From: Vicinamibacterales bacterium
GTDB lineage: Bacteria > Acidobacteriota > Vicinamibacteria > Vicinamibacterales > SCN-69-37
NCBI GenBank assembly: GCA_035547155.1
Contig: DASZVJ010000133.1
Location: 135-64,134 of the forward strand
Length of the DNA: 64,000 nt
Direction of reading: 5' to 3'
The translations under genes were made by a program, and so were the position numbers. The notes beneath the pieces were generated by a model, which saw nothing but the letters and a program-made list of their open reading frames with translations, was not told the DNA's origin and made no database searches. Shown here piece by piece: positions 1 to 64,000 of the stretch; the stretch's first letter is position 1, and every line of letters begins with the position of its first letter.

Positions 1-699
1 CGAGAGCCGCAGCAGGCGCTTCGTCGTGTACGGCCATGGCGCGCGGCCGTAGAGCGATTCCGCCCACTTCGGCATGCGGCGATTGAGCGCCGCTGATACC
101 GGCAGCTCGAGCACGTCACTCGTGCCCGGCCGCGTAGCGGAGTCGTACGCGAGGTAGTACGGCGTGAGCGGCGCGTCGACGAAATCCGGTCCGCCCTTGT
201 GGGCCTCGTAGAACAACGGCGTGACGCTCGAGTCGACGCGATAGCCGAGCCGCTCGAGTGACGAGACATGCGCGGCCGAGAATCCGAATCGTCCCGATCG
301 ATACGACACGGGCCGCTCGCCGACGGCGTCGACAATCGCCTCCGTCAGCGCTGCGAGCTGCGCGTCGAACTGATCGATCGGCAGCGACAGCGCGTACGGA
401 TGGCGATCGATATCCGCTGGCTCGCAGGGCGGCGTCTCCCACGCGTGATGGTGGGCGCCGATCTCCGCGTCGCCGCGCGCGAGAATGCGACGCAGGACTG
501 CGGCGGACTCCGGATCGCGCGCGACCGGATACGTCACGACGTACGTCGGCCGGACGCCATGCTGCGCGAAGAAATCGTGCAGCCGCTCGAGCGCGCGCGT
601 GTTGGCGAACGTCTGATGCCGGCGAGCCTCGCGGTCCCACTGGTTGTCGCCTTCGGTGTCGATGGCGACGAGCAAGGCAGGAGGGGACGTCGTGATCAT
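1..699 (-). CDS. Polysaccharide deacetylase-family protein (CE4/ArnD/WalW-like), C-terminus outside the window
   Basis: My own translation of the minus strand from the ATG at 699 stays open to the window edge (MITTSPPALLVAIDTEGDNQWDREARRHQTFANTRALERLHDFFAQHGVRPTYVVTYPV...GAHHHAWETPP...SYRSGRFGFS). It is absent from the ORF track because no stop lies in the window. ATGA start/stop overlap with the upstream GNAT gene (696-699). Confidence 0.75.
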   Translation of the reverse strand, partial: MITTSPPALLVAIDTEGDNQWDREARRHQTFANTRALERLHDFFAQHGVRPTYVVTYPVARDPESAAVLRRILARGDAEIGAHHHAWETPPCEPADIDRHPYALSLPIDQFDAQLAALTEAIVDAVGERPVSYRSGRFGFSAAHVSSLERLGYRVDSSVTPLFYEAHKGGPDFVDAPLTPYYLAYDSATRPGTSDVLELPVSAALNRRMPKWAESLYGRAPWPYTTKRLLRLS

Positions 700-1739
700 C
701 GATCCAGATCGGAGTCGCCGAGCGTGACGTGCCAGCGATCGGTCGACGCGTAGAACGCGTCCGGCACCGGCGCGGCGTTGATCTTGGCGACGAAGTCGAC
801 CGTCGACTTGACCGGATAGTAGCCGGACTTCCGCAGCCGCTTGCGAAAGGCGTCGTGCAGCGCGAACGTGCGAATCTTGTCGGTGTCCGCCGCGCGCGCT
901 TCGCGATCGACCCAGCGCAGCAGCGTCAACATCCCGGCGGCATCGTCCGGATCGGTGAGGAAATCGACGAGTACCGTCACGCGGCCGCGCGGCTCCTGCT
1001 TGTGGCGGTAGACGGCGTAGCCGACGGGCTCGCCGTCGCGCACGAGCGCCGCGATCGCGTAGCGCACGTGCGGCGCCTGGATGTACTTCCAGTTGAGATA
1101 GGCCGCGTCGCGCCGGACGGCGAACGCGAACCGCGTGGCGATGCGCTCCCACAGCCGTGTGAAGCCCTCGTCGAAGTGACGAATCGTCCGCACTTCGCCC
1201 TGCAGCGGCTTGGCGCGTGAGACGAGGCGCACCCACGGCAGCGTGACGTACGAGACGAGGCGGTTGAGCGCGACCGGCCACGTCGGACGCCGCAGCGCAC
1301 GCCGGCTGAGCGGCTTGACGAAGCACGGCAGCGGGCCGAGATCCGGCCAGCGCATCTTCTTGAACAGGCGATACGACGATTCCGACAGGCCGAGCCCGAG
1401 CGAGGCGCCGGTGTGCCGATCCCACGTGCGGAACAGCACGTCGCCGAGGCCCTGGCGCTGCCGCTCGGGCGCGACCATCACGTCCATGCCCCAGGACGCG
1501 TCGATGTCCTGCCCCTGCGCGTGCAGCTTCACCGGCATCGTCGCGTACTGCCCGACGATCGTGGCGCCCTCGCGCGCGATCCAGATCTGCGGGCCCTCGG
1601 CCGGTGCATTCGGGTTGCGGCGATATTGCCAGTCCCAGCGAAGACGGCTCGCGTCGGCCGCGTCGGGCCCGAAGACACGGCGGTACAGGGCCTCGACCTG
1701 CCGGCGATCTTCGGTGCGATAACGATCGATGTCAGCCAT
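696..1739 (-). CDS. GNAT-family N-acetyltransferase (two-domain type common in polysaccharide loci)
   Basis: 347 aa ORF. MADIDRYRTEDRRQVEALYRRVFG...VAPERQRQGLGDVLF is an acetyl-CoA-binding Q/RxxGxG-like motif. Coherent non-repetitive composition, unlike the overlapping frames. Confidence 0.75.
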   Translation of the reverse strand: MADIDRYRTEDRRQVEALYRRVFGPDAADASRLRWDWQYRRNPNAPAEGPQIWIAREGATIVGQYATMPVKLHAQGQDIDASWGMDVMVAPERQRQGLGDVLFRTWDRHTGASLGLGLSESSYRLFKKMRWPDLGPLPCFVKPLSRRALRRPTWPVALNRLVSYVTLPWVRLVSRAKPLQGEVRTIRHFDEGFTRLWERIATRFAFAVRRDAAYLNWKYIQAPHVRYAIAALVRDGEPVGYAVYRHKQEPRGRVTVLVDFLTDPDDAAGMLTLLRWVDREARAADTDKIRTFALHDAFRKRLRKSGYYPVKSTVDFVAKINAAPVPDAFYASTDRWHVTLGDSDLDR

Positions 1740-1766
1740 GTCGCGTGTGAGGCCAGCGAGGCGCGG

Positions 1767-2603
1767 TCAGGCCGCGCTCAGCACGTATTCGATATTACTG
1801 ATCAGCGCGTCCTGCGTCAGCGGGCTGTCGCGCACCCATCGCGCCAGGGGCGCCGGCAGGCGACGGACGGTCGACGTCACGTGCAATTCCTCGCGCACGA
1901 CATGCAAGCCAGCCGCCGCGATTTGGCTGCGGAGGCGCACGACGCGCACCTTCTCGAGCAAGTCGTCGTGCTTCGCGATGCCGAGTCGCGCGTCGCGGAT
2001 GAACGAGTTCTCGTGCGCGGGCTCGCGCAGCGTCCACGGCGCGTAACGCGCGAGCACGCGAAACGTGCGGAACGCGATCGCGCGGCCGGCGATCAAGTGC
2101 AGCGGCACCGGCACGCGCAGGCGCGGCAGGTGCGCGCCGGCGAACGAGAGATACGGCGCAGTCGAGAGATAGCAGCGGCCGCCAGGCGCGAGCACGCGGC
2201 GGCACTCGCGCAAATACAGCGGCGCGTCGGCGACGTGCTCGATTACGGCGTGCGACAGCACGAGATCGAACGCGCCGTCGGGAAAGGGCAGCGCCATGCC
2301 ATCGGCGCGCGCAAAATGCAGGTTCGCGAGGCCACGCTCGTGTGCGAGCACGACGCCGGCCTGGCCGAAGCGGTCGATCGGATCGATGCCGACGACCTCG
2401 CGCGCGTGCTCGGCGAGCGACAGGGGCATGCCGCCGCCGCCGCAGCCGGCGTCGAGCACGCGGCCACCGATCGTCACGCCCGCACGCTCGAGGAACGCGA
2501 GAACCTTGGCGCTGCGGTAGTACTCGAACAGCGCGTAGTCGTACTCGGATCGGAATCGCCGATCGGCATGCGCCTTGATGAGGTCGTCTCTAATCTCGCG
2601 CAT
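1767..2603 (-). CDS. Class I SAM-dependent methyltransferase
   Basis: 278 aa. VLDAGCGGGGMPLSLA glycine-rich SAM motif I, then FDLVLSHAVIEHV and LAPGGRCYL motifs. 14-nt overlap with the upstream gene stop. Confidence 0.85.
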   Translation of the reverse strand: MREIRDDLIKAHADRRFRSEYDYALFEYYRSAKVLAFLERAGVTIGGRVLDAGCGGGGMPLSLAEHAREVVGIDPIDRFGQAGVVLAHERGLANLHFARADGMALPFPDGAFDLVLSHAVIEHVADAPLYLRECRRVLAPGGRCYLSTAPYLSFAGAHLPRLRVPVPLHLIAGRAIAFRTFRVLARYAPWTLREPAHENSFIRDARLGIAKHDDLLEKVRVVRLRSQIAAAGLHVVREELHVTSTVRRLPAPLARWVRDSPLTQDALISNIEYVLSAA

Positions 2604-4317
2604 GCGGCTCGTCGGTCGGCATCTTGTCGATGAGCACCGCGCGATCGGGATCCGGCGTCTCGTCGACCGTGAACGTCGCGACGACCCGGCGTCTGGGATA
2701 GCGGTCGAGGATGCCCTGGATCAGGCCTGACCCGTCCGAGCTCTCGTAGCCAATGCGGGGCAAATCGTAGGTCAGTATATAGCGCGCATCGTCGCGTTGA
2801 AGGCGGTCGTCGTAGTTGCCGAAGCCGTTGCCGACGAAGAGCGGCCGGATGCGATTGTCCAGCGCGAGGCCGTTGGCGAGCTTGCCCTGCACGATCGTTC
2901 CGGGCGGCAGCAACCGTCCGAGCGCGACCGATGCCTCGTAGTTGACGTCCGATCGATGCTGCGTCCAGCGGACGTACTCGAAGGCATTCCAGGACAGGAC
3001 GAGAATCAGCCACATGGCCGCGACGCGCGCACGCGCCGATGCGGTCGACACGAGCGATGTCGTCCAACGCGGTTTCCAAAGCTGTAGCGTCGTCCACAAC
3101 ACCGCGATGGCCGCGGCCAGACGCACGGCTATCCGGTAGGGATTCGCGTCGATGTCCGCCACGACGAGCGGCCGCAGCAAGCTGCCGGCAACGATGTACG
3201 CAAGCGGAAGAGAGATCAGCGCACGGGCAACGCGGGCGCGACCGTCCGGCTCCGGAGCTGACGCGGACGTATTCGTCCAGGCGCGTGCGGCCAGGAGCGC
3301 GGCGAGCGCGGTCAGCGCCGGAATGAACATCACATAGCGGCGCTCGTTGCTCGAGTCGTGGACGACGAGCTCGGCGAATCCGATCAGCACCCACAGCACG
3401 AGCAGACGCTCCGCAGGCTTCGCGTCGCGCCAGCGGCGGACGATGCCGGCAAGACCGATCGCGGCGGCCACGAGCACCAGCCACATGCGGCTCAGGATGC
3501 CTTCCGCGACCGGCAGCCACGACGCGCGTTCCGCGAACGCGTGAAGCGTGTACGCCGGCTTGCGCGTCACGCTCATCTGCCAGTTGTAGAAGCGATAGTC
3601 GGCCCAATGCGGCAGGACGAACAGCGTCCCGGCGATCGCGAACGTGATCGCGAGACCGGCGAGCGTCCACCAGGCCAGTCGCGTGTCCGCACGGCGATCC
3701 GGCGCGTCCGCTCGCCACGCGCGGATGATCGCGAGACCCGCATCGAGCGCGAGCGCGGCGACGAAGAACGCGGCCGCGGCTTTCGTAAACCACGCGCCAG
3801 CTGCGGCGACGCCGGCGATCGCGCCCCATCGCGCGTCACGCGATCCGCGCGCGTACGCCGCCCACGCGACGACCATCGCGGCGGTCATCGTCGATTCCAT
3901 CAGCGCCGCGCGGTTCCACATCACGAACGCGTACGTCGTGGCAAGGACCGCTGCGCCAATCGCGGCCGCTTCGCGGCCGGCGATCGTCTTCAGGCCGATG
4001 ACGAGCGCGATGATCGCCACGAGACCCGAAACGAGCGGCACGACACGCGCCTGCCAGAGGCCGACGCCGAAGGTCTCGAACGACGCGTACTCGAGCGCTG
4101 TGAAGACGGGTGCGACGAAGACGGGATTCCACGCGTCGGTGCGCCACGCGCCCCACAGCGCGCGGTTGCGCGCGTTGTGGACCCATGCGCCTTCGTCGTG
4201 CCAGACGATGCCGACCGAGTCGGCGACCGGCGGATCGGCGCGTAACCACGCCACGCGCATGAACAGCCCCACGGCGAAGATCGCCGTGAGCACGGACGCG
4301 AACGTCCGGCGGCTCAT
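2590..4317 (-). CDS. ArnT/PMT-like GT-C fold membrane glycosyltransferase (GT39/GT83-like)
   Basis: 575 aa. Many hydrophobic helices. WHDEGAW Asp-Glu motif shortly after the first TM helix, as in lipid-phosphate-sugar dependent GT-C enzymes. C-terminal soluble domain of about 120 aa. Confidence 0.75.
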   Translation of the reverse strand: MSRRTFASVLTAIFAVGLFMRVAWLRADPPVADSVGIVWHDEGAWVHNARNRALWGAWRTDAWNPVFVAPVFTALEYASFETFGVGLWQARVVPLVSGLVAIIALVIGLKTIAGREAAAIGAAVLATTYAFVMWNRAALMESTMTAAMVVAWAAYARGSRDARWGAIAGVAAAGAWFTKAAAAFFVAALALDAGLAIIRAWRADAPDRRADTRLAWWTLAGLAITFAIAGTLFVLPHWADYRFYNWQMSVTRKPAYTLHAFAERASWLPVAEGILSRMWLVLVAAAIGLAGIVRRWRDAKPAERLLVLWVLIGFAELVVHDSSNERRYVMFIPALTALAALLAARAWTNTSASAPEPDGRARVARALISLPLAYIVAGSLLRPLVVADIDANPYRIAVRLAAAIAVLWTTLQLWKPRWTTSLVSTASARARVAAMWLILVLSWNAFEYVRWTQHRSDVNYEASVALGRLLPPGTIVQGKLANGLALDNRIRPLFVGNGFGNYDDRLQRDDARYILTYDLPRIGYESSDGSGLIQGILDRYPRRRVVATFTVDETPDPDRAVLIDKMPTDEPHARD

Positions 4318-4412
4318 GTCAGGACGCGTGCCGGATCGAATGACCCGGCAAGCTTCGGAAACGTGAAGAATCGGCCGGCCAGCATGACGATAACGAGGTC
4401 ATATACTCACAT

Positions 4413-5576
4413 ATGCTCATGCGCGTCGCATCTGTCGTTCCGCTCGCGTTGATCGTGTCCGTCGCCGGCATGGCGGCTCAGCAGCGTACGACCGGCAGCG
4501 AGCCCACGCCTGGCCCGGATCGCACAGAGGCGGCGCGGCTGGAGCAGGGGTGGGCATGTCTGGCGCGTGAAGATCTGCCGTGCGCATCCGCGCGCGCCAA
4601 TGCCGCGTTGGCCGCCGCGCCGAGAAGCGGCGCCGCGCTCGATCTGGCCATTGAAGTCGACATCGCCCGGGCCGGCGCGTCGAGCGCCCTCGACACCTAT
4701 GAGCGATGGCTGGGCTCGCGTCGTATCGAAGAGCCCGCGGTGCTCAGACGGATCGCGATCGCCCTGCTGAAAGATCTGACGCGATCGACTCAAGACCCCG
4801 CCGTTCGCCTGGCGGCATACAGCGCGCTGCTCGACGCTGGAGATCCGGACGCCAAGATGTACTTTGCGCATGGCGTGCAGCGCGGATCCGGCGCTGAGCT
4901 TCGCGTCATGGCGGCACGGGGAGATGCCGGTGCCGTCGGCGCGTTGGCAACGGCCCTCGAGAACGAGCAGTTGCCGAATGCGATGGAGGGGATCGACGCG
5001 CTGGCCCAAAGCCACAGCGACCGTGCGACGCAGGCGCTGTTGAGCCGGATCAGCGACCCACGCTCGGAGATCAGGAGCGCAGTGGCGACGGCGCTCGGAC
5101 AGACCGGCGATTCGGCGACGATTCCGCGTCTGCAGACGATGCTGAAGGATCAGAGCATGCAAGTACGCGTCAGCGCGGCTTCTGCGCTGTATGCGCTCGG
5201 CGACACGAGCGGGTTGCCGCTCATTCAGCAAATGGCGGCCGCGGACGCGCCGCAGTCTCGACTGACGGCCGCGCGAGCCTTGGCGAGTCATCCTGACGCG
5301 GAATGGGGCACGCTCGTGCAAGGGTTGACCTCGTCGCCCGATCAGGACGTGCGGCTTGCGGCGTCTCAGCTTCTCATCACGCGCGATGCCGGCCTTGGAA
5401 CCGATGCGCTCGTGCGCCTGGCCAATGACGCCTCGGGCCCGATCGCGCAGCAGGCGACGCGCACGATCGCGGCGACGGCGCCTCTGGACTTGTCCGACTT
5501 GCGAGCGTATCTGCGTCACGGCGATCCGATGGTGCGCGCGTCCACCGCGGGACGCATCATCAAGCTGACCAACTGA
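4413..5576 (+). CDS. Secreted HEAT/PBS-lyase-like repeat protein
   Basis: 387 aa. N-terminal signal-like segment MLMRVASVVPLALIVSVAGMAAQQ. Repeated D/Px(x)VRxxAAxALG helical-repeat units (DPRSEIRSAVATALGQTGD, DQSMQVRVSAASALYALGD, DQDVRLAASQLL). Confidence 0.7.
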   Translation: MLMRVASVVPLALIVSVAGMAAQQRTTGSEPTPGPDRTEAARLEQGWACLAREDLPCASARANAALAAAPRSGAALDLAIEVDIARAGASSALDTYERWLGSRRIEEPAVLRRIAIALLKDLTRSTQDPAVRLAAYSALLDAGDPDAKMYFAHGVQRGSGAELRVMAARGDAGAVGALATALENEQLPNAMEGIDALAQSHSDRATQALLSRISDPRSEIRSAVATALGQTGDSATIPRLQTMLKDQSMQVRVSAASALYALGDTSGLPLIQQMAAADAPQSRLTAARALASHPDAEWGTLVQGLTSSPDQDVRLAASQLLITRDAGLGTDALVRLANDASGPIAQQATRTIAATAPLDLSDLRAYLRHGDPMVRASTAGRIIKLTN

Positions 5577-5621
5577 CGTGCGATCTGCCGTCGCCAAATC
5601 GGACTGCACTATAGTGACGCC

Positions 5622-6401
5622 GTGTCCCTCGTGTCCTCGCCCGATCTGACGCTCGTCGTTCCCACGTACAACGAACGCGATCGTCTCGCCGAGCTCGTGC
5701 AGGCGCTGTTCGATGCGGCGTCCGCGGCATCCGTGGCGCTCGAGCTCGTCATCGTCGACGACAACTCGCCCGACGGCACCGGTGCGCTGGCCGACGAGCT
5801 GGCGCGCACGCATCGCATGCAGGTCGTCCATCGCGTCGGCAAGCTGGGGCTCGGCACGGCGGTCGTCGCCGGTTTCGCCGTGGCGACGGCTGACGTCTTC
5901 GGCGTGATGGATGCCGACTTCAGTCATCCCCCCGCGCTCGTGCCGAAGATGTTCGCGGCGTTTCGCGCCACACAGGCGGACGTCCTCGTCGCGAGCCGGT
6001 ACGTGCCCGGCGGCAGCACGCCGGACTGGCCCTTCAAACGGCGCCTGCTCTCGCGCATCGGCTGTCTGCTCGCGCGCGGGCTGTCGCCGATCCGGGATGC
6101 CGCGTCGGGGTTCTTCCTGATTCGACGGGACATCGCGCGGGACGTCGCGATCAAGGCGGGCGGCTTCAAGATCTGTCTCGAGCTCATCGTCCGCGGCACG
6201 CCAGGCACGCTCGTCGAGCTGCCGTACCGGTTCGACGACCGCGAGCTCGGCGAGAGCAAGATGAGCATGCGCGAGGCGTCGGGCTATCTGTTCCAGCTGC
6301 GCGATCTGTACTGGCTGAGCTGGACGCGAGCGCGCCGGCCGGCGCCGCGCTATCGGCGGTTGACGGAGGCCGAAGTCGCGACGATGGCGGCGCGGCGCTG
6401 A
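5622..6401 (+). CDS. Polyprenol/dolichol-phosphate mannose synthase-like GT2 (Dpm1/Ppm1 catalytic-domain type)
   Basis: 259 aa. LVVPTYNERDRL...VIVDDNSPDGTG...MDADFSHPP...GFFLIRR...GFKICLEL...ESKMS is the typical soluble Dpm1/Ppm1 signature series. GTG start. Confidence 0.85.
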   Translation: MSLVSSPDLTLVVPTYNERDRLAELVQALFDAASAASVALELVIVDDNSPDGTGALADELARTHRMQVVHRVGKLGLGTAVVAGFAVATADVFGVMDADFSHPPALVPKMFAAFRATQADVLVASRYVPGGSTPDWPFKRRLLSRIGCLLARGLSPIRDAASGFFLIRRDIARDVAIKAGGFKICLELIVRGTPGTLVELPYRFDDRELGESKMSMREASGYLFQLRDLYWLSWTRARRPAPRYRRLTEAEVATMAARR

Positions 6402-6407
6402 CGCGTG

Positions 6408-8324
6408 TCAGTGCAGCTCGTACAGCGCGGAGCTGCTGCCCCGCCAGCGCAGGCGCACGAGGCGCCGGAAATGCGGCGACGCCTCGACTGCCGTCAGCAG
6501 CTGCTCGCAGCCCTCGGGCGAATAGTAGAGCGCACAGCTGAATGTCACGTGCGTGACGCCCGCGCCGCGTAAGGCCTCGATCGCCTGCGGTTCCGGCACG
6601 TCTTCTACGCGTTTCACGAGATCGGAATAGTCGCGCGGCGAAAAGCCGCTGTAGCCGTCGATCATGTTCGACCAGTGCCACAGCGAGAAGTACATGAACG
6701 GCACGCTCTCGGTGAAGTCGCCGACGTGCTGCCGCATCGGAAACTCGGCGAGCACGACCTTCGGCGAGTGCGGGAGCGATGCGTAGATCGGCGGCGGCCC
6801 GTCCCAGACGGGCTCGAGTCCCAGATGCGGCCACACGTCGACGGCGATGAGCGCGGTCAGGCCGGCGACGAGCACCTGCCGCTGACGCGCCGTGCGGCAT
6901 CGCGCGAGCAGACGCCTGGCGCCGAACCCCGCGAAAATCGCGAGCGACAGACCCACCAGCACGCTGAATCGCGAGGCGACGCGCATGCCGCGCACGGGCG
7001 AGAGCCAGTCGTAGAAGAGCGGATAGAGCACGCCGTTGAAGCCGAGCGACGACTCCCACGCAAACGCCATCCCGGCGCCGTAGACGAGCGACAACGGTCC
7101 GAGCGGCGGCACGAGACCGGCCGTCGCGAGTCCGAGTGCCATGGCGCCCGGAAACAGCGCGCGCTCCGGGTGCTCGCTTCGGAGGACCCGGCGGTACAAC
7201 ACGCTGCGGTCGTGCGCCTGGAAGTAGTCCGCCGGCGTGGCGCTGTAGTACTTGACGGCGTTGATGTCGCGCTCGCCCTTCTCGCCCTGGGCGGCTTCGT
7301 AGACGCGCATCAACGGAAACGCGCAGATGGCGGCGAGCACGCCGGCGACGATCGCCCCCGGCAGCAGACGACGGATCGGCGCCCGCCTCACGCAGAGCAG
7401 AATCGCTGCAACGGGCACCAGGTACAACACGAAGAACACCGTGTAGTACATCGTCGAGTAGAGCTGCGCGACGGTCGCGGCGCCGGCGGCCAGCGCGTAT
7501 CGCAGCCGCGCCGTCTCGACGAAACGGTGCAGCGCCAGCAGCGCGAGCGGCATCCACATCATCATCTGCAGCTCGAGATGGCTGTAGTGCTCGAAGCGAT
7601 ACGGGTAGAAGCCGAAGATCATCGCGGAGATGAACGCGGCCTGGCGAGAGCCCGTCAGGTGCGCGACCAGCAGGAAGACCGCGAGTCCCGACAGCACGAA
7701 CGCCGACATGAACAGGATGTTGTAGGAAACGACCGGCTGAAGCCCGACGAGGATCAGCGGCACGTGCATCAGCGCCGGCAGCAGCATCGAATCGGAATAG
7801 GTGAGCGTCAGCGGATGCGGATAGTAGATGTTCGTGTCGAACAGCGGACGCGGGTCGCCCTGGATCTGATGAAAGACCCAATTCAGGCGCCAGACGGAAA
7901 AGAGCGGGTCGCCGAGGTCTGGGACCGATCGCATGTGCAGAACCTGCTCGTGCAGGAGCACGGCGCCGACGGCGATGAGCCCGCACGCCGCCCACAGCAC
8001 GTGCGACGCGCGCAGCGGCGATGACTCCTGAACGATCCACGCGTCGGGTTGGTAAAGGCGCTGCCACAGCGCGCGCCAGCGATCGCGCGCCAGGCCGAGC
8101 ACCGGCGGCGTTCGAAATGCGATGAACCGAATCGCAGCCAGAACGAGCGCGAGGCTGAACGCGCGTCCGCCTCCACGCGCGGAAATCTGCACGCCTGCGA
8201 TGTCAGTTCGGAAGCCGCCCGTGAGCTCGATCACGACGCCCGCGGCGGCGACGATGAAGATGATGAGATCGAGCCCGACGGCCAACGCGCGGTTACGCGC
8301 GTCAGGGCGTGTCTGGGAAGGCAC
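6408..8324 (-). CDS. Large polytopic membrane protein, putative GT-C-like glycosyltransferase (family unassigned)
   Basis: 638 aa. More than 10 hydrophobic segments, DLGDPLFSVWRLNW loop motif, C-terminal soluble domain of about 120 aa. Hydrophobic composition is only coherent in this frame. Confidence 0.65.
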   Translation of the reverse strand: MPSQTRPDARNRALAVGLDLIIFIVAAAGVVIELTGGFRTDIAGVQISARGGGRAFSLALVLAAIRFIAFRTPPVLGLARDRWRALWQRLYQPDAWIVQESSPLRASHVLWAACGLIAVGAVLLHEQVLHMRSVPDLGDPLFSVWRLNWVFHQIQGDPRPLFDTNIYYPHPLTLTYSDSMLLPALMHVPLILVGLQPVVSYNILFMSAFVLSGLAVFLLVAHLTGSRQAAFISAMIFGFYPYRFEHYSHLELQMMMWMPLALLALHRFVETARLRYALAAGAATVAQLYSTMYYTVFFVLYLVPVAAILLCVRRAPIRRLLPGAIVAGVLAAICAFPLMRVYEAAQGEKGERDINAVKYYSATPADYFQAHDRSVLYRRVLRSEHPERALFPGAMALGLATAGLVPPLGPLSLVYGAGMAFAWESSLGFNGVLYPLFYDWLSPVRGMRVASRFSVLVGLSLAIFAGFGARRLLARCRTARQRQVLVAGLTALIAVDVWPHLGLEPVWDGPPPIYASLPHSPKVVLAEFPMRQHVGDFTESVPFMYFSLWHWSNMIDGYSGFSPRDYSDLVKRVEDVPEPQAIEALRGAGVTHVTFSCALYYSPEGCEQLLTAVEASPHFRRLVRLRWRGSSSALYELH

Positions 8325-8337
8325 GGCTCATCTTACA

Positions 8338-8365
8338 TTTCGAGCTTCGAACTTCAACCTTGAAC
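8338..8365. repeat. Degenerate tandem heptamers tttcgag-cttcgaa-cttcaac-cttgaac in an intra-operon spacer
   Basis: Read directly from the sequence. Same CTTCGAA unit as at 49228-49241 and 52480-52500. Confidence 0.6.
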
Positions 8366-8380
8366 GCCCGCGGCGCGTCG

Positions 8381-10324
8381 TCAGTAGCCCAGACACATCA
8401 GCCACAGACGTGCGCCGCTGACGGCGATGGCGACGGCAAGCGTTGCCGCCACCATCCGGCCGACATGGCCTCGCGCGGCGATCTCGGCGAGCCCGTACGC
8501 GCCAAGACAGACGAAGAGTGGTGCGGCCGCGAGATTCACGCGCATCTGAATGGACGTGAGGATGCCGAGCGCGGTGAAGACGACCCACACGGCGAGCCAG
8601 CCGACGAGCACGAGCGTCAGCCCGTCTCGTCCACGCCGGCGCAGAAGCGCGACGAGGCCGATCACGCTCACGAGCGCGGAGACGATGCCCGGCAGCCCGT
8701 AGTCGTCCGACTGCCCCGTCCACCATCGATGGAACTTCGTCGCCGGCGGCGCGGCAATGGCCGAGCCTGGCGCATCAGCCATCTCGTGTGCTGCGATGCG
8801 CGCCCAGGTCTGTCGATAGACGTCCGTGAAGTGCGAGTAGTAAACCGCATATGCGACGCCGGCCGCGACGAGGCCGAGCGCGAGCAGCCACCATCCGGTT
8901 CGTCGATCCGGTCCGCGCGCGCCAATGACGAGCACGATCGCGATCGCACCGGCGAGCGGGACGCCCACCGAGAATGTGCTGAAGTGCGAGAGATACCCGC
9001 CAATCAGGAACAGGCCGGCGATCCCCGTGGACGCGATGGACGTCGCGCCCGCGGCCGCCCAGCCGACGACGCCCATGGCAACGCCGAAGAGTCCCTGCGC
9101 GAACGCGTTCGTCAGATTCGCATTGCAGAGCGCCTCGATCGGTGCGCGCGCGAACGGCCACAGCGCGGCCGCGAACAGCGCGGCGCGCCGATCGCGCCAT
9201 TGCCGGTATGCCGCGACGTACAGCACGAGGCCGACGATCGCGTTGGCGATGACGGCCGTCCCGCGCAACAAGTGGACTTGATCGAGCTCCGTCGGAAACG
9301 CCGACCAGAACGGCAGCGCGGAGACGTACAGGCCAATCGCGTAGGGGAACTCGAAGAACGGCCGCGGCGTGATCGACGTGAAGAAATACGATCCGCTGCG
9401 GACGAGCTGGGCGCGATGGAGCTGGAAGATGCCGTCGCCGATCGTGGCCAGCGGATGCGTGAACACCGCCAGCATGATCATGGTCGGCGCCAGCACGACG
9501 CCCACCGCCGAGCCCCATCCCGGCGCGCCGGCGAGCACGGGCCATCGCGTTCGCAGCGCGGCGATCACGACGCCAAGCGCGCAGGCGCCTGTCGCCGCAT
9601 GGAACAGTGACTCGCTGTACGTGCCGATGAACGCGCCGTCCTGGAGCGTGAGCCAGACGAGCGCGAGCGCGATGCCGGATGCCCACAGCGTGCCAAGGCC
9701 CGCGCCCACGCCGCAGAGCAGCACGGCCATCGTCGTCAACGCCACGGCGGCAGCGACGTCGATCCCCACGGACCACGCGACGGAGAAGTGACCGGACGCG
9801 GGCGCCAGCTGCAGATCGCGGATGATGACGCCGAGGACGCGCGGATCGCCGGATGGTGTGAACGTGTCGTCGACCTGGAGCGTCAGGACCGCGCGATCCG
9901 TCCCGCGCGGCGGCAGCGTCACCGCGATCGCGGTGTCGCCGTTCGTGGTCTGAAATCGTCCGGCCGGCGCGCCGTCGACCAGCACGTCGACGTGCGGTGG
10001 GGCGACGTCAGCCGGACGCGCGGCGTCGACGATCAGCGTCGCCGTGTACGCCTGCGTGCGATCGAGGTGAGGCAGAGAGATGCGCGCGGATGGCCCGATC
10101 CAGCTGTAGGAACGGCCCGTCGCCGCATCGACTTCCGCGCCCAGGACGCCGCGTGCCGTGAACCATCCACGAGATCGATCGGTCCATCCGCCGTCGGCGA
10201 CCGGACCCGCGAGCGGCGAGCGGACGTATCCGTGCGCACCGGCGAGCAGCAGCATGGCGGCGATCGCGCCAGCGGCGAGGCTGGCGAGCAGCGCGCCCGT
10301 CAGCTGTCTGCGGGCCGCCGTCAT
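8381..10324 (-). CDS. Polytopic membrane protein with N-terminal extracytoplasmic domain (function unknown; polymerase-, ligase- or GT-C-like role possible)
   Basis: 647 aa. One N-terminal TM, then a soluble segment of about 170 aa (…LIVDAARPADVAPPHVDVLVDGAPAGRFQT…LTLQVDDTF…), then at least 12 hydrophobic helices. Confidence 0.65.
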   Translation of the reverse strand: MTAARRQLTGALLASLAAGAIAAMLLLAGAHGYVRSPLAGPVADGGWTDRSRGWFTARGVLGAEVDAATGRSYSWIGPSARISLPHLDRTQAYTATLIVDAARPADVAPPHVDVLVDGAPAGRFQTTNGDTAIAVTLPPRGTDRAVLTLQVDDTFTPSGDPRVLGVIIRDLQLAPASGHFSVAWSVGIDVAAAVALTTMAVLLCGVGAGLGTLWASGIALALVWLTLQDGAFIGTYSESLFHAATGACALGVVIAALRTRWPVLAGAPGWGSAVGVVLAPTMIMLAVFTHPLATIGDGIFQLHRAQLVRSGSYFFTSITPRPFFEFPYAIGLYVSALPFWSAFPTELDQVHLLRGTAVIANAIVGLVLYVAAYRQWRDRRAALFAAALWPFARAPIEALCNANLTNAFAQGLFGVAMGVVGWAAAGATSIASTGIAGLFLIGGYLSHFSTFSVGVPLAGAIAIVLVIGARGPDRRTGWWLLALGLVAAGVAYAVYYSHFTDVYRQTWARIAAHEMADAPGSAIAAPPATKFHRWWTGQSDDYGLPGIVSALVSVIGLVALLRRRGRDGLTLVLVGWLAVWVVFTALGILTSIQMRVNLAAAPLFVCLGAYGLAEIAARGHVGRMVAATLAVAIAVSGARLWLMCLGY

Positions 10325-10358
10325 GTCGTCAGGCTGATGGGGATCACGTCCGTCGCGA

Positions 10359-11834
10359 TCAGTCCGCCGTCGATCGCGCGAAGTGCGGCGTCGCGACCGG
10401 CGCCTTGAAGATCACGCGTGAGGCGACGTGGCTGACGAGATCCCACTTGGTCAGGGCGAGCCGCGCGACGTCGCCGGCGTGGCGCGCGAGATAGCCCGGC
10501 CGGAGATAGAACCGCCGGCGCGCGCGGTTGATCGCGCCCATCACGATGCGATCGTCGAGGCCGTTGCCGGAGAGCAGGTAGTACGAGTACTCCATGCGCG
10601 ACCAGTCGTCGCTCGCGAGCAGGCCGTCGCGCTTCGCCTTGTTGTAGAGCTCCGTGCCGGGGTACGGAACCGCCGGATAGAAATTGGCGAAGTCGGGATC
10701 GAGGTCGATCGCGTACTCGACCGTGCGATCGAGCGACGCGGGCGTGTCGCCGGGGTACCCCATGATGAAGAACGCGAAGGAGCGGATGCCCGCGGCGCGC
10801 ATGTTCGCGACAGCCGCGCGGATCTTCTCGCCTTCGAGACGCTTCATCATGTCCTTGCGCGTCTCTTCGGACTCGGTCTCGATGCCGAGCGCCAGCATCC
10901 AGCAGCCCGCCTGCTTCAGCCGTTTGACGAACGCCGGATCCGTCAAGTTGTCCGCGCGCGCATTGCCGAACCACTGAATCGGCAGCTGGCGCGCGATGAG
11001 CTCTTCGCAGAACGCGCTGAAGCTCTTGACGTTCAGCGTGACCGTGTCGCCCCACAGATAGAAGAACGTCAGGCCCAGCTCGCGGTACCCGCGCTCGATC
11101 TCGTCGACGAGCGCCTTCGCGCTCTTCTCGCGGAACTTGTGTCCCTGGTGCAACGGCGCGATGCAGAAGTCGCACGAGTACGGACAGCCGCGCGACGTCT
11201 CGACGATCACGTACCGCTGGTTGACGACCGGCAGACGGTAGACGGAGAGATCGAGCAGGTGCCAGGCTGGGTACGGCGCGTTCAGAAAGCCCGTGAACGA
11301 GCCGTGTGCGCGATGCGGGACAACGCTGCCGTCGCGGCGCCGGAACGTGAGGCTCGGAATCTGGTCGAATTGATCCGTCGACTCGAGCGCGGCGAGCGCG
11401 ACGAGCCCGTCCTCGGGCTCGCCGACGAGCATGGCGTCGATCGACGTGGCGCGTGCCATCGATTCGGCCGGCGCCGTCGACGCATGTGGGCCGAAGCAGA
11501 TGAGCGGTGCGCCGTAGCGCGCCTTGACGCGCGCCATCATGCGGGCATCGGCCTCGAGCGTGGGCGTCGTGCTGGGGAACACCACGAGCGTGGGATGGAA
11601 GCCCTCGCGATCGAGACGCGCGATCAAGTCGTCGATCGACTGCCGCGTCGCCGTCAGGTCGATCAGGCGCACGTCGCATCCACGCTCGCCCAGGAGCGTG
11701 GCGGCGAGGGCCAGCGTGTACGGGGGCTTCGTCGTGCCGAGCACTTCCTCGCGCTCCTGGCAGCGGCCTTGCCGCGTGAATGCCAGGCCGCCGACGAGCG
11801 GCGGATTGACGAGAAGGGTTTTCGCACCAAGCAT
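10359..11834 (-). CDS. B12-binding (class B) radical SAM enzyme
   Basis: 491 aa. N-terminal cobalamin-binding-like Rossmann segment (LLVNPP…TLALAATLLGERGCDVRLIDL) followed by the SRGCPYSCDFCIAP CxxxCxxC cluster motif. Confidence 0.85.
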   Translation of the reverse strand: MLGAKTLLVNPPLVGGLAFTRQGRCQEREEVLGTTKPPYTLALAATLLGERGCDVRLIDLTATRQSIDDLIARLDREGFHPTLVVFPSTTPTLEADARMMARVKARYGAPLICFGPHASTAPAESMARATSIDAMLVGEPEDGLVALAALESTDQFDQIPSLTFRRRDGSVVPHRAHGSFTGFLNAPYPAWHLLDLSVYRLPVVNQRYVIVETSRGCPYSCDFCIAPLHQGHKFREKSAKALVDEIERGYRELGLTFFYLWGDTVTLNVKSFSAFCEELIARQLPIQWFGNARADNLTDPAFVKRLKQAGCWMLALGIETESEETRKDMMKRLEGEKIRAAVANMRAAGIRSFAFFIMGYPGDTPASLDRTVEYAIDLDPDFANFYPAVPYPGTELYNKAKRDGLLASDDWSRMEYSYYLLSGNGLDDRIVMGAINRARRRFYLRPGYLARHAGDVARLALTKWDLVSHVASRVIFKAPVATPHFARSTAD

Positions 11835-11867
11835 CAGGAGTTCCCGATCAGCCTTGGAAAGATACCA

Positions 11868-13601
11868 TTAGTCCACACGCCAGACTTCGACCACGGGCCC
11901 CGGCCGTTCCAGCGCCGCACTGATGCGCGCGTCGGTGTTGTGGATGAACGGCGGCACGGTGGCGCGCACATCCGCCGTGTCCTGACGATAGGGCGAGACG
12001 CGCGCGACGAGATGCGCGTCCCGCTCGAGCGCGGCCGAGAGCGGCGCGAGCACCGGATCGTCGACGTCGAATCGCTTCACGACGACGTACGCGATGCCGA
12101 GCGCGCGGAGCGGAGCGAGATCCGTGCCGGCGTCGAACGCCGACGGCGACAGATAGATCTTGTCGACGTCCAGTCCGCCGTCGCCGAGGAAGATCGTCCG
12201 ATAGGCCGGCGAGGGATACGGCGTCAGGGCGCGCAGCCGCTGAAAGCGAATCGACGCGCGTTCCGGCGATCCCAGATGCGACGTCAACGCCTCGTCGAGC
12301 CCGGCGCGCGACTGCCGCAGGGGCACGCTGTACGGCTGGATGAGAATCGATGCGCCGTCCGGGATCGATCGCTCGATCCAGTCGAGGGCGAGCGTGCGTG
12401 TGTCGGTTTGCCGCAGGAACAGATCGCCGCGGACGCTCGCCTGCATCCCGTCCGCGAGCGCCAGCGCCAGGACGATCCAGGCCGCGTGACGCACGAGCCC
12501 GCGCCGTTCCGCGATCCACCCGACGGCCGCGCCGGCCGACAGGGCGACGAACGGCACGATCGGATTCAGATAGCGGCTCGCCGGCACCGTGTTCGCGATG
12601 AACAGGAGGAACGTCACGGGAAACGCCAGGAGCATCGCCGTCTCTCGCGCGCGCCGGCGCCACGCGACGATGACGCCACCGATCGCCAGCGCCGTCGTCA
12701 TCACGCCCGCGCCGTCACGGACGAGCCAGCTCAGATAGAACGGCATCGATCCGAACAAGCCGGCCGTCGTCGTCGCGCGATCGACGACAATCTCGCGGTT
12801 GGCGACGACGTCGCGGATCGCGGTCAGCGGATCGATCGCGATGAATGGCGACGCAACGAGGAAGGTCCCCGCGACCGCGAGCCCCGAGAAGGTCAGCGCG
12901 TCGAGGCGTGTCCGCCACGATTGCGAATCGCGCGGCCAGAGCGCCGCGGCGATGAGCGGCACGGCCAGGAAGACGGCGTAGTAGTGCGTCGACATCGCGA
13001 GGCCGGCGAGGACGGACGGCCAGAGGAGACGTTGCCTGAGCCACGGCCGCGTATCTGATGCCGCGAGCGATGCGCACGTCAGCACGATCAGCCACGTGAC
13101 CGGCACGTCGTGTTTGACGTAGTGCGCGTCGCGGACCGCGAGCGGCGCAACGGCGAGCATCAGCGCCGCCGACACGCCGGCCACGCGGCCGAACAACCTC
13201 GAGCCGAGCCGCCACGTCGTCCACACCGTCAACACGCCGCAGAGCGCCGATAACAGGCGGCCTGCGACGTAGATCGACGTTGGGTCGACGAAGAACGCGC
13301 GCTCGAAGGCGGCCAGCGATCCGAAGACCCCCGTCAACCGTCCCGCCGCGAACCACGCGCCTTCCCAGACGAACAGCGCGTAGAAGTACAGCGACGGATA
13401 CAGAAAGTTGTGCGGATTGCCGCCGTTCTGCGCGAGGGCCATCGCGCGGTTCATGATCGCGACTTCGTCCGGGTTGTACACCGCAGGCAGGCCGTACCGG
13501 ATCCCGATGACACGAAGCGCGGCGGCGACGACGATCACCGCCGCGAGCGTGAGGCCGATTGCGAGTGGCCAGTGACGAGCCGGACGGACGTCAGTCGCCA
13601 T
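11868..13601 (-). CDS. ArnT/PMT-like GT-C fold membrane glycosyltransferase
   Basis: Start taken at the ATG at 13601 (MATDVRPARHWPLAIGLTLAAV…). The upstream part of the track ORF (to 13832) overlaps the flippase gene and is Arg/Cys-rich junk. YNPDEVAIMNRA Asp-Glu loop motif after TM1. More than 10 TM helices plus a C-terminal soluble domain. Confidence 0.75.
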   Translation of the reverse strand: MATDVRPARHWPLAIGLTLAAVIVVAAALRVIGIRYGLPAVYNPDEVAIMNRAMALAQNGGNPHNFLYPSLYFYALFVWEGAWFAAGRLTGVFGSLAAFERAFFVDPTSIYVAGRLLSALCGVLTVWTTWRLGSRLFGRVAGVSAALMLAVAPLAVRDAHYVKHDVPVTWLIVLTCASLAASDTRPWLRQRLLWPSVLAGLAMSTHYYAVFLAVPLIAAALWPRDSQSWRTRLDALTFSGLAVAGTFLVASPFIAIDPLTAIRDVVANREIVVDRATTTAGLFGSMPFYLSWLVRDGAGVMTTALAIGGVIVAWRRRARETAMLLAFPVTFLLFIANTVPASRYLNPIVPFVALSAGAAVGWIAERRGLVRHAAWIVLALALADGMQASVRGDLFLRQTDTRTLALDWIERSIPDGASILIQPYSVPLRQSRAGLDEALTSHLGSPERASIRFQRLRALTPYPSPAYRTIFLGDGGLDVDKIYLSPSAFDAGTDLAPLRALGIAYVVVKRFDVDDPVLAPLSAALERDAHLVARVSPYRQDTADVRATVPPFIHNTDARISAALERPGPVVEVWRVD

Positions 13602-15081
13602 TGCGCGGTGAGACGCGGCGGCGTTGCCGCCAACGCGTCCAGATCTCTCGAAGGAAGTCGCGTTCCGACGTCCGGAAGAAACCGGTCGCCAACAGGCACG
13701 CGGCAAAGACGGCGACGGTCGTCGAGCCGCGAGCGAGCAGGCCGAGCCACGGTGGCATCGCCGGCAGCGCGATCGCCGCCAGCGTCGCGGCGACGCCCGA
13801 GAGCAGAATACGCGCGAGCCGTCCGCGCTCATACGCGACGTGATAGACGCGCTGCGCCAGCACGAACGCCACGACGGCCTGGGTCGCGTAGGACGCGAAG
13901 AGCGTCAGTCCGGCGCCGATCAATCCGTGTCGCGGAATCAGCCACGATCCGAGCGCAATGCTCACGCCCGCGGCCGTGAGCGTCGCGACAGGGTAGAACT
14001 CCGTGCGGCTCGTGAGATTCAAGCCGATCGACGTCAACTGATAGATGCCTTGGATCGCGAACGCCGCGGCGACGAGCGGCACGATGGGCACGGCCTTCAG
14101 ATACTCGGGCCGCAGGAGCAGCAGAATCGCGTCGTGCGCCACGGCTGTCGTTCCGGCCACGAGCAGCACGAAGACCGCGACGCCGTACGTCGCCATCTTG
14201 GCGAAGATCGCGCGTGCATCGGGCTGACGTGCCGTCGCGTAGTAGAACGGGGCGAAGGCGTTTTCGAGCGCGTTCTTGAAGTAGGCGACGCCGGCGCCGA
14301 GCGTGGCGCCGTTCTGATAGACGCCCACGAGATCCGCGGACACGGACTGCCCGAGCATGAGCTTCGGATTGCCGTCGAGCGTCTGCGACGCCAGACCGTG
14401 CGGCAGCCGCGGCAGGCCGAACCGCAGCACGCGCCGCAGCTCGGCCATCGAGCCATCGAACGTCACGAGCGAGCGCGCCCACGGCCACATGAGCGGCAGC
14501 AGGATGACCGTCAGCACGATGTCCGCCGCATAGATGCCCGTGACGCCCATGCGCAGGCCGATGACCAGCGCGATCCGCAGCAGCACCGTCCCCGCGGTGC
14601 GCGCGAAGGTGAACAGACTGAAGATGGCAGCCGCGTTCTGCATGCGCATCGTGTGCTGCGGCAGGAACGTAAAGGCCATCAGGAACATGTTGACGAGCAT
14701 CAGTCGCAGCGCCAGCAGATAGGACGGATCGAGCGCGATGACGTGCGCGAGCCACCGGCTCGCGAGCCATGCGATCGCGAGCAGGGCACCGTTGGCCACG
14801 ACCATGAACCAGACGATCGTGCTGGCCATCCGTGCGCGCTCCCGGCCCTCGGCGCGGTCGTGATAGAAGCGCATGAATGCGCCGTCGAGGCCCCAGCGGT
14901 TGATGACTTTGGCGAAGGCTTCGATCGATCCGATGAGCGCGAGCGCGCCGAAATCGACGGCGGTGAGGAATCTGAACCGGACGTAGACCGGAAGCAGGAG
15001 CGCGTTGACCAACGCGATCGCCGCATCGCCGGCGCCGTAGATGGCGACGCTCTTCGTGAAATCTTTCAGACGATCGCGCAA
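13591..15081 (-). CDS. Wzx-type oligosaccharide flippase (MOP/polysaccharide biosynthesis protein family)
   Basis: 496 aa, about 12-14 hydrophobic helices. The N-terminus MRDRLKDFTKSVAIYGAGDAAIALVNALLLPVY is typical of the PST/MOP family. Confidence 0.8.
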   Translation of the reverse strand: MRDRLKDFTKSVAIYGAGDAAIALVNALLLPVYVRFRFLTAVDFGALALIGSIEAFAKVINRWGLDGAFMRFYHDRAEGRERARMASTIVWFMVVANGALLAIAWLASRWLAHVIALDPSYLLALRLMLVNMFLMAFTFLPQHTMRMQNAAAIFSLFTFARTAGTVLLRIALVIGLRMGVTGIYAADIVLTVILLPLMWPWARSLVTFDGSMAELRRVLRFGLPRLPHGLASQTLDGNPKLMLGQSVSADLVGVYQNGATLGAGVAYFKNALENAFAPFYYATARQPDARAIFAKMATYGVAVFVLLVAGTTAVAHDAILLLLRPEYLKAVPIVPLVAAAFAIQGIYQLTSIGLNLTSRTEFYPVATLTAAGVSIALGSWLIPRHGLIGAGLTLFASYATQAVVAFVLAQRVYHVAYERGRLARILLSGVAATLAAIALPAMPPWLGLLARGSTTVAVFAACLLATGFFRTSERDFLREIWTRWRQRRRVSPRNGD

Positions 15082-15120
15082 GGTCCCGCGAAGTTTACAC
15101 GAGCGACCGCCGGCGTCCGG

Positions 15121-15903
15121 CTAGCGGCCGGGCTGCGGGAGCGGGATTGGTGGCGGTGTTTGCGCGGGCGCGGGCGCCACGGTGCCAGGCGCACCGGCCT
15201 GCGGCGCCGCTGGACCGCTGGTCACCGGCACGATCGGCACGAACGTTCCCGGCGTGCCCGGTGGCGGCGGTGCCGGCGTGCTCGTCGTCGGATAGGAGGA
15301 CGGCGGCACCATGCCCGGCGGCAGCGGCGCGCTGGACGTCGGCGTGGGCGGCGCAGAAGCCATGGGCGGCTGGGCCAGCGCCGCGCCCGGCGCGATCGGC
15401 GTCACCGGTGGAATTTCATCGTCCGGTCCTCCGGACGTCGAAATCCCGTACGACGGCGTCGCCTGCGATGGCACGTACGAGCTCGCCGAGGGCATGCTCG
15501 TGGCGACGATGTAGATCGTCTCGAAGTTGGACTTGCTGGTCACTCCCGCGCGCTGCGGCGTCAGCACGAAGCCGGCCGCCTGACGCAGCAGCGACTCGAG
15601 CACCGTCGCCTGCGGCTGATGCTCGAACAGCAGCGGGATCTCGAGCGGACCGCCCATCATCTTGTCGCCGTTGACGACGTAGCATCCGCACTGGCGCGCC
15701 CACTCGGCGAGGATGTCGCGAATCGTGACGCCCTTGGCCGAGAGGGAGACGCGGCCGTCGGACTCGAAGGTCAACTGCAGCACGCGGCCGGGATCCCCCG
15801 CCTGCGGAGTCGGCATGCCAGGCGGCGCAGGAAACTGCGCGCGCGCGGCAGCCGGCGCGCTGACGGCAGCGATCACGGCGAGAGCGAGAATGCGCATCCG
15901 CAT
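15121..15903 (-). CDS. Secreted protein: signal peptide, STN/secretin-N-like small domain, long Ser/Thr/Pro-rich tail
   Basis: Start taken at the ATG at 15903 (MRMRILALAVIAAVSAPAAARAQ…). The track ORF extension to 16275 overlaps the SPASM gene. Domain segment VSLSAKGVTIRDILAEWARQCGCYVV…ATVLESLLRQAAGFVL. Tail PSASSYVPSQATPSYGISTSGG…PPTPTSSAPLPPGMVPPSSYPTTSTPAPPPPGTPG…. Confidence 0.6.
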   Translation of the reverse strand: MRMRILALAVIAAVSAPAAARAQFPAPPGMPTPQAGDPGRVLQLTFESDGRVSLSAKGVTIRDILAEWARQCGCYVVNGDKMMGGPLEIPLLFEHQPQATVLESLLRQAAGFVLTPQRAGVTSKSNFETIYIVATSMPSASSYVPSQATPSYGISTSGGPDDEIPPVTPIAPGAALAQPPMASAPPTPTSSAPLPPGMVPPSSYPTTSTPAPPPPGTPGTFVPIVPVTSGPAAPQAGAPGTVAPAPAQTPPPIPLPQPGR

Positions 15904-15944
15904 GGCCGGAAACGGGAAGTATACCTGCTTGGACGAGGAACGGC

Positions 15945-16892
15945 TCAGAACAGCCGGGTGACCCAGAGGGGCGAGTCCTTTTTCGGCAGATCGCAGGACC
16001 GGCAGATCTCGGGGCCGCCGCTGTCGAGGTGCTGGCGGCGCACGGCGCGATAGGCGGGGGAGTTCCAGACGGCGGCGATCGTCGACGTCCGGAGGTCGCC
16101 GAGCACGTTGCGGCCGTCGTAGTCCGCGCAGCACAGCGAGACGCGGCCGTCCCACAGCACCGTGAAGGTCTGCCACAGCCGGTAGCACGGATAGCGCACG
16201 TTCGATCGCTCGTGCAGCGTGCCCGCCCAATTGTGCAAGTCCGTGATGTGGATCTTGTCGGCGATCGCGCCCCATTCGCGAATGAACGCCTGCTCGTCGG
16301 CCGAGTTGTCCTGGCGCACGAACGACAGAATCAGGCGCGGGCGCTTCTTGCCGAGCTCCTGGCGCAGGCGCACGAGCGTGCGGATGTTGCCGATCACCGT
16401 GTCGTAGTCGAGGTTCAGACGCGTGCGCTCGAAGACATCCTTGCCCGCGGCGTCGACGCTGATGTTGATCGCGTCCAGCCCGGCCTCGATCATGCCGCGG
16501 GCGATGTCCTCCGAGATCAGCGAGCCGTTGCTGATCATGCCGACTTCCGCGATGCCGCGCTGCTTGGCGTAGCGCACCTTCTCGACGAGCTGTTTGTCGA
16601 GGAACGGCTCACCGTAGTTGTGCACGCGGACGTGCGTGATGCCGAGCGCGGCGCACTCGTCGACGATCTTCTTGAACAGATCGATGTCCATCACGCCCTG
16701 GCGCCGGTGCATCTCGTCGCGCGGACAGAAGACGCACTTGGCGTTGCAGAGGTTCGTGCTCTCGATCTGGACGATATCGGGCAGACGCGGCGCGCGATCG
16801 CGGCCGGTCGCGAGCATCAACCGCCGAACGGATTTCGCGTTGCTGGAAAGCAGCCGCTCGGCGGCCCGCCGTGCGTGCCTGGTGACAGCCAC
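15945..16892 (-). CDS. Radical SAM / SPASM-domain protein
   Basis: 315 aa. IESTNLCNAKCVFCPRDEM carries the CxxxCxxC motif. C-terminal Cys-rich auxiliary-cluster region CYRLWQT…LCCADYDG…PEICRSCDLP. Confidence 0.85.
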   Translation of the reverse strand: MAVTRHARRAAERLLSSNAKSVRRLMLATGRDRAPRLPDIVQIESTNLCNAKCVFCPRDEMHRRQGVMDIDLFKKIVDECAALGITHVRVHNYGEPFLDKQLVEKVRYAKQRGIAEVGMISNGSLISEDIARGMIEAGLDAINISVDAAGKDVFERTRLNLDYDTVIGNIRTLVRLRQELGKKRPRLILSFVRQDNSADEQAFIREWGAIADKIHITDLHNWAGTLHERSNVRYPCYRLWQTFTVLWDGRVSLCCADYDGRNVLGDLRTSTIAAVWNSPAYRAVRRQHLDSGGPEICRSCDLPKKDSPLWVTRLF

Positions 16893-16904
16893 AAGTAAGA
16901 TCGA

Positions 16905-17888
16905 TTATCGCCGATTGGCCATGGGCAGTGCTGCCCGCTCGTGCGCGATGACGCGGGTCAGGATTTCGTCCAGGCCGACCGTGGGCCGGTACCCGACGGC
17001 CTGCTGGATCTTGTCGAGCGAGGGCACACGGCGCGGCATGTCCTCGAATCCGGCCTCGTACGCCTCTTCGTACGGGATCAGCACGATCTCGGACCGGCTG
17101 CCGGTCATCGTCCGAATCCGCTCGGCCAGCGCGCGGATCGAAATCTCCTCGGTGTTGCCGATGTTGAAGACCTGGCCGATGGCCTTGGGCTCGGCGACGA
17201 GCCGCGTGAGGCCGTCGACGACGTCGCCGACGTAGGTGAACGATCGCGTCTGCGTGCCGTCGCCGTACACGGTGATGGGGGCGTCGGTCAGCGCCTGCCG
17301 GACGAACGTCGGAATGACCATCCCGTAGCGGCCCGTCTGCTTGGGCCCGACGGTGTTGAACAGGCGGACGACGATGACGGGCAGCTTGCGCTCGCGGTGA
17401 TAGGCGAGCGCGAGGAACTCGTCGATGGCCTTGCTGCACGCGTACGCCCAGCGATGCTTCGGCGTCGGGCCCATCACGAGATCGGCGTCCTCGCGGAACG
17501 GCACGTCGGTGCTCTTGCCGTAGACCTCGGACGTCGAAAAGATCACGACCGGTTTCTGCTTCTTGCTCGCGTGCGTCAGCACGACTTCGGTGCCGTGGAC
17601 GTTGGTTTCGATCGTCCGCACCGGGGCTTCGACGATCAGCTTGACGCCGACGGCCGCCGCGAGATGGAACACGACGTCCGCGCGATCGACGAGCTCCGCG
17701 GTAAGCGACGAGTTCATGATCGTCGCGATCACGTACTCGAATCCCGGCCGGCCCTTCAGGTGGACGATGTTGTCCATCGATCCCGTCGACAGGTCGTCGA
17801 TCACGATCACCTGATGGCCGTCGTCGAGCAGCCGTTCCGCCAGGTGCGATCCGACGAACCCGGCGCCGCCGGTGAGCAGAGCTTTCAT
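16905..17888 (-). CDS. NAD-dependent SDR epimerase/dehydratase, UDP-glucuronate decarboxylase (UXS / ArnA C-domain)-like
   Basis: 327 aa. MKALLTGGAGFVGSHL Rossmann motif. RWAYACSKAIDEF has the YxxxK catalytic motif and resembles the ArnA/UXS context. Confidence 0.85.
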   Translation of the reverse strand: MKALLTGGAGFVGSHLAERLLDDGHQVIVIDDLSTGSMDNIVHLKGRPGFEYVIATIMNSSLTAELVDRADVVFHLAAAVGVKLIVEAPVRTIETNVHGTEVVLTHASKKQKPVVIFSTSEVYGKSTDVPFREDADLVMGPTPKHRWAYACSKAIDEFLALAYHRERKLPVIVVRLFNTVGPKQTGRYGMVIPTFVRQALTDAPITVYGDGTQTRSFTYVGDVVDGLTRLVAEPKAIGQVFNIGNTEEISIRALAERIRTMTGSRSEIVLIPYEEAYEAGFEDMPRRVPSLDKIQQAVGYRPTVGLDEILTRVIAHERAALPMANRR

Positions 17889-17927
17889 CTCGAGGTCCTC
17901 GCTTCTCTCGTTACGTAGGCGCCGCGT

Positions 17928-19736
17928 CTACGATGTCGCGCGCGACAGAATCGCATCAGCGGCCCGCCGGGCGGCCTCGCCCGTCGCCCGCATCTCGTGC
18001 GCGTCCACGAAGGCCGCGGCCCGATCCCGCCAGCGATCGCGCGCCGCCCGATCATATAGGAGTGCTTCGAGCGCTGCGCCGAGGCTCGCGCGATCGGCGC
18101 CCATCATCACGCCGGCCTCCACGAACGGACTGAGATTGTTGGGGAGTCCGACGATGAGCGCCGGAATGCCCAGCACCATGGCGTCGACCGCCACGGTCGA
18201 GTTCATCGTCGCCACCGCGTCCGCGGCCGCCAGCAGGCGGCCGAGATCCGCATCGGCCTCGGCGATCGTGATGCGCGGCCGATCGCCGGCGACGTGCCGG
18301 TAGTCGTCGGCCCGATCGGCCGGATGCGGCTTGACGACGAGATGTGTCGACGCGTGCGCCGCGACCGCATCGAACAGCGCCGGCAGCTCCGCGTGGATCT
18401 CGCTGAATTTGGCCGCCAGGATCACGAGCGAGCCGGTGCCGGCCCCGAGCGTCTCGCGAAGACGCTCGCGCTCCGGCGCGAGCGCGCGCACGCGCGCCGC
18501 GAAGCCGTCGAGCCGCGGGCTGCCCGTGATCGCGATGGCCTCCGCCGGAAAGTGGCCGGCCGATCGAAGGTGCGACGCGGCGTAGCCGTCGAAGACGAGC
18601 GTCAGGTCGGGCCGCGGAAATCCGTGGTCGTCGCCGTCTGCGTGCATCTCGTTGGCTTCGTGGCGGTAGTTCAGCCAATGCCGATAGATGAACCCGTGCT
18701 GGAGGCCAACGGACGGGATGCCGCGGCGTCGCGCTTCGAGCATCAACGCGCGGCCCCATCCGCCGGCTTCGGCGTACGTGACGACCACGCGCGGCGACAA
18801 CGCGTCGAGCGCCGCGGCCGCTTCGTCCATGGCACGCGCGGACCATGTCCATTGCACGCGTGCGACGCGTGTGAGCTCCGGCTCGAGAATCGGCCAGAGA
18901 TCGCAGCCGCGATAGTCCGCCGCCGCGCGAATCGCCGGCCCGGCCGTGAGCGCGCGCGCCAGCGCGTCGCGCTTCCGCCAGAGATCGAGCGCGCCCGTGA
19001 GGGCACGACGTGGCGCGAGCTGTTCGATGGCCACGATGCGCGGACCGGCGCTGGCGGCCGTCAGCGGATCCCACCAGCGTCGCGCGCGGAACTGGCGCCG
19101 CGGGCCGACGCCGACGCACGTGAGCTCCTCCCGGCCTGCGCGATCGGCGAGTGCGGCGAGCACTGGGCCAACGTAATGTTCCTGATTCGCGTCGTCTGCT
19201 GCCGGCCGCCAGAACGCCGTGTGCACGAACGCCGCGACGCCGCCTCGGCGTATCGAGCGCTCGCGCGGCGCCGGCTTCAATCGCGACAGATAGGCCGTGG
19301 CGCCGACGAGCCATCCGGCCCACGGCGACTCCTGCGATGGCTGCGACGGCATCTCGATCTCGCCGATCGGCACGGTCCGCGACCGGCCGAATGCGCGCGC
19401 CGCGGCGCGGACGGTGGCATCGCGCGTGGCGATCTCCAGACGCGCCGGTTCCAGCGCGGCGCACGCGGCGTCGAGCGCGAGCACCGTACGGATCGCGACG
19501 TCGAGGCGCCGCATCTTGTGCAGATACAGCTCGGTGAACCACCACAACGAGTCGCCGCGATACGTGAATCGCCGGCGCATCGGGACGTCGTCGAATGGCA
19601 CGAGGCGAAGGCGCTTGATCGCACGATAGGCGTCCTCGTGCGCGAGCTCGCGCAGATCCGGCGAGAGCCAGTCCGCGAGCGGGCGCGACGATCGCGCGCC
19701 TGTCGCGCCGACGCAGGTGAGCGTGCCGTCGATCAT
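17928..19736 (-). CDS. Soluble uncharacterised protein with GT-B-like C-terminal half (capsule/surface carbohydrate biosynthesis-like)
   Basis: Start at the ATG at 19736 (MIDGTLTC…) in an ATGA overlap with the GT9 stop. The track ORF extension to 20504 is out of frame with the GT9 gene. C-terminal LVVKPHP…AVATMNSTVAVDAMVLGIPALIVG resembles a GT-B nucleotide-sugar binding half. Confidence 0.6.
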   Translation of the reverse strand: MIDGTLTCVGATGARSSRPLADWLSPDLRELAHEDAYRAIKRLRLVPFDDVPMRRRFTYRGDSLWWFTELYLHKMRRLDVAIRTVLALDAACAALEPARLEIATRDATVRAAARAFGRSRTVPIGEIEMPSQPSQESPWAGWLVGATAYLSRLKPAPRERSIRRGGVAAFVHTAFWRPAADDANQEHYVGPVLAALADRAGREELTCVGVGPRRQFRARRWWDPLTAASAGPRIVAIEQLAPRRALTGALDLWRKRDALARALTAGPAIRAAADYRGCDLWPILEPELTRVARVQWTWSARAMDEAAAALDALSPRVVVTYAEAGGWGRALMLEARRRGIPSVGLQHGFIYRHWLNYRHEANEMHADGDDHGFPRPDLTLVFDGYAASHLRSAGHFPAEAIAITGSPRLDGFAARVRALAPERERLRETLGAGTGSLVILAAKFSEIHAELPALFDAVAAHASTHLVVKPHPADRADDYRHVAGDRPRITIAEADADLGRLLAAADAVATMNSTVAVDAMVLGIPALIVGLPNNLSPFVEAGVMMGADRASLGAALEALLYDRAARDRWRDRAAAFVDAHEMRATGEAARRAADAILSRATS

Positions 19737-20959
19737 GCGCGCTCCCGTCCGCCCGCGGCCGCGCGAGCGTCCAGCGCGTCCAGCGCACGCGCGACGACCG
19801 CGTCGACGCTGATGCCGTCCATGCAGTCCGGCACGTGGCCGCGGCAGCGCACAGGCGGCAGGCGGACTTGCCCGCAGGGGCTGCAGGGCAAGTCGACGCG
19901 GACAATGCGCTCGATCGCCGCGCGCGGGCCGTAGCGTTTCGGATCGGATGGGCCAAAGAGCGCGACGACCGGCGTCCGCATGGCCGCCGCCAGATGCATC
20001 GGTCCCGTGTCGCTCGTGATGAAGACGTCGAGCTGCTCGAGGAGCGCCGCCAGCGACGGCAGATCGAGCGCGCCATCCGCACGAATGACCAGCACACCAT
20101 CGAGCGCTGACGCGACCTCGTCGACCATCGCTCGATCGGTCGGACTGCCGGTCAACACGATCGTCGCGCCGCGTTCCGCGGCGAGACGCCGCGCTACGGC
20201 AGCAAAGCGATCGAGATGCCACTGCTTCGACAGACGACCGCCGCTGGCATGGACGCCGACGAGCGGCCGCGACGCACCAGCGACCAGATTCGCCGCGCGC
20301 GTCGTCGCGTCGACTGCGGGCATCAGCGCCGCCGAGGCGGGCCGTACATCGGTGGGCTCGTGAACGCGACCGGCCGCGTAGGCGATGAGCGCGCGCGCGT
20401 TGGTGGCGACATGGTGCGACGGCTCGTACGCGAGGGCCTCGGTGAGGAACGCGCCGCCGCCGCCCGTGCCGTATCCGACGCGCGCAGGCGCGCGGGTCAG
20501 CCAAGTCAGGAAATTGCTGCGGATGTCCGGCTCGAAGTTGACGACGAGATCGTAGCCGCGCGTGCGCCAGCGTCTCGCGGTCGTGATGAGATGCGGCCAG
20601 GACGCCGCGCTGCCGCGCGCCAGCCAGGGCGCGTCGGCCACGAGGACGTTCGACACGCCGGGAATCAGCCGCGCGATTGGCTCGTTCCAGGATCCGACGG
20701 CGAGATCGATCTGCGCATCGGGCCAGTCGGCCTGCGCGTCGCGGATCGCATCGATCGCCATCAGGAGATCGCCGATCCGTTCGAGGCGCAACAGCAGGAC
20801 GCGACGGGTCGCCCGTGGCGCGGCGCGCGGCAGCCAGCGCAGCGGCGCGAGCAGGGTATCGGCCGTACGCACGAGCGCGCGCTCGCGTCCGTCGTAGATC
20901 TGGAGATCGTGCGCCATGACCGGATGTTCAGGCGCCACTCGCGCGCGCGCGACCCGCAC
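19733..20959 (-). CDS. GT9 family glycosyltransferase (ADP-heptose:LPS heptosyltransferase-like)
   Basis: VLLLRLERIGDLLM…GVHASGGRLSKQW…ITSDTGPMHLAAAMRTPVVALFGPSDP are classic GT9 motifs. The start is either the GTG at 20959 or the ATG at 20917. Confidence 0.8.
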   Translation of the reverse strand: MRVARARVAPEHPVMAHDLQIYDGRERALVRTADTLLAPLRWLPRAAPRATRRVLLLRLERIGDLLMAIDAIRDAQADWPDAQIDLAVGSWNEPIARLIPGVSNVLVADAPWLARGSAASWPHLITTARRWRTRGYDLVVNFEPDIRSNFLTWLTRAPARVGYGTGGGGAFLTEALAYEPSHHVATNARALIAYAAGRVHEPTDVRPASAALMPAVDATTRAANLVAGASRPLVGVHASGGRLSKQWHLDRFAAVARRLAAERGATIVLTGSPTDRAMVDEVASALDGVLVIRADGALDLPSLAALLEQLDVFITSDTGPMHLAAAMRTPVVALFGPSDPKRYGPRAAIERIVRVDLPCSPCGQVRLPPVRCRGHVPDCMDGISVDAVVARALDALDARAAAGGRERA

Positions 20960-20971
20960 AATCCATCCGGC

Positions 20972-22357
20972 CTAGGACAGCCATCGCCCGAGCAGACGGA
21001 ACGGCACGACGAAGCGGGTGAGCCACATGTCGAGCCAGCCGTGCGGATACGGCGCGATCGTGCGCAGCCCTTTCATGAACAGCTCGTACTGTAGCAGCAG
21101 CAGGCCGTTCGCCATGAGCAGGATGGCGACGACGACGAGCCGAACAGGCGGCAGGCGACCCTTGCCGCCGGGATCCAGCCACGCCGACAGGCCAAGCGCG
21201 AAGAGCGGGAACAGCGACAGGAATCGCCGGGCCCCGAATGCTTCGCCGGCCCACCAGTCGGCGACCGCGCCGTTCGCGTACCACGAGGCGATCACGACGA
21301 TCGCGACCGGCAGGGCGAGCGCGCGCTCGCGCCGCACGATCGCAAGGACGCCGAGCAGGGCTGGCACGAGCATCGGTGCCCACGTGAACAGGCCGTGGTT
21401 GTCGGAGAACAGCACGTCGATCAGATGTGGTGCCGTCCACTGCATGAACGACGGGCCTTGCGGCATGGCGAGGGGCCGGCCGTAGAGCACGGTCCACACG
21501 GCCATTTGCGGCGAGAACGCCGCGAAGAAGCCGGCGGCGACGAGCACGGCGCCGGCGAGGCGGCGGCCGATCGGCGCGCGCCATCGCATCGTCTCGAGAC
21601 ACGGCACCGCGATGAAGATCGCATCCTGCCAGCGCATCAGCGCGCACAGACCTGCCAGTGCGCCCAGGCCGAGCAGCCGGCGCAAATCGAGCCGCTCGCG
21701 CCATCGTAGCCACGCGGCGAAGAAGATCGCGGACGTGAGCATCGACGGCGCGTGCGAGTACGACGGCGAGACCAGCGTGTAGTACAGCGCGTGCGATCCG
21801 AGCCACACGCCGAAGACGCCGATCGTGGCGGCGGACGCGGCGGTCCGCGTGCGAGCCATGCGCCACGACAGCCACGCGGCACCCGTCGCGGCCGTGATGC
21901 CCATCACGCCCGGCACGAGCTGCAGCGATCGCCCGAAGCCATCCGGCGCCGGCGCGAGGCCCGCGAGGCTCAACAGCCATTGGCCGCCGGCGATGGCGAG
22001 GTACAGCGGTGCCCAGAGCAGCGCGGGGCCGATCGGCATGTAGTTACGGACGTGTCCGGTCGCGGTGAGCTCGGTGAAGATCCATTCCGTGCCGGGCTCT
22101 TCGCCGCGCAACCCGTACAAGCGGACGTACTCGTTGCGGAAATCGAGATCGCGATCGAAGACGAGCGAACGCAGCTGTACGAAATGATGCGTCGCGTCGC
22201 CGATGACGATACGCCCGTCGGGCTTGCGCAGAATCATCGCCGCCGCAAGATATGCAGCAAGCAGCACCAGGCCGGTGGTGACGATGAGGCGGCCGGTGTG
22301 GAGCGTGAATCGATCGATGGCAGCGGCGCGCGCGCGCCAGGCATCCGGAACGATCAT
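20972..22357 (-). CDS. Polytopic membrane protein, putative GT-C-like / polymerase-like
   Basis: 461 aa. TM1 is followed by the loop GDATHHFVQLRSLVFDRDLDFRNEY, then about 10 hydrophobic helices. Confidence 0.65.
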   Translation of the reverse strand: MIVPDAWRARAAAIDRFTLHTGRLIVTTGLVLLAAYLAAAMILRKPDGRIVIGDATHHFVQLRSLVFDRDLDFRNEYVRLYGLRGEEPGTEWIFTELTATGHVRNYMPIGPALLWAPLYLAIAGGQWLLSLAGLAPAPDGFGRSLQLVPGVMGITAATGAAWLSWRMARTRTAASAATIGVFGVWLGSHALYYTLVSPSYSHAPSMLTSAIFFAAWLRWRERLDLRRLLGLGALAGLCALMRWQDAIFIAVPCLETMRWRAPIGRRLAGAVLVAAGFFAAFSPQMAVWTVLYGRPLAMPQGPSFMQWTAPHLIDVLFSDNHGLFTWAPMLVPALLGVLAIVRRERALALPVAIVVIASWYANGAVADWWAGEAFGARRFLSLFPLFALGLSAWLDPGGKGRLPPVRLVVVAILLMANGLLLLQYELFMKGLRTIAPYPHGWLDMWLTRFVVPFRLLGRWLS

Positions 22358-22375
22358 CGGGCGTCGGTCGCGATG

Positions 22376-24868
22376 TTACCGGACTTCGACGCGCGTGAGC
22401 ATCACGCCGAGCTCGCGCGTGTCGTTGACGCCCAGGAGCGCCGACGGGCTCCACGTCGGCACGCGCAGACGCAGACGCGCAGGATCCGTGCGCGCGGCCG
22501 CGCGCGCCGCGAGCGCCGGCGGCAGCGCGAAGGTGTACGGCTGCACATTGTCGACCGGCGTGGCTGTCCCCAGAACGTGATCGTCCAGCGCGACTTCGAC
22601 GACCGGTGCCGGCGCCTGGGACGGGCGCCCGCCCGAGCTCATCCACACGACGATTTGGGTCGCCGTCGCCGGGATGCCCGGCAGCGCGACGAACGACTGT
22701 CCCGTCGTCCAGCGGTAGCGAAGGCCATCGGATCGCTGCTCGCGCGCGTGGAAACGCACGACGTTCAGATCGTCGAGCGCGCCGATTTGCAGATCGATCG
22801 TCGCCGATTGGGCCTGCGCCGCCGGCACGAGACGATAGAGTCCGTACTCGAGCTCCTTTCTCCGCACGCCCGATGGATACGCGTTGATCGGTGCGTCGTA
22901 CTCGTCCACCTGGAAACGATCGCTGGCGACGGGCACGGCGTTCAGATTGCGGCTCAGCAGATCGGTGCCGCCGCCGCCGAGAAAGTAGATCGTCGCGTAC
23001 TTCGTGCGCGCCCAGTCGACGAACGCCTCGAGCGTATCCTTCGGCGGGACGGCCGAGTCGAGCACGAGCACGTGGCGTGCGTAGATGTACGCGAGCGGCG
23101 GGGCGAGCACGTGGAGATCCGATCCGGCATTGCGCGACTCGACGAGCACGAGATCGCGGTCGCCGAACCTGCCGGCGAGCTGCTCGAGCTTCGGAATCAA
23201 TCCGGCGTATTCGACGTGATGACGGACCGGCGTGGCCGCGCGCCAGAACGTCACGCCGATCGGCACGGCGATCGCGGCCACGACGATCCCGGATACGACG
23301 GTGGCTGTGCGTGCCTGACGCCTGACGACGAGCATGACCAGCGCCGCGACGCCAGCCATCGCGAGCACGAGCGCGCCCGGCAGCGCGATGGGGAGAAACC
23401 GGCGCGCCGTCCAGAAGTGCTCGGCGACGATGCGTGTCTTGTAGAAGAAGAAGATGCTGAACGTGAGGAACGTCAGGAAGAACGGCGGATCGCGCCAGAA
23501 CTGCCGCGCGATCACGAGCACCGCGCCCGCGACGGCCAGCGCCAGCACTGGCGGCGTCAGATACCACCCGAACGATCGGAACGCGATCGCGTCGCCGAGT
23601 GCCGTACGGCCTCCAGCGTGCCGGAAGAAATAGGCATAGATCGCAAGCATTGCGACGATGAGGGCGAGTGCCGGCGGCAGCCAGCGGCGGATGAGCGTTT
23701 GCATCGCCGGCCACGTCATCACGCGATGTGCGATCACGGCGGCGAGCACGCCGGCGGCCCCGAGAAGCCATCCATGGTGATCGCTGACGAACGCCAGCGG
23801 ATATGCGAAGTACGCGCGCATCGGCCCGGCGAGATACCAGAGCCCCAGCGCGCTCGTGACGGCGAACGCGATGCGAAACGGCCAGCCGAGGCGATCGCGC
23901 GTGACGGGCGCGACCACGCCCGCCGCGGCAAACGCCGCGAACGCGATCAGCATCTCGTAGCGCACGAACAAGGCGACGCCCAGGAGCGATCCGGCGACGA
24001 TCCCGAAGAAGACGCGGCCGCCGTCGCGTGCGCGTCCGGCCGCGAGCAGCGCGGCGAAGAGCAGCGTCTGCATCGCCATCTCGCTGTTCGGATAGCGGCC
24101 GAACCAGACCTCGATGACGTTCAGCGACAGCAGGACGGCCGCGGCTGCGCCGGCCATCGCGCCGAACAGCCGTCGTCCCGTGAGAAAGACCGCGACGAGC
24201 CCGAAGATCGTCCAGACGCCAATCGCCTGCCGCGCGCCGCTGAGCCCGTTGAAGTCATAGCCGATCGCGATCGACGCCGGATAGACGTGCTGGAACTGGC
24301 CGACGACGCGGCCGTCATCGGGATTCTGGATGAAGAATCCCATGAAGCGCAGGCCGTAGTACGTCGACTGGTGGTGTGAGGGAAAAAAGAGATCGCGGAA
24401 CTGATTCGGCACGGACGAGACGTCCGGATCGCGAACGAGAATCTCGCCGCGTTGCGCGATCTGTACGCCTTCATTGATGTACGTGCCGGGATCCTTGCCG
24501 CCGATGATGTATTCGGATGGCGGAAAGTACAGCCACGCGCCGCACGCGATGAGCAGAATCGGCACGAGCGCCGTTGCGTCGGGGCGCCGCGCGCGCGTTG
24601 CGTAGCGCAGTCTGCCGCGGAAGAGCCCGAGCAGGACGAGGCAGATCGCGCCGTCGATGATCGCGAGTCGTTCCAGGCTGTAGCGGCCGAGGAGCGCAAG
24701 CGCGATGACCGCCATCAGCGACCATGTCGCGCTGAGCGTGATCGCCCAGAACGCGCGTTCTTCGACGGTGAGATTGGCGCGGAATGCTTGTGACGTGCCG
24801 GGCACGCGATACAGCAGCGCGCCGGGCAGATAGCCGATCACGCACGCCTGGAGGACGAGCGCGAGCAT
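22376..24868 (-). CDS. Very large polytopic membrane protein (GT-C-like N-terminal about 580 aa) with C-terminal extracytoplasmic domain of about 250 aa
   Basis: Start at the ATG at 24868 (MLALVLQACVIGYLPGALLY…), a 1-nt overlap with the DegT stop. The track extension to 25237 runs through the DegT gene in another frame. Loop motif GGKDPGTYINEGVQIAQRG. C-terminal beta-rich segment …QFQVDEYDAPINAYPSGV…VVWMSSGGRP…. Confidence 0.7.
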   Translation of the reverse strand: MLALVLQACVIGYLPGALLYRVPGTSQAFRANLTVEERAFWAITLSATWSLMAVIALALLGRYSLERLAIIDGAICLVLLGLFRGRLRYATRARRPDATALVPILLIACGAWLYFPPSEYIIGGKDPGTYINEGVQIAQRGEILVRDPDVSSVPNQFRDLFFPSHHQSTYYGLRFMGFFIQNPDDGRVVGQFQHVYPASIAIGYDFNGLSGARQAIGVWTIFGLVAVFLTGRRLFGAMAGAAAAVLLSLNVIEVWFGRYPNSEMAMQTLLFAALLAAGRARDGGRVFFGIVAGSLLGVALFVRYEMLIAFAAFAAAGVVAPVTRDRLGWPFRIAFAVTSALGLWYLAGPMRAYFAYPLAFVSDHHGWLLGAAGVLAAVIAHRVMTWPAMQTLIRRWLPPALALIVAMLAIYAYFFRHAGGRTALGDAIAFRSFGWYLTPPVLALAVAGAVLVIARQFWRDPPFFLTFLTFSIFFFYKTRIVAEHFWTARRFLPIALPGALVLAMAGVAALVMLVVRRQARTATVVSGIVVAAIAVPIGVTFWRAATPVRHHVEYAGLIPKLEQLAGRFGDRDLVLVESRNAGSDLHVLAPPLAYIYARHVLVLDSAVPPKDTLEAFVDWARTKYATIYFLGGGGTDLLSRNLNAVPVASDRFQVDEYDAPINAYPSGVRRKELEYGLYRLVPAAQAQSATIDLQIGALDDLNVVRFHAREQRSDGLRYRWTTGQSFVALPGIPATATQIVVWMSSGGRPSQAPAPVVEVALDDHVLGTATPVDNVQPYTFALPPALAARAAARTDPARLRLRVPTWSPSALLGVNDTRELGVMLTRVEVR

Positions 24869-25974
24869 CAGTGTGCGATCCGCGCCTCGCTCGGACGCCA
24901 CGCCCGCGCCGCGGCGGCGACGCGATCGGCATCGTCGTTCGACAGATGTGGGTGCAACGGCAGCGAGCAGATCTCGCGGCAAACGCGATCGGCGACTGGA
25001 CACGACGACGGCGGCTCGGCTGCGAATGCGAGTTGCCTCGGGATCGGGATCGGATAGTGAATCAGCGAGCCGATGCCTTGCGAGGCGAGGTGCGTCATGA
25101 ACGCGTCGCGATCCGAGGCGCGCACGGGAAACAAATGATAGGCGTGGCCGGGATCGTGCTCGCCGGGCACCGAGATCGCCGCATCCGCCAATTGCGCGCG
25201 GTACCGGCGTCCGAGCTCGCGTCGGCGCGCCGTCCACGCGGGCAGCCGCTGCAGCCTCGCGCGCAGAATCGCGGCCTGCATCTCGTCGAGCCGGCTGTTC
25301 ACGCCGAACTCCGGATGGTGGTAGCGATCGGTTTGTCCGCCATTGCGCAGCCGCTTGAGACGATCGGCGAGGCTCGCGTCGTTGGTGAGCGCCGCGCCGG
25401 CGTCGCCGAGGGCGCCGAGATTCTTCGTCGGGTAGAAGCTGAACGCGCCGGCCGCACCGATCGTGCCGACGGGACGCCCCTCACACGTGGCGAGATGCGC
25501 CTGACACGCGTCTTCGACGAGGACGAGATCGTGCCGGCTCGCGATCGCGCCGAGCCGCGTGAGATCCGCCGCCTGTCCGTATAGATGGACCGGCAGGACC
25601 GCGGCGGTGCGCGGCGTGATGGCGGCTTCGACCGCCGCCGGATCGATCGTCAACCGATCCGGATCGATGTCGGCGAACACCGGCGTCGCGCCCGCCATCA
25701 GAATCGCGAGCGCCGAGAACGCGGCGGAGAGCGGCGTCGTGATGACTTCGTCGCCCGGTCCGATGCCGAGCGCACGCAGCGTCAACGCAATCGCGTCGGT
25801 GCCGTTGCCGACGCCGACGGCGTGACGGGCGCCGGATGCGGCGGCGAATTCGGCCTCGAACGCCTCGAGCTCAGGGCCGAGGATGAACCAGCCGCGGGTC
25901 AGGACGCGATCGATCGCCGCGCGAATCTCGGAGGCATCTTCGCCCGGCGTCAGCGACATGAACGGAACGCGCAC
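24868..25974 (-). CDS. DegT/DnrJ/EryC1/StrS (ArnB-like) PLP-dependent sugar aminotransferase
   Basis: Start assigned to the GTG at 25974 (M/VRVPFMSLTP…), 2 nt after the upstream stop. Motifs GNGTDAIALTL and SFYPTKNLGALGDAG (PLP-Lys motif). Confidence 0.9.
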   Translation of the reverse strand: MRVPFMSLTPGEDASEIRAAIDRVLTRGWFILGPELEAFEAEFAAASGARHAVGVGNGTDAIALTLRALGIGPGDEVITTPLSAAFSALAILMAGATPVFADIDPDRLTIDPAAVEAAITPRTAAVLPVHLYGQAADLTRLGAIASRHDLVLVEDACQAHLATCEGRPVGTIGAAGAFSFYPTKNLGALGDAGAALTNDASLADRLKRLRNGGQTDRYHHPEFGVNSRLDEMQAAILRARLQRLPAWTARRRELGRRYRAQLADAAISVPGEHDPGHAYHLFPVRASDRDAFMTHLASQGIGSLIHYPIPIPRQLAFAAEPPSSCPVADRVCREICSLPLHPHLSNDDADRVAAAARAWRPSEARIAH

Positions 25975-25976
25975 GG

Positions 25977-27002
25977 CTACGAGGGTATCGCATCGGCGAC
26001 GGGATCGACGTAGCGGCCGGCGTAGGCGTCGTAGAACGCCAGCGTCCGCGTCAATCCCGTGCGGAGATCGACGGTCGGCGTCCAGCCCGTCGCGCCGGTG
26101 AACTTCGTCGAGTCGGAATAGAACGAGCCGATGTCGATGCGCCGTTTTTCGTCCGGCCAGTGGACGAACCGCATCGAGCCGCGGCGTGCGACGTCGATCA
26201 GCAGCGCGACGAGATCGCGGTGCGCGATCGGCTCGTGGCCGCCGACGTTGAACACGCCGCCGTTGCACTCCTCGCAGTAGCCCGCCCGCAGAAACGCGTC
26301 GGACACGTCGTCGACGAAGACGAAATCGCGGACCTGCGATCCGTCGCCGTAAATTTGGATCTCGCGATTCTCGAGCGCGAGCCGGATGAACCAGCCGATG
26401 AAGCCCTGGCGGTTGTGCCGGATGAGCTGCCTCGGGCCGTAGACGTTGGTCAGACGCAGCGAGCAGGCGCGCACGCCGAACACGTTGTTGTAGACGAGGT
26501 GATACTGCTCGCCCGCGGCCTTGTTGATGCCGTTGATGTCGGTCGGCCGCACGAGATGCGACTCGTCGACGGGCAGCCGATCGGGCCGGCCGTAGATCTG
26601 CCGCGTGCCCGCGTAGACGACTTTCGTCTCGGGATTGTGCTGCCGGCAGGCCTCGAGCAGCGTGAGCTGCGATCGACAGTTGATCTCGAGATCCGTGTGC
26701 GGGTCGCGCATGCTGTCGATATGACTGACCTGGCCCGCGAGGTTGAAGATCACCTCGCGTCCCCGCACCAGGTAGTTCATCGTCGTGCCCTGCCGGATGT
26801 CCGCGATGTTGACGCGGAGCCGCGCCTCGTAGCCGTCGAGATTGAACAGGTTGCCGCCGTAATCCGGCAGCAGCGAGTCGACGATGAGCACGTCGGCGCC
26901 GAGATCGACGAGACGCCGCGCGAGGTTCGAGCCGATGAAGCCGGCGCCGCCGGTGATGAGCACGCGGCGGTGGCGATAGAAGTCGAGATAGTCAGCGGTC
27001 AT
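25977..27002 (-). CDS. NAD-dependent SDR nucleotide-sugar epimerase/dehydratase
   Basis: Start at the ATG at 27002 (MTADYLDFYRHRRVLITGGAGFIGSNL), an 11-nt overlap with the GT4 stop. Extended-SDR layout with a YxxxK-equivalent INGINKAAGE region. Confidence 0.85.
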   Translation of the reverse strand: MTADYLDFYRHRRVLITGGAGFIGSNLARRLVDLGADVLIVDSLLPDYGGNLFNLDGYEARLRVNIADIRQGTTMNYLVRGREVIFNLAGQVSHIDSMRDPHTDLEINCRSQLTLLEACRQHNPETKVVYAGTRQIYGRPDRLPVDESHLVRPTDINGINKAAGEQYHLVYNNVFGVRACSLRLTNVYGPRQLIRHNRQGFIGWFIRLALENREIQIYGDGSQVRDFVFVDDVSDAFLRAGYCEECNGGVFNVGGHEPIAHRDLVALLIDVARRGSMRFVHWPDEKRRIDIGSFYSDSTKFTGATGWTPTVDLRTGLTRTLAFYDAYAGRYVDPVADAIPS

Positions 27003-28266
27003 AGGCGATGGCGGCGTCACCATACTCTTCCGCGCCGGGACTCGACAAGGGACGGCCCTGCACGACGGCGTCGTAAATCGTCTCCAGCCGTTCTGCGACA
27101 TGCGGCCAGCCGAAGCGCTGCGTGACGGCCTCGCGCGCGGCGGCGCCGAGACGCCGGCCCAACGATTGATCGCGCAGCAGGCGCGCGATCGCATCGGCGA
27201 GCGCGCCCGCGTCGCGTTCCGGCACCAGCAGACCCGTCACGCCGTCCTCGATCGCCTGCGGCAGGCCGCCGACGCGGCTGGCGACGACCGGCGTGCCCGT
27301 CGCCAGCGCTTCGAGCGCGACGTTCGGCAGGCCGTCGACGTTGCCGGCCTCGTCGTGCACCGACGGGACCGCGACGACGTCGGCGGCGGCGGCGAGCCGG
27401 CCGATCTCGTCCTGCGCCTGATTGCCGAGGAGCACGCGCGTGCCGAGCGGCGCGGCGCGACGCTCGAGATCGGCGCGCAGATCGCCGTCGCCCGCAATGA
27501 CCAGGCGCAGCTGTGGCAGCGTCGCGCGTAGCGCCAGCGCCGCATCAATCAGGATCTCGAAGCCCTTCTTGCTGACGAGACGGCCCGCCGCGAAGATCAC
27601 CGGGGCGTCGCCGAGATCGAAGCGGCGGCGGACGTCGGCGCGCGTGGCCGGACTTGGGGCAAAGCGCGCGACGTCGACGCCGTACGGGAGCGTCTCGATC
27701 CGATTGGCCGGCGCGCCGAGCGCGACCGCGCGCCGGTGCAGGTCGTCACTGCAGGCCGTGATCCACTCGGCGCGTTTGAAGACGTGACGAGCCGCGCGTC
27801 CGACGAGCGCGCGCCGTTCGGCCATGAAGACGTCCGAGCCGTGCAGGCTGACCACGAGCGGCCGCCCGCCCGCCGCCACCGATCCAATCGCGCCGCCAGG
27901 CACGGCCCAATGCGCGTGCACGACGGTCGCGCGGCGCTTCTGCGCCACGCGCATCGCTTTGAACGTGCCGGTCGCCAGCGCCGACGGTGTCGCGAGCCAC
28001 GCCCCGAGCTTGAGCTGCGTGTCGGCGTGCAGGCTCGAGGCATAGCCGAAGACGTTCATCGACGGCGTCAACGCATAACGGAAAAAATGGAAGAAGACAC
28101 CATCCTCCTCGCGTCCACGCGTGAGGGCGGGATGCCATGGCGCGACGAGATGGACTTCGTGTCCGCGCGCGGCGACGCCTTTGGCAATGGGCTCGATGAA
28201 GCTACCGACGCCGTCGCCCGGAAACCGCGGGTACGAGGTCGTGATCATGACAACGACGTGGCGCAT
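26992..28266 (-). CDS. GT4 (GT-B, retaining) glycosyltransferase
   Basis: 424 aa. MRHVVVMITTSYPRFPGDGVGSF… and the EX7E region PNVALEALATGTPVVASRVGGLPQAIEDGVTGLLV. Confidence 0.9.
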   Translation of the reverse strand: MRHVVVMITTSYPRFPGDGVGSFIEPIAKGVAARGHEVHLVAPWHPALTRGREEDGVFFHFFRYALTPSMNVFGYASSLHADTQLKLGAWLATPSALATGTFKAMRVAQKRRATVVHAHWAVPGGAIGSVAAGGRPLVVSLHGSDVFMAERRALVGRAARHVFKRAEWITACSDDLHRRAVALGAPANRIETLPYGVDVARFAPSPATRADVRRRFDLGDAPVIFAAGRLVSKKGFEILIDAALALRATLPQLRLVIAGDGDLRADLERRAAPLGTRVLLGNQAQDEIGRLAAAADVVAVPSVHDEAGNVDGLPNVALEALATGTPVVASRVGGLPQAIEDGVTGLLVPERDAGALADAIARLLRDQSLGRRLGAAAREAVTQRFGWPHVAERLETIYDAVVQGRPLSSPGAEEYGDAAIAYDR

Positions 28267-28269
28267 GAG

Positions 28270-29520
28270 TCAGGTGCGTGAGCGGCGCGTGCGATGCGCG
28301 AGCGCCGCGAGGCCGGCGCCGCCGAGCACGACGAGCGCCGGATCGATGATCGGAATGCGAAAGCGTTCCTGCGAAAAGAATACAAGACACGTGAGCACGG
28401 CCGATGCGGCGAGCATCCACACGCCCGGCGTGCGGCCGAGCTGGCGGCCAAGGGTCGTCGCGCCCACGATCGCAAGCACGAGCACGACACCATAGGACGC
28501 GACCGACGCGACGAAATATCGTGACGAGTGCAGCGTGTACGACGGGCCGATCGGCACGACGAGATAGAAGACCTTGCGGGCTTCGAGCCCGAGCCACGCG
28601 AGCGGATGCGCGGCCATCCACGCAAACGCCTCGCGATAGTAGATCGGCTCCATCGCTTCTTCCGTCAGTCCTGGATGTTCCGCGCGCAACCGGATGTTGT
28701 CCTGCTTGATGGCGACGTTCGCCGCCATGTCGCCGTCGCCCGTCGCCAGCGGATGATTGCCGGTCCAGAACGTCACGCCGCCATCAGACGCGACGATCAT
28801 CAGGCGGCCGTGATGGACGTAGTTGCGGATGGTCCATGGACCGACGATGAGCGCGACGCCGAGCGCGAGCCCCGTCAACGTCACGAAGCGCCGGCGGAGC
28901 AGGAGATAGACGCCGGCAATCGGCAGGAACAGCAGCAGGCCGGGCCGGATGAGCAGTCCCGCCCCGACGGCGAGGCCGCACACGATCGCGCCGGAGACGC
29001 GCGCCGGTGGCGTCAGCGCGCGATCGAACAGCCACGCCACCAGCAGTCCGACGGGCCAGAAGAGCGCTTCGCTCCACGCGTATCCCGCGATCCAGACGAG
29101 CGGCGGATAGATCGCGGCGAGCGCGGCAGCCGCTCGTGCCGCGCGTGCGCCGGCCAGGCGATGGGCGATCACGCCAACGAGCCACACGCCAAGCGCGCCG
29201 ACACACGCCTGCGCGATCTTCAGCGCGGCCGGTACGCTCGTCGTCACGGTTCGGCCTGCGCCGACGAGCGCGATGAACGCGGGATAGCCAGGCGCGCGGC
29301 CGAACGGGACGAACGATCCCGCGCGGAGCAGCTCGTCGTAGACGAACCCATGTCCTGCGGCGAGGCTGCGCGCGAGCGACAAGTACTCGAGCTCGTCACG
29401 CGTCAGGGGTTGATGCGTCCAGTAGAGCAGCCCGAAGGCGAGGCGTGCGACGAGCGCGGCCAGCGTCGCGGCCGTCAGCCATGCCACGGGCAGGCGATCT
29501 CGCGTGCTAGCGGCGTCCAT
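28270..29520 (-). CDS. ArnT-like GT-C fold membrane glycosyltransferase (short form)
   Basis: 416 aa. TM1, then LTRDELEYLSLARSLAAGHGF (Asp-Glu loop motif typical of the ArnT/GT83/GT39 family). About 10 TM helices. Confidence 0.8.
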   Translation of the reverse strand: MDAASTRDRLPVAWLTAATLAALVARLAFGLLYWTHQPLTRDELEYLSLARSLAAGHGFVYDELLRAGSFVPFGRAPGYPAFIALVGAGRTVTTSVPAALKIAQACVGALGVWLVGVIAHRLAGARAARAAAALAAIYPPLVWIAGYAWSEALFWPVGLLVAWLFDRALTPPARVSGAIVCGLAVGAGLLIRPGLLLFLPIAGVYLLLRRRFVTLTGLALGVALIVGPWTIRNYVHHGRLMIVASDGGVTFWTGNHPLATGDGDMAANVAIKQDNIRLRAEHPGLTEEAMEPIYYREAFAWMAAHPLAWLGLEARKVFYLVVPIGPSYTLHSSRYFVASVASYGVVLVLAIVGATTLGRQLGRTPGVWMLAASAVLTCLVFFSQERFRIPIIDPALVVLGGAGLAALAHRTRRSRT

Positions 29521-30367
29521 CGGCGCGCAACGCCGCGACTTGTTCGGACACGAGGCCGACGAGCAGGATCAGCACGGCGATCACGATCAGCAGGACCGAC
29601 GTGTTGGTGACGTGCAACTGCGTGGCGATGGTCCAGACCGCGTAGGCGGCGCCCGCCAGGAAGCAGACGCCGGCGATCGGCAGGAACACGCGCAGCGGAC
29701 TGAAGATCGTCATCACGCGCATGATGATCAGCAGAAACTTCGGGCCGTCGCTGGCGAGGCGAATCTTCGATTGTCCGACGCGCGTCCGCGCTTCGACCGG
29801 CTCGAACGTGACGTTGTAGCCCGCGCGCAGGAACGACAGCGTCGTCGTCGTGGGCGTCGAGAAGCCGTTGGGCAGCAGCGTGATGAACTCGCGGAGTACG
29901 TCACGGCGCGCCGCGCGGAATCCCGACGTGAGATCGGGAATCGGGAAGTCCGCCAGATAGGACGCGAGCCAGTTGAGCACCGCATTGCCGAGCCGCCGCC
30001 GCACGCCCGCCTGCGTTGCGCTCGATCGCGCGCCGACGACGAGATCGTAGTCGCCGAGGCGCGAGACGAGACGGAGCGCGTCGGACGGCTTGTGCTGGCC
30101 GTCGCCGTCGATGATCAGCAGATAGTCGCCCGCGGCCTCCCGGATGCCGGTCTTCACGGCCGCGCCATTGCCCTTGTTGTACGGATGGCGGATGACGCGT
30201 GCGCCGGCGCCCGCGGCTTCCGCCGCCGTCGCGTCCGTGGATCCATCGTCGATGACGAGGATCTCGCGCCACGCCGCCGCCGCGGCGAGCTCGCGCACGA
30301 CGCCCGCGATCGCGCCCGCTTCGTTCATGGCGGGGATGACGACAGAAACCGTCGACGGATCAGCCAT
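29507..30367 (-). CDS. GT2 polyprenyl-phosphate glycosyltransferase-like enzyme (ArnC/GtrB type with C-terminal TM helices)
   Basis: 286 aa. VSVVIPAMNE…[10 protein letters not shown]…IIDGDGQH…, plus two C-terminal hydrophobic helices (FLLIIMRVMTIFSPLRVFLPIAGVCFLAGAAYAVW…VLLIVIAVLILLVGLV). Confidence 0.85.
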   Translation of the reverse strand: MADPSTVSVVIPAMNEAGAIAGVVRELAAAAAWREILVIDDGSTDATAAEAAGAGARVIRHPYNKGNGAAVKTGIREAAGDYLLIIDGDGQHKPSDALRLVSRLGDYDLVVGARSSATQAGVRRRLGNAVLNWLASYLADFPIPDLTSGFRAARRDVLREFITLLPNGFSTPTTTTLSFLRAGYNVTFEPVEARTRVGQSKIRLASDGPKFLLIIMRVMTIFSPLRVFLPIAGVCFLAGAAYAVWTIATQLHVTNTSVLLIVIAVLILLVGLVSEQVAALRADGRR

Positions 30368-30370
30368 CGT

Positions 30371-31348
30371 TCAGCGCTCCACGTCCGCGTCGTCATCGCG
30401 CGATGGCGACGCGGCTTCCATGCGCCGGACGCGGTAGAGCAGGTCTTCGAGCAGCTTGCGCGTGCCGGAGATCACGTCCGCAACCAATCCGATGAGCACG
30501 ACCTGGAAGCCGACGATCATCAGGACCGCCGACAGGATCAACGACTGGATCTTGCCTTCGGCGCCATGCGCGAAGAGGTAGTAGTAGAGGAAGCGCAGCG
30601 AAATCGCGAAGCCCGCGAGGAACACGGCCGAGCCGATGTACGAGAAGACCTTCAGCGGCTCGTACATCGTGTAGATGCGCACGATCGTCGCGCCGGACTG
30701 CTTCAGATACGCCCAGATGCTGTGGAACAGCCGCGACGGCCGCGTGTGCGCGTTGGTCGCCACCTCGACGTGCGCGATCGCCATGCGCTTCTTGCCGGCC
30801 TGGATGATCGACTCGAGCGTATAGGAGAAGTCCGACACGACTGTCATGCGCAGCGCGGCCTCGCGCGTGTAAGCGCGGAAGCCGCTCGTCGTGTCCGGCA
30901 CTTCGGTGCTCGACACCTGGCGCACGACCCAGCTGCCGAGGCGCTGCAGCAGCTTCTTCGGCCAGGACATGTGGCGAATCTCGCGGATGTTGCGATCCCC
31001 GATCACGATGTCGGCCCGTCCGGAGAGCAGCGGCGCGACGAGCTTGGCGATGTCCGCTCCGGCGTACTGGTTGTCCGCATCCGTGTTGACGATCAGATCG
31101 GCACCGGCGCGCACGCTGGCGTCGATGCCGGCCATGAACGCGACGGCCAGCCCTTTGCGCCGGCGGAAGCGCAGCACGTGATGGACGCCGTGTGCGCGGG
31201 CCACCGCCGCCGTGTCGTCCGTCGAGCCGTCGTCGATGACGAGGAGCTCGATCGCGTCGACGCCCGGCACCGACGTGGGCAGGTCCGCGAGCGTCGCGGG
31301 CAGCGTTTGCGCCTCGTTGAGGCACGGGATCTGGATGATGAGCTTCAC
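30371..31348 (-). CDS. GT2 polyprenyl-phosphate glycosyltransferase-like enzyme (second ArnC/GtrB type, C-terminal TM helices)
   Basis: Preferred start is the GTG at 31348 ([14 protein letters not shown]…), giving a GTGA overlap with the upstream stop. The track start at 31384 is also possible. Motifs [11 protein letters not shown] and NTDADNQY, plus C-terminal TM helices. Confidence 0.85.
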
Positions 31349-32391
31349 AAGCCTTCGACCAGCCGATCGATCGTCTCGTGCCACGTGATGGGCCGCGCGC
31401 GATCGTAGCCCGCTTCGCCCAGCGCTTTCGCCCGCGCGCGATCGGCGGCGAGTGCCGCGATCGCCTCACCAATCGCGGCTGGATCCGGCGCGGTCACGCG
31501 GCCGTTGACACCGTCGACGACGAACAGCGCCGGCTCGCCGGCGTCCGACGTCGTGATCACCGGCTTCTTCGACAGGAACGCCTCGAGCGTGACATAGCCG
31601 AAGTCCTCGTCGAACGGCGGGTACACGACCGCCAGCGCGTTCGCGTACAACTCGATCAGCATGTCGTCGTCGATCTCGCCGAGAAAGCGCACGCGCGAGG
31701 CCACGCCTTCGTCGGCGGCGATCCGCTCGAACGCCGCGCGCTGCGTGCCGGTGCCCGCGACGACGAGCGAGACGGCGTCCGGGACGTGCGCGAGCGCGCG
31801 AATCGCGAGGTCGACACGCTTCACCGCCTCGAGCCGGCCGATCGACAGCACGTAATCGCCGTACGGCCCGGCGTGCAGGCGATCGGCCAGTCGCGGGGGA
31901 TGATACAGCGTTTCGGCCGGCAGTCCGTTGTAGCGCGACAGCCGATCCGTCACCGTCTGCGCGATCGTGAAAATCCGCCGCGATTCCGCGAGCATCCGCG
32001 TGTCGAGATCGATCAGGCGCTCGCGCACCGCGACGTCGCGCTCGACGTGATCGAACTCGCTGTACGGCGTTCCCGCCAGCTCGTACGCCGCGCGGTACTG
32101 ATGCACGAGCCACGTGACCTTGCTCGGATGGCGCACGCAGTACGTCGGAAATTTCGTGGCGATCACGCGATCGATCGGCCGGCCCGTGCTCTCGCTGAGA
32201 TCGAGGAGACGCCACGCGGCCGCATGCGTGAACAATTCTTCGGCGGGATACCACTTGAATGGCACGCTGACGAGATCCGTGTCGTAGCCACGCACCCGCA
32301 ATTGCGCCACGAGCTCACGCACGAGCGATTCGGCGCCGCCCCGCACGAACGGCACCTGCGCTTCGCAGACAACAACGCGCGATGGGCTCAT
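31345..32391 (-). CDS. GT4 (GT-B) glycosyltransferase, first gene of the long minus-strand array
   Basis: 348 aa. [16 protein letters not shown]… and the C-terminal E-x7-E-like region [34 protein letters not shown]. Confidence 0.85.
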
Positions 32392-32431
32392 GTCGAGCCG
32401 TGCATGGTACCACGCACATCCTAATTCGCTT

Positions 32432-32453
32432 GATTTTCGTCGGACGAAAAATC
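32432..32453. promoter_or_regulatory. AT-rich near-perfect palindrome GATTTTCGTC-G-GACGAAAAATC in the divergent control region
   Basis: Read directly. It lies in the only markedly AT-rich stretch (about 32415-32500), between the glycan array and mraZ. Confidence 0.35.
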
Positions 32454-32497
32454 AGGCGAAATAAAAACGTAACCTCAATTCCTTCACCAGTTTGCCG

Positions 32498-32526
32498 TTG
32501 ACAGTGCGGGAGGGTACCTCTACCAT
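32498..32526 (+). promoter_or_regulatory. Candidate sigma-70 promoter of the dcw cluster (TTGACA-17 nt-TACCAT)
   Basis: TTGACA at 32498-32503, a 17-nt spacer, then TACCAT at 32521-32526. About 35 nt upstream of the preferred mraZ start. Confidence 0.4.
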
Positions 32527-32561
32527 CGCCGTGGAGTTTGTTGGACCAGAGTGGAGTGAAC

Positions 32562-33002
32562 GTGCTTCGCGGCAGCTACCCCGCCAAGATCGACGACAAA
32601 GGGCGGCTCAAGCTCCCGAGCGCCTTCAAGGCGTTCGTGGAAGAGCAGCACGGCGCGAAGCTGTACGTCACCAGCGTCACGGGCGACTCCGTTCTCATCT
32701 ATCCGATGCCGGTCTGGGAAGAGGTCGAGCAGCGCCTGGAGCGCATGCCCTCGTCGCATCCGGCACGAAAAAAGTTTAGCAAACGGGCCAGCTACTTTGG
32801 GCAGCCCCTCGAGTTCGACGCGCAGGGTCGTGTGTCGATCTCCCCGCGTTTGCGCGAGACGGCGGGTATCACGGGGGATGTCGACGTGCTCGGCCAGGGG
32901 AATTTTCTCGAAGTGTGGAATCACGACCGCTTCCTCTCGACGCTCCAGCGCGAGCCGTTCACGGATGACGATGCCCGGGCGCTCGCTGAGTTCGGCATCT
33001 GA
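32562..33002 (+). CDS. mraZ: Transcriptional regulator MraZ
   Basis: VLRGSYPAKIDDKGRLKLPSAF…DAQGRVSISPRL contains two DxxGR(L/V) SpoVT/AbrB-type half-domains. GTG at 32562 is preceded by GGAG at 32553-32556. The track ORF starts at the TTG at 32538. Confidence 0.9.
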   Translation: MLRGSYPAKIDDKGRLKLPSAFKAFVEEQHGAKLYVTSVTGDSVLIYPMPVWEEVEQRLERMPSSHPARKKFSKRASYFGQPLEFDAQGRVSISPRLRETAGITGDVDVLGQGNFLEVWNHDRFLSTLQREPFTDDDARALAEFGI

Positions 33003-33885
33003 GCCGTCGCACGAGCCGGTGCTCGCGGCGGAAGTGGTCGAGTGGCTCCGGCCGCAGCCGGACGGGGTGTACGTCGACGGCACGCTGGGCCTCGGCGGAC
33101 ACACGCGCGCGCTGATCGACGCGGGCGCGGGACGCGTGATCGGCATCGATCGCGACGCCGACGCGATCGTCGAAGCGCGGCGGCGGCTGGCCGAGGCCGC
33201 CGATCGCGTCACGTTCGTGCACGACGACTATCGGCGCGTGGCCGAGGTGCTGGCGGCCGAAGGGCTGACGGAGGTCCAGGGCATGGTGGTCGACCTTGGC
33301 GTGTCCTCGATGCAGCTGGACGAGCCGGCGCGCGGCTTCAGCTTCCGCCAGGCGGGGCCGCTCGACATGCGGATGGATCGCACGCGTGGGCTGACGCTCG
33401 CCGAGCGGCTCGCGGCCGTGACGGACACCGAGCTGGCCGACGTGATCTGGCAGTACGGCGACGAGCGTCATTCACGGCGGATTGCGCGGGCGATCGTCGC
33501 GGCCCGCGATCGCGGCGCGCTCACCGACACCGGCGCCTTGGCGGCCGTCGTCCGCCGCGCCGCCGGCGGCAGGGGCTGGCAGCGGATCGATCCGGCGACG
33601 CGCACGTTCCAGGCGTTGCGGATGTGGGTGAACGACGAGCCGGGCGGCGTGCAGGGATGGCTGGACGCGGCGCCGCGCTGTCTCGCACGCGGCGGACGGC
33701 TCGCCGTCATCGCGTTTCATTCGATCGAGGACCGCGCCGTCAAGCATCGCTTTCGCGCGCTGGCGGCCGAAGACGACGCCTTTCTGGTCGCAACGCGGCG
33801 TCCGGTGACGCCGGGCGACGAGGAATGCGCCCGCAATCCGCGCGCGCGCAGCGCGCGCCTTCGTGTCCTGGAGAGGGCGGCATGA
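32965..33885 (+). CDS. rsmH: 16S rRNA (cytosine1402-N4)-methyltransferase RsmH
   Basis: HEPVLAAEVVEWL…YVDGTLGLGGHTRAL…GIDRD…DLGVSSMQLD…RGFSF…FHSIEDR. The start (ATG at 32965 or 32971) overlaps the mraZ 3' end. Confidence 0.9.
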   Translation: MTMPGRSLSSASEPSHEPVLAAEVVEWLRPQPDGVYVDGTLGLGGHTRALIDAGAGRVIGIDRDADAIVEARRRLAEAADRVTFVHDDYRRVAEVLAAEGLTEVQGMVVDLGVSSMQLDEPARGFSFRQAGPLDMRMDRTRGLTLAERLAAVTDTELADVIWQYGDERHSRRIARAIVAARDRGALTDTGALAAVVRRAAGGRGWQRIDPATRTFQALRMWVNDEPGGVQGWLDAAPRCLARGGRLAVIAFHSIEDRAVKHRFRALAAEDDAFLVATRRPVTPGDEECARNPRARSARLRVLERAA

Positions 33886-34271
33886 ACAGCATCGATCTCG
33901 AGTACGCCGTCAAGACGGACGTTCGCAACAATCCGATCCAGCGCGAGGCGGACGGCCGGCACGGCCGCGATCTGCGCCGCCTGCTGCTGCTCGCGATGCT
34001 CATCGTCGCGATGCTGCTGTTCTCGGTGCGACAGCGCAGCACGATGGACTTGACGGGATACCGGATCGAACAGCTGCGGATCGACCGCGCGGACGAGCAG
34101 AGCAAGAACCGCCAGCTTCGCTTGAACCTCGAGGCGCTGCGCGCGCCGCAGCAGATCGAGCCGCGCGCCGAAGCGCTCGGGCTGCACCGGCCGTCGCTCG
34201 CCGACACGGTCGTGATCGAGCGGGCGCACGCGGCATCGCCGTCGGGCGCGATCGTCGCGCAGGCGCGCTGA
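33882..34271 (+). CDS. ftsL: Cell division protein FtsL-like (small bitopic coiled-coil protein)
   Basis: ATGA overlap with the rsmH stop. 129 aa with a single TM (LLLLAMLIVAMLLF) followed by a heptad-like region. Lies in the canonical position between rsmH and ftsI. Confidence 0.65.
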   Translation: MNSIDLEYAVKTDVRNNPIQREADGRHGRDLRRLLLLAMLIVAMLLFSVRQRSTMDLTGYRIEQLRIDRADEQSKNRQLRLNLEALRAPQQIEPRAEALGLHRPSLADTVVIERAHAASPSGAIVAQAR

Positions 34272-34286
34272 AGACGCGGAGGCGCC

Positions 34287-36419
34287 ATGGCGAAGCTCTG
34301 GACACCCCGCAGGCTGTTGCAGATCGGCCGAACCGTCGTCGATCGCATGGAGCCGATCGATCCGTTCCCGGCCGACGAGCGGCCCGATCGCAAGCTCGAC
34401 GCCGCCTGGCGTCCCGTCGTCAAGCGCCGGGCGTTCTGCGCCCTCGCGTTTCTGGCGCTGTGGGCCGTCACGCTCGAAGCCCGGCTCGTCATGCTGCAGG
34501 TGGTGCAGCACGATGCGCGGCTCGCGGAGGCGATCGCGCAGCAGGAGTCCGAGATTCGTCCCGAAGCGCCGCGCGGAGACATCCTCGATCGCGAGGGGCG
34601 CCTGATGGCGTACTCCGTCGACGCCGATTCGATCGTGGCGGATCCGTCGCTCATCAAACCGTCGGAGAAGCAGACGACGGCCGACGCGATCTGCGATGCG
34701 CTGCGCGACTGCACGCGCAAGGATCGCGAGGAGCTCGTCCGGACGCTGTCGAGCATCAAGCGGTTCGTCTATGTGCGCCGCTCGCGCACCGTCCTGCCCG
34801 ATCAGGTCGCGCGCGTCGACGCCCTCGGACTGCCCGGCATCCTGCTGCGCACCGAGCCGCGCCGCTACTATCCGTACGCCGAGCTGGCCGCGCACGTCCT
34901 TGGATTCGTCGGCCTCGACAACACGGGGCAGGCCGGCGTCGAGTACTCGTTCGATCAGGACGTGCAGGGCCAGGCGGGCCTCGCGCGCGTGCAGGTCGAC
35001 GCGCACGGCCGGCGCCTGGACACGGTCGTCGAGCGTCCGCCGGTGCCCGGCGCGGCGGTCGAGCTGACCATCGACGTCAACCTGCAGTACATCGCCGAGC
35101 GCGAGCTCAAGGCCGGCGTCGAAGCCAATCGCGCGCGCGGCGGAACGGCGCTCATCATGGATCCGCGGACGGGCGAGATCCTCGCGCTGGCGAACTACCC
35201 GACGTTCAACCCGAACATCGCGAGCCGTTTCAGCGTCGACGCGCTGCGCAATCGCGCGATCGCGGACGTCTACGAGCCGGGATCGACCTTCAAGATGGTG
35301 ACGGCGTCCGCCGCGCTCGAGAACCACATCGTCAAGCCGACGGATCTGATCGACACCAATCCCGGCTACATCGTGATTCCGGGACGCAGCAAGCCGATCT
35401 CCGACGCACATCACGGCATGGGCGTGATGCCGTTCATCGACGTCATCGCGAAGTCGAGCAATGTTGGCGCGGTGAAAGTCGGTCTGCGCACGGGCGCCGA
35501 CCTGATGACGAAGTATGTGCAGCGGTTCGGCTTTGGCCAACAGCTTGCACCCGATCTGCCCGGTGGCAGCCGCGGGCTCTGGAACGCGAACTTGACGCAA
35601 AGCGGGCTCGCGTCGGTGTCGATGGGGTATCAGATCAGCGTCACGCCGTTGCAGATGGTGACGGCGGCCAGCGCGGTCGCCAACGGCGGCACGTTGATGG
35701 AGCCGCACATCGTGCGCGCCGTGATTCGCAACGGCATGCGCGAAGCGATCGCTCCGAAGGCGCTGCACCGTGCGATCGAGCCCGACACCGCCGCCGAGCT
35801 CACGACGATGATGGAAGCCGTCGTCGAGCGTGGCACGGCGACAATGGTGAAGATCGACGGATATTCGATCGCCGGCAAGACCGGAACGGCGCATCGCATC
35901 GTCAACGGCCGCTACTCGGACTCCGAGTACAACGCGTCGTTCGTCGGCTTCATCCCGTCGCGGCGGCCGGTCTACACGATCCTCGTCGTCATCGACACGC
36001 CGCGCGCCGGCTCGTACTACGGTGGCCCGGTCGCGGGGCCCATCTTCAAGCGGATCGCGGAGGCCGCGCTGCAGTACGCCGGCGTGCCGCCGACCGTGAA
36101 TCCCGCACCACCGGTCCTCGTGCCTGCAGCGCCGGAGCCGCTGCCCGCACAGTGGCAGCGTGTGCGCGTGACGTCGCTGCCGGCGCAGCCACAGGCCGCC
36201 GACGGTCCGGCGCTCATGCCGGATCTGCGCGGCGCGAGCGGGCGTGAGGCGATGCGAACACTCGGCGCGATCGGCATGACGCCGCGCATCAGCGGATCGG
36301 GATTCGTCGTCCGGCAGTCACCGGAACCGGGTGTTCCCATCGACGCCGGCGGTCAGGCATTCGTCGAGCTGCGGCGCGACGCAGACCGCAGTTCGATCGC
36401 CGGCGAGGCCAATCCATGA
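34287..36419 (+). CDS. ftsI: Class B penicillin-binding protein FtsI/PBP3 with C-terminal PASTA domain
   Basis: 710 aa. Motifs STFK (YEPGSTFKMVT), SSN (AKSSNVG) and KTGT (IAGKTGTA). C-terminal LMPDLRGASGREAMRTLGAIGMTPRISGSGFVVRQSPEPG is PASTA-like. Confidence 0.9.
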   Translation: MAKLWTPRRLLQIGRTVVDRMEPIDPFPADERPDRKLDAAWRPVVKRRAFCALAFLALWAVTLEARLVMLQVVQHDARLAEAIAQQESEIRPEAPRGDILDREGRLMAYSVDADSIVADPSLIKPSEKQTTADAICDALRDCTRKDREELVRTLSSIKRFVYVRRSRTVLPDQVARVDALGLPGILLRTEPRRYYPYAELAAHVLGFVGLDNTGQAGVEYSFDQDVQGQAGLARVQVDAHGRRLDTVVERPPVPGAAVELTIDVNLQYIAERELKAGVEANRARGGTALIMDPRTGEILALANYPTFNPNIASRFSVDALRNRAIADVYEPGSTFKMVTASAALENHIVKPTDLIDTNPGYIVIPGRSKPISDAHHGMGVMPFIDVIAKSSNVGAVKVGLRTGADLMTKYVQRFGFGQQLAPDLPGGSRGLWNANLTQSGLASVSMGYQISVTPLQMVTAASAVANGGTLMEPHIVRAVIRNGMREAIAPKALHRAIEPDTAAELTTMMEAVVERGTATMVKIDGYSIAGKTGTAHRIVNGRYSDSEYNASFVGFIPSRRPVYTILVVIDTPRAGSYYGGPVAGPIFKRIAEAALQYAGVPPTVNPAPPVLVPAAPEPLPAQWQRVRVTSLPAQPQAADGPALMPDLRGASGREAMRTLGAIGMTPRISGSGFVVRQSPEPGVPIDAGGQAFVELRRDADRSSIAGEANP

Positions 36420-37948
36420 CGCTGGCCGAGCTGGTGGCGTCCGCGCGGACGCTCGCCGCCGATGCGCGCGCGCGGATCGAGCAGGCCGGACGCGGCGACA
36501 CGCCGGTCACCACGGTCGTGCACGACTCACGCGCGGCCTCGCGTGGCGCAGTGTTCGTCGCGATTCCGGGGCACCGCGTCGACGGCGCGCGCTTCGCCGC
36601 CGACGCGATCGCGCGTGGTGCGGTCGCGATCGTGGCGGAGACACCGGCGGCCACCGAGACCGCGGTGCCGTGGTTGACGACACCTGACGCGCGGATCGCA
36701 CTGGCGGAGCTGGCCGCGATCGTCCAGGGACATCCGAGCGAGGAGCTGACGCTCGTCGGCGTCACTGGCACCAACGGGAAGACGACGACGACCTACCTGC
36801 TCGCGTCGGTGTTCGACGCGGCGGGCATGCCGTGCGGCCGCCTCGGCACGGTGACGATGAAGGTGGGGCCGTCGCCAGCCGACGAGCGCGATGCGCTGCA
36901 TACGACGCCGGAAGCGTCGGACGTGCAGCGGCTGCTGCGAGAGATGCGGACGAAAGGCTGTCAGGCCTGCGCGATGGAAGTGTCGTCGCACGCGCTGGCG
37001 CTGCGCCGCGTCGAATATCTGCGGTTCGCGGCGGGCGTCTTCACGAACCTGACGCGCGATCACCTCGATTTCCACGGCGACATGCAGCAGTACTTCGCGG
37101 CGAAGAAGCGCCTGTTCGAGATGCTGCCGTCTGGGGCACCAGCCATCGTCAACGTCGACGATCCGCGCGGCGTCGAGCTTGCCAGCACGCTGCCGCGCGC
37201 CGTGACGTACGCCATCGACCATGCCGCCGACGTGCGTGCGTCGAACATCGAGTACACGCTCGAGGGGCTGGCGTTCGACATGCAGACGCGGGATCGTACG
37301 TTGTCGATCCGATCGCCGCTCATCGGGCGGCCGAACGTCTACAACATCCTTGCGGCCGCCGCGACGGCCATCGCGCTGGACCTGCCGGCGCACGCGATCG
37401 AGCGCGGCATCGCGGCGCTCGAGCACGTGCCTGGACGCTTCCAGATCGTTTCGACCAGCGCCGACGACGTTCGCGTCGTCGTCGACTATGCGCACACCGA
37501 CGACGCGCTGAAGAACCTGCTCGAGACGGCGCGGCCGCTGGCGGCGGGACGGTTGATCACGGTGTTCGGCTGCGGCGGCGATCGCGATCGCAGCAAGCGG
37601 CCGCTGATGGGCGCCGTCGCCGCCCGGCTGAGCGATCTGGTCGTGCTGACCTCGGACAATCCGCGATCGGAAGATCCCGTGCGGATCATCGACGAGATCG
37701 TGCGCGGGCTCGCACCGACGCCGGAGCCCGGCGCACCGAAGCGGCCGCGGACGCCGTATGTGATCGAAGTCGATCGGCGCCGCGCCATCGATCACGCGAT
37801 TCGTGTGGCCAGGCCCGGCGATCTCGTCTTGATTGCCGGCAAGGGCCACGAGACGTATCAAGTCATCGGCGATCGCACGCTGCCCTTCAGCGATGTCGAC
37901 GTCGCTCGCAGCGCGCTCGGTCATCGGCGCGCGGCTTCCAACGTGTGA
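36416..37948 (+). CDS. murE: UDP-MurNAc-L-Ala-D-Glu:meso-DAP ligase MurE
   Basis: GVTGTNGKTTT P-loop, the DNPR motif (TSDNPRSEDP) and AGKGHE. ATGA overlap with ftsI. Confidence 0.95.
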   Translation: MTLAELVASARTLAADARARIEQAGRGDTPVTTVVHDSRAASRGAVFVAIPGHRVDGARFAADAIARGAVAIVAETPAATETAVPWLTTPDARIALAELAAIVQGHPSEELTLVGVTGTNGKTTTTYLLASVFDAAGMPCGRLGTVTMKVGPSPADERDALHTTPEASDVQRLLREMRTKGCQACAMEVSSHALALRRVEYLRFAAGVFTNLTRDHLDFHGDMQQYFAAKKRLFEMLPSGAPAIVNVDDPRGVELASTLPRAVTYAIDHAADVRASNIEYTLEGLAFDMQTRDRTLSIRSPLIGRPNVYNILAAAATAIALDLPAHAIERGIAALEHVPGRFQIVSTSADDVRVVVDYAHTDDALKNLLETARPLAAGRLITVFGCGGDRDRSKRPLMGAVAARLSDLVVLTSDNPRSEDPVRIIDEIVRGLAPTPEPGAPKRPRTPYVIEVDRRRAIDHAIRVARPGDLVLIAGKGHETYQVIGDRTLPFSDVDVARSALGHRRAASNV

Positions 37949-39348
37949 CGGCCGCCGTGAGCATCGTGATCGTGACGGCAGCGCTGGTCGCCGAGGCGAC
38001 CGGAGGACGGATCGTGGCGGGCTCGGCGACGACCGTGTTCGACGGCGTGTCGACGGACACGCGAGCGAGCGCGCCGGGCACGTTGTTCGTCGCGCTGCGC
38101 GGGGAGCGGTTCGACGCACATGCGTTCCTGATGCAGGCGCTGTCCGGAGGCGCGACGGGCCTGCTCGTCGAGACGCCGCCGGCTGACGCCGCCGGCGCGA
38201 CCGTCATCGTCGTGCCGGACACGCTGCGCGCGCTGCAGGCGCTGGCGCGGACGATTCGCCGCGCGTCAGGCGCACGCGTGGTCGCGATCACCGGCAGCGC
38301 CGGCAAGACGACGACGAAGGAAGTGACGGCGAATCTGCTCGAGGCGCGGTATCGCGTGTATCGCAATCGCGGCAATCTCAACAACCACATTGGCCTGCCG
38401 CTGTCGCTGATCGAGCTGCGTCATGGGCCCGACATCGCGGTCGTCGAGCTCGGCATGAATCACGCGGGGGAGATCCGGACGCTCGTCGAGATCGCCGAGC
38501 CGGACGTGCGCGTCTGGACGAATGTCGGCGACGCGCACATCGGTCATTTCGGATCGCGCGAAGCCGTCGCCGACGCGAAGGCGGAGATTCTCGAGCGTGC
38601 GACGGCCGACACGGTCGTCGTCGCCAACGCCGACGATCCGCTCGTCATGGCGCATGTGTCGCGCGCGCGAGTCCGGCGGCTGACGTTCGGCGAATCGGCG
38701 CCCGCGAACGTGCGGGCGACTGGTGTCGTCGATCGCGGGTTCGACGGCGTCGCCGCCGATGTCTCGACGCCCGTTGGTCCGCTGCACCTGAATGTGCCGC
38801 TGCCCGGCCGCGCGCATCTTTCGAACGTGCTCGCCGCGGTGACGGTCGCCGTCGATCTGCACGTCGATCGCCAGGCGATCGAAGATCGTGTGGCCGCGCT
38901 GGCGCCGGTCGCGCGTCGAGGCGCATCGACGCGATTGGTCAACGGCGCGCGCGTGGTCGACGATTCGTACAACGCCAGTCCGGCCGCGACGATGGCCGCG
39001 CTGCGTGCGCTCGCGGCGACGCCGGCGGCCGGCCGGCGCATCGCCGTGCTCGGCGACATGCTCGAGCTGGGAGATTCATCGCGCGAGTTGCATCGCGCGT
39101 GCGGCCGTGCGGCCGCTGACGCGGGCGTCGACGTGCTCGTCGCGATTGGTGGCGACGATGCCGACGCACTTGCTGCAGGCGCGCGCGAGGGTGGGCTCGC
39201 CGGCGATCGCATCCATCGCTTCACCGACAGCCGTCAGGCCGCCGACGCGATCGCCGTGCTGATCGCGCCTGGCGATCTCGTGCTCGTCAAGGGCTCGCGC
39301 GGCACGCGCACGGATCTCGTCGTCGATCGGCTGAAGGAGGTGGCGTAG
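37945..39348 (+). CDS. murF: UDP-MurNAc-tripeptide:D-Ala-D-Ala ligase MurF
   Basis: GTGA overlap with the murE stop. [13 protein letters not shown]-loop, and [11 protein letters not shown]-like ([11 protein letters not shown]). The upstream part of the track ORF (from 36832) is out-of-frame read-through of murE. Confidence 0.9.
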
Positions 39349-40439
39349 TGCTGTACCACCTTCTACTGCCGTTCGCCGAGCGTGTGCCCGGTCTGGGCGT
39401 CGTGCGCTACATCACGTTTCGCACGGCGGCGGCGAGCCTCACGGCGCTGGCGTTGAGCCTGCTGCTCGGGCCGTGGTTGATTCGCCGGTTGCGTGCGTTC
39501 CAGATCGGACAGGTCGTGCGCCAGGACGGCCCGGCAAGCCACAAGCCGAAGGCCGGCACGCCGACGATGGGCGGCTTGCTGATCCTGACGGCGGTGTTCG
39601 TTCCGACGCTGCTGTGGGCGGATCTGAGCAACGTCTACATCTGGATCGCGGTCATTGCGACGGCGCTCTTCGGGGCGATCGGCTTCGTCGACGACTACCT
39701 GAAGGTTACGCGCCACAGCCATTACGGTCTCTTCGCGCGATACAAGTTCGCCGCGCAGATCGCCGTGGCGCTCGGGGTCGGTATCGCGCTCATGGTGCTC
39801 GCCGGTCACGACCCGCCGCTGTACAACACCCGGCTGATCCCGCCGTTCTTCAAGCGCTGGATTCCCGATCTCGGCATTGGCTATGTCGTGTTCGCGATCC
39901 TCGTGCTCGTCGGCGCGACCAACGCCGTCAATCTGACGGACGGCCTCGACGGTCTGGCGATCAGCACGTTCGCGGTGTCGGCCGCGACGTTCACGGCGCT
40001 CACGTACGTCACCGGCCATCGCGTGTTCGCGGACTACCTGCTGCTCGTGCACTTCGAGCCCGTCGGCGAGCTGACGATCTTCTGTGGCGCGCTCGTCGGC
40101 GCAAGCCTCGGCTTCCTCTGGTGGAACGCGCATCCGGCGGAGATCTTCATGGGTGACGTCGGGTCGCTCGCGCTCGGCGGCGCGCTCGGTACGGTCGCGA
40201 TTCTGATCAAGCAGGAGCTGCTGCTGCCGATCGTCGGCGGCGTGTTCGTGATGGAAGCCGCGTCCGTGATCATCCAGGTCACGTCGTTCAAGCTGACCGG
40301 CCGGCGCGTCTTCAAGATGTCGCCGATCCATCACCACTTCGAGTTGAGCGGCTGGCAGGAGCCGAAGATCATCACGCGCTTCCTGATCCTGTCGATCATC
40401 TTTGCGCTCTTCAGCCTGACCACGCTCAAGTTGAGGTGA
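39348..40439 (+). CDS. mraY: Phospho-MurNAc-pentapeptide translocase MraY
   Basis: 363 aa. Kx[20 protein letters not shown] and [10 protein letters not shown] motifs. Confidence 0.95.
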
Positions 40440-40443
40440 TGAC

Positions 40444-41832
40444 GTGAGCTTCAGCGTGGCGGGACAACACGTGGTCGTGGTCGGCGCGGCGAGGAGCGGC
40501 ATCGCCGCCGCCGTGCTGCTGCGCGAGCGCCACGCGCGCGTGACGCTCGCCGACTCTCGCACGACGCCGTTCGACGGCGCGGACGACCTGCGCGCGCGCG
40601 GTGTCGCAATCGAGCTCGGGCCGCATCGCGATGTGCTGTTCGCCGATGCCGATCTCGTCGTGCTCAGCCCGGGCGTGCCGCCGGCGCAGCCGGCGTTCGC
40701 CGCCGCGCGGCGCCGCGGCGTGCCGATCATCGGCGAGATCGAGCTCGCGTCGCGCTGGCTGACCGGACGGGTCGTGGCGATCACGGGCACGAAAGGGAAG
40801 TCCACGACGACGACGCTGACGGCGAGGATGCTGCAGGCCGGCGGCGTACGCGTCACGGCCGGCGGAAATCTCGGCACCGCGCTGAGCGCGCAAGTCGCCG
40901 AGTCGACGCCGGACTCGGTGCATGTCGTCGAAGTCAGCAGCTTCCAGCTCGAGACGACGGACCGATTCCACCCGTGGATTGCGGTGCTCGTGAACCTGTC
41001 GCCGGATCACCTCGACCGGCACGCGTCGTTCGACGAGTACGCGAGCGCCAAAGCGCGGATCTTCGCGAACCAGACGACGGCGGATTGGGCGGTCATCAAC
41101 GCCGACGATCCGGCGTCGCTCGAGCTGGCGCGCAGCGCACGTGCGCGCCGCTTCGACTTCGCGCTCGACGCGCCGATCAGCGATGGCGTCACGGTCGACG
41201 CCGGCGAGATCGTCGAGCGCCGCCGCGGTGCGAGCGCCCGTCCGCTGCTGCCCGTGTCCGCCGTGCGGTTGCCCGGACGGCACTTGCTTTCGGACGTCCT
41301 CGCGGCGTCCGCCGTTGCGTGCCTCGCGGGCGTGCCGGCGGCGGCCATGCACCGCGCGGTTGAGACGTTCGAGGGCCTCGAGCACGCGCTGCAGCGCGTC
41401 GCCGAGGTCGACGGGATTCGGTTCATCAACGACTCGAAGGCGACGAACGTCGTGTCTGCCAGGCGCGCGATCGAGAGCGTCGGTGCCGGCGTCGTGCCGA
41501 TCATCGGCGGCCGCTACAAGGGCGGTGACTTTCGCGATCTGCGCGAGGCCGTGCGTCAACACGCGCGCGGCATCGTGGCCATCGGGGAGGCGGCGGAGCT
41601 CGTCGAGCAGGCGCTCGGCGATCTCGTGCCGGTCGCGCGCGCGGCATCGATGCACGACGCCGTACGGCGCGCGTTCGATCTCGCGCCGACGGGCGGCGCC
41701 GTACTGCTCGCGCCGGCGTGCTCGAGCTTCGACATGTTCGCCGACTACGCGGCGCGCGGACGCGCGTTCGCGGAGGAGGCGCGGGCGGTGGCGGCGGACG
41801 TGCACGCGACCGCACCGGAGAAAACGCCGTGA
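40444..41832 (+). CDS. murD: UDP-MurNAc-L-Ala:D-Glu ligase MurD
   Basis: VVVVGAARSGIAAA Rossmann motif and ITGTKGKSTT P-loop. Confidence 0.95.
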   Translation: MSFSVAGQHVVVVGAARSGIAAAVLLRERHARVTLADSRTTPFDGADDLRARGVAIELGPHRDVLFADADLVVLSPGVPPAQPAFAAARRRGVPIIGEIELASRWLTGRVVAITGTKGKSTTTTLTARMLQAGGVRVTAGGNLGTALSAQVAESTPDSVHVVEVSSFQLETTDRFHPWIAVLVNLSPDHLDRHASFDEYASAKARIFANQTTADWAVINADDPASLELARSARARRFDFALDAPISDGVTVDAGEIVERRRGASARPLLPVSAVRLPGRHLLSDVLAASAVACLAGVPAAAMHRAVETFEGLEHALQRVAEVDGIRFINDSKATNVVSARRAIESVGAGVVPIIGGRYKGGDFRDLREAVRQHARGIVAIGEAAELVEQALGDLVPVARAASMHDAVRRAFDLAPTGGAVLLAPACSSFDMFADYAARGRAFAEEARAVAADVHATAPEKTP

Positions 41833-41855
41833 CGTGAGGTCATGGCAAAGGGGTT

Positions 41856-41977
41856 GAGCGGTCAGCAGTCATCAGATCGGATTCGGCGGCGAGGAGCTTG
41901 CCGCTGGGAACACAGGCCCTTCTGGCCTGTGAGGCGGGTGTCCTGGTCCAGGTCCGGCTGATGACTGTTGACCGCTC
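41856..41977 (+). ncRNA. Candidate structured RNA element or MITE-like inverted-repeat element in the murD-ftsW spacer
   Basis: The 20-nt arms GAGCGGTCAGCAGTCATCAG (41856-41875) and CTGATGACTGTTGACCGCTC (41958-41977) pair at 19 Watson-Crick positions plus 1 G-U, and only in the plus-strand RNA. They enclose three internal hairpins, including CACAGGCC-cttct-GGCCTGTG (41911-41931). Confidence 0.4.
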
Positions 41978-42113
41978 ACTCACGGCCGCGCGAGCGGCCC
42001 GGGCGACGTCAGGGTGACATCGCCCATCAGTTTCGGACGCGATCGCGCGGAGCTTTAGAGGCGGGCGATCGCGGTTGCACGGGAACGCAGACGGAAGCCG
42101 AGGTCGCCGGACG

Positions 42114-43262
42114 ATGGCACGCACGCTGAAATCGGACAAGACGCTGTTCCTGCTCACGACGCTGCTCGTCGGCGCCAGCATCGTGATGGTCTACAGCGCA
42201 TCGTCCGTCCAGGCGGCCAACAAGTTCCAGGCGTCGTACTACTTTCTCGCCAAGCAGGTCGTGTGGTCGGTGCTCGGCTTCGTGCTGATGTTCGGCGCGA
42301 TGCAGATCGACTACCACGACTACCGCCGGCCGGCCGTGATCTGGTCGCTCCTCGGCGTGACCGGCGCGCTGCTGCTGGCCGTGTTCTTCGAGCCTCGCAT
42401 CAACGGCACGCAGCGCTGGCTCTCATTCCGTTTGTTCTCGCTGCAACCGTCGGAGCTTGCCAAGCTTTCCGTCATCGTGTTCACGGCGGCCATTCTCGAG
42501 CGGCGCATGCACCGCATCGCGGATCTGGCGTACGCAGTCGCCCCGATCGCGATCGTCACGTTCGGGCTCGCGGGCCTCGTGCTGCTCGAGCCGGACTTCG
42601 GCACGGCCGTGTCGATCGTGCTGATCGCGATCGCCATGCTCTACGCGAGCGGTCTGCGCTATCGCCATCTGCTCACCGCGTTCTTCGCGATTACGCCCGC
42701 CGCGATCGCGCTCGTCGTCCTGAAGGCGTATCGCTTCAAGCGCGTGCTGGCGTTCCTCGATCCCGAAGGCACGAAGCTGGGCGACGGCTTTCAGCTCTAT
42801 CAATCGCTCATCGCGCTCGGATCGGGCGGGATGATCGGGCGCGGGCTCGGCGGCAGCATGCAGAAGCTCTTCTATCTGCCGGAAGCGCACACGGACTTCA
42901 TCTTCTCGATCATCGGTGAGGAGCTCGGCTTGATCGGCACGACGGTCATCCTCGGCGCGTTCGCGCTGCTCGCGTGGCGCGGCCTGCGCGTGGCGCTGCT
43001 CGCGCCCGATCGGTTCGGCTCGCTGCTCGCCGTCGGCATCACGATGATGATCGCCGTCCAGGCGATGTTGAACATCACCGTCGTCACCGGCCTCGCGCCG
43101 ACGAAGGGTCTGCCGCTGCCGTTCGTGAGCAACGGCGGATCGTCGCTGCTCATCAACATGGTCGCGATGGGCGTGCTGCTCAACATCTCGCAGCAGGCGT
43201 CATCGACCGTTGCCGCGACGATGAAGCGGACGGACTGGACCCTCGGCGGGCAGGAGGCATGA
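42114..43262 (+). CDS. ftsW: Peptidoglycan glycosyltransferase FtsW (SEDS family)
   Basis: Start at the ATG at 42114 (MARTLKSDKTLFLLTTLLV…). Motifs LQPSELAK, GSGG…GRGLG and LPFVSNGGSS. Confidence 0.9.
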   Translation: MARTLKSDKTLFLLTTLLVGASIVMVYSASSVQAANKFQASYYFLAKQVVWSVLGFVLMFGAMQIDYHDYRRPAVIWSLLGVTGALLLAVFFEPRINGTQRWLSFRLFSLQPSELAKLSVIVFTAAILERRMHRIADLAYAVAPIAIVTFGLAGLVLLEPDFGTAVSIVLIAIAMLYASGLRYRHLLTAFFAITPAAIALVVLKAYRFKRVLAFLDPEGTKLGDGFQLYQSLIALGSGGMIGRGLGGSMQKLFYLPEAHTDFIFSIIGEELGLIGTTVILGAFALLAWRGLRVALLAPDRFGSLLAVGITMMIAVQAMLNITVVTGLAPTKGLPLPFVSNGGSSLLINMVAMGVLLNISQQASSTVAATMKRTDWTLGGQEA

Positions 43263-43271
43263 GGACGAGGC

Positions 43272-44375
43272 ATGACGCAGGGAGCCTCGGCGCCTCAGCG
43301 GCGCCTCTCGATCGTGATCGCCGGCGGCGGCACCGGCGGACATCTCTATCCGGGCATCGCCGTCGCACGCGAGCTGCTGCGGCAGCACCCGGATGCGGAG
43401 GTGTCGTTCGCGGGGACGTCGCGCGGCCTCGAGGCGCGCGTCGTGCCGCGCGAGGGCTTCGCGCTGGATGTGATTCGCAGCGCGGGATTGAAGGGCAAGT
43501 CGTTGCGTGCGCGCGTGCGCGGCGCTGCGCTGCTGGTGCCGTCGGCGCTCGACGCGTGGCGCGTGCTGTCGCGACGATCGCCGGACGTGGTACTGGGCGT
43601 TGGCGGGTACAGCTCCGGCCCGGTCGTGCTGCTCGCAGCCTTGCGTGGCATTCCGACGATGGTGATCGAGCAGAACGCGGTGCCAGGTTTGACGAACCGC
43701 TGGCTCGCGCGCGTGGTGCGCGCGGCCGCCGTCACGTACGACGAGACACGGCGGTTCTTCGGCACGAGGGGGTTCGTTGCCGGTAATCCGGTTCGTCCCG
43801 AGTTCTTCACGGCGGTTCGCACGTCCCGGTCCGATGCCGGGCCACGGGTGCTGATTCTTGGCGGCTCCCAGGGCGCGCACGTCGTCAACGTGGCCGTTGT
43901 GGAGGCGGCGCCCGAGCTGGCGCGGCGGTGTCCTGGTCTCGAGCTCGTCCATCAGACCGGCGAGCGCGATCTGGCCGTCGTGCGGGAAGGGTATGCGCGT
44001 GCCGGTGTTGCGGCGCGGGCGGAGTCCTTTCTGGACCCGGTGGTCCGGGAAGTGATCGATGCGGACCTGGTGATCTGCCGCGCGGGCGCGACGACGCTGG
44101 CGGAGCTGGCGGCGGCGGGACGTCCGGCGGTGCTCGTGCCCTTCGGCGCGGCGACCGACGATCACCAGCGCCGCAACGCGCGCGTGCTCGCGGACGCCGG
44201 CGCCGCGGTGATCGTCGACGAGCGGGAGTTGTCGGGCGCGCGGCTTGCGGATGTCGTCGCGCCGCTGATCGCCGATCGCGCGCGGCTCGAGGCGATGAGC
44301 GCCGCGATGCGGCGACTGGCGCGCCCCGACGCTGCGGCGCGCATCGTCGAGCGGCTGTTGGAGATCGCGGCGTGA
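43272..44375 (+). CDS. murG: Lipid I:UDP-GlcNAc transferase MurG
   Basis: IAGGGTGGHLYPGIAVA, and VICRAGATTLAELAAAGRPAVLVP. Confidence 0.95.
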   Translation: MTQGASAPQRRLSIVIAGGGTGGHLYPGIAVARELLRQHPDAEVSFAGTSRGLEARVVPREGFALDVIRSAGLKGKSLRARVRGAALLVPSALDAWRVLSRRSPDVVLGVGGYSSGPVVLLAALRGIPTMVIEQNAVPGLTNRWLARVVRAAAVTYDETRRFFGTRGFVAGNPVRPEFFTAVRTSRSDAGPRVLILGGSQGAHVVNVAVVEAAPELARRCPGLELVHQTGERDLAVVREGYARAGVAARAESFLDPVVREVIDADLVICRAGATTLAELAAAGRPAVLVPFGAATDDHQRRNARVLADAGAAVIVDERELSGARLADVVAPLIADRARLEAMSAAMRRLARPDAAARIVERLLEIAA

Positions 44376-45778
44376 TGTGGCTCGGGCGCACGCGCCATCT
44401 GCACTTCGTGGGGATCGGTGGGATCGGGATGAGTGGCATCGCCGAACTGGTCGCGAACCTCGGCTACCGCGTCAGCGGATCCGATGCGCGGCGATCCGAC
44501 ATCACGGATCGGCTCGCCTCGCTCGGCGTGCGCATCGACGTCGGTCACGACGGCCGCCACGTCGCTGACGCCGACGTCGTCGTCGTGTCGTCCGCGATCG
44601 CGCCGGACAATCCGGAAATCGTCGCCGCCCGCGCGCGCCACGTGCCCGTGATCCCGCGCGCCGAGATGCTCGCCGAGCTCATGCGGCTGCGCGTCGGCAT
44701 CGCCGTGGCCGGCGCGCACGGCAAGACCACGACGACGTCGATGGTAGCGCTGATGCTGGAGCACGCCGGGCTCGATCCGACCGCGGTGATTGGCGGCCGG
44801 CTCAGCGCGTTCGGCAGCAACGCGAAGCTCGGACGCGGTCAGTACATGGTCGTCGAGGCCGACGAGAGCGATCGCTCGTTCCTCAAGCTGTCGCCGGCGC
44901 TGGCCGTCATCACCAACATCGACCGCGAGCACATGGACACGTACGGATCGTTCGATCGTCTCGTCGAGGCGTTTCGCGCCTTCGCCGATCGCGTGCCGTT
45001 CTACGGCGCGGTGGTCGCGTGCGTCGATGACGAAGCGGTCCGTGCGCTGTTGCCGTCCCTCAGCCGGCGCACGATCACGTACGGCTTCAGCGATGACGCG
45101 GATGTGCGGGGGATCGCGCCGGCCAGCGACGGGCGATCTGCATCCTGCGACGTCGTCTATCAAATTCGCGGCGTGCCCGACGGCACCGGACGCGGACGAA
45201 TCGCGCTCAGCGTGCCGGGCCGGCACAACCTGCAGAACGCGCTTGCCGCCGCAGCGATCGGGCTCGAGATCGGCGTGCGGTTCGACGAGATCCAATCGGC
45301 GCTCGCGGACTTCCGCGGCGCCGAGCGCCGGTATCAGGTGCGAGGCGCGGTCGCTGGCGTCACGGTCGTCGACGACTACGGTCATCATCCGACGGAGATC
45401 GCGGCGGTCTTGCGCGCCGCGCGTGACGGCCGTCCGGGACGGCTGGTCGTCGTCTTTCAACCGCATCGCTTCAGCCGCACGCGCGATCTGCTCGACGCGT
45501 TCGGACCCGCGCTGAGCGGTGCGGATGTCGTCGTGCTCACCGACATCTATGCCGCCGGCGAGGCGCCAATCGATGGCGTCACCGTCGACGCGCTCGCGCG
45601 CGCGATCGAGCCGCACGTGAAGCGGCTCGTCGTCGCGCGCAGCCTGGACGCCGTGCCTGATGTCGTCGCATCCGACGCACGCGCCGGCGATTTGGTGATC
45701 ACGCTCGGCGCGGGATCGATCGCGGCCGCGGCGCCTCGCATTCTCGACGCGCTGTCTCGACGGGAGGCCCGCGCATGA
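44375..45778 (+). CDS. murC: UDP-MurNAc:L-Ala ligase MurC
   Basis: The ATG at 44375 overlaps the murG TGA by 1 nt. HFVGIGGIGMSGIAE, and VAGAHGKTTTTSM P-loop. Confidence 0.95.
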   Translation: MWLGRTRHLHFVGIGGIGMSGIAELVANLGYRVSGSDARRSDITDRLASLGVRIDVGHDGRHVADADVVVVSSAIAPDNPEIVAARARHVPVIPRAEMLAELMRLRVGIAVAGAHGKTTTTSMVALMLEHAGLDPTAVIGGRLSAFGSNAKLGRGQYMVVEADESDRSFLKLSPALAVITNIDREHMDTYGSFDRLVEAFRAFADRVPFYGAVVACVDDEAVRALLPSLSRRTITYGFSDDADVRGIAPASDGRSASCDVVYQIRGVPDGTGRGRIALSVPGRHNLQNALAAAAIGLEIGVRFDEIQSALADFRGAERRYQVRGAVAGVTVVDDYGHHPTEIAAVLRAARDGRPGRLVVVFQPHRFSRTRDLLDAFGPALSGADVVVLTDIYAAGEAPIDGVTVDALARAIEPHVKRLVVARSLDAVPDVVASDARAGDLVITLGAGSIAAAAPRILDALSRREARA

Positions 45779-46644
45779 GCCGCGATCACGCCGCACGCCG
45801 CGGTCTGCCGACGCCGGGCGTCGCGATGCCCGCCGACCGGCGCTTTCACCGTGCGGATGGATCCGCAGGCCGGCGCCGGCGCTACGGCCGCCTGACCACG
45901 CGTCTGGTGCGGTGGGGCGTCGTCACGCTCGTCGTAGCCGGCATCTGCGCGTGGCTCGGAACGCTCGTGCTCCACAGCGAGCTCCTGCGCATCCGGCGTC
46001 TGGTCGTGCACGGCAATGCGCATCTTTCGACGGGCGACGTCGAGTCGATTCTCGACGGCATCCACCGCGAGAACCTGCTGCAGGCCGATCTGCCCGCGTA
46101 TCGCCAGCGTCTGCTGGACTCGCCGTGGGTCGCCGACGTGCGGCTGTCGCGCGTGCTGCCGGCCACGCTCGACATCACCGTCGTCGAGCGCGTGCCGATG
46201 GCCGTCGCGCGTCAGGGCGACCGGTTGTTCCTCGTCGACGACGACGGCGTGATCATCGACGACTACGGCCCCGAATACGCGCAGTTCGACCTGCCCGTCG
46301 TCGACGGATTGCTCGTCGCGTCGAAGGCCGGTGCGCCGGCCGTGCCGGCGGAGCGCGCCAGGCTCGCCGACGATCTGCTGACGGCGTTGGGCGCGCGTCC
46401 GGACCTGCGCAAGCGCGTCTCGCAGATCGACGTGTCCAACGCCCACGATGCGGTCGTCCTGTTCGACGACGACCCCGCGTGGCTGCACCTCGGTGACGCG
46501 CGATTCGTCGAGCGTCTTCAGAACTACATCGACTTGAGGCCGCGGTTGATCGAGCGGTTTCGCGACATCGACTACGTCGATCTCCGATTCGACGAGCGGG
46601 TGTACTTGCGCGGGCCGGCGAAGACCGTCGCGGCGAGACACTGA
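45775..46644 (+). CDS. ftsQ: Cell division protein FtsQ (POTRA domain)
   Basis: ATGA overlap with murC. One TM (WGVVTLVVAGICAWLGTLVL), then POTRA-like IRRLVVHGNAHLSTGDV…WVADVRLSRVLPATLDITVVER. Confidence 0.8.
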   Translation: MSRDHAARRGLPTPGVAMPADRRFHRADGSAGRRRRYGRLTTRLVRWGVVTLVVAGICAWLGTLVLHSELLRIRRLVVHGNAHLSTGDVESILDGIHRENLLQADLPAYRQRLLDSPWVADVRLSRVLPATLDITVVERVPMAVARQGDRLFLVDDDGVIIDDYGPEYAQFDLPVVDGLLVASKAGAPAVPAERARLADDLLTALGARPDLRKRVSQIDVSNAHDAVVLFDDDPAWLHLGDARFVERLQNYIDLRPRLIERFRDIDYVDLRFDERVYLRGPAKTVAARH

Positions 46645-46668
46645 GGCGGCGGGCTGAGCGAAGCGAGG

Positions 46669-47907
46669 ATGGGTATGGCGCGGAGAGAACGATATCTGGT
46701 GGGGCTCGACGTGGGGACCGCCGCCGTGACGGTCATCGTCGGCGAGGTGATGGATGACGGCACGCTGGACATCATCGGCATCGGCATGGCCGAGTCGAAG
46801 GGCATCCGGCGCGGCATCGTCAACAACGTCGACTCGGCGGCCGAGGCGATCAAGCGCGCGCTCGACGAAGCCGAGCTGACCGCTGGCGTCGAGATCGACA
46901 ACGTCCATCTCGCGTTGTCCGGGGCCCACGTGAAAGCGTTCAACAGCCGCGGCGTCGTCGCAGTCGCGGGCCGCAATCGCGAGATCACGCGCGAGGACGT
47001 CAAGCGCGCGATCGACGCGGCGCGCGCGGTCGCGCTGCCGGGCGGGCGCGAGATCCTCCACGTCCTGCCGCAGGACTTCGTCGTCGACGACGTCGACGGC
47101 GTGCCATCGCCGGTGGGCATGACGGGCAGCCGTCTCGAGGTGAACGTGCACGTCGTCACCGGCAGCTCGTCGTCGATGCAGAACATGATCGCGTGCGTCA
47201 ACCGCGCGGGCGTCGAAGTCGTCGATACGGTGCTCGAGCAGCTGGCGGCGAGCGAGGCCGTGCTCACTGACGATGAGCGCAACCTCGGCGTGTGCCTCGT
47301 CGACATCGGCGGCGGCACGACGGACTTCGCGATCTTCGAGCGCGGCAGCCTGTGGCACACGGGCGTGCTCGCGATCGGCGGCGATCACTTCACGAACGAC
47401 ATCGCCGTCGGCCTGCGCATGCCGATCCCCGACGCGGAGAAGCTGAAGCGTCGATCCGGCTGCGCGTTGACGTCGCTCGTGGCCGAAGACGACACGATGG
47501 AAGTCGTCAGCATCGCCGGCCGGCGCGCGCGCGTGATGCCGCGACGGGTGCTGTCGGAGATCCTGCAGCCGCGTGCGGAAGAGATCTGCCACTTGCTTTG
47601 GGATGAGATCCGCCGCGCCGGGTACGAGAAGTCGCTGAACTCCGGCATGGTGCTCACGGGCGGCGGCGCGCTGCTGGAAGGGATGACGGAAATCGCGGAG
47701 CAGATCTTCGCGATGCCCGTTCGTCGCGCTGCACCGGAAGGCATCGGCGGCTTGGCCGATCACGTCAACAGCCCGGCGTTCGCGACGCCGGTCGGCATCG
47801 TCACGTATGCGCATGGGCGCATGCAGGCCGAACCGGTGGCCGTCGGTCCAAGCGTGCTGGGCCGGCTGATCGGCCAGTTTGGAACCTTGTTCAAAGAGTT
47901 TTTCTGA
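46669..47907 (+). CDS. ftsA: Cell division protein FtsA
   Basis: 412 aa. Actin-fold motifs [24 protein letters not shown] and [10 protein letters not shown]. Confidence 0.95.
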
Positions 47908-47972
47908 GATTGCGCTGTACGTCCGGACGAAAGTCTGGTACTGATGTTTCGCCTGAAAGGATCGCTTCCATC

Positions 47973-49220
47973 ATGGATGCTCGCCATTCGATCAATGTTT
48001 CCGACGCCCGGCTGCGCATGACGCTCGATGAGCATCTGAAAGCCGGCGCGCGCATCAAGGTCATCGGTGTGGGCGGCGGCGGGGGCAACGCCGTGAACCG
48101 CATGGTCAACGCCGGCCTGGGCGACGTCGAGTTCATCGTCGCGAACACCGATCAGCAGGCGCTGCTGAACAACGCCGCGCCGGTCAAGCTGCAGATCGGA
48201 TCGCAGTTGACGAAAGGACTGGGCGCGGGCGCCGATCCCGGAGTCGGCCGCGCCGCGGCGCTCGAGGACACGGACAAGATCCTCGAGGCGCTCACGGGCG
48301 CCGACCTGGTGTTCGTGACCACGGGGCTCGGCGGCGGCACGGGGACCGGCGCTGCGCCGGTCATCGCGAGCCTCGCGAATCAGATGGGCGCGCTGACCGT
48401 CGCGGTCGTGACCAAGCCCTTCCGCTTCGAGGGCCGCAAGCGCCAGAACCAGGCCGAGCTCGGCCTGCGCGAGCTGAAGGAATCGGTCGACTCGATGATC
48501 ACGATCCCGAACGAGCGCCTGCTCACGACGGTCGACAGGTCGACGAGCATGGCCGCTGCATTCGAGACGGCCGACGACGTGCTACGGCAGGCGATCCAGG
48601 GGATCTCGGATCTGATCCTCGTGCCAGGCCTGATCAACCTCGATTTCGCCGACGTGAAGACGATCATGTCGCGCATGGGGCTGGCGATCATGGGCACGGG
48701 CATCGCGAGCGGTGAGGGACGTGCGCGGCTCGCGGCCACGGCCGCGGTGTCGAGCCCGCTGCTCGAGGACGCGAACGTCGAAGGCGCGCGCGGCGTGATC
48801 ATCAACGTGACCGGCGGTCCGGACTTGACGCTGGCCGAAGTCAGCGAAGCCTCGGACATCGTCTACAGCGCCGCGCACGAGGACGCGAACATCATCTTTG
48901 GGGCCGTCGTCGACCCGGCGATGGAAGGCCGCGTCAAGATCACCGTAATCGCGACGGGCTTCGATCACGCGACGGTCGAGACATCACCTGCGGCGCAAGC
49001 CACGAAGACGACGCCCGTCGATCTGTCGCAGTACGCGGCGGTGTCTGCACGGACGCCGGCCGAGGAGCGTATCGCGGTCAACGGCGGGACGCCCGTCGTC
49101 GCGCGCCGCCGCGGTGTGGACCTTGTCGGCGCCGCGTATCGTCAGGCTGCCGCGCCAGCAGGCGAGGACGGCGAGTCGGCGCTCGACATGCCGACGTTCC
49201 TTCGGCGGCAGGAAGGCTGA
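47973..49220 (+). CDS. ftsZ: Cell division GTPase FtsZ
   Basis: Start at the ATG at 47973, preceded by [24 protein letters not shown], and the [11 protein letters not shown] tubulin signature. C-terminal [10 protein letters not shown] peptide. Confidence 0.95.
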
Positions 49221-49227
49221 AGGGAAA

Positions 49228-49241
49228 GTTCGAAGTTCGAA
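49228..49241. repeat. Two perfect tandem heptamers GTTCGAA-GTTCGAA (equal to TTCGAAC x2 on the other strand) in the convergent ftsZ/nagB spacer
   Basis: Read directly. Same family as 52480-52500 and 8338-8365. Confidence 0.6.
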
Positions 49242-49245
49242 AGCC

Positions 49246-50013
49246 TTACGCCCACCGCGATAGCTGGTCTGGCGTCAGCCCGGCCGCAGCGTCGCGATCG
49301 AGATAGATCGTCGTCCGCGCATGCTGCCGTAGCGCGGACGCGGGAACCATCGCGCTGATGCCTTCGTCGCCGAAGCTGTCAGCGACCGCCTGCCGCTTGC
49401 GCGCACCGGACGCCAGACACAGAATCTGCCGCGCCTGCAGGATCTCGTGCACGGACATCGTGATCGCGCGCTTCGGCACGTCCGTGACGTCGCGAAACCA
49501 GCCCTCTCCAACCTGCTGACGACGGCACGCCTCGTCGAGCTCGACGACGAGGAACGGACGCGTGGTCTCCAGATCCGCCGGCGGATCGTTGAAGGCGAGA
49601 TGCGCGTTCTCGCCGATGCCCACGAAGGCGAGCTCGATCGGCGCCTTGCCCAGCTCGGCGCTGACGCGACGAATCACCTCGCCCGGATCGCCGCTTGCCG
49701 CGTCCAGCATGTGTGCACGACGGATGCCGACGCGGTCGATCAACCGCTCGTGCAGGAACCGTACGAAGCTCGCCGGATGATTCGGCGGAAGATCGAGATA
49801 CTCGTCCAGATGGAAGAGCTCGACGCGGTCCCACGCGATTGACGACTCGGCGCAGAGCGCTTCGAGGAATGCGATCTGTGACGTGCCTGTCGCCGCAATC
49901 AGCCGCGCGCCACCACGGGCGGCAATCGTCTCGCGCAGCACGTGCGCCGCATCCGCCGCCGCATCGCGACTGAGCGCCACGGCGTTGTCGTAGACCCGAA
50001 TTCGCATCCGCAC
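49246..50013 (-). CDS. nagB: Glucosamine-6-phosphate deaminase / 6-phosphogluconolactonase family protein (NagB-like)
   Basis: 255 aa. ATGTSQIAFLEAL…FHLDEY…VGIGENAHLAFNDPPAD matches the NagB/Pgl-family pattern. Confidence 0.8.
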   Translation of the reverse strand: MRMRIRVYDNAVALSRDAAADAAHVLRETIAARGGARLIAATGTSQIAFLEALCAESSIAWDRVELFHLDEYLDLPPNHPASFVRFLHERLIDRVGIRRAHMLDAASGDPGEVIRRVSAELGKAPIELAFVGIGENAHLAFNDPPADLETTRPFLVVELDEACRRQQVGEGWFRDVTDVPKRAITMSVHEILQARQILCLASGARKRQAVADSFGDEGISAMVPASALRQHARTTIYLDRDAAAGLTPDQLSRWA

Positions 50014-50059
50014 AGTAGACCACGAGCGGCGCCGATCCCGGATGCGGCCGTGCGTCGCC

Positions 50060-50506
50060 TCACGTGCGGTCGAGCAGCTTGTAGATCACCGGCAGGCACG
50101 CACCCGCCACGGCGCCCTGGATCGCGAACAGCAACATCTCGATGCTCCAGTGAGACGGGGCATACACCATGAACTGCATCGCGATGACTCCGCCGACCGC
50201 GCACGTCGCGGAGGCGCGCGCCAACGCGCGAGGGCTCGCCGGCGCGCCGGACAGCCGCTCCAGTGAAATCAGGAACACCGGCAGAACGAGGAGGAACGCC
50301 AGCGATGTCCAGAAGGACACGGCGAGAACGTCGCCGCGATGAGGACGACGCCCAGACATGAGCGTACCGATTCCAAACGTCACCACGAGTCCGAGCGCCT
50401 GTGAGATGGCCCAGGTCGTCACGACCTTGAGCGCCGCGCCGACCACTCCGAGGGCATGACGCATACGGTTCTGCTGGTGTGCGGGCACAGCGTATCCCAA
50501 CGGCAA
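50060..50506 (-). CDS. Small hypothetical membrane protein (about 4 TM)
   Basis: 148 aa ORF with four hydrophobic segments. No recognisable family. Start uncertain (M1 or M15). Confidence 0.45.
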   Translation of the reverse strand: MPLGYAVPAHQQNRMRHALGVVGAALKVVTTWAISQALGLVVTFGIGTLMSGRRPHRGDVLAVSFWTSLAFLLVLPVFLISLERLSGAPASPRALARASATCAVGGVIAMQFMVYAPSHWSIEMLLFAIQGAVAGACLPVIYKLLDRT

Positions 50507-50638
50507 TCGCTCGAGCGCCGAAGCTGCTCACGGGGGCGACCTGCCCGTCGCATCGGCGTGCAAGTACAATTGCCAGAGCCAGACTGTCCGCCGGCGTCGC
50601 CGGCGGACGTGCGCCACACGCACGACTGGCACGTCATC

Positions 50639-52444
50639 GTGAGCGCCAAATCCAGCCGGTCCCGCCAGACGAACGCTGCGCCTCGACGCGGGGGCGCCGA
50701 TCCGCGCGCGAGCCGGCAGGACATTCTGGCGCGTGAAGTCGGCGCGGTGCGCCGTGCCCACGGTGGCCGCTTGCGCGTGGCTCTGGCGTTTCCGAACACG
50801 TACTTCGTCGGGATGTCGAACCTCGGCCTCCAGAGCGTCTACCAGCGGTTCAACGCGGACGAGCGCGTGGTGTGCGAGCGCGTGTTCCTGCCGGCGAAGC
50901 AGGAACTTGCGGCGATGTCCGGACGAGGGCCGTCCCTCGTGACGCTCGAATCGGGCACGCCGGTGCGCGATTTCGACGTGTTCGCGTTCTCGGTGTCGTT
51001 CGAATGGGACTACACGAACGTCGTGGCGATGCTCCGGCTCGCGGGCCTCGCACCCCGCGCGGCCAACCGCCACTGGCGCGATCCGCTCATCGTCGTGGGC
51101 GGCGCCGTCACGTTCGTGAATCCGGAACCGCTCGCGCCATTCGCGGATCTGATTGCGGCCGGCGAAGCCGAGCTGCTCGTCCCCGACATCGTCGATGCGA
51201 TTGCCGAGATCGGGCTGCGCGACCGCGAGACGCTGCTGGAGCGGCTGGCGACGATTCGTGGCTGTTACGTGCCGAGCCTCTATGAGGTGACGTACGACGG
51301 CCCCGGGCGCGTCGCGGCCATCACGCCGCGTCCGGACAGCCACGCGCCGGCAGTCGTCAGGAAAGCCGCAGTGAAAGCGGCGGACCGTCTGGATCCCCCA
51401 GCCACGAGCATCTTCACGCCCGACACCGAGTTCGGCTCGCGTCTGCTGATCGAGGTCGTGCGTGGTTGCGCGAATCTCTGCCGGTTCTGTTGGGCCGGCT
51501 ACAACTACCTGCCCGTCAGGCCCTTTTCGACGCAGCGCATCCTCGAGATCGCCGAGGCGGCGCGGCCATACGCGACGCGCGTCGGCCTGGTCTCCATCGC
51601 CCTCTGCGACCATCCGGACATCGAGCTGATCCTCGAACGCCTGATCGCCATGGGCTACGGCATCAGCCCCGCGTCGCTGCGCCTCGACGATCTCACCGAC
51701 CCGATCGTCGCGCTCCTGAAGCAGAGCGGCGAGCGGTCGATCACCATCGCGCCGGAGACCGGCTCGGATCGGCTCAGGCGTGTGATCAACAAGACGGTCA
51801 CCAACGACCAGATCCTCGACAAGACCGACCTGATCTTCCGGCACGGCATCGAGAACCTGAAGCTGTACTTCATGATCGGCCTGCCGTCGGAGGAGACGGC
51901 CGATCTCGAGGCGATTCGAGACCTCGTCCGCGAGATGCACGCACGGATGCTGGAGCACGCGTCCGCGCGCGGGACGGTCGGCCGCCTCGTCGCGTCCGTC
52001 AACCCGCTGGTGCCGAAGCCGGGCACCACCTACCAGTGGCTGCCGATGACGCCGGCGGCCGAGATCGACGCGAAAATCGAGCAGCTGCGCGCGCTCGTGG
52101 CCGACCTCGACAACGTCTACTTCAACATCAAGTCGGAGCGGCATTCGTTCTATCAGGGCCTCCTGTCCCTTGGCGACCGTCGAGTCGCCGACGTGATCGA
52201 GATCGCCGAGCGCAATGGCGGCAATTGGCGCGCGGCGGTGGCCGAGGCGGGCATCGATGCTTCGGCGTACCTCTATCGCGACCGCACGACCGATCCGTTC
52301 CTGCCGTGGCAGATCATCGACGGTGGCTTCAAGTCCACGTTCTTCCGCGACGAGCTCGAGAAGAGCCGTCGCGCCGAGTGGACGCTGCCTCCGAAGCGCC
52401 GAAGCGCCGCCGATCCGATCGAAGTCCTCGCGGTCGATCAATAG
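50639..52444 (+). CDS. B12-binding-domain radical SAM protein, TIGR03960-like
   Basis: LRVALAFPNTYFVGMSNLGLQSVY… and the VRGCANLCRFCWAG CxxxCxxC motif. The 5' end is uncertain. The track ATG at 50456 overlaps the divergent membrane gene. The GTG at 50639 is a guess. Confidence 0.75.
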   Translation: MSAKSSRSRQTNAAPRRGGADPRASRQDILAREVGAVRRAHGGRLRVALAFPNTYFVGMSNLGLQSVYQRFNADERVVCERVFLPAKQELAAMSGRGPSLVTLESGTPVRDFDVFAFSVSFEWDYTNVVAMLRLAGLAPRAANRHWRDPLIVVGGAVTFVNPEPLAPFADLIAAGEAELLVPDIVDAIAEIGLRDRETLLERLATIRGCYVPSLYEVTYDGPGRVAAITPRPDSHAPAVVRKAAVKAADRLDPPATSIFTPDTEFGSRLLIEVVRGCANLCRFCWAGYNYLPVRPFSTQRILEIAEAARPYATRVGLVSIALCDHPDIELILERLIAMGYGISPASLRLDDLTDPIVALLKQSGERSITIAPETGSDRLRRVINKTVTNDQILDKTDLIFRHGIENLKLYFMIGLPSEETADLEAIRDLVREMHARMLEHASARGTVGRLVASVNPLVPKPGTTYQWLPMTPAAEIDAKIEQLRALVADLDNVYFNIKSERHSFYQGLLSLGDRRVADVIEIAERNGGNWRAAVAEAGIDASAYLYRDRTTDPFLPWQIIDGGFKSTFFRDELEKSRRAEWTLPPKRRSAADPIEVLAVDQ

Positions 52445-52479
52445 CCGAAACACTCGCCGGCGGCCGTCGTCACGCCTTT

Positions 52480-52500
52480 CTTCGAACTTCGAACTTCGAA
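52480..52500. repeat. Three perfect tandem heptamers CTTCGAA-CTTCGAA-CTTCGAA in a convergent spacer
   Basis: Read directly from the sequence. Confidence 0.7.
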
Positions 52501-52506
52501 TTGCCC

Positions 52507-52806
52507 CTACACCGCCTCCGCCAGCGCGGCTTCGTGCTCCTTGTACGCTTCCAGAATCAGATCGCGCAGGCGCTCCTGAGACGATGAGTCGGCCGCCGGG
52601 CGGAGGAGCGCGTAGCTGCGTCGTTCGCCGTTGACGATGTACTGTCGAGCCGGGAACGTCACATTGCGGCCACCATTCCTTCGCTCCCAGATTCCGAAGC
52701 CGAGCAGCTTCAAGCCGTCCAGTGGACCTCCGGAGAAAAACAGCTCCGCGTCGGCGAGCTTCCCGGCCGGGACTCCTTTGTCGTTTGGAAAGAACTTGAC
52801 CGTCAT
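52507..52806 (-). CDS. Small conserved-looking protein with SpoVG-like pattern (99 aa)
   Basis: Start at the ATG at 52806, preceded by GGAGGAG. MTVKFFPNDKGVPAGKLADAELFFSGGPLDGLKLLGFGIWERRNGGRNVTFPARQY…LLRPA…RLRDLILEAY mirrors the SpoVG layout (…FVAMPSKR…RDI.HP…R..I…L.EY). The similarity was judged by eye only. Confidence 0.45.
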   Translation of the reverse strand: MTVKFFPNDKGVPAGKLADAELFFSGGPLDGLKLLGFGIWERRNGGRNVTFPARQYIVNGERRSYALLRPAADSSSQERLRDLILEAYKEHEAALAEAV

Positions 52807-52981
52807 ATCGCGTCTCCTCCGCGCCGTGCGGCGCGCACGGAAGGAGAGCAAACGCGGCGCCACAGGCAACGGAGTGCTCGCAACTATCGACAGCCGAAGC
52901 GCTTCGCGCATCAGACGATGAGCGGGCGCGTGGTGGGATGGGTGCGAATGGAAACTGCGGTTCGCGGGCTACGATGATCGC

Positions 52982-53761
52982 GTGCCGAAAGCGATCACTC
53001 CAGTTGCCCAGGGCTTCAGATGGACGGAATCCGCGGCGGGTCGAGCGCTCGTCTGCGCGTCGCTCGCGCCGTTCGCATTGCATGCGTTCACGATGCGCGA
53101 TCTCCGATTCGTGCGTCCGCTCGACGATCCCGACTACGGCGCGCTGGCGGAAACTCTGGGCGTCTCCGTCGCTGACGTCGTGCGCGTCCGTCAGGTTCAT
53201 GGCCGAACCGTCGTGGTCGTACAGCCGGGCGACACGATGGCCACGCCGCCGGATGCCGACGCGATTGTCTCGACGGACCCTGCACGAGCGATGGCCGTCC
53301 GTGTCGCCGACTGCGTGCCCGTGCTGATCGCCGATCGCCGGCGCCGTGTCGTGGCCGCGGTTCATGCAGGCTGGCGTGGAACGGCTGCCGGCGTCTGCGG
53401 TGCGACGATCGAGGCGATTGCCGCGCTCGGCGTCGCGCCGAGCGATCTGGTGGCGGCGATTGGTCCCAGCATCGGTCCGTGCTGTTACCAGGTCGATCGA
53501 CCGGTCCGAGAGGCCTTCGAGGCCGCGCAGCCGGGCGCCGATGCGTGGTTCGAGGCGGATGGTCCGGACCGGTGGAGGCTCGATCTGTGGGCCGCGACGC
53601 AAGATCAGTTGACCCGCGCCGGCGTGCCGCGCGTCAGCATCAGCGCGGCGAGGCTCTGCACGGCCGACAATTTGTCCGTCTGCTATTCCTTTCGCAAGGA
53701 AGGCGCGGACGCCGGGCGCATGGTCGCGGCAATCCGGCTCGCGCCCGCGACGTCGTCCTAG
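52982..53761 (+). CDS. pgeF: Peptidoglycan editing factor PgeF (YfiH/DUF152 purine nucleoside phosphorylase-like)
   Basis: 259 aa. [22 protein letters not shown] and CYSFR motifs. Confidence 0.9.
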
Positions 53762-53771
53762 CGCGGGTTGT

Positions 53772-54587
53772 TCACTCCTCGCCGCGAAGCAGCGGCCGCT
53801 GCATGTACTGCGTGGGGACGGACGTCACAGGTTCAGGGATCTCGGCGTCCATCCGCCGGCGGCCAACGACTCGAGCGTAGCCAAGATGACGCCCCGCGTC
53901 GGCGTTCAACGCATCGATTTCGAGTCTGTTCTCCGGCGCGACGAGCTCGACCCACTCCCGCCACAGCCGCCAGCCGTCCGGCAGCGTGTCCGCCGTCTCG
54001 ACCGTCACGAGCCCCGTGCGCGCCCAATGCCGCCGCCACCAGGCCGCCGAGTGCAGACACCACATGTCCGGCGTCCACCAGCGCTCGAGATGCACCGGGA
54101 CGGCCTCGTCGAGCTCGGTCATCAGCGCTGCGCCCGCGATCCCGAGCGCGCCGCCGGGTTTCACGAACTGCGCGAGATACGCCAGATAGTGATCGTCGGT
54201 GCCGTAGTAGAAGAACGAGTCGATTGAGACGATCGCGTCGAAGAATGCCGGGTCGAAGGGGAGGGCCCGCGCGTCGGCGTGGATGGCGACGACGTCGTCT
54301 CCGGCTCCGCCATCGTCGATCCGCTGCTGGTTCTCCGCGGCGCTGAACCAGAGGTCCGTCGCCCAGACCTGCACGCCAAATTCGCGATGCAGGAAGATCG
54401 ACGACAACGCGCGGCCAGAGCCAAGATCCAGCACGCGCATGCCGGGCCGGAGATCGAGCGCTTCCGTCAGCCACTCCGTCATCCACAACGGATTGGCCGC
54501 GCCGCTGACGCCAGCGAGCACCCAGTCCGGATGGTAGGCGGACGCGCGCGGAAATCGATCGGAGAGCAGTCGCCGGTCGGCGGTCAC
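53772..54587 (-). CDS. Class I SAM-dependent methyltransferase
   Basis: 271 aa. RVLDLGSGRALSSIFL motif I, FDAIVSIDSFFY and VKPGGALGI. Confidence 0.8.
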   Translation of the reverse strand: MTADRRLLSDRFPRASAYHPDWVLAGVSGAANPLWMTEWLTEALDLRPGMRVLDLGSGRALSSIFLHREFGVQVWATDLWFSAAENQQRIDDGGAGDDVVAIHADARALPFDPAFFDAIVSIDSFFYYGTDDHYLAYLAQFVKPGGALGIAGAALMTELDEAVPVHLERWWTPDMWCLHSAAWWRRHWARTGLVTVETADTLPDGWRLWREWVELVAPENRLEIDALNADAGRHLGYARVVGRRRMDAEIPEPVTSVPTQYMQRPLLRGEE

Positions 54588-54614
54588 GTGACGGCTCTTG
54601 ATGCGGCTTCTTCG

Positions 54615-55070
54615 TTAGAACTTGAACAAATCGTCGAACGCCTTGCGCGCGCCAGACGATGACGAAGATGAGCTGGTGGCGGGGGAGGAGCCGGTCTCGC
54701 GTTCGATCTGGACGCGAGCCGAGAACAACGGACACGAATTGCGCGCGTCCTTCGGGCTCACGCGCGCGGGGATCTTCTGGCGGCACTCGAAGACCGCGCC
54801 GGGATCGAACGACTCGCACTGCGCGCACGCGTGCAGCGCCGCGCCGCAGGATCGGCACTCGCTGTCGGGCCCGATCGCCGCAGACCCCAGCGCGCCGCAG
54901 CGGGCACAACGGACGACTTCGCGGAATCCCGGCATGTTGGGCGTCCGCGGATCGCGAGGGATGCGCGGGTCGTACGGCTCGGTCGGGCGCCGAGGCCCGG
55001 CCGGCGGACGCGCTCCGCGATCACGCGAGTCGTCCTGATAGCCGCGCTGCCGGTACTTGCGCTCAGACAT
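54615..55070 (-). CDS. Cys-rich zinc-ribbon-like hypothetical protein with basic Pro/Arg-rich N-terminus and poly-Ser tract
   Basis: 151 aa. CARCGA…CRSCGAALHACAQCESF…C…C gives eight Cys in CxxC-like pairs. C-terminal SSSSSSS…DDLFKF. Confidence 0.55.
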   Translation of the reverse strand: MSERKYRQRGYQDDSRDRGARPPAGPRRPTEPYDPRIPRDPRTPNMPGFREVVRCARCGALGSAAIGPDSECRSCGAALHACAQCESFDPGAVFECRQKIPARVSPKDARNSCPLFSARVQIERETGSSPATSSSSSSSGARKAFDDLFKF

Positions 55071-55076
55071 GGATGC

Positions 55077-55820
55077 CTACGCAGGCGCCGCGGTCGTCGT
55101 CGCATCGGCGGCCGGCGCCGGTTTGGCGAACAGAATGCGCTGACAACTATCGCAGGCGACGAGCTCCGTGCCGCGCCGCACCTGCTGGGTGATCGCGGGC
55201 CGCAGACGCACGTGGCACGCCGCGCAGAGGTCGCCCTGCATCTCGGCGACGGCCAGCATCTTGCGCTGCTTCAGCAGCTGCTCGTAGCGCGCGAGGACGG
55301 CCTTGTCGACGCCGACTGACGTCTGCCGCTTCTCGTCGGTCAGACGCGCGATTTCCGCGTCGAGATCACCCCGTTCCGCGCCAAGCGCCCGGCGCGCCTC
55401 GTCGCTTTCGGCTCGCACCTGCGCCGCGGCCTGTTCTGCGTCTTTCACAGCCGCCTGCAAGCCGTCACCGGCTTCCATCACGCCCAGGATCTGCTCCTCG
55501 AGCGCGTCTTTCTCCGACTTGGCCGTCGCGATCTCGTGGAGCAGCGCCGTGTATTCCTGATTGGTCTTCACGGCCGCCCGATGGTCGTCGAATCGCGCCA
55601 GACGCGTGTCGACGGCGGCGACCTGCTTCTCGAGGTCGCGCCGCTCGTGCTGATTGGCGGTCAGGGCCGCCTTGGCGGCCTCCACGGCCAAGGTCGCGGC
55701 GGCCACACGGCGATCGAGCGTCTGCTCGGCCGCCGGCAATTCCGCCAGCCGCCGCCGCGCCGTTTCGGCGGCGGTGTCGAGCGATTGCAGCGCGATCAGG
55801 GTCTCGAGAACGGGAAGCAC
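55077..55820 (-). CDS. COG1579/DUF164-type coiled-coil protein with C-terminal C4 zinc ribbon
   Basis: Start assigned to the GTG at 55820 (M/VLPVLETLIALQSLDTAAE…). The track ORF extension to 56048 runs over the tRNA gene. Long coiled coil, then CAACHVRL…CDSCQRIL. Confidence 0.7.
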   Translation of the reverse strand: MLPVLETLIALQSLDTAAETARRRLAELPAAEQTLDRRVAAATLAVEAAKAALTANQHERRDLEKQVAAVDTRLARFDDHRAAVKTNQEYTALLHEIATAKSEKDALEEQILGVMEAGDGLQAAVKDAEQAAAQVRAESDEARRALGAERGDLDAEIARLTDEKRQTSVGVDKAVLARYEQLLKQRKMLAVAEMQGDLCAACHVRLRPAITQQVRRGTELVACDSCQRILFAKPAPAADATTTAAPA

Positions 55821-56014
55821 GTGAACGTGATTGAGGTAGACGTTACCACGACGACCAACCTTCGCGAACGCTTGCTGTGACGCGGCCTGCACGGAGACGT
55901 CTCCGACGGTCCACCTTCGCGCTGACGCGCTACGGCGCGACGACCTTCGCGGACGCTCGCAGTGACGCGGCCTGCCAACCGTAGCCGCGAGCGAAGCGAG
56001 CGCTTGGCGAAGGT

Positions 56015-56090
56015 TGGTGGGCCCCCCAGGATTCGAACCTGGGACCAACCGGTTATGAGCCGGCAGCTCTCACCGCTGAGCTAGGGGCCC
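56015..56090 (-). tRNA. tRNA with CAT anticodon (elongator tRNA-Met, or tRNA-Ile2 if lysidinylated), CCA encoded
   Basis: The reverse complement reads GGGCCCC-TA-GCTC-AGCGGTGA-GAGC-T-GCCGG-CTCATAA-CCGGT-TGGTC-CCAGG-TTCGAAT-CCTGG-GGGGCCC-A-CCA. This is a perfect 76-nt cloverleaf. G1-C72 is paired and there is no GGG/CCC anticodon stem, so it is not an initiator. Confidence 0.9.
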
Positions 56091-56150
56091 GCCTTCGCGC
56101 TCGCTTGCCTTCCCGACTCGCGCTTCGGCGAGGCAAGCCCGCGCGAAGGC
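56091..56150 (-). other. 60-nt near-perfect hairpin abutting the tRNA 5' end (rpoD-tRNA spacer)
   Basis: GCCTTCGCGC (56091-56100) pairs with GCGCGAAGGC (56141-56150), and GCTTGCCT (56103-56110) pairs with AGGCAAGC (56131-56138). There is no U-tract. Confidence 0.5.
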
Positions 56151-56200
56151 GTCCCGCCGTAGCTGCGAGCGCAGTGAGCGCTCAGCGTAGGCGGACCGAC

Positions 56201-57883
56201 TCATCTTCCTTCGAGGAACGGCTTGAGCCGCCGGCTCCGCGAGGGGTGGCGCAGCTTGCGGAGCGCCTTGGCCTCGATTTGGCGGATCCGCTCACGGGTG
56301 ACCGCGAAGCTCTGGCCGACTTCCTCGAGCGTGTGCTCGGAGCCCTCGCCGACGCCGAAGCGCATCTTGATGACGCGCTCCTCGCGCGGCGTCAGCGTCT
56401 TCAGCACGTTGTCGGTCTGCTCCTTCAGGTTCAGATTGATCACAGCCTCCGACGGCGACACGACGTTCGTGTCCGGGATGAAGTCCCCGAGATGCGAATC
56501 TTCCTCTTCGCCGATCGGCGTCTCGAGCGAGATGGGCTCCTGCGCGATCTTCAGGACCTTGCGGACCTTCGACACCGGGATGTCCATCCGTTGCGCGATC
56601 TCCTCGGAGGTCGGCTCGCGGCCGAGCTCCTGCACGAGCGCGCGCGACGTGCGGATCAGCTTGTTGATCGTCTCGATCATGTGGACCGGGATGCGGATCG
56701 TCCGCGCCTGGTCCGCGATCGCACGCGTGATCGCCTGGCGGATCCACCACGTCGCGTACGTCGAGAACTTGTACCCGCGGCGGTACTCGAACTTGTCGAC
56801 CGCCTTCATCAGGCCGATGTTGCCTTCCTGAATGAGGTCGAGGAACTGCAGCCCGCGGTTCGTGTACTTCTTCGCGATCGAGACGACGAGGCGGAGGTTG
56901 GCTTCGACCAGCTCCTTCTTCGCCTGCTCGGCCTGCGCTTCGCCTTCGAGGATCGTCCGCAGCGTGCTCGTCAGCTCTTCGACCGGCTGCTCGAGCTTCT
57001 TCGCCATCTCGCGGATTTCCTTGCGGTACTCGTCCTTGTGCTTGACGAGCAGCTTCTTCTCCTCTTCGCGGAGCTTCTTCTTGCCCTTCGGCTCGAGCTT
57101 CTGATCGATCAGCCGGATCTCCCGCTGCCGCGCCTGGATGTCCTCGACCGACGTCTTCATGCCGTCGATCAGCCGGCGCTTGACCATCTCGGTGAACTCG
57201 ATCTTCCGGATCAGCCGCGACAGCTCGACGCGCGCGCGCAGGATCTTCCAGCGCGCCCGGCGGTACTTCTTCTTCTCCGCCTTCGGCACGTCGCCGAACT
57301 TGTCCTCGAGCTTCGTCACGACCTCGAGCTGCGCGCGGACCTTGTCGACCTGCTTCAGGAATTCGCGCTGCCGCGCCGCGATCTTCTCGTCGGTGATCTC
57401 TTCCTCGTTGAACACGACCAGCTCGCGCACGGTGCGCTCGCCGCGCTTGAGCTGCTCGCCCATCTCGATGACCTCGTGCGTCACCTTGGGCGTCCGCGAG
57501 ATCGACTTGATGACGGCGAGCTTGCCCTGCTCGATGCGCTTGGCGATGGCGACCTCGCCCTCGCGCGTGAGCAGCGGGACCGTGCCCATCTCGCGCAGGT
57601 ACATGCGGACGGGATCGTTCGTCTTGTCGAGCGCGCCCGGCGTCAGGTCGAGATCACCCTCTTCGCCGCCTTCGCCCTGCAGCTTGTCGCCGAGATACGC
57701 CTTGTCGGAATCCACGACCTCGACGCCGGCGCTGCCGAGCGTGCTGAACAGATCGTCCAGCTCTTCCGAGGACGTGATGTCGGCCGGCAGCATCTCGTTC
57801 ACTTCGTCGTACAGGAGATAGCCCTTCTCCTTGCCGATGGTGATGAGCTGCCGGATCTCGTCGTACTTTTCTTCGATGGACAA
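56201..57883 (-). CDS. rpoD: Primary RNA polymerase sigma factor RpoD (sigma-70)
   Basis: 560 aa, TTG start preceded by AAGGAGAG. Motifs [11 protein letters not shown], region 2 ([13 protein letters not shown]…[18 protein letters not shown]) and region 4.2 ([30 protein letters not shown]). Confidence 0.97.
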
Positions 57884-57904
57884 GGTGTCTCTCCTTCGCG
57901 CCTG

Positions 57905-59668
57905 CTATGCCAGGGCTTCGAGCTGCCTCAGCAGTTCCTTCTTCCGTTCCCACAAGACCGCCAGCATCGCATCGTCTATGTGAGGCGACGTCTGCTGCAG
58001 ACGGTCGATTTCGTCCTGCACCTCGGTGCGCTCGCGCTCGACGCGCAGCCGCCTGAGGGCGTTCACACACTCCGCCGGACCGCCGGCCGGCGCGCCGGAA
58101 GCCGCCGCGCGCTCGAGCAATGCGCGCTCACTGTCGTTTAGACGCTCGCGCAGCAGTTCTGGCAACACCTCGGGCGGCATGTCGGTCAGGCTGGCCGCCA
58201 GCCGGAAGACCGGCGCGGCAATCAGCCCTTCCAGATCCGCCGCCTCGAGCTGGCCCACGGCTGCCAGGCCCTCGACCGGATGGCGCATCAGCGTCCACAG
58301 CAGCCCCTGCTCGGCAGGTCTGACCTGTGGGACCACGATCGCAATCGCCGGCGCCTGCGTCTTCTTTTGGACGGCCGCCTTTCGAATTTCGTCACGCACC
58401 ACCGATTCGGTGATGCGCGCCTTGTGCGCCAGCCGGTCCGCGAACTGGTCACGGACGGCCGCGTCAGGAATCGTGGCTGCGACGGCCAGCATCTGTTCCA
58501 AGAACGTTTTCCGGTTCTCCGGCCGATTCAAATCGATCCCGGACGAAGCACGATCGAGCAGGAAATCTAGATACGTCTGAGACCCCTTCAACCGTTCCAC
58601 GTACGCGGCTGCACCGGCGCGGCGGATAAAGGTATCAGGATCGCTGCCAACTGGCAGCAGGGCGACGTTCACCTGGAATCCCTCGGCGACCAGCAGCTCC
58701 GACGAGCGGGCCGCGGCGCCCTGGCCGGCCGCGTCCGGGTCGAGACTGAGGACCACTTTGGACGTAAAGCGTTTCAATACATGCGCTTGCGGGATTGTCA
58801 GGGCCGTGCCGCAAATCGCCGCCACGTTCTGCACGCCCGCCTGCCAGACCTGGGCGAGGTCGAAGTAGCCTTCGACCAGCACACAGTAATTGTGCGCCCG
58901 TACGGCGCCTTTCGTCACGTCCAGGCCGTACAACGTCCGGCCCTTCTTGTAGATAGGCGTCTCGGGCGAGTTCAGGTATTTCGCGACCTGCCCCTCCTCG
59001 AGCGCCCGGCCTCCGAACGCGACGATCGCGCCGGTGTCCCTGGAAATCGGAATCATCAGCCGGTTCCGGAAGCGATCGACGAACCGTCCGTCCTCCCGCT
59101 GGGCGATCAAGCCGCTTCGTACCTGCAATGCGCTTGGCACCCCACGGCGCTCGAAGCGCTCACGCAGCGTGTCGCGTCCGCCGGCGGGCGCGAAGCCGTA
59201 GCGGAAGGTGCGGATCGTCGTTTCGTTCAGCTCGCGCGACGCCAGCTCACGCCGCGCGCGCGCGCCCGCGGGCGTCGCCAGCTGCTCGATGAAGAACGCC
59301 GCGGCGTCTTCATGCAGTTTGATGAGCGCTTCCCGCTCGGCAGCCTCGGCGCGATCTTCCGGTCCGCGCTCGATCTCCGGCACCGGAATGCTCGCGCGCG
59401 TCGCGAGATATCGCACGGCCTCGGGAAACGTGAGCTTCTGATAGAGCTCGACGAACTTGACGACGTCGCCGCCGACGCCGCAGCCGAAGCACTTGAAGAA
59501 GCCCTTGTCCTGATTGACGTTGAAGGACGGCGTTTTCTCCTGATGGAACGGACACAGGCCCTTCCAGGTCGCGCCGGCCTTCTTGAGCGGCGTCACGTCG
59601 CCGATGACCGAGACGATATCCGTCTGGGCCTTCAGGTCGTCGACGAAGGATTGCGGAAAGAGCGCCAC
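57905..59668 (-). CDS. dnaG: DNA primase DnaG
   Basis: 587 aa. Zinc finger CPFHQEKTPSFNVNQDKGFFKCFGCGVGGD. TOPRIM region with EGYFD. Confidence 0.95.
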   Translation of the reverse strand: MALFPQSFVDDLKAQTDIVSVIGDVTPLKKAGATWKGLCPFHQEKTPSFNVNQDKGFFKCFGCGVGGDVVKFVELYQKLTFPEAVRYLATRASIPVPEIERGPEDRAEAAEREALIKLHEDAAAFFIEQLATPAGARARRELASRELNETTIRTFRYGFAPAGGRDTLRERFERRGVPSALQVRSGLIAQREDGRFVDRFRNRLMIPISRDTGAIVAFGGRALEEGQVAKYLNSPETPIYKKGRTLYGLDVTKGAVRAHNYCVLVEGYFDLAQVWQAGVQNVAAICGTALTIPQAHVLKRFTSKVVLSLDPDAAGQGAAARSSELLVAEGFQVNVALLPVGSDPDTFIRRAGAAAYVERLKGSQTYLDFLLDRASSGIDLNRPENRKTFLEQMLAVAATIPDAAVRDQFADRLAHKARITESVVRDEIRKAAVQKKTQAPAIAIVVPQVRPAEQGLLWTLMRHPVEGLAAVGQLEAADLEGLIAAPVFRLAASLTDMPPEVLPELLRERLNDSERALLERAAASGAPAGGPAECVNALRRLRVERERTEVQDEIDRLQQTSPHIDDAMLAVLWERKKELLRQLEALA

Positions 59669-59669
59669 G

Positions 59670-62135
59670 CTAGTCCTTCAGCTCCACGATGGTCGCGCCG
59701 GGGCCGCCTTCGCTGTCCGGCGCGAGCGAGACACTCGCGACGAGCGGATGTTGACGCAGGAACTTCGTCAACCCGTCGCGCAGGCGCCCCGTGCCGTGCC
59801 CGTGCACGAAGCGCAGCCGGCGCTCGTCCGCCAGCAGCGCATCGTCCAGAAACTTTTCGGCACGAGCGATCGCTTCGTCCACGGTGGCGCCGATCAGCAC
59901 GAGGTCGCGCGTCGGACCTTGCTCGCGCGCAGCCGCTCCCACTTGGACGCGGCCGCCTCCGGCGCGCGTGGTCTTCGCCGCATCGCCGTCGCGATCGCGA
60001 CGCGCCGCTGGCGCCAGCAGATCCGGCACCGTGGCGCGCATGCGTTTGCCGCGCACGTCGATCTCGACGTGCTTGCCCGATACCGATCGCACGACGCCTT
60101 CGGCATTCAAACTGGCGATGACGACTCGGTCGCCGATCGACGGCGGCTCGGTCAATCGCGCGCCCGCTCCGGCCTCGTCACCGCCGACCGCCGACTCGAC
60201 GGCGCCGACCGCCGCCCGCGCCTCCGCGCGCAGCGCGCCGACATCACCCGTCGTCAGCGCTGGACCGCGGCTCGACGCACGTTGCTCGGCCTTCTGCGCC
60301 AGCGCGTCGGCTTTCTGCTTCAGCGTCCCGACGATGCGGTCGATTTCGGTGCGGGCCTCGCGGAGCTTCTCGTTGACCTTGTCGTCGAGCCGCCGCTTCA
60401 GCACGGCCTCACGTTCGGCCAGCCGCGCTTCTTTCTCCAGTAACTGCCCGCGCTGGGCGTCGACGGCGTCCTTCGCCGCAGCAAGGGCGTCGCGCTCGCG
60501 TGCGACCACGGCGAGCTCGTCGTCCATGCGCGCAAGATGCGCGGCGAGCAGTGATTCGCGGCCCGTTCGCCGCGATCGCGCGTCGGCGATCACATCCGCC
60601 GGCAGGCCCAGCCGCTCCGCGATCTCGAGCGCGAGGCTGCGTCCCGGCGCGCCGTAGAGCAGACGGTACGTCGGCGCGTACGTGTCTGGATTAAATCCGA
60701 ACCCCGCCGTCATCACGCCGTCCGTTGTCGCCGCATACGACTTCAGCGCGTCGTCGTGCGTCGTCGCAATGACGACGGCGCCGCGGCGCTTGAAGTGATC
60801 GACGATCGCGGCCCCGAGCGCGCCGCCTTCGACCGGATCCGTGCCCCCGCCGATTTCGTCGAGCAGCACGAGCGCCGGGCAGTCGAGCGCGCGTTCCATG
60901 GCGACGATGTTGGCCATGTGCGCGGAGAACGTGCTGAGGCTCGTCGCGATCGACTGCTCGTCGCCAATGTCCGCGAACACCGTGCGGAACGGCGTGAACG
61001 CGCTGCCGTCCTCGACGGGAATCAGCAGCCCGGCCTGCGCCATCAGCGCGAGCAGGCCGAAGGCTTTCAGCGCGACGGTCTTGCCGCCCGTGTTCGGACC
61101 AGAGATCACGAGCGCGCGCGCCGGTGGCACGATCGTGAGATCCGACGCGATCGGATGCACGTCCTGGCGGAGCGGATCGACACCCATCGTCAGATCGCGC
61201 ATCGCGGGAATCAGCAGCGGATGACGCGCGCCGCGGAAGTCCACGCGGCCGTCGTTCGTCAGGGCCGGCGCAATGCCGTCGACGCGCTGCGCGAGGTCCG
61301 CGCGCGCGTGCAGCTCGTCGAGCTCGGCGACGACGTCGAGCGTGGCGTCGAGCTCGGCGGCCCGCATCCGGAACGCGTTCGTGAGCGCCGACAGAATGCG
61401 ATGGATTTCGGCCTTCTCCCGCTCTGCCAGCGCGACGACGTCGTTGTTCAGGCTGACGGTCGCGAGCGGCTCGAGATACAGGCTCGCGCCGCTGGCCGAG
61501 CTGCCATGGACGATGCCTGGGATCGCGTCGCGATGCTCGGCGCGCACGACGATGACGTAGCGGCCGTTGCGGTCGGTGATGATTTGGTCCTGCAGGTACT
61601 TCGCCGTATCGCGGCCGCGTGCGAGCGCGTCGAGCGATGTGCGCAGCTTGGCGCGCTGGCGCCGCAGGCTCTCGCGAATGTCGCGTAGCGCTGTGCTCGC
61701 GCGATCGCTGACGTCGCCCGATGGCTCGATCGCGCGCTCGATGGCCGCGACTTCGTCGCTGAACGACGCGGCGCGCTCGGCGATGGCCGTCAGGACCGGA
61801 CCGCCAGTGCGGCGCACGGACGAGATGACCGCGCTGACCGAATCGAGCAGCCGCGCGAGGCCGCGCAGCGCGAGCGGATCGAGCGGCCGATCGGCGACGC
61901 CGAGAATCGCAATCGTCGTGTCGAGATCGTCCGGCGCCGAGATGGCGAGAGAGCCGCCGTCGCGTGTGAACCGGGCCGCTTCGACGGTCAGGTCCAGCGC
62001 GTCCTGCACGGCGTCACGGTCGGATGCCGGCTCGACGGCCAAGGCGCGCTCCCGCCCCAGCGGCGTGAGCGTGCGCGACGCCAACGCCTCCCGAATGCGA
62101 TCGAATTCGAGCGCGCGGAGAACAGCAGCCTGCAT
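59670..62135 (-). CDS. mutS2: Endonuclease MutS2 (MutS domain V plus C-terminal Smr)
   Basis: 821 aa. Walker A ISGPNTGGKT, DEIGGGTDP, and the C-terminal Smr segment LRFVHGHGTGRLRDGL. Confidence 0.95.
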   Translation of the reverse strand: MQAAVLRALEFDRIREALASRTLTPLGRERALAVEPASDRDAVQDALDLTVEAARFTRDGGSLAISAPDDLDTTIAILGVADRPLDPLALRGLARLLDSVSAVISSVRRTGGPVLTAIAERAASFSDEVAAIERAIEPSGDVSDRASTALRDIRESLRRQRAKLRTSLDALARGRDTAKYLQDQIITDRNGRYVIVVRAEHRDAIPGIVHGSSASGASLYLEPLATVSLNNDVVALAEREKAEIHRILSALTNAFRMRAAELDATLDVVAELDELHARADLAQRVDGIAPALTNDGRVDFRGARHPLLIPAMRDLTMGVDPLRQDVHPIASDLTIVPPARALVISGPNTGGKTVALKAFGLLALMAQAGLLIPVEDGSAFTPFRTVFADIGDEQSIATSLSTFSAHMANIVAMERALDCPALVLLDEIGGGTDPVEGGALGAAIVDHFKRRGAVVIATTHDDALKSYAATTDGVMTAGFGFNPDTYAPTYRLLYGAPGRSLALEIAERLGLPADVIADARSRRTGRESLLAAHLARMDDELAVVARERDALAAAKDAVDAQRGQLLEKEARLAEREAVLKRRLDDKVNEKLREARTEIDRIVGTLKQKADALAQKAEQRASSRGPALTTGDVGALRAEARAAVGAVESAVGGDEAGAGARLTEPPSIGDRVVIASLNAEGVVRSVSGKHVEIDVRGKRMRATVPDLLAPAARRDRDGDAAKTTRAGGGRVQVGAAAREQGPTRDLVLIGATVDEAIARAEKFLDDALLADERRLRFVHGHGTGRLRDGLTKFLRQHPLVASVSLAPDSEGGPGATIVELKD

Positions 62136-62187
62136 GGAGAGTCCCGCCGGGCAGCGGGCAAACTCTTATTATGACACGGGCAGGGGA

Positions 62188-62282
62188 GGCTTACGGCTTG
62201 GGGCTTACGGCTTACGAGACCGCACGGCAGCCGTAAGTCGTAAGCCGTGAAGCAACCTTGTCGTCAGACCCGATTGCTTCAC
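62188..62282 (-). terminator. Compound hairpin region downstream of larB: GCTTACG heptamer repeats with inverted copies, plus a 9-bp stem overlapping the larB stop
   Basis: gcttacg at 62189, 62203 and 62210. Inverted cgtaag(t/c) at 62232 and 62239. GTGAAGCAA (62248-62256) pairs with TTGCTTCAC (62274-62282). No clear U-tract, so a terminator role is tentative. Confidence 0.35.
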
Positions 62283-63058
62283 AAATGGTTGATGGCGCTG
62301 GCGATAGCCGCTGCGCCGAAGCCATTGTCGATGTTGACGACGGAGACGCCGGTCGCGCAGGAGTTGAGCATGGCCAGGAGGGCGGCCAGGCCACCGAAGT
62401 TGGCGCCGTAGCCGACGCTCGTCGGCACGGCGATGACCGGCACGCGCACCAGGCCGCCGATGACGCTGGCCAGCGCGCCTTCCATGCCGGCGACTGTGAC
62501 GATCACGCGCGCGGAGACGAGTCGGTCACGCTCGGCCAGCAGCCGGTGCAGGCCGGCGACGCCGACGTCGTAGACGCGCTCGACGTCGTTGCTCATGACC
62601 TCCGCCGAGATCGCGGCTTCCTCGGCGACGGGCAGATCCGACGTGCCTGCCGCGGCGATCACAATCGTGCCGTGTCCCTTCGGCAGCTCCGTGCGCCGCT
62701 CGATGATCCGCGCGCGCTCGTGGAATTGCGCGTCCGGCACCCGCGCGACGACGGCGTCGAAGGCGGCGGCATCCGTTCGCGTCACGAGCAGGCTATGTCC
62801 GCGCCCGGCGATGGCTTCCGCGATGCGCGCGATCTGCTCCGGCGTCTTGCCCTGACCGAAGATCACCTCGGGAAAGCCCTGCCGCTCGGCGCGATCGTGA
62901 TCGACGCGCGCGAACTCCAGGTTCTCCATCGTTTCGCGGGCGAAAGCGGCGCGAATGTGCGGCTCGGCCTCGGCCGGCGCGAGCGCGCCCGTCCGCACGG
63001 CTTCGAGCACCGCGGCGAGCGACGAGGGCGTGGACGAGGACGACGGGTGATTCGACAC
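62279..63058 (-). CDS. larB: Nickel-pincer cofactor biosynthesis protein LarB (PurE-like NaAD carboxylase/hydrolase)
   Basis: 259 aa. [24 protein letters not shown]…[15 protein letters not shown]…VGVAGLHRL…[16 protein letters not shown]…[11 protein letters not shown] matches the LarB/AIR-carboxylase-like pattern. Confidence 0.85.
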
Positions 63059-63142
63059 GAGAGGTGGTTTGACTCGGACCGAAGGCGCTTCCTAGAATGA
63101 CGGTCAGACCCGCCGCCCCCAGGGCGCCTCTGCACGAAGATT

Positions 63143-64000
63143 ATGACCGCATACGAGACGCTGACGCTCGTTTCCTATTTCTTTGTCCTGAGCATCCTTG
63201 GGATTTACGGCTGGCACCGGTACTTCATTGTCTACCAGTACATGAAGCACAAGGACCGCGTGCCTGGTCCGCCACCGTACGTCAGCGAATGGCCGGTCGT
63301 CACCGTCCAGCTTCCCATCTTCAACGAGATGTACGTCGTCGATCGTCTGATCGACGCCGTGTGCGACATCGACTATCCGAAGGATCGTCTCGAGATTCAG
63401 CTGCTCGACGACTCGACGGACGAGACGCGTGAGATCGCCGAGCTCGCCGTGCGGCGGCAGGCGGCGCGCGGGTTCGACATCAAATATCTGCATCGCACCG
63501 ATCGCACCGGTTTCAAGGCCGGCGCGCTCGATGCCGGGCTGAAGGTCGCGCGCGGAGAGCACATCGCGATCTTCGACGCGGACTTCATTCCGCCGTCCGA
63601 TTTCCTGAAGCGCACGGTGCCGTACTTCGTCGACGAGCGCGTCGCCGTCGTGCAGGCGCGCTGGGGCCATCTCAATCAGGCGTACTCGCTGCTCACGAAG
63701 GTGCAGGCCGTGCTGCTCGACGGCCACTTCGTGCTCGAGCACGGCGCCCGCAATCGTTCGGGCTGCTTCTTCAATTTCAACGGCACGGCAGGTGTCTGGC
63801 GTCGCGTCGCGATCGACGATGCGGGCGGGTGGCAGCACGACACGCTGACGGAAGATCTCGACTTGAGCTATCGCGCGCAGCTCCGCGGCTGGCAGTTCCG
63901 CTTCCTGCCTGACCTCGTGACGCCGGCCGAAGTGCCCGTCGAGATGAACGCGTTCAAGTCGCAGCAGCACCGATGGGCCAAAGGATCGATTCAGACGTGC
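63143..64000 (+). CDS. Processive GT2 beta-glycan synthase (CslA/cellulose-synthase-like), C-terminus outside the window
   Basis: My own translation from the ATG at 63143: MTAYETLTLVSYFFVLSILGIYGWHRYF…VTVQLPIFNEMYVV…LLDDSTDET…FDADFIPP…GTAGVWRR…TEDLDLSYR…QQHRWAKGS. This gives the D, DxD, TED and QxxRW signature series. Not in the ORF track because no stop lies in the window. Confidence 0.85.
   Translation, partial: MTAYETLTLVSYFFVLSILGIYGWHRYFIVYQYMKHKDRVPGPPPYVSEWPVVTVQLPIFNEMYVVDRLIDAVCDIDYPKDRLEIQLLDDSTDETREIAELAVRRQAARGFDIKYLHRTDRTGFKAGALDAGLKVARGEHIAIFDADFIPPSDFLKRTVPYFVDERVAVVQARWGHLNQAYSLLTKVQAVLLDGHFVLEHGARNRSGCFFNFNGTAGVWRRVAIDDAGGWQHDTLTEDLDLSYRAQLRGWQFRFLPDLVTPAEVPVEMNAFKSQQHRWAKGSIQTC

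Follow-up and report, generated by a model that had tools for sequence, protein, structure and literature searches.

A 32-kb operon-like cluster with seven GT-C-type glycosyltransferases in a Vicinamibacterales genome, a probable multi-component envelope glycosylation system

The window analysed here is a 64,000-nucleotide stretch of DNA with a GC content of 68%. Its source is an uncultured soil Acidobacterium of the order Vicinamibacterales, known from metagenomes only. Reading frames were picked by GC3 bias, which placed 25 genes at positions 1-32391, the number expected from the original prediction, with a coding density of 98.7%; the frames of g17 to g25 agree with those called independently for near-identical JGI contigs. 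Nineteen consecutive minus-strand genes, running from g25 to g07, are separated by gaps of at most 56 bp or have overlapping stop and start codons, and the 32-kb gene cluster is thus operon-like; g05 and g06 lie on the plus strand. The right border is formed by mraZ and the dcw cluster, with mraZ and mraW at 32538-33885 on the plus strand after g25, which is divergent from mraZ. The left end is missing, as the window edge truncates g01; in relatives, a GT4-like gene comes after g01. The genes are listed below with their best evidence (E-values in brackets). Every specific NCBIfam match in the locus lies under its equivalog cut-off, and the sugar identities are therefore guesses.

g01, 1-699, minus: polysaccharide deacetylase-family protein, partial, C-terminus beyond the left window edge (Polysacc_deac_1 5.2e-5)
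g02, 696-1739, minus: tandem GNAT acetyltransferase (Pfam Acetyltransf_9 5.6e-10, and Acetyltransf_1)
g03, 1767-2603, minus: SAM-dependent methyltransferase (Pfam Methyltransf_11 2.7e-22)
g04, 2590-4317, minus: GT-C, PMT/PMT_2 type, 575 aa (PMT_2 3.4e-8, PMT 7e-7, both over gathering score)
g05, 4413-5576, plus: HEAT-repeat protein with signal-peptide-like N-terminus (HEAT_2 6.6e-21)
g06, 5622-6401, plus: GT2, Dpm1/Ppm1-type polyprenyl-phosphate hexose synthase, by match to PDB 5mlz
g07, 6408-8324, minus: GT-C-fold glycosyltransferase, YfhO-like, 638 aa (Pfam YfhO in family; AlphaFold2 and Foldseek)
g08, 8381-10324, minus: GT-C-fold glycosyltransferase with CBM35-like beta-sandwich, 647 aa (AlphaFold2 and Foldseek)
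g09, 10359-11834, minus: B12-binding radical SAM enzyme, putative sugar tailoring (Radical_SAM 4e-20, B12-binding 1.1e-9)
g10, 11868-13601, minus: GT-C, PMT_2 type, 577 aa (PMT_2 1.9e-14, over gathering score)
g11, 13591-15081, minus: MOP-superfamily (Wzx-like) flippase candidate (Pfam Polysacc_synt_3 2.1e-13; NCBIfam HfsF 4.6e-9)
g12, 15121-15903, minus: secreted protein, from its sequence, with signal peptide, conserved domain of ~110 aa and proline-rich tail
g13, 15945-16892, minus: radical SAM/SPASM enzyme (Radical_SAM 2.3e-20, SPASM 2.5e-16)
g14, 16905-17888, minus: SDR nucleotide-sugar dehydratase/decarboxylase (Pfam Epimerase 1.9e-56)
g15, 17928-19736, minus: 602-aa protein with GT-B-like C-terminal half (weak Pfam Capsule_synth, Epimerase_2, Glyphos_transf)
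g16, 19733-20959, minus: GT9 (heptosyltransferase-family) glycosyltransferase (Pfam Glyco_transf_9 3.3e-35)
g17, 20972-22357, minus: polytopic protein, 461 aa, putative GT-C by transitive homology (distant relatives match PMT_2)
g18, 22376-24868, minus: GT-C, PMT_2 type, 830 aa, with C-terminal CBM-like beta-sandwich (PMT_2 in family)
g19, 24868-25959, minus: DegT/ArnB/PseC-type sugar aminotransferase (Pfam DegT_DnrJ_EryC1 1.5e-114)
g20, 25977-27002, minus: SDR nucleotide-sugar 4,6-dehydratase/epimerase (Pfam Epimerase 1.6e-47)
g21, 26992-28266, minus: GT4 glycosyltransferase, cytoplasmic GT-B (Glyco_trans_1_4 2.5e-34, Glyco_transf_4 8.5e-21)
g22, 28270-29520, minus: GT-C, PMT_2 type, 416 aa (PMT_2 2.8e-7, over gathering score)
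g23, 29507-30367, minus: GT2 polyprenyl-phosphate sugar synthase, ArnC/GtrB/AglJ type (NCBIfam and PDB)
g24, 30371-31348, minus: GT2 polyprenyl-phosphate sugar synthase, ArnC/GtrB type (PDB and NCBIfam)
g25, 31345-32391, minus: GT4 glycosyltransferase, at the head of the long minus-strand run (Pfam Glycos_transf_1 3.3e-28)

Two sub-modules can be told apart. Module A (g01-g11) comprises the deacetylase, GNAT and methyltransferase genes, the Dpm1-like GT2, the B12-radical SAM enzyme, three or four GT-Cs and the flippase candidate; module B (g12-g25) comprises the ArnC-like GT2s, the DegT aminotransferase, the SDRs, the GT4s, the GT9 and three GT-Cs. Most of this content had been anticipated from the sequence (three ArnT/PMT-like GT-Cs, four large polytopic proteins, three GT2s, a Wzx flippase, two GT4s, a GT9, tailoring enzymes and two radical SAM enzymes), and its coordinates and motifs agree with ours, although g15 had been overlooked.

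The locus encodes seven GT-C-type enzymes (g04, g07, g08, g10, g17, g18 and g22). They are not similar to one another, which indicates seven specificities rather than duplicates. Pfam PMT_2 is matched by four of the seven (g04, g10, g18 and g22); for g18 the match is seen in all five family members (best 8.3e-8). Inspection of sequence and hydrophobic segments located a WHDEGAW motif past the first transmembrane segment (TM1) of g04, and NPDEV and TRDELEY occupy the same position in g10, which has no sequence-level match in the PDB, and in g22.

Structure models were made for two GT-Cs, g07 and g08, and their Foldseek TM-scores are moderate (0.38-0.50). The model of g07 (pLDDT 88.3), a protein with an invariant VPDLGDP loop and a family in which 15 of 36 members match Pfam YfhO (best 1.5e-7), has GT-C proteins as its top 28 PDB matches (DPY19 at 1.8e-6, STT3, AftA with a TM-score of 0.50, AftD, ArnT and PglB); GT-C folds alone are found down to E 0.07, and transporters appear only at E>0.3. 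For g08, which matches no Pfam family and has more than 200 homologues, nearly all in Vicinamibacterales, the transmembrane part of the model (pLDDT 90.3) matches GT-C structures only, among them STT3 (1.1e-4), DPY19, AftA and PglB, while residues ~35-180, placed between TM1 and the remaining membrane domain, match CBM35/CBM36. The g08 family profile also matches residues 711-829 of g18 (2e-10), and on this profile match the two beta-sandwiches are homologous. The remaining protein, g17, is a probable GT-C, assigned through distant relatives only: it has no direct Pfam or PDB match, and its profile does not match those of g07 and g08 (hhalign), but it carries an invariant GD..HH......D.D motif past TM1, matches the putative glycosyltransferases LA_3751/LA_3752 of NCBIfam (9.5e-5), and belongs to a family (8138 cluster representatives found with its profile) whose distant members match PMT_2 at 8e-6 to 3.6e-4 and bear ILEI domains. 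All four polytopic proteins thus group with GT-Cs, as opposed to transporters, Wzy or ligases.

As judged from sequence, the three GT2s (g06, g23 and g24) are of the Dpm1/ArnC/GtrB kind, as originally proposed, and polyprenyl-phosphate sugar synthases account for their best NCBIfam matches (AglJ, PpgS, ArnC and Dol-P-hexose transferase) and their top solved-structure matches. The g06 protein, a catalytic domain alone with MDADFSHPP and no transmembrane segment, matches the dolichol-phosphate-mannose synthase (DPMS) 5mlz at 7e-49 over residues 7-230, and ArnC at 5e-14. The alignment of g23 to ArnC (2e-13; GtrB 1.4e-6; NCBIfam AglJ 1.1e-40, PpgS 3.8e-27) spans residues 5-253, with hydrophobic segments at 210-283 predicted to form a C-terminal hairpin, and that of g24 (ArnC 4.5e-15, GtrB 2.6e-11, AglJ 3.5e-33) runs nearly end to end (13-306 vs 8-296) and includes the C-terminal membrane hairpin. 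No GtrA/SMR-type flippase is present in the locus; by analogy with related systems, in which MOP/Wzx-type proteins are the proposed flippases for undecaprenyl- or polyprenyl-phosphate monosaccharides (PMC11127046, PMC8035078), g11 plausibly flips such lipid-linked sugars.

Among the other enzymes, NCBIfam matches under cut-off were found for g09 (HpnJ 2.7e-51, and BchE), g14 (LegB 1.1e-51, UDP-4-keto-pentose/UDP-xylose synthase 1.8e-48, ArnA C-terminal domain 1.2e-35), g16 (heptosyltransferases I, II and III, all ~1e-31), g19 (ArnB 1.8e-67, PseC 1.3e-65) and g20 (dTDP-glucose 4,6-dehydratase 2.6e-38). Matches of g21 were generic only, and g15, which has no match among PDB sequences, resembles a 'surface carbohydrate biosynthesis protein' (4.4e-12).

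As the original prediction had stated, a domain scan of positions 1-32391 found no priming phosphoglycosyltransferase (PGT), Wzy, Wzz, Wza or ABC exporter, and the scanned part of the remaining window, in which the dcw genes at ~38-49 kb, MraY excepted, were assigned by order and size only, showed none either; the sole phosphoglycosyl/PNPT-type enzyme checked in the window is a genuine MraY. Priming enzymes are often located outside glycan loci, and because of this, and because MOP/Wzx-type flippases have been proposed for polyprenyl-phosphate monosaccharides, the lack of a primer, a Wzy and an exporter is less of a puzzle than originally thought.

The gene set is conserved in its lineage (Vicinamibacterales, Acidobacteriota). 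A survey of gene neighbourhoods showed it to be syntenic, with amino-acid identities of 45-98%, in several independent MAGs, including GCA_035550115.1, GCA_039933635.1 and GCA_963853165.1, which indicates that the set is not due to chance; the relatives are almost all Vicinamibacterales MAGs, in line with the expected assignment to the Acidobacteria. Within module-A loci g01 is kept at 67-92%, and g12, which has no Pfam match and a tail with 23-34% proline, is conserved in eight loci (L007, L009, L010, L013, L050, L065, L067 and L068). The slot of g05 is variable, with homologues at 28-36% identity near g08 paralogues and, in L065, a 551-aa polytopic protein in its place. The GT-C complement differs between close relatives; one has an extra GT87 (PimE-family) GT-C, and the closest relative has an MBOAT+AlgX O-acetylation pair.

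We consider it reasonably probable that the locus is a multi-component ('three-component-type') extracytoplasmic glycosylation system of unusual scale, in which GT-Cs transfer sugars from polyprenyl monophosphates to an envelope glycan. The six steps proposed here follow from family membership. In the cytoplasm, g14, g20 and g19 would produce amino/deoxy nucleotide sugars, with further modification by g02, g03 and the radical SAM enzymes g09 and g13. At the inner leaflet, polyprenyl phosphate would then be charged with sugars by the three GT2s, namely the Dpm1/Ppm1-like g06, probably with a mannose-type hexose, and the ArnC/GtrB-like, hairpin-bearing g23 and g24; trimming of a lipid-linked N-acyl sugar, as done by ArnD, may fall to g01. 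Lipid-linked donors, a lipid-linked primer or both would be flipped by g11, a role that we assume, while the cytoplasmic GT-B enzymes (g21, g25, g16 and g15) would assemble, on a lipid acceptor, the primer or core. On the periplasmic face, each of the seven GT-Cs would add one specific residue or linkage. The main acceptor would be a polymeric glycan, either a polysaccharide or a lipoglycan, which would be elongated and given branches in the periplasm like mycobacterial LM, LAM and arabinan; this is suggested by the CBM35-like module of g08 and g18, as the carbohydrate-binding domains of GT-Cs are presumed to bind the polymer that serves as acceptor (PMC8035078, PMC3044687).

The two modules may instead be independent adjacent systems acting on different acceptors, which we regard as possible if not likely and which is compatible with multi-component glycosylation. 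Module A occurs without module B genes in eight loci (L029, L030, L032, L035, L045, L047, L049 and L060), module B is accompanied by no module A genes other than g08, g10 and g11 in four (L007, L010, L050 and L058), and many g08 paralogues are solitary. A single product for the whole 'supercluster' is therefore not proven; however, the separation was seen within 10-kb flanks only and is itself not proven, the modules are contiguous and co-oriented here, GCA_039933635.1 likewise has them adjoining and in this order, L055 has g17 mixed into module A, and g11, the sole flippase candidate, would have to serve both.

Somewhat less likely is an elaboration of LPS, in which the GT9 and GT4s assemble the core in the cytoplasm and the GT-Cs, once MsbA-type export has taken place, attach several sugars from polyprenyl-phosphate donors to lipid A, Kdo and core. 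The locus would then enlarge on the Arn (L-Ara4N), Rgt (GalA on Kdo) and Flm/Lgm (GalN/GlcN) systems, and Arn and Rgt precedents have been described (PMC4402001). The GT9 gene (the heptosyltransferase-like g16) and the GT4 genes suit it equally well. An Arn-like set is also present, consisting of g19, g14, the ArnC-like GT2s, the PMT_2 GT-Cs and g01, a deacetylase of the same kind as ArnD; however, all Arn-type matches are far under equivalog cut-offs, there is no formyltransferase or ArnE/F, and no GT-C reaches the ArnT model in NCBIfam. To our knowledge, no lipid A or core decoration set described so far comes up to seven GT-Cs, two of which bear CBM-like modules. The O-acetylation pair that the closest relative carries is a pointer to a polysaccharide, and neither the locus nor the other scanned window genes showed any lpx, kdt or waa gene.

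Protein O-glycosylation by PMT/Pgf-like GT-Cs, with polyprenyl-phosphate donors, Ser/Thr acceptors in those parts of secreted or membrane proteins that are disordered and rich in proline, and g12 as dedicated substrate, appears improbable. A streptococcal GtrB and GT-C do glycosylate S/T-rich disordered regions (PMC12041528), g04 matches PMT besides PMT_2, g06 resembles the donor synthases of PMT systems, and g12 is a conserved secreted protein encoded within the operon, with a Pro/Ser/Thr-rich tail; but what its tails conserve is proline richness only (Ser+Thr falls to 9-15% in several homologues), MIR domains were not found, the CBM-like modules suggest carbohydrate rather than peptide acceptors, and the GT9, GT4s and g15 would be superfluous. 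A conventional Wzx/Wzy O-antigen or EPS locus, with some polytopic proteins as Wzy or WaaL and primer and exporter elsewhere, is hardly credible: the Wzx-like protein, the cytoplasmic GT4, GT9 and GT-B enzymes and a g17 without direct fold evidence would fit, but g07 and g08 model as STT3/DPY19/Aft/ArnT-type GT-Cs and not as Wzy, WaaL or SEDS, the g18 family and distant g17 relatives match PMT_2, PGT, Wzz, Wza and ABC transporter are absent from the locus and the other scanned window genes, and the plain pathway has no role for three polyprenyl-phosphate-sugar synthases.

Under the favoured multi-component reading, the most likely task of the locus is the assembly or heavy decoration of a cell-surface glycan at the outer side of the inner membrane. 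The original prediction had attributed such a density of donors and GT-Cs to an actinobacterial logic and proposed an undescribed system. The donor and GT-C set is borne out and we found no paper describing this gene set, but both Gram-negatives (Gtr, Arn, Rgt and GT136 pentofuranose systems) and Gram-positives are known to carry out periplasmic GT-C glycosylation from undecaprenyl-phosphate sugars (PMC11127046, PMC8035078, PMC4402001), so that the system is undescribed as an instance and not as a principle. The mechanism is of a known kind; what is new is its scale, its lineage and the presence of two or more GT-C families that have no direct match in Pfam.

The 25 genes at 1-32391, numbered g01 on the left to g25 on the right, have a coding fraction of 98.7%. 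Nineteen successive minus-strand genes, from g25 (32391) down to g07 (6408), are separated by gaps of no more than 56 bp or overlap; the rest of the locus comprises g04-g01, also on the minus strand, and the short plus-strand pair g05 and g06. Reading frames were chosen by codon-position GC, and those of g17-g25 agree with the genes called independently for near-identical contigs from JGI metagenomes. An antisense ORF at 4407-5927 (-) was considered as the true gene of the g05 slot, since the closest relative has a gene encoding 551 amino acids there, and was rejected because it shows no similarity to the 551-aa protein and overlaps g06. The ORF encoding the HEAT protein g05 was preferred because it has homologues elsewhere and better codon-position GC. 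A promoter and terminator scan of 4200-8500 yielded nothing informative. The left window edge cuts g01 and, as relatives have a GT4-like gene after g01, the locus probably continues past that edge.

The right-hand neighbour of g25 is the divergent mraZ, after which come mraW, ftsI, murE and MraY; the MraY gene at 39348-40439 is genuine (1.4e-114), and the remaining dcw genes were assigned from gene order and size. Farther right lie rpoD, dnaG and mutS2. These core-gene flanks indicate that the locus is part of the core chromosome. A genomic island was rejected in view of the housekeeping flanks, a GC content of 68% that is uniform along the window, and the lack of any tRNA, integrase or Rfam element in the locus. 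Divergent adjacency of the glycan locus to mraZ/dcw (window 32392-37948) was seen only in near-identical contigs (L001-L003 among the loci compared); none of the other loci gave a MraZ match, most flanks ending before that side. The FtsI homologue (34287-36419) has a PASTA domain at its C-terminus, a domain more typical of Gram-positive PBPs. Two features of the same flank are unlinked to the locus, namely a radical SAM protein of 662 aa (50456-52444, +) that has a Radical_SAM_N2 domain and is encoded downstream of the dcw cluster, and a tRNA-Met adjoining rpoD (56015-56090, -). At 63101-64000 (+) a partial GT2, cut by the right edge, matches Glyco_tranf_2_3, Glyco_trans_2_3 and Glyco_transf_21, a combination that points to a processive membrane synthase and perhaps to a further gene for polysaccharide synthesis.

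We found that the locus encodes seven GT-C candidates (g04, g07, g08, g10, g17, g18 and g22). The original prediction recognized three of these, g04, g10 and g22, as ArnT/PMT-like, and all three do score above the PMT_2 gathering threshold and carry the Asp-Glu motifs quoted for them after TM1. Kyte-Doolittle analysis gives multiple hydrophobic segments in all seven proteins, and in six of the seven an acidic motif can be read from the sequence after an early TM segment. The motifs are HDE (g04), PDE (g10) and RDE (g22), and the invariant acidic residues are D136/D139 in g07, D54, D68 and D70 in g17, and E119, D126 and E133 in g18. In the seventh protein, g08, D229 and D297 are invariant. An all-against-all phmmer comparison of the seven gave no significant pair; this absence of mutual similarity rules out recent tandem duplication and indicates seven distinct families.

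The four remaining polytopic proteins had been left unassigned. PDB sequence searches with the family profiles of g07, g08, g17 and g18, and with g10 and the GT-B-like protein g15 as single sequences, returned nothing useful, and structural kinship of the polytopic proteins was found through fold comparison only. AlphaFold2 models of g07 and g08, each with at least 13 helices, were compared with the PDB by Foldseek, and the membrane parts of both match GT-Cs. For g07 (6408-8324; Pfam YfhO in 15 of 36 family members, best 1.5e-7), the model has a pLDDT of 88.3 and its top 28 matches are all GT-C enzymes. These matches include DPY19 (1.8e-6), STT3, AftA and AftD (TM 0.50), ArnT, PglB, Emb, Pmt and ALG3, and transporters appear only at E>0.3. 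The g08 protein (8381-10324) belongs to a group of more than 200 homologues, none of which is named or assigned to a Pfam family. Its model, built from a 37-sequence alignment (pLDDT 90.3), begins with a single helix, which precedes a beta-sandwich (residues ~35-180) and some 13 more helices; the membrane part matches STT3, DPY19, AftA and PglB (E 1e-4 to 3e-3, TM 0.31-0.40), and the beta-sandwich matches CBM35/CBM36 modules.

Alone, g18 (22376-24868) falls just under the PMT_2 threshold, and PMT_2 is found in all five members of its family (best 8.3e-8). The g08 family profile matches the last 120 residues of g18 (711-829; 2e-10 by hmmsearch) through the beta-sandwich, so one CBM-like module is common to two otherwise unrelated GT-Cs; in g08 it follows TM1, and in g18 it is C-terminal. 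The assignment of g17 (20972-22357) is the weakest of the seven. Neither it nor its 36 relatives gave a relevant Pfam match, it has no direct PDB match, and hhalign of its family against those of g07 and g08 lent no support (probabilities 0.07% and 8%). The g17 family profile gathers 8138 cluster representatives (50% identity), 1598 of them at E<=1e-30, and many distant members have a C-terminal ILEI domain. As distant members (about 1e-60 to 1e-76) match PMT_2 in the equivalent region, two of them above threshold, g17 may be a GT-C by transitive assignment.

The three GT2s (g06, g23 and g24) all match Glycos_transf_2 (4.6e-31, 2.9e-27 and 5.5e-22) and have the catalytic motifs DAD, DGD and DAD. 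Their anticipated Dpm1/ArnC/GtrB type is borne out by the PDB, where the top match is DPMS (7e-49) or ArnC in every case and DPMS and GtrB are matched too, and by the top NCBIfam matches, which are AglJ, PpgS, ArnC, Dol-P-hexose transferase and PgfS. None of the three reaches an NCBIfam equivalog cut-off (for example, AglJ 139.9 versus 325 bits and ArnC 69 versus 529 bits); thus the matches support a polyprenyl-phosphate sugar synthase in kind and leave the sugar unspecified. The 7e-49 match is that of g06 with the solved Pyrococcus dolichol-P-mannose synthase. Lacking TM segments, g06 resembles the partner-dependent Dpm1/Ppm1 types; no partner protein was identified. Both g23 and g24 have hydrophobic C-terminal segments. 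Alignment of g24 with ArnC and GtrB extends over almost the whole protein and takes in the membrane hairpin at the C-terminus, and that of g23 with ArnC covers most of the protein and stops at residue 253, ahead of the last predicted hydrophobic segment. The three co-located donor-synthase genes are circumstantial support for the use of lipid-phosphate sugar donors by the GT-Cs.

Searches also recovered the other classes named beforehand, namely a MOP/Wzx-like protein (g11), two GT4s, a GT9 (g16), a DegT enzyme, two SDRs, a B12-radical SAM protein (g09) and an rSAM-SPASM protein. The best match of g09 is HpnJ; a hopanoid link was rejected because the score of 175 bits is below the cut-off (578). 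A conserved secreted protein is encoded by g12 (15121-15903, -), with a signal peptide, a domain of ~110 aa (EWAR..G...VN), a GxPDDE(L/I)PP motif and a tail with 23-34% Pro and 9-23% Ser+Thr. It matched no Pfam or NCBIfam family; a resemblance of its domain to the STN/secretin type was considered, and no search supported it. The protein may serve as a substrate for glycosylation or as a scaffold that spans the periplasm.

Three-component systems work in three steps: a GT2 loads a sugar onto polyprenyl phosphate, a flippase then moves this lipid-sugar out, and outside the cytoplasm a GT-C transfers the sugar. Three- and multi-component examples are GtrA/GtrB/Gtr* of Shigella and Salmonella, CsbB/GtcA/YfhO and GacI-L of Firmicutes and the GT136 pentofuranose system of Citrobacter, and a GT-C that bears a carbohydrate-binding domain probably uses it to hold the acceptor polymer (PMC11127046, PMC8035078). 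The locus likewise pairs GT2 polyprenyl-phosphate sugar synthases with a flippase candidate and extracytoplasmic GT-Cs, and it has GT-Cs of YfhO and PMT_2 type, some with CBM-like modules; in all, the three GT2s and seven GT-Cs share one operon-like locus with a single MOP-family protein. These systems, however, usually comprise one GT2, one flippase and one GT-C as a small add-on to the polymer of another pathway, whereas here three synthases and seven unrelated GT-Cs stand with cytoplasmic glycosyltransferases in one operon-like locus, and no separate backbone or acceptor pathway was identified in the window. Unlike Gtr systems, the locus has a MOP/Wzx-type flippase candidate and no GtrA/SMR flippase. 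We read g11 as a flippase because MATE/Wzx-type flippases have been proposed for lipid-monophosphate donors, the GtrA/SMR type being also described (PMC11127046, PMC8035078).

With fold and family assignments, operon structure, synteny and an absence of Wzy-pathway parts observed, we consider the general architecture, a multi-component transmembrane glycosylation scheme, to be rather probable. In such a scheme the GT2s would supply the donor sugars, g11 would flip the donors and/or a primer, and building that primer would fall to the GT4, GT9 and GT-B enzymes of the cytoplasm. The seven GT-Cs would then extend and branch, in the periplasm, an acceptor that is mainly a polymeric glycan, presumably towards a single product.

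A survey of gene neighbourhoods across Acidobacteria and related phyla had been proposed together with the prediction. Relatives of g08 were sought by pattern and by tblastn, each species being represented by one genome. This gave 56 loci, and nearly all of them belong to MAGs of Vicinamibacterales, Vicinamibacteria or Acidobacteriota; a single genome often has several paralogues. Many of these paralogues (up to 3 per MAG) stand alone, for example in L011, L012 and L020-L028, and the lack of window-like neighbours indicates roles of the g08 family beyond this locus. When all 25 proteins were compared with the loci by tblastn, with flanks limited to 10 kb, two conserved sub-modules emerged, mainly in Vicinamibacterales MAGs:

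Module A: g01-g04, g06, g09, a g08-type gene, g10 and g11
Module B: g12-g25

In GCA_039933635.1 module B is followed contiguously by module A (55-89% identity), and GCA_963853165.1 has module B with extra GT2s. An abundant metagenomic relative (L068), whose query protein is listed in 184 collection blocks, has a module B locus with a GT87 (PimE-family) GT-C at 18050-19348 and two further unassigned polytopic proteins. That the locus represents two juxtaposed systems is possible, if doubtful, within the 10 kb of flank compared, and would be compatible with the multi-component scheme.

The closest relative (GCA_035550115.1) keeps the gene order at 79-98% identity. It lacks g08 (window 8381-10324), has an MBOAT and AlgX/SGNH-type O-acetylation pair inserted between g13 and g12, and has the 551-aa polytopic protein in place of the HEAT gene g05 (window 4413-5576); this protein contains a DQKPPG sequence, which may be ArnT/PMT_2-like. 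The variant slots compared are 1807-4319 and 12741-14396 in the relative, versus 4413-5576 and 8381-10324 in the window. The two loci thus differ by slot-wise variation inside a conserved frame, and surface-glycan loci typically vary their transferases within an otherwise conserved frame.

The multi-component scheme has to be weighed against known envelope pathways. Decoration of LPS core or lipid A is suggested by the GT9 and the Arn-like enzyme set (PMC4402001): like Arn, Flm/Lgm and Rgt, the locus has a DegT enzyme, an SDR decarboxylase-like enzyme, an ArnC-like GT2, a deacetylase and PMT_2-type GT-Cs, and those systems transfer sugars in the periplasm of Gram-negative bacteria, as proposed here. 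At equivalog level, however, all Arn scores are below cut-off, and no formyltransferase, ArnE/F or ArnT-model match was found. These sub-threshold scores, the far larger number of GT-Cs, the CBM modules that some of them bear, the MOP flippase candidate and the O-acetylation pair of the closest relative all differ from such systems, and we regard LPS decoration as unlikely.

Protein O-glycosylation would account for the PMT match of g04, the Dpm1-like g06 and the in-operon Pro-rich g12, since PMT/Pgf systems combine a PMT/PMT_2 GT-C and a Dpm1- or GtrB-type synthase, with a Pro/Ser/Thr-rich secreted protein encoded in the operon here too (PMC12041528). The Ser/Thr richness of g12 is not conserved, however, MIR domains are lacking, and the GT9, GT4s and CBM-bearing GT-Cs, which make up most of the locus, are unexplained by protein glycosylation; this explanation is decidedly improbable. 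A plain Wzx/Wzy locus, to which the Wzx-like MOP protein would belong, is contradicted by the fold results and hardly credible. As predicted, no Pfam or NCBIfam domain of an initiating phosphoglycosyltransferase, Wzy, chain-length regulator or OPX protein occurs in the 25 genes or in the other window genes scanned; of such a pathway, the Wzx-like MOP protein is the sole part present.

The remaining comparison is with PIM-LM-LAM and arabinogalactan assembly in mycobacteria and corynebacteria, which employs Ppm1, the GT4s PimA/PimB and the GT-Cs PimE, MptA-C, EmbA-C and AftA-D (PMC3485146, PMC3123699, PMC3044687). The locus resembles this set in its Dpm1/Ppm1-like synthase, in GT4s suited to a cytoplasmic primer and in many different GT-Cs, which in mycobacteria extend and branch the polymer in the periplasm. 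Two of its GT-Cs carry a CBM-like module, as EmbC carries a CBM, a solved GT-C (PMC3044687), and AftA and AftD are among the fold matches; GT87 occurs in the metagenomic relative only. It differs in belonging to a diderm Acidobacterium, in its GT9, ArnC-like synthases and radical SAM tailoring enzymes, and in gathering in one locus genes that are spread around the mycobacterial genome. No Emb, Aft, Mpt or PimE family was matched by Pfam in the window, similarity to AftA, AftD and Emb being at fold level only, and the locus has no DPA pathway (no UbiA-type DPPRS and no DprE1/2).

Tentatively, then, Vicinamibacterales may build a major envelope heteropolysaccharide or lipoglycan almost wholly in the periplasm, with GT-Cs polymerizing and branching it from polyprenyl-phosphate sugars. 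This would be a diderm counterpart of mycobacterial LM, LAM and arabinogalactan, and would use GT-C families without a direct Pfam match or a solved relative at sequence level (those of g08 and g17) as well as the g07 family, which the YfhO model reaches only partly.

The mechanism is of a known kind and departs from no established principle, and membership in Arn, Emb/Aft/Mpt or Wzx/Wzy fails on defining features. What is new is the scale, with seven GT-Cs and three donor synthases in about 32 kb (the mycobacterial emb-aft region has five GT-Cs), the host lineage, the GT-C families without a direct Pfam match and the CBM-like module common to g08 and g18. In the literature on Vicinamibacter and Acidobacteriota glycosyltransferases, we found no description of the locus. 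Families without a direct Pfam match or a solved sequence relative are hereby flagged, one of them widespread (8138 cluster representatives), and enzymology and glyco-engineering gain a compact set of parts in the three donors, the one flippase and the seven transferases.

Outside Actinobacteria, extracytoplasmic glycosylation by GT-Cs is usually a minor decoration; here it is apparently the dominant assembly chemistry, and such a locus would mean that envelope polymers are built in the mycobacterial manner in a Gram-negative phylum too. Acidobacteriota are among the most abundant soil phyla, with a surface chemistry that is barely known, and Vicinamibacterales are abundant, barely cultured soil members. 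The locus is therefore a specific and solid lead for the glycobiology of uncultured soil bacteria. If the periplasmic-polymer reading is true, the variable GT-C complement among close relatives would yield serotype-like surface diversity; that GT-C content differs between near-identical loci suggests surface-antigen diversification relevant to interactions with soil phages and predators.

What the first reader, a model, noticed from the sequence alone, without database searches (positions are those of the whole stretch)
41833..42113. Highly structured 280-nt spacer interrupting the dcw operon between murD and ftsW, with a 122-nt multi-hairpin element closed by a 20-bp stem
Every other junction in the dcw cluster is a 1- to 38-nt overlap or a gap of 24 nt or less. 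Here there is a 281-nt non-coding gap.

Positions 41856-41875 (GAGCGGTCAGCAGTCATCAG) pair with 41958-41977 (CTGATGACTGTTGACCGCTC). The single non-Watson-Crick position is G-U in the plus-strand RNA, and would be C-A on the other strand.

Inside this stem are three hairpins.
- CGGCGGC-gaggagctt-GCCGCTG (again with a plus-strand-only G-U).
- CACAGGCC-cttct-GGCCTGTG (41911-41931, 8 perfect bp).
- CCTG-gtc-CAGG.

Downstream follow GGGCGA…TCGCCC (about 42021-42045) and a 9-bp stem CGCGATCGC…GCGATCGCG (about 42039-42075), just before the ftsW RBS.

The strand-specific wobble pairs argue for function as RNA in the dcw transcript. It could be an attenuator, a processing site, an sRNA or a riboregulator of ftsW-murG-murC-ftsQAZ expression. 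A MITE-like insertion with 20-nt terminal inverted repeats is the main alternative.
Basis: seen in the sequence. Interest (0 to 1): 0.65.

Follow-up and report, generated by a model that had tools for sequence, protein, structure and literature searches.

The report
Conserved RNA hairpin inside cell-division operon
The 281-base gap between murD and ftsW holds a 122-nucleotide folded RNA element that is conserved, with compensating base-pair changes, at this same spot across the soil-bacterial class Vicinamibacteria; it matches no Rfam family, is not a mobile repeat, and what it does is still unknown.

Summary
In detail: there is a 281-nt murD–ftsW gap containing a 20-bp stem, 41856-75 with 41958-77.

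It is not a MITE. A scan of one genome per species found the arm 20-mer in at least 119 stretches. In 116 of them it lies between murD and ftsW, although those proteins are only about 50–76% identical to the window's. A second sample, chosen only by FtsW homology, carries the element upstream of ftsW in 75 of 80 loci.

Covariation is strong. 39 of 50 pairs show compensatory changes, and 95% of cells are paired against 26–51% in slid controls. G·U pairs outnumber A·C by 430 to 80, and the sense strand folds better in 77 of 77 sequences. So this is a sense-strand RNA.

The conserved fold is one long irregular hairpin: P1, P1b, P2, P3, an invariant 8-nt/1-nt internal loop (GCUGGGAA/A), then P4.

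Rfam 15 has no match. No conserved promoter, U-tract terminator or upstream ORF goes with it.

Metatranscriptome contigs join it to the murD 3' end. One data set shows short hairpin-only RNAs with staggered ends inside P1. Three stand-alone copies exist outside the dcw cluster.

My best reading is a recognised processing/stability module of the dcw mRNA that may release a stable RNA of about 100 nt. The mechanism is inferred.

The parts
40444..41832 (+). murD (UDP-N-acetylmuramoyl-L-alanine--D-glutamate ligase). In the window its TGA stop lies 23 nt upstream of the hairpin. In 69 of 162 related loci the stop codon lies inside the hairpin's 5' arm.
   Evidence: NCBIfam TIGR01087, 407.6 bits; stop-codon register statistics.
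41856..41977 (+). The conserved 122-nt RNA hairpin, here called the murD–ftsW element. The covariance-model match, including short flanks, is 41848-41985.
   Evidence: R1 model 118.6 bits on +, 35.8 on -. Homologues in 116 of 119 and 75 of 80 loci. Covariation.
41856..41875 (+). P1 5' strand; pairs with 41958-41977. In most relatives it reads GAGCGGUGAGCAGUCRUCAG, with a G·G mismatch at position 8 where the window has C-G.
   Evidence: In the unbiased set, 18 of the 26 pairs of the outer stem (P1 plus P1b) show compensatory changes.
41958..41977 (+). P1 3' strand (CUGAUGACUGUUGACCGCUC).
   Evidence: It is not invariant in the unbiased sample: 16 of 70 sequences carry the exact 20-mer.
41878..41881 (+). 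P1b 5' strand (CGGA); pairs with 41953-41956 (UCCG).
   Evidence: The homologous helix covaries in relatives (alignment columns 31-34 with 123-126).
41886..41902 (+). P2 and P3 5' strands. P2 is 41886-41895, pairing with 41941-41949. P3 is 41896-41902, pairing with 41933-41939.
   Evidence: 13 of 15 pairs have compensatory changes. Window mapping.
41903..41910 (+). Nearly invariant 8-nt internal-loop strand GCUGGGAA, opposite the single A41932. This is the most conserved unpaired part of the element.
   Evidence: Invariant columns in alignment A2; consensus of the unbiased set.
41911..41931 (+). P4 terminal hairpin: CACAGGCC, loop CUUCU, GGCCUGUG. The loop is pyrimidine-rich in the relatives seen.
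Evidence: 8 of 9 pairs have compensatory changes.
41933..41949 (+). P3 and P2 3' strands (GGCGGGU, G, UCCUGGUCC).
41984..42025 (+). Two species-specific GC-rich hairpins: GGCCGC/GCGGCC at 41984-99, and GGGCGA/TCGCCC at 42001-06 with 42020-25. Not conserved in relatives.
42031..42059 (+). Bipartite sequence motif: TTTCGG (42031-36), then 16 nt, then C, then TTTAGA (42054-59). It is a second conserved module of the spacer, of unknown role, with no RNA structure.
   Evidence: 87 of 87 matches in the first set have exactly 17-nt spacing. 48 of 67 match in the unbiased set; 144 loci in all. Alifold energy is 0. It is unique in the window.
42114..43262 (+). ftsW. The N-terminus is MARTLKSDK in the window and MARKLKSDK in most relatives. 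A GAGG Shine-Dalgarno-like tetramer lies at 42100-03.
   Evidence: NCBIfam TIGR02614, 380 bits; conserved start.

Best explanation
The spacer carries a previously undescribed, class-specific structured RNA. It is a 122-nt irregular hairpin (P1, P1b, P2, P3, invariant 8/1 internal loop, P4) transcribed in the sense direction as part of the murD-containing dcw mRNA of Vicinamibacteria (Acidobacteriota subgroup 6).

Shown:
- It is conserved in sequence and, through compensatory changes, in structure.
- It is single-copy and syntenic.
- It has no conserved promoter of its own and no U-tract terminator.
- Its distance to the murD stop ranges from an overlap of 9 nt (one locus was scored at 28) to +218 nt, and its distance to the ftsW start from 14 to 382 nt.
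- In some species ftsW can only be transcribed through it.

Inferred:
- It is a self-contained module recognised by a trans factor.
- Most likely a double-strand-specific endonuclease (RNase III type), and/or a binding protein, acts on the sequence-invariant middle of P1 and the invariant loop.
- Cleavage in P1 would separate the upstream mraZ–murD message from the ftsW–ftsZ message, setting their relative stability.
- It would also leave a stable hairpin RNA of about 100 nt.
- Whether that RNA then acts in trans is open.
For: Synteny across deep divergence:
- 116 of 119 species-level hits lie between murD and ftsW, with MurD/FtsW about 50-76% identical to the window's.
- 75 of 80 loci picked only by FtsW homology carry it on the sense strand. 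The five misses have less than 260 nt of upstream sequence.

Structure:
- 23 of 50 pairs are compensatory in the first set and 39 of 50 in the unbiased set.
- 94.7-95.9% of cells are paired, against 26-51% for slid controls. 0 of 500 shuffles reach the observed values.

Strand:
- G·U 430 against A·C 80; sense MFE lower in 77 of 77.
- Covariance model 118.6 bits on the sense strand, 35.8 on the antisense.

No own promoter: no position from -70 to -3 upstream of the 5' arm start exceeds 0.35 bits.

Co-transcription:
- Metatranscriptome unitigs join the murD 3' end to the hairpin (X37, X40). One joins the hairpin to ftsW at lower depth.
- In L050, L076, L077, L127 and L141 the hairpin ends 14-24 nt before the ftsW AUG, so there is no room for a promoter.

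Recognition rather than mere stability: a run of P1 pairs (GUC.UCAG with CUGA.GAC) and the loop GCUGGGAA never vary in about 190 sequences.

Processing hint, in run X30:
- Contigs are confined to the hairpin, with depth up to 73 in a 118-Mb library.
- Two different variant unitigs begin with Illumina adapter fused to G13 of the 5' arm.
- One contig ends with adapter after C11 of the 3' arm.
- That gives an insert of about 100 nt with a 3-nt 3' overhang inside P1.

Self-contained unit: three stand-alone copies exist, two of them in one MAG. One locus is shared by two species. The duplicated unit runs from the base of P1 to about +20 nt.
Against: - No direct end-mapping, northern blot or cleavage assay exists.
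- The X30 ends come from one small library, and PCR duplicates cannot be fully excluded.
- Another run (X44) shows an adapter junction at a different place, C15 of the 3' arm.
- The overhang is 3 nt, not the 2 nt typical of RNase III.
- Contig depths mix many species and may include DNA, so the apparent drop from murD and hairpin to ftsW is not quantitative.
- A plain stability or processing hairpin would not need an invariant internal loop. A ligand or a specific protein may be the real partner.
- The stand-alone copies fit a trans-acting RNA at least as well as they fit a cis module.
Confidence: 0.4

Rival explanations
1. It is a trans-acting small RNA gene product. The hairpin plus a 3' tail of about 20 nt is the functional molecule, normally cut out of the dcw transcript (like a UTR-derived or intercistronic sRNA). 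It acts on other targets or titrates a protein. Its position in the dcw cluster serves only to tie its synthesis to the cell-wall and division genes.
For: - Stand-alone copies exist outside any dcw context. Two are in one MAG, and one locus is shared by two species. The hairpin is more conserved than its flanks there.
- The duplicated unit has sharp borders at the base of P1 and about +20 nt.
- Spacing to both neighbouring genes is flexible.
- Short hairpin-only RNAs appear at notable depth in X30.
- The hairpin's 31-mers are found in 18 or more metatranscriptome runs.
- Precedent: UpsM, an sRNA born from the dcw 5' leader in Rhodobacteraceae (PMC5089854).
Against: - 98% of the sampled instances are in the one syntenic site, and they lack a promoter or terminator of their own.
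- The stand-alone copies score lower (101-114 bits) and two carry P4 mismatches, so they may be decaying duplicates.
- No single-stranded seed region is evident apart from the 8-nt loop.
- In several runs the hairpin sits in the same unitig, at the same depth, as the murD 3' end.
Confidence: 0.25
2. It is a riboswitch-like or protein-dependent attenuator. The invariant internal loop binds a metabolite (for example a peptidoglycan precursor) or a regulatory protein, and binding changes read-through or translation of ftsW-murG-murC-ftsQAZ.
For: - It is a highly conserved asymmetric internal loop inside a covarying rod-like fold. From general knowledge, rod-like aptamers such as the NAD+-I and xanthine riboswitches have this shape.
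- It lies upstream of ftsW in the same orientation in nearly all cases.
- In the window, an alternative inner fold is within 1 kcal/mol of the conserved one.
- An invariant GCG/CGC can always form the core of that alternative fold.
Against: - No conserved expression platform. There is no U-tract terminator. No helix covers the ftsW RBS. The distance to the AUG varies from 14 to 382 nt.
- The 26-bp outer stem (P1 plus P1b) is far too stable to act as a switching helix.
- The 5' arm overlaps the murD stop codon in 43% of loci.
- The alternative hairpin shows no covariation.
- Stand-alone copies are not followed by related genes.
Confidence: 0.15
3. It marks the end of an operon. The hairpin is a U-less terminator or 3'-end protector of an mraZ–murD transcript, and ftsW–ftsZ is driven by its own promoter, the TNTCGG-N17-TKTAGN motif downstream.
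For: - The bipartite motif has an invariant 17-nt spacing, like -35/-10 boxes. It forms no RNA structure and lies between the hairpin and ftsW in 144 loci.
- Cross-species depth is higher on the murD 3' end and hairpin than on the ftsW 5' end in several metatranscriptomes.
Against: - In five or more species the hairpin abuts the ftsW RBS and the motif is absent, so ftsW must be read through the hairpin.
- The distance from the motif to the ATG runs continuously from 1 to 171 nt. 15 loci have 4 nt or less, which is too short for a -10 box.
- The boxes do not resemble TTGACA/TATAAT, and the motif occurs once in 64 kb.
- There is no U-tract after P1.
- A contig joins the hairpin to ftsW.
Confidence: 0.1
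4. It is a MITE or other mobile repeat with 20-nt terminal inverted repeats, inserted into the dcw cluster.
For: - The 20-bp inverted repeat encloses 82 nt.
- Some metagenome contigs break inside it.
- A few copies lie elsewhere in two MAGs.
Against: - There is one copy in the window and one per 8-kb locus.
- Each of about 15 complete chromosomes appears once among the 20-mer hits.
- The same site and orientation are kept across species whose flanking proteins are only 50-60% identical.
- There is no target-site duplication.
- Compensatory changes preserve the inner helices, which a DNA transposon does not need.
- The contig breaks are explained by k-mers shared between co-occurring species.
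Confidence: 0.01
5. It is a DNA-level element, such as a cruciform or a protein-binding palindrome.
For: The inverted repeat folds on both strands with similar z-scores in the window.
Against: - 430 G·U cells would be A·C mismatches on the other strand.
- The sense strand is on average 15 kcal/mol more stable, in 77 of 77 sequences.
- Helix lengths and loops vary while pairing is kept.
- The region is transcribed.
Confidence: 0.03

Closest known systems
UpsM, an sRNA derived from the long 5' leader of the dcw cluster in Rhodobacteraceae (Weber et al. 2016, PMC5089854)
   Same: - A lineage-restricted structured RNA embedded in the dcw transcript.
- It can exist as a separate small RNA.
- It is processed by an endoribonuclease.
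- Its authors proposed that it links cis and trans roles.
   Different: - UpsM lies upstream of mraZ and ends at a Rho-independent terminator. RNase E cuts it with the help of Hfq.
- The present element lies in the middle of the operon between murD and ftsW, has no terminator, is a single long hairpin, and belongs to a different phylum.
- There is no sequence or covariance-model similarity: nothing in the Rfam scan.
mraW RNA motif (Rfam RF01746; Weinberg et al. 2010, PMC2864571)
   Same: A candidate cis-regulatory structured RNA found by comparative genomics in a dcw cluster, restricted to one taxon, with function untested.
   Different: - It occurs in Actinomycetales, upstream of mraW (rsmH), the second gene of the cluster.
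- Rfam 15 gives no match in the window, even at E = 10 in the spacer.
Intercistronic RNase III or stability hairpins of polycistronic operons, for example the rplL–rpoB spacer, phage T7 early RNA sites and the puf operon hairpins. This comparison rests on general knowledge and was not tested here.
   Same: - A long irregular duplex of 20 bp or more in a spacer that interrupts an otherwise tightly packed operon.
- It would uncouple the stability of upstream and downstream segments.
- Staggered ends inside the stem were seen in one data set.
   Different: - Those sites are not known for class-wide invariant loops.
- Cleavage is unproven here, and the overhang observed is 3 nt.
Rod-shaped riboswitch aptamers with a conserved internal loop (NAD+-I nadA motif of Acidobacteria, PMC6859854; xanthine/NMT1)
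   Same: A covarying hairpin whose most conserved nucleotides sit in an asymmetric internal loop. The nadA motif is also Acidobacteria-specific.
   Different: - Those lie in 5' UTRs with a recognisable expression platform, and their genes point to the ligand.
- Here there is no platform, the distances are variable, the element overlaps the upstream stop codon, and no ligand is implied.

Membership tests
MITE / mobile inverted-repeat element | Many dispersed copies per genome | tested here: not met
   One copy in the 64-kb window. One per 8-kb locus. Each complete chromosome appears once among the hits. The exception is one MAG with two stand-alone copies.
MITE / mobile inverted-repeat element | Insertion sites differ between genomes; target-site duplication flanks the repeats | tested here: not met
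   Same murD–ftsW site and orientation in 116 of 119 and 75 of 80 loci. Flanks GGGGTT and ACTCAC show no duplication.
MITE / mobile inverted-repeat element | Terminal inverted repeats | tested here: met
   20-nt arms. They covary as an RNA helix, with G·U pairs.
Any Rfam 15 family (including hammerhead, 6S, SRP, mraW, Acido-1, Acido-Lenti-1) | Covariance-model match at or near the gathering score | tested here: not met
   Whole window at gathering score: only a tRNA. Spacer at E up to 10: only a chance snoZ206 match, 16.7 bits against a cut-off of 50.
Hammerhead ribozyme (suggested by CUGAUGA) | Three-way junction with unpaired CUGAUGA and GAAA cores and an NUH cleavage site | tested here: not met
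   CUGAUGA is base-paired in P1 with UCAUCAG, and that helix covaries. There is no three-way junction and no Rfam hit. CUGAUGA becomes CUGACGA or CUGGCGA in relatives.
Riboswitch | Conserved, covarying aptamer fold with conserved unpaired nucleotides | tested here: met
Riboswitch | Expression platform (terminator/antiterminator or RBS-sequestering helix) coupled to the aptamer | tested here: not met
   No U-tract. Distance to the ftsW AUG is 14-382 nt, with unrelated sequence between. The alternative hairpin does not covary.
Riboswitch | Specific ligand binding | not testable with these tools
   Needs in-line probing or ITC.
RNase III processing site | About two turns of mostly regular dsRNA | tested here: met
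   P1 plus P1b is 24-26 bp with one mismatch or bulge.
RNase III processing site | Staggered cuts leaving a 2-nt 3' overhang | tested here: inconclusive
   X30 shows adapter-fused ends at G13 of the 5' arm (two variants) and at C11 of the 3' arm, a 3-nt overhang. X44 shows an end at a different position. These are contigs, not reads.
Intrinsic (Rho-independent) terminator | GC-rich hairpin followed by a U-tract | tested here: not met
   The sequence after P1 is CAC(G)… with no T run. The terminator scan finds none in the spacer.
Independent sRNA gene | Own promoter and terminator | tested here: not met
   No conserved position from -70 to -3 upstream of the 5' arm start, and no terminator. Not assessed rigorously for the three stand-alone copies.
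Leader-peptide / upstream-ORF attenuator | Conserved start codon and reading frame | tested here: not met
   The AUG inside CUGAUGA is ACG or GCG in many relatives. The reading frames downstream are inconsistent.
Kink-turn | 3-nt bulge followed by tandem sheared G·A/A·G pairs | tested here: not met
   Checked by hand on alignment A2: the 8/1 loop GCUGGGAA/A cannot be put in k-turn register without breaking the covarying pair of columns 74 and 95.

The most novel reading that the evidence does not exclude
The invariant GCUGGGAA/A loop is a sensor: a riboswitch-like pocket, or the binding site of a division regulator. It would read a cell-wall precursor or a division signal and, by gating cleavage or read-through at P1, set how much ftsW–ftsZ message is made per mur message. 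That would be an RNA checkpoint between peptidoglycan precursor synthesis and septation, and a first riboswitch class for a peptidoglycan intermediate.
Probability: 0.12. Interest if true: 0.9.

Novelty: new variant of a known kind. Interest (0 to 1): 0.66.

Why it matters
Vicinamibacteria (Acidobacteriota subgroup 6) turned up here in many soil, rhizosphere, groundwater and sediment data sets, and from general knowledge very few members are cultured.

The dcw cluster is one of the most conserved gene arrays in bacteria, and its genes are normally packed end to end. A class-wide RNA element that interrupts it, and is more conserved than the essential enzymes around it, points to an unrecognised layer of post-transcriptional control between peptidoglycan precursor synthesis (mur genes) and the divisome (ftsW to ftsZ).

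It adds a well-supported new family to the orphan structured RNAs: about 190 sequences, with 39 of 50 pairs covarying. It is directly testable if a cultured member of the class carries it. It could also serve as a specific sequence marker for the class in metagenomes and metatranscriptomes.

Tried and rejected
1. MITE or repeat. Rejected by copy number and synteny.
2. Known RNA family. Rfam was scanned at gathering score and at E up to 10, and nothing was found.
3. Hammerhead or C/D-box reading of CUGAUGA. The heptamer is paired and is not invariant.
4. Upstream ORF starting at the AUG in the 3' arm (MT[A/V]DRS…). The AUG is lost in many relatives and the stop positions vary.
5. Micro-ORF spanning Box 1 and Box 2. 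The frame is inconsistent with the fixed 17-nt spacing.
6. Pseudoknot between the loop GGGAA and Box 1 GUUUC. There is no covariation and C73 is already paired.
7. Pseudoknot between the loop GGG and the pyrimidine-rich P4 loop. It is sterically implausible for a 3-5-nt loop closing a 9-bp stem.
8. Kink-turn. The register conflicts with covarying pairs.
9. Own promoter upstream of the hairpin. No conserved position.
10. Box 1/Box 2 as a general promoter consensus. It occurs once in 64 kb, and its distance to the ATG can be as short as 1-4 nt.
11. Box 1/Box 2 as an RNA structure. Alifold energy is 0.
12. A second hit in L154 (41 bits). This is a palindromic contig-end assembly artefact.
13. Contig breaks at the element as a sign of repetition. 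They are better explained by k-mers shared among co-occurring species.
14. Finding a cultured carrier through the FtsW homologue search. The 120 best hits were all uncultured.
15. RNA runs for the window's own strain. Only two low-depth contigs were found.
Full report
**1. What is in the window.**

NCBIfam assigns the flanking ORFs to murD (40444-41832) and ftsW (42114-43262). They sit inside a canonical dcw array: ftsI, murE, murF, mraY, murD, ftsW, murG, murC, ftsQ, ftsA, ftsZ. The other nine junctions I could place are overlaps of 1-4 nt or gaps of 24 nt or less. The murD–ftsW gap is 281 nt (41833-42113).

The 20-nt arms 41856-75 and 41958-77 are complementary, with one G·U pair. The spacer folds far better than dinucleotide shuffles on either strand, with z = -5.3 and -5.5. 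Rfam 15 finds nothing there, even at E = 10. The only family hit in the whole window is a tRNA at 56018-56090. No second copy of the arm or of the element exists in the 64 kb.

**2. Where the window comes from.**

The exact FtsW protein is on JGI and Logan soil-metagenome contigs whose spacer sequence is identical wherever they cover it. The closest named relatives are Vicinamibacterales and Acidobacteriota MAGs.

Three of the seven contigs end inside the element, and Logan unitigs break at its left arm. I first took this as a hint of repetition. It is better explained by the next finding: k-mers of the element are shared between co-occurring species, which fragments assemblies.

**3. The MITE test.**

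I scanned one genome per species (GTDB representatives) for GAGCGGTCARCAGTCATCAG. A tblastn search with the window's MurD and FtsW shows that in 116 of the 119 the 20-mer lies between murD and ftsW and in the sense orientation. Yet those proteins are only about 50-76% identical to the window's. About 15 complete chromosomes appear once each.

Spacers range from 155 to 617 nt. This is the opposite of a mobile repeat. It is a syntenic, single-copy element that is more conserved than the essential genes beside it.

**4. Structure.**

An alignment of 111 elements (A2) gives, by RNAalifold, one long irregular hairpin with 44 pairs, 23 of them with compensatory changes. With my refined 50-pair structure:
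- 95.9% of cells pair, against 29-43% when partners are slid by 1-3 columns.
- No shuffle out of 500 reaches the observed values.

That first set was selected for an exact arm, so I drew a second, unbiased set. I searched metagenome contigs with an FtsW protein alignment (A3), which gave 80 loci with FtsW 52-61% identical to the window's. The covariance model R1 finds the element upstream of ftsW, on the sense strand, in 75 of the 80. The five misses have less than 260 nt of upstream sequence.

In this set only 16 of 70 sequences keep the exact 3'-arm 20-mer, and covariation is stronger:
- 39 of 50 pairs show compensatory changes, including 18 of the 26 pairs of the outer stem (P1 plus P1b).
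- 94.7% of cells are paired, against 26-51% for slid controls.
- That alignment was fitted to the model. The MAFFT-based A2 result is the independent check.

In window coordinates:

| Helix or loop | 5' side | 3' side |
|---|---|---|
| P1 | 41856-75 | 41958-77 |
| P1b | 41878-81 | 41953-56 |
| P2 | 41886-95 | 41941-49 |
| P3 | 41896-902 | 41933-39 |
| Internal loop | GCUGGGAA, 41903-10 | A41932 |
| P4 | 41911-18 | 41924-31 |

They are 68% paired, no better than shuffled columns. In the window itself the two inner folds are nearly isoenergetic, at -82.2 and -81.2 kcal/mol.

**5. Strand.**

Across the unbiased set there are 430 G·U cells against 80 A·C cells. The sense strand has the lower MFE in 77 of 77 sequences, with means of -83.7 and -68.7 kcal/mol. 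R1 scores the window at 118.6 bits on + and 35.8 on -.

**6. What goes with the hairpin, and what does not.**

- (a) The murD stop codon lies inside the 5' arm in 69 of 162 loci. In 50 of these it is the UGA of GG-UGA-GCAG. In the rest the stop is 3-218 nt upstream.
- (b) The distance from the 3' arm to the ftsW AUG is 14-382 nt.
- (c) No position from -70 to -3 upstream of the 5' arm start is conserved, so no promoter is conserved with it.
- (d) No U-tract follows it.
- (e) The AUG in CUGAUGA is often ACG or GCG, so no upstream ORF is conserved.
- (f) In L050, L076, L077, L127 and L141 the hairpin ends 14-24 nt before the ftsW AUG. There, ftsW must be transcribed through it.

The element is thus a self-contained module inside a polycistronic RNA. 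Its action cannot depend on exact spacing to either gene's translation signals.

Parts of P1 (GUC.UCAG with CUGA.GAC) and the 8-nt loop never vary, which points to sequence-specific recognition by a trans factor.

**7. RNA evidence.**

31-mers of a consensus-like member (L057) occur in at least 18 soil, rhizosphere and sediment metatranscriptome runs. All the runs are held as contigs, so depths are rough. They pool many species and may include DNA.

- In X37 and X40, single unitigs join the murD 3' end to the hairpin. One X40 contig joins the hairpin to ftsW at lower depth, 2.9 against 8.9.
- In X30, a 118-Mb library, contigs are confined to the hairpin, with depth up to 73 and only 13% running on into flanks.
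- Also in X30, two different sequence variants start with the Illumina adapter fused to G13 of the 5' arm (L057 position 4124). One contig ends …CUGAUGACUGC followed by adapter, at C11 of the 3' arm (position 4223).
- Together these give an insert of about 100 nt with staggered ends inside P1 and a 3-nt 3' overhang.
- X44 shows an adapter junction at a different place, so this is a lead and not proof.
- For the window's own strain only two low-depth contigs were found. One spans the murD 3' end into the hairpin and the other spans the hairpin into ftsW.

**8. Stand-alone copies.**

L018, L055 and L117 carry the element with no dcw gene within 8 kb.
- L055 and L117 are two contigs of one MAG.
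- L018, from another species, shares about 100 nt of upstream context with L055.
- The unit shared with the dcw copies runs from the base of P1 to about 20 nt past it (…ACGGCGAUCUUAGUC…).
- Neighbouring genes are unrelated to each other: tRNA genes, a PEP-CTERM protein, a MacB/FtsX-type permease.
- These copies score lower (101-114 bits), and two have P4 mismatches.

They show that the hairpin can persist outside the operon. This favours a self-contained function. They may also be decaying duplicates.

**9. A second module.**

Downstream of the hairpin, 144 loci carry T-N-T-C-G-G, then 16 nt, then C, then T-[T/G]-T-A-[G/T]-N, with an invariant spacing of 17 nt between the two hexamers. In the window this is 42031-36 and 42053-59.
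- It has no consensus RNA structure.
- It occurs once in 64 kb.
- It is absent from the stand-alone copies (read from the sequences) and from the five species where the hairpin abuts ftsW.
- It lies 1-171 nt from the ATG, with no preferred distance.

The fixed spacing suggests recognition at the DNA level, as a promoter or operator. The very short distances to the ATG argue against a simple -10 box for ftsW. I leave it unexplained.

**10. Interpretation.**

Shown: this is a new, class-wide, covarying, sense-strand RNA hairpin, co-transcribed with murD, single-copy and syntenic, and absent from Rfam.

Inferred, with confidence about 0.4: it is a recognised processing/stability module. Most simply it would be a double-strand-specific endonuclease site in P1, possibly with a protein bound at the invariant loop. 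This would uncouple the mur and fts halves of the operon and leave a stable hairpin of about 100 nt.

Rivals:
- a processed trans-acting sRNA (0.25);
- a ligand- or protein-sensing attenuator (0.15);
- an operon end plus an ftsW promoter (0.1);
- a DNA-level element (0.03);
- a MITE (0.01).

**11. Comparison with known systems.**

By context, the nearest are two other dcw-associated RNAs. UpsM comes from the 5' leader of the cluster in Rhodobacteraceae (PMC5089854). The mraW motif of Actinomycetales is RF01746 (PMC2864571). Neither is related in sequence or fold.

By shape, it resembles intercistronic RNase III sites and rod-like riboswitch aptamers. It fails the defining tests for MITE, hammerhead, intrinsic terminator, leader peptide and k-turn. 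It meets only the aptamer-like part of the riboswitch definition. No paper found in five literature searches describes it.

**12. Verdict.**

This is a real and strongly supported new RNA family in an unusually conserved operon of a widespread, poorly studied soil class. Its function is open. Interest 0.66.

Noticed in passing
window 42031-42059 (and 144 related loci): A bipartite motif, TNTCGG-N16-C-T[T/G]TA[G/T]N, with invariant 17-nt spacing between the hexamers, lies between the hairpin and ftsW. It has no RNA structure, occurs once in 64 kb, and lies 1-171 nt from the ftsW ATG. Its geometry resembles a promoter or operator, but it does not fit a -10 box for ftsW in species where it abuts the ATG.
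   Followed up: partly
L055:5618-5755(-), L117:3368-3505(-), L018:224-361(+): Stand-alone copies of the hairpin lie outside any dcw context. L055 and L117 are two contigs of one MAG (MFD05521.bin.2.215). L018, from another species, shares about 100 nt of upstream sequence with L055. The L055 copy lies next to tRNA-Lys and tRNA-Arg genes.
   Followed up: partly
L003, L004, L007 contig ends (window about 41959-41989); Logan unitig breaks at window 41855-41884: Metagenome contigs and unitigs break inside the element. The likely cause is that its k-mers are shared between co-occurring Vicinamibacteria species. In effect the hairpin behaves like a conserved marker that fragments assemblies.
   Followed up: partly
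L022, L035, L046, L075, L095 (titles Bifidobacteriaceae/Bifidobacterium), L011 (Betaproteobacteria), L078 (Acidimicrobiia), L010 and L100 (Solibacteraceae): Contigs carrying a Vicinamibacteria-type murD–hairpin–ftsW locus sit in MAGs labelled as unrelated taxa. These are probably mis-binned or mislabelled contigs in public MAGs.
   Followed up: no
L154:2770-2913: The contig ends in a long perfect palindrome, an assembly artefact. It scores 41 bits with the hairpin model purely because it is a long hairpin. This is a caution for scans with this model.
   Followed up: yes
L042:2017-2257: The 3' arm appears twice on the same strand, either side of a run of N. This is a scaffolding duplication, not a tandem element.
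   Followed up: partly
L097 spacer downstream of the hairpin; L054, L080, L164 spacers upstream: Some species have short tandem repeats in the murD–ftsW spacer (GGTCGCTGGTCACTGGTAGCTGGTC…, GGCTGATGGCTGATGG…, GAGGGTGCGAGGGTGC…). Others have small GC-rich hairpins with TTTA or TTCA loops (for example GGGTCTTTAGACCC, GTCCGGCTTCAGCCGGAC) that look like a dispersed REP-like family.
   Followed up: no
3' flank of P1 in many loci (for example L041, L056, L069, L085; stand-alone copies): A conserved tail, ACGGCGATC[C/G/T]TAG, follows the hairpin in a large subgroup and travels with the stand-alone copies. The window lacks it and has ACTCACGGCCGC instead.
   Followed up: partly
window 45775-46644 and 44372-45778: In this dcw cluster murC is followed directly by ftsQ. 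murB and ddl are not in their usual place between them.
   Followed up: no
window 56018-56090 (-): A tRNA gene, the only Rfam gathering-score hit in the window.
   Followed up: no
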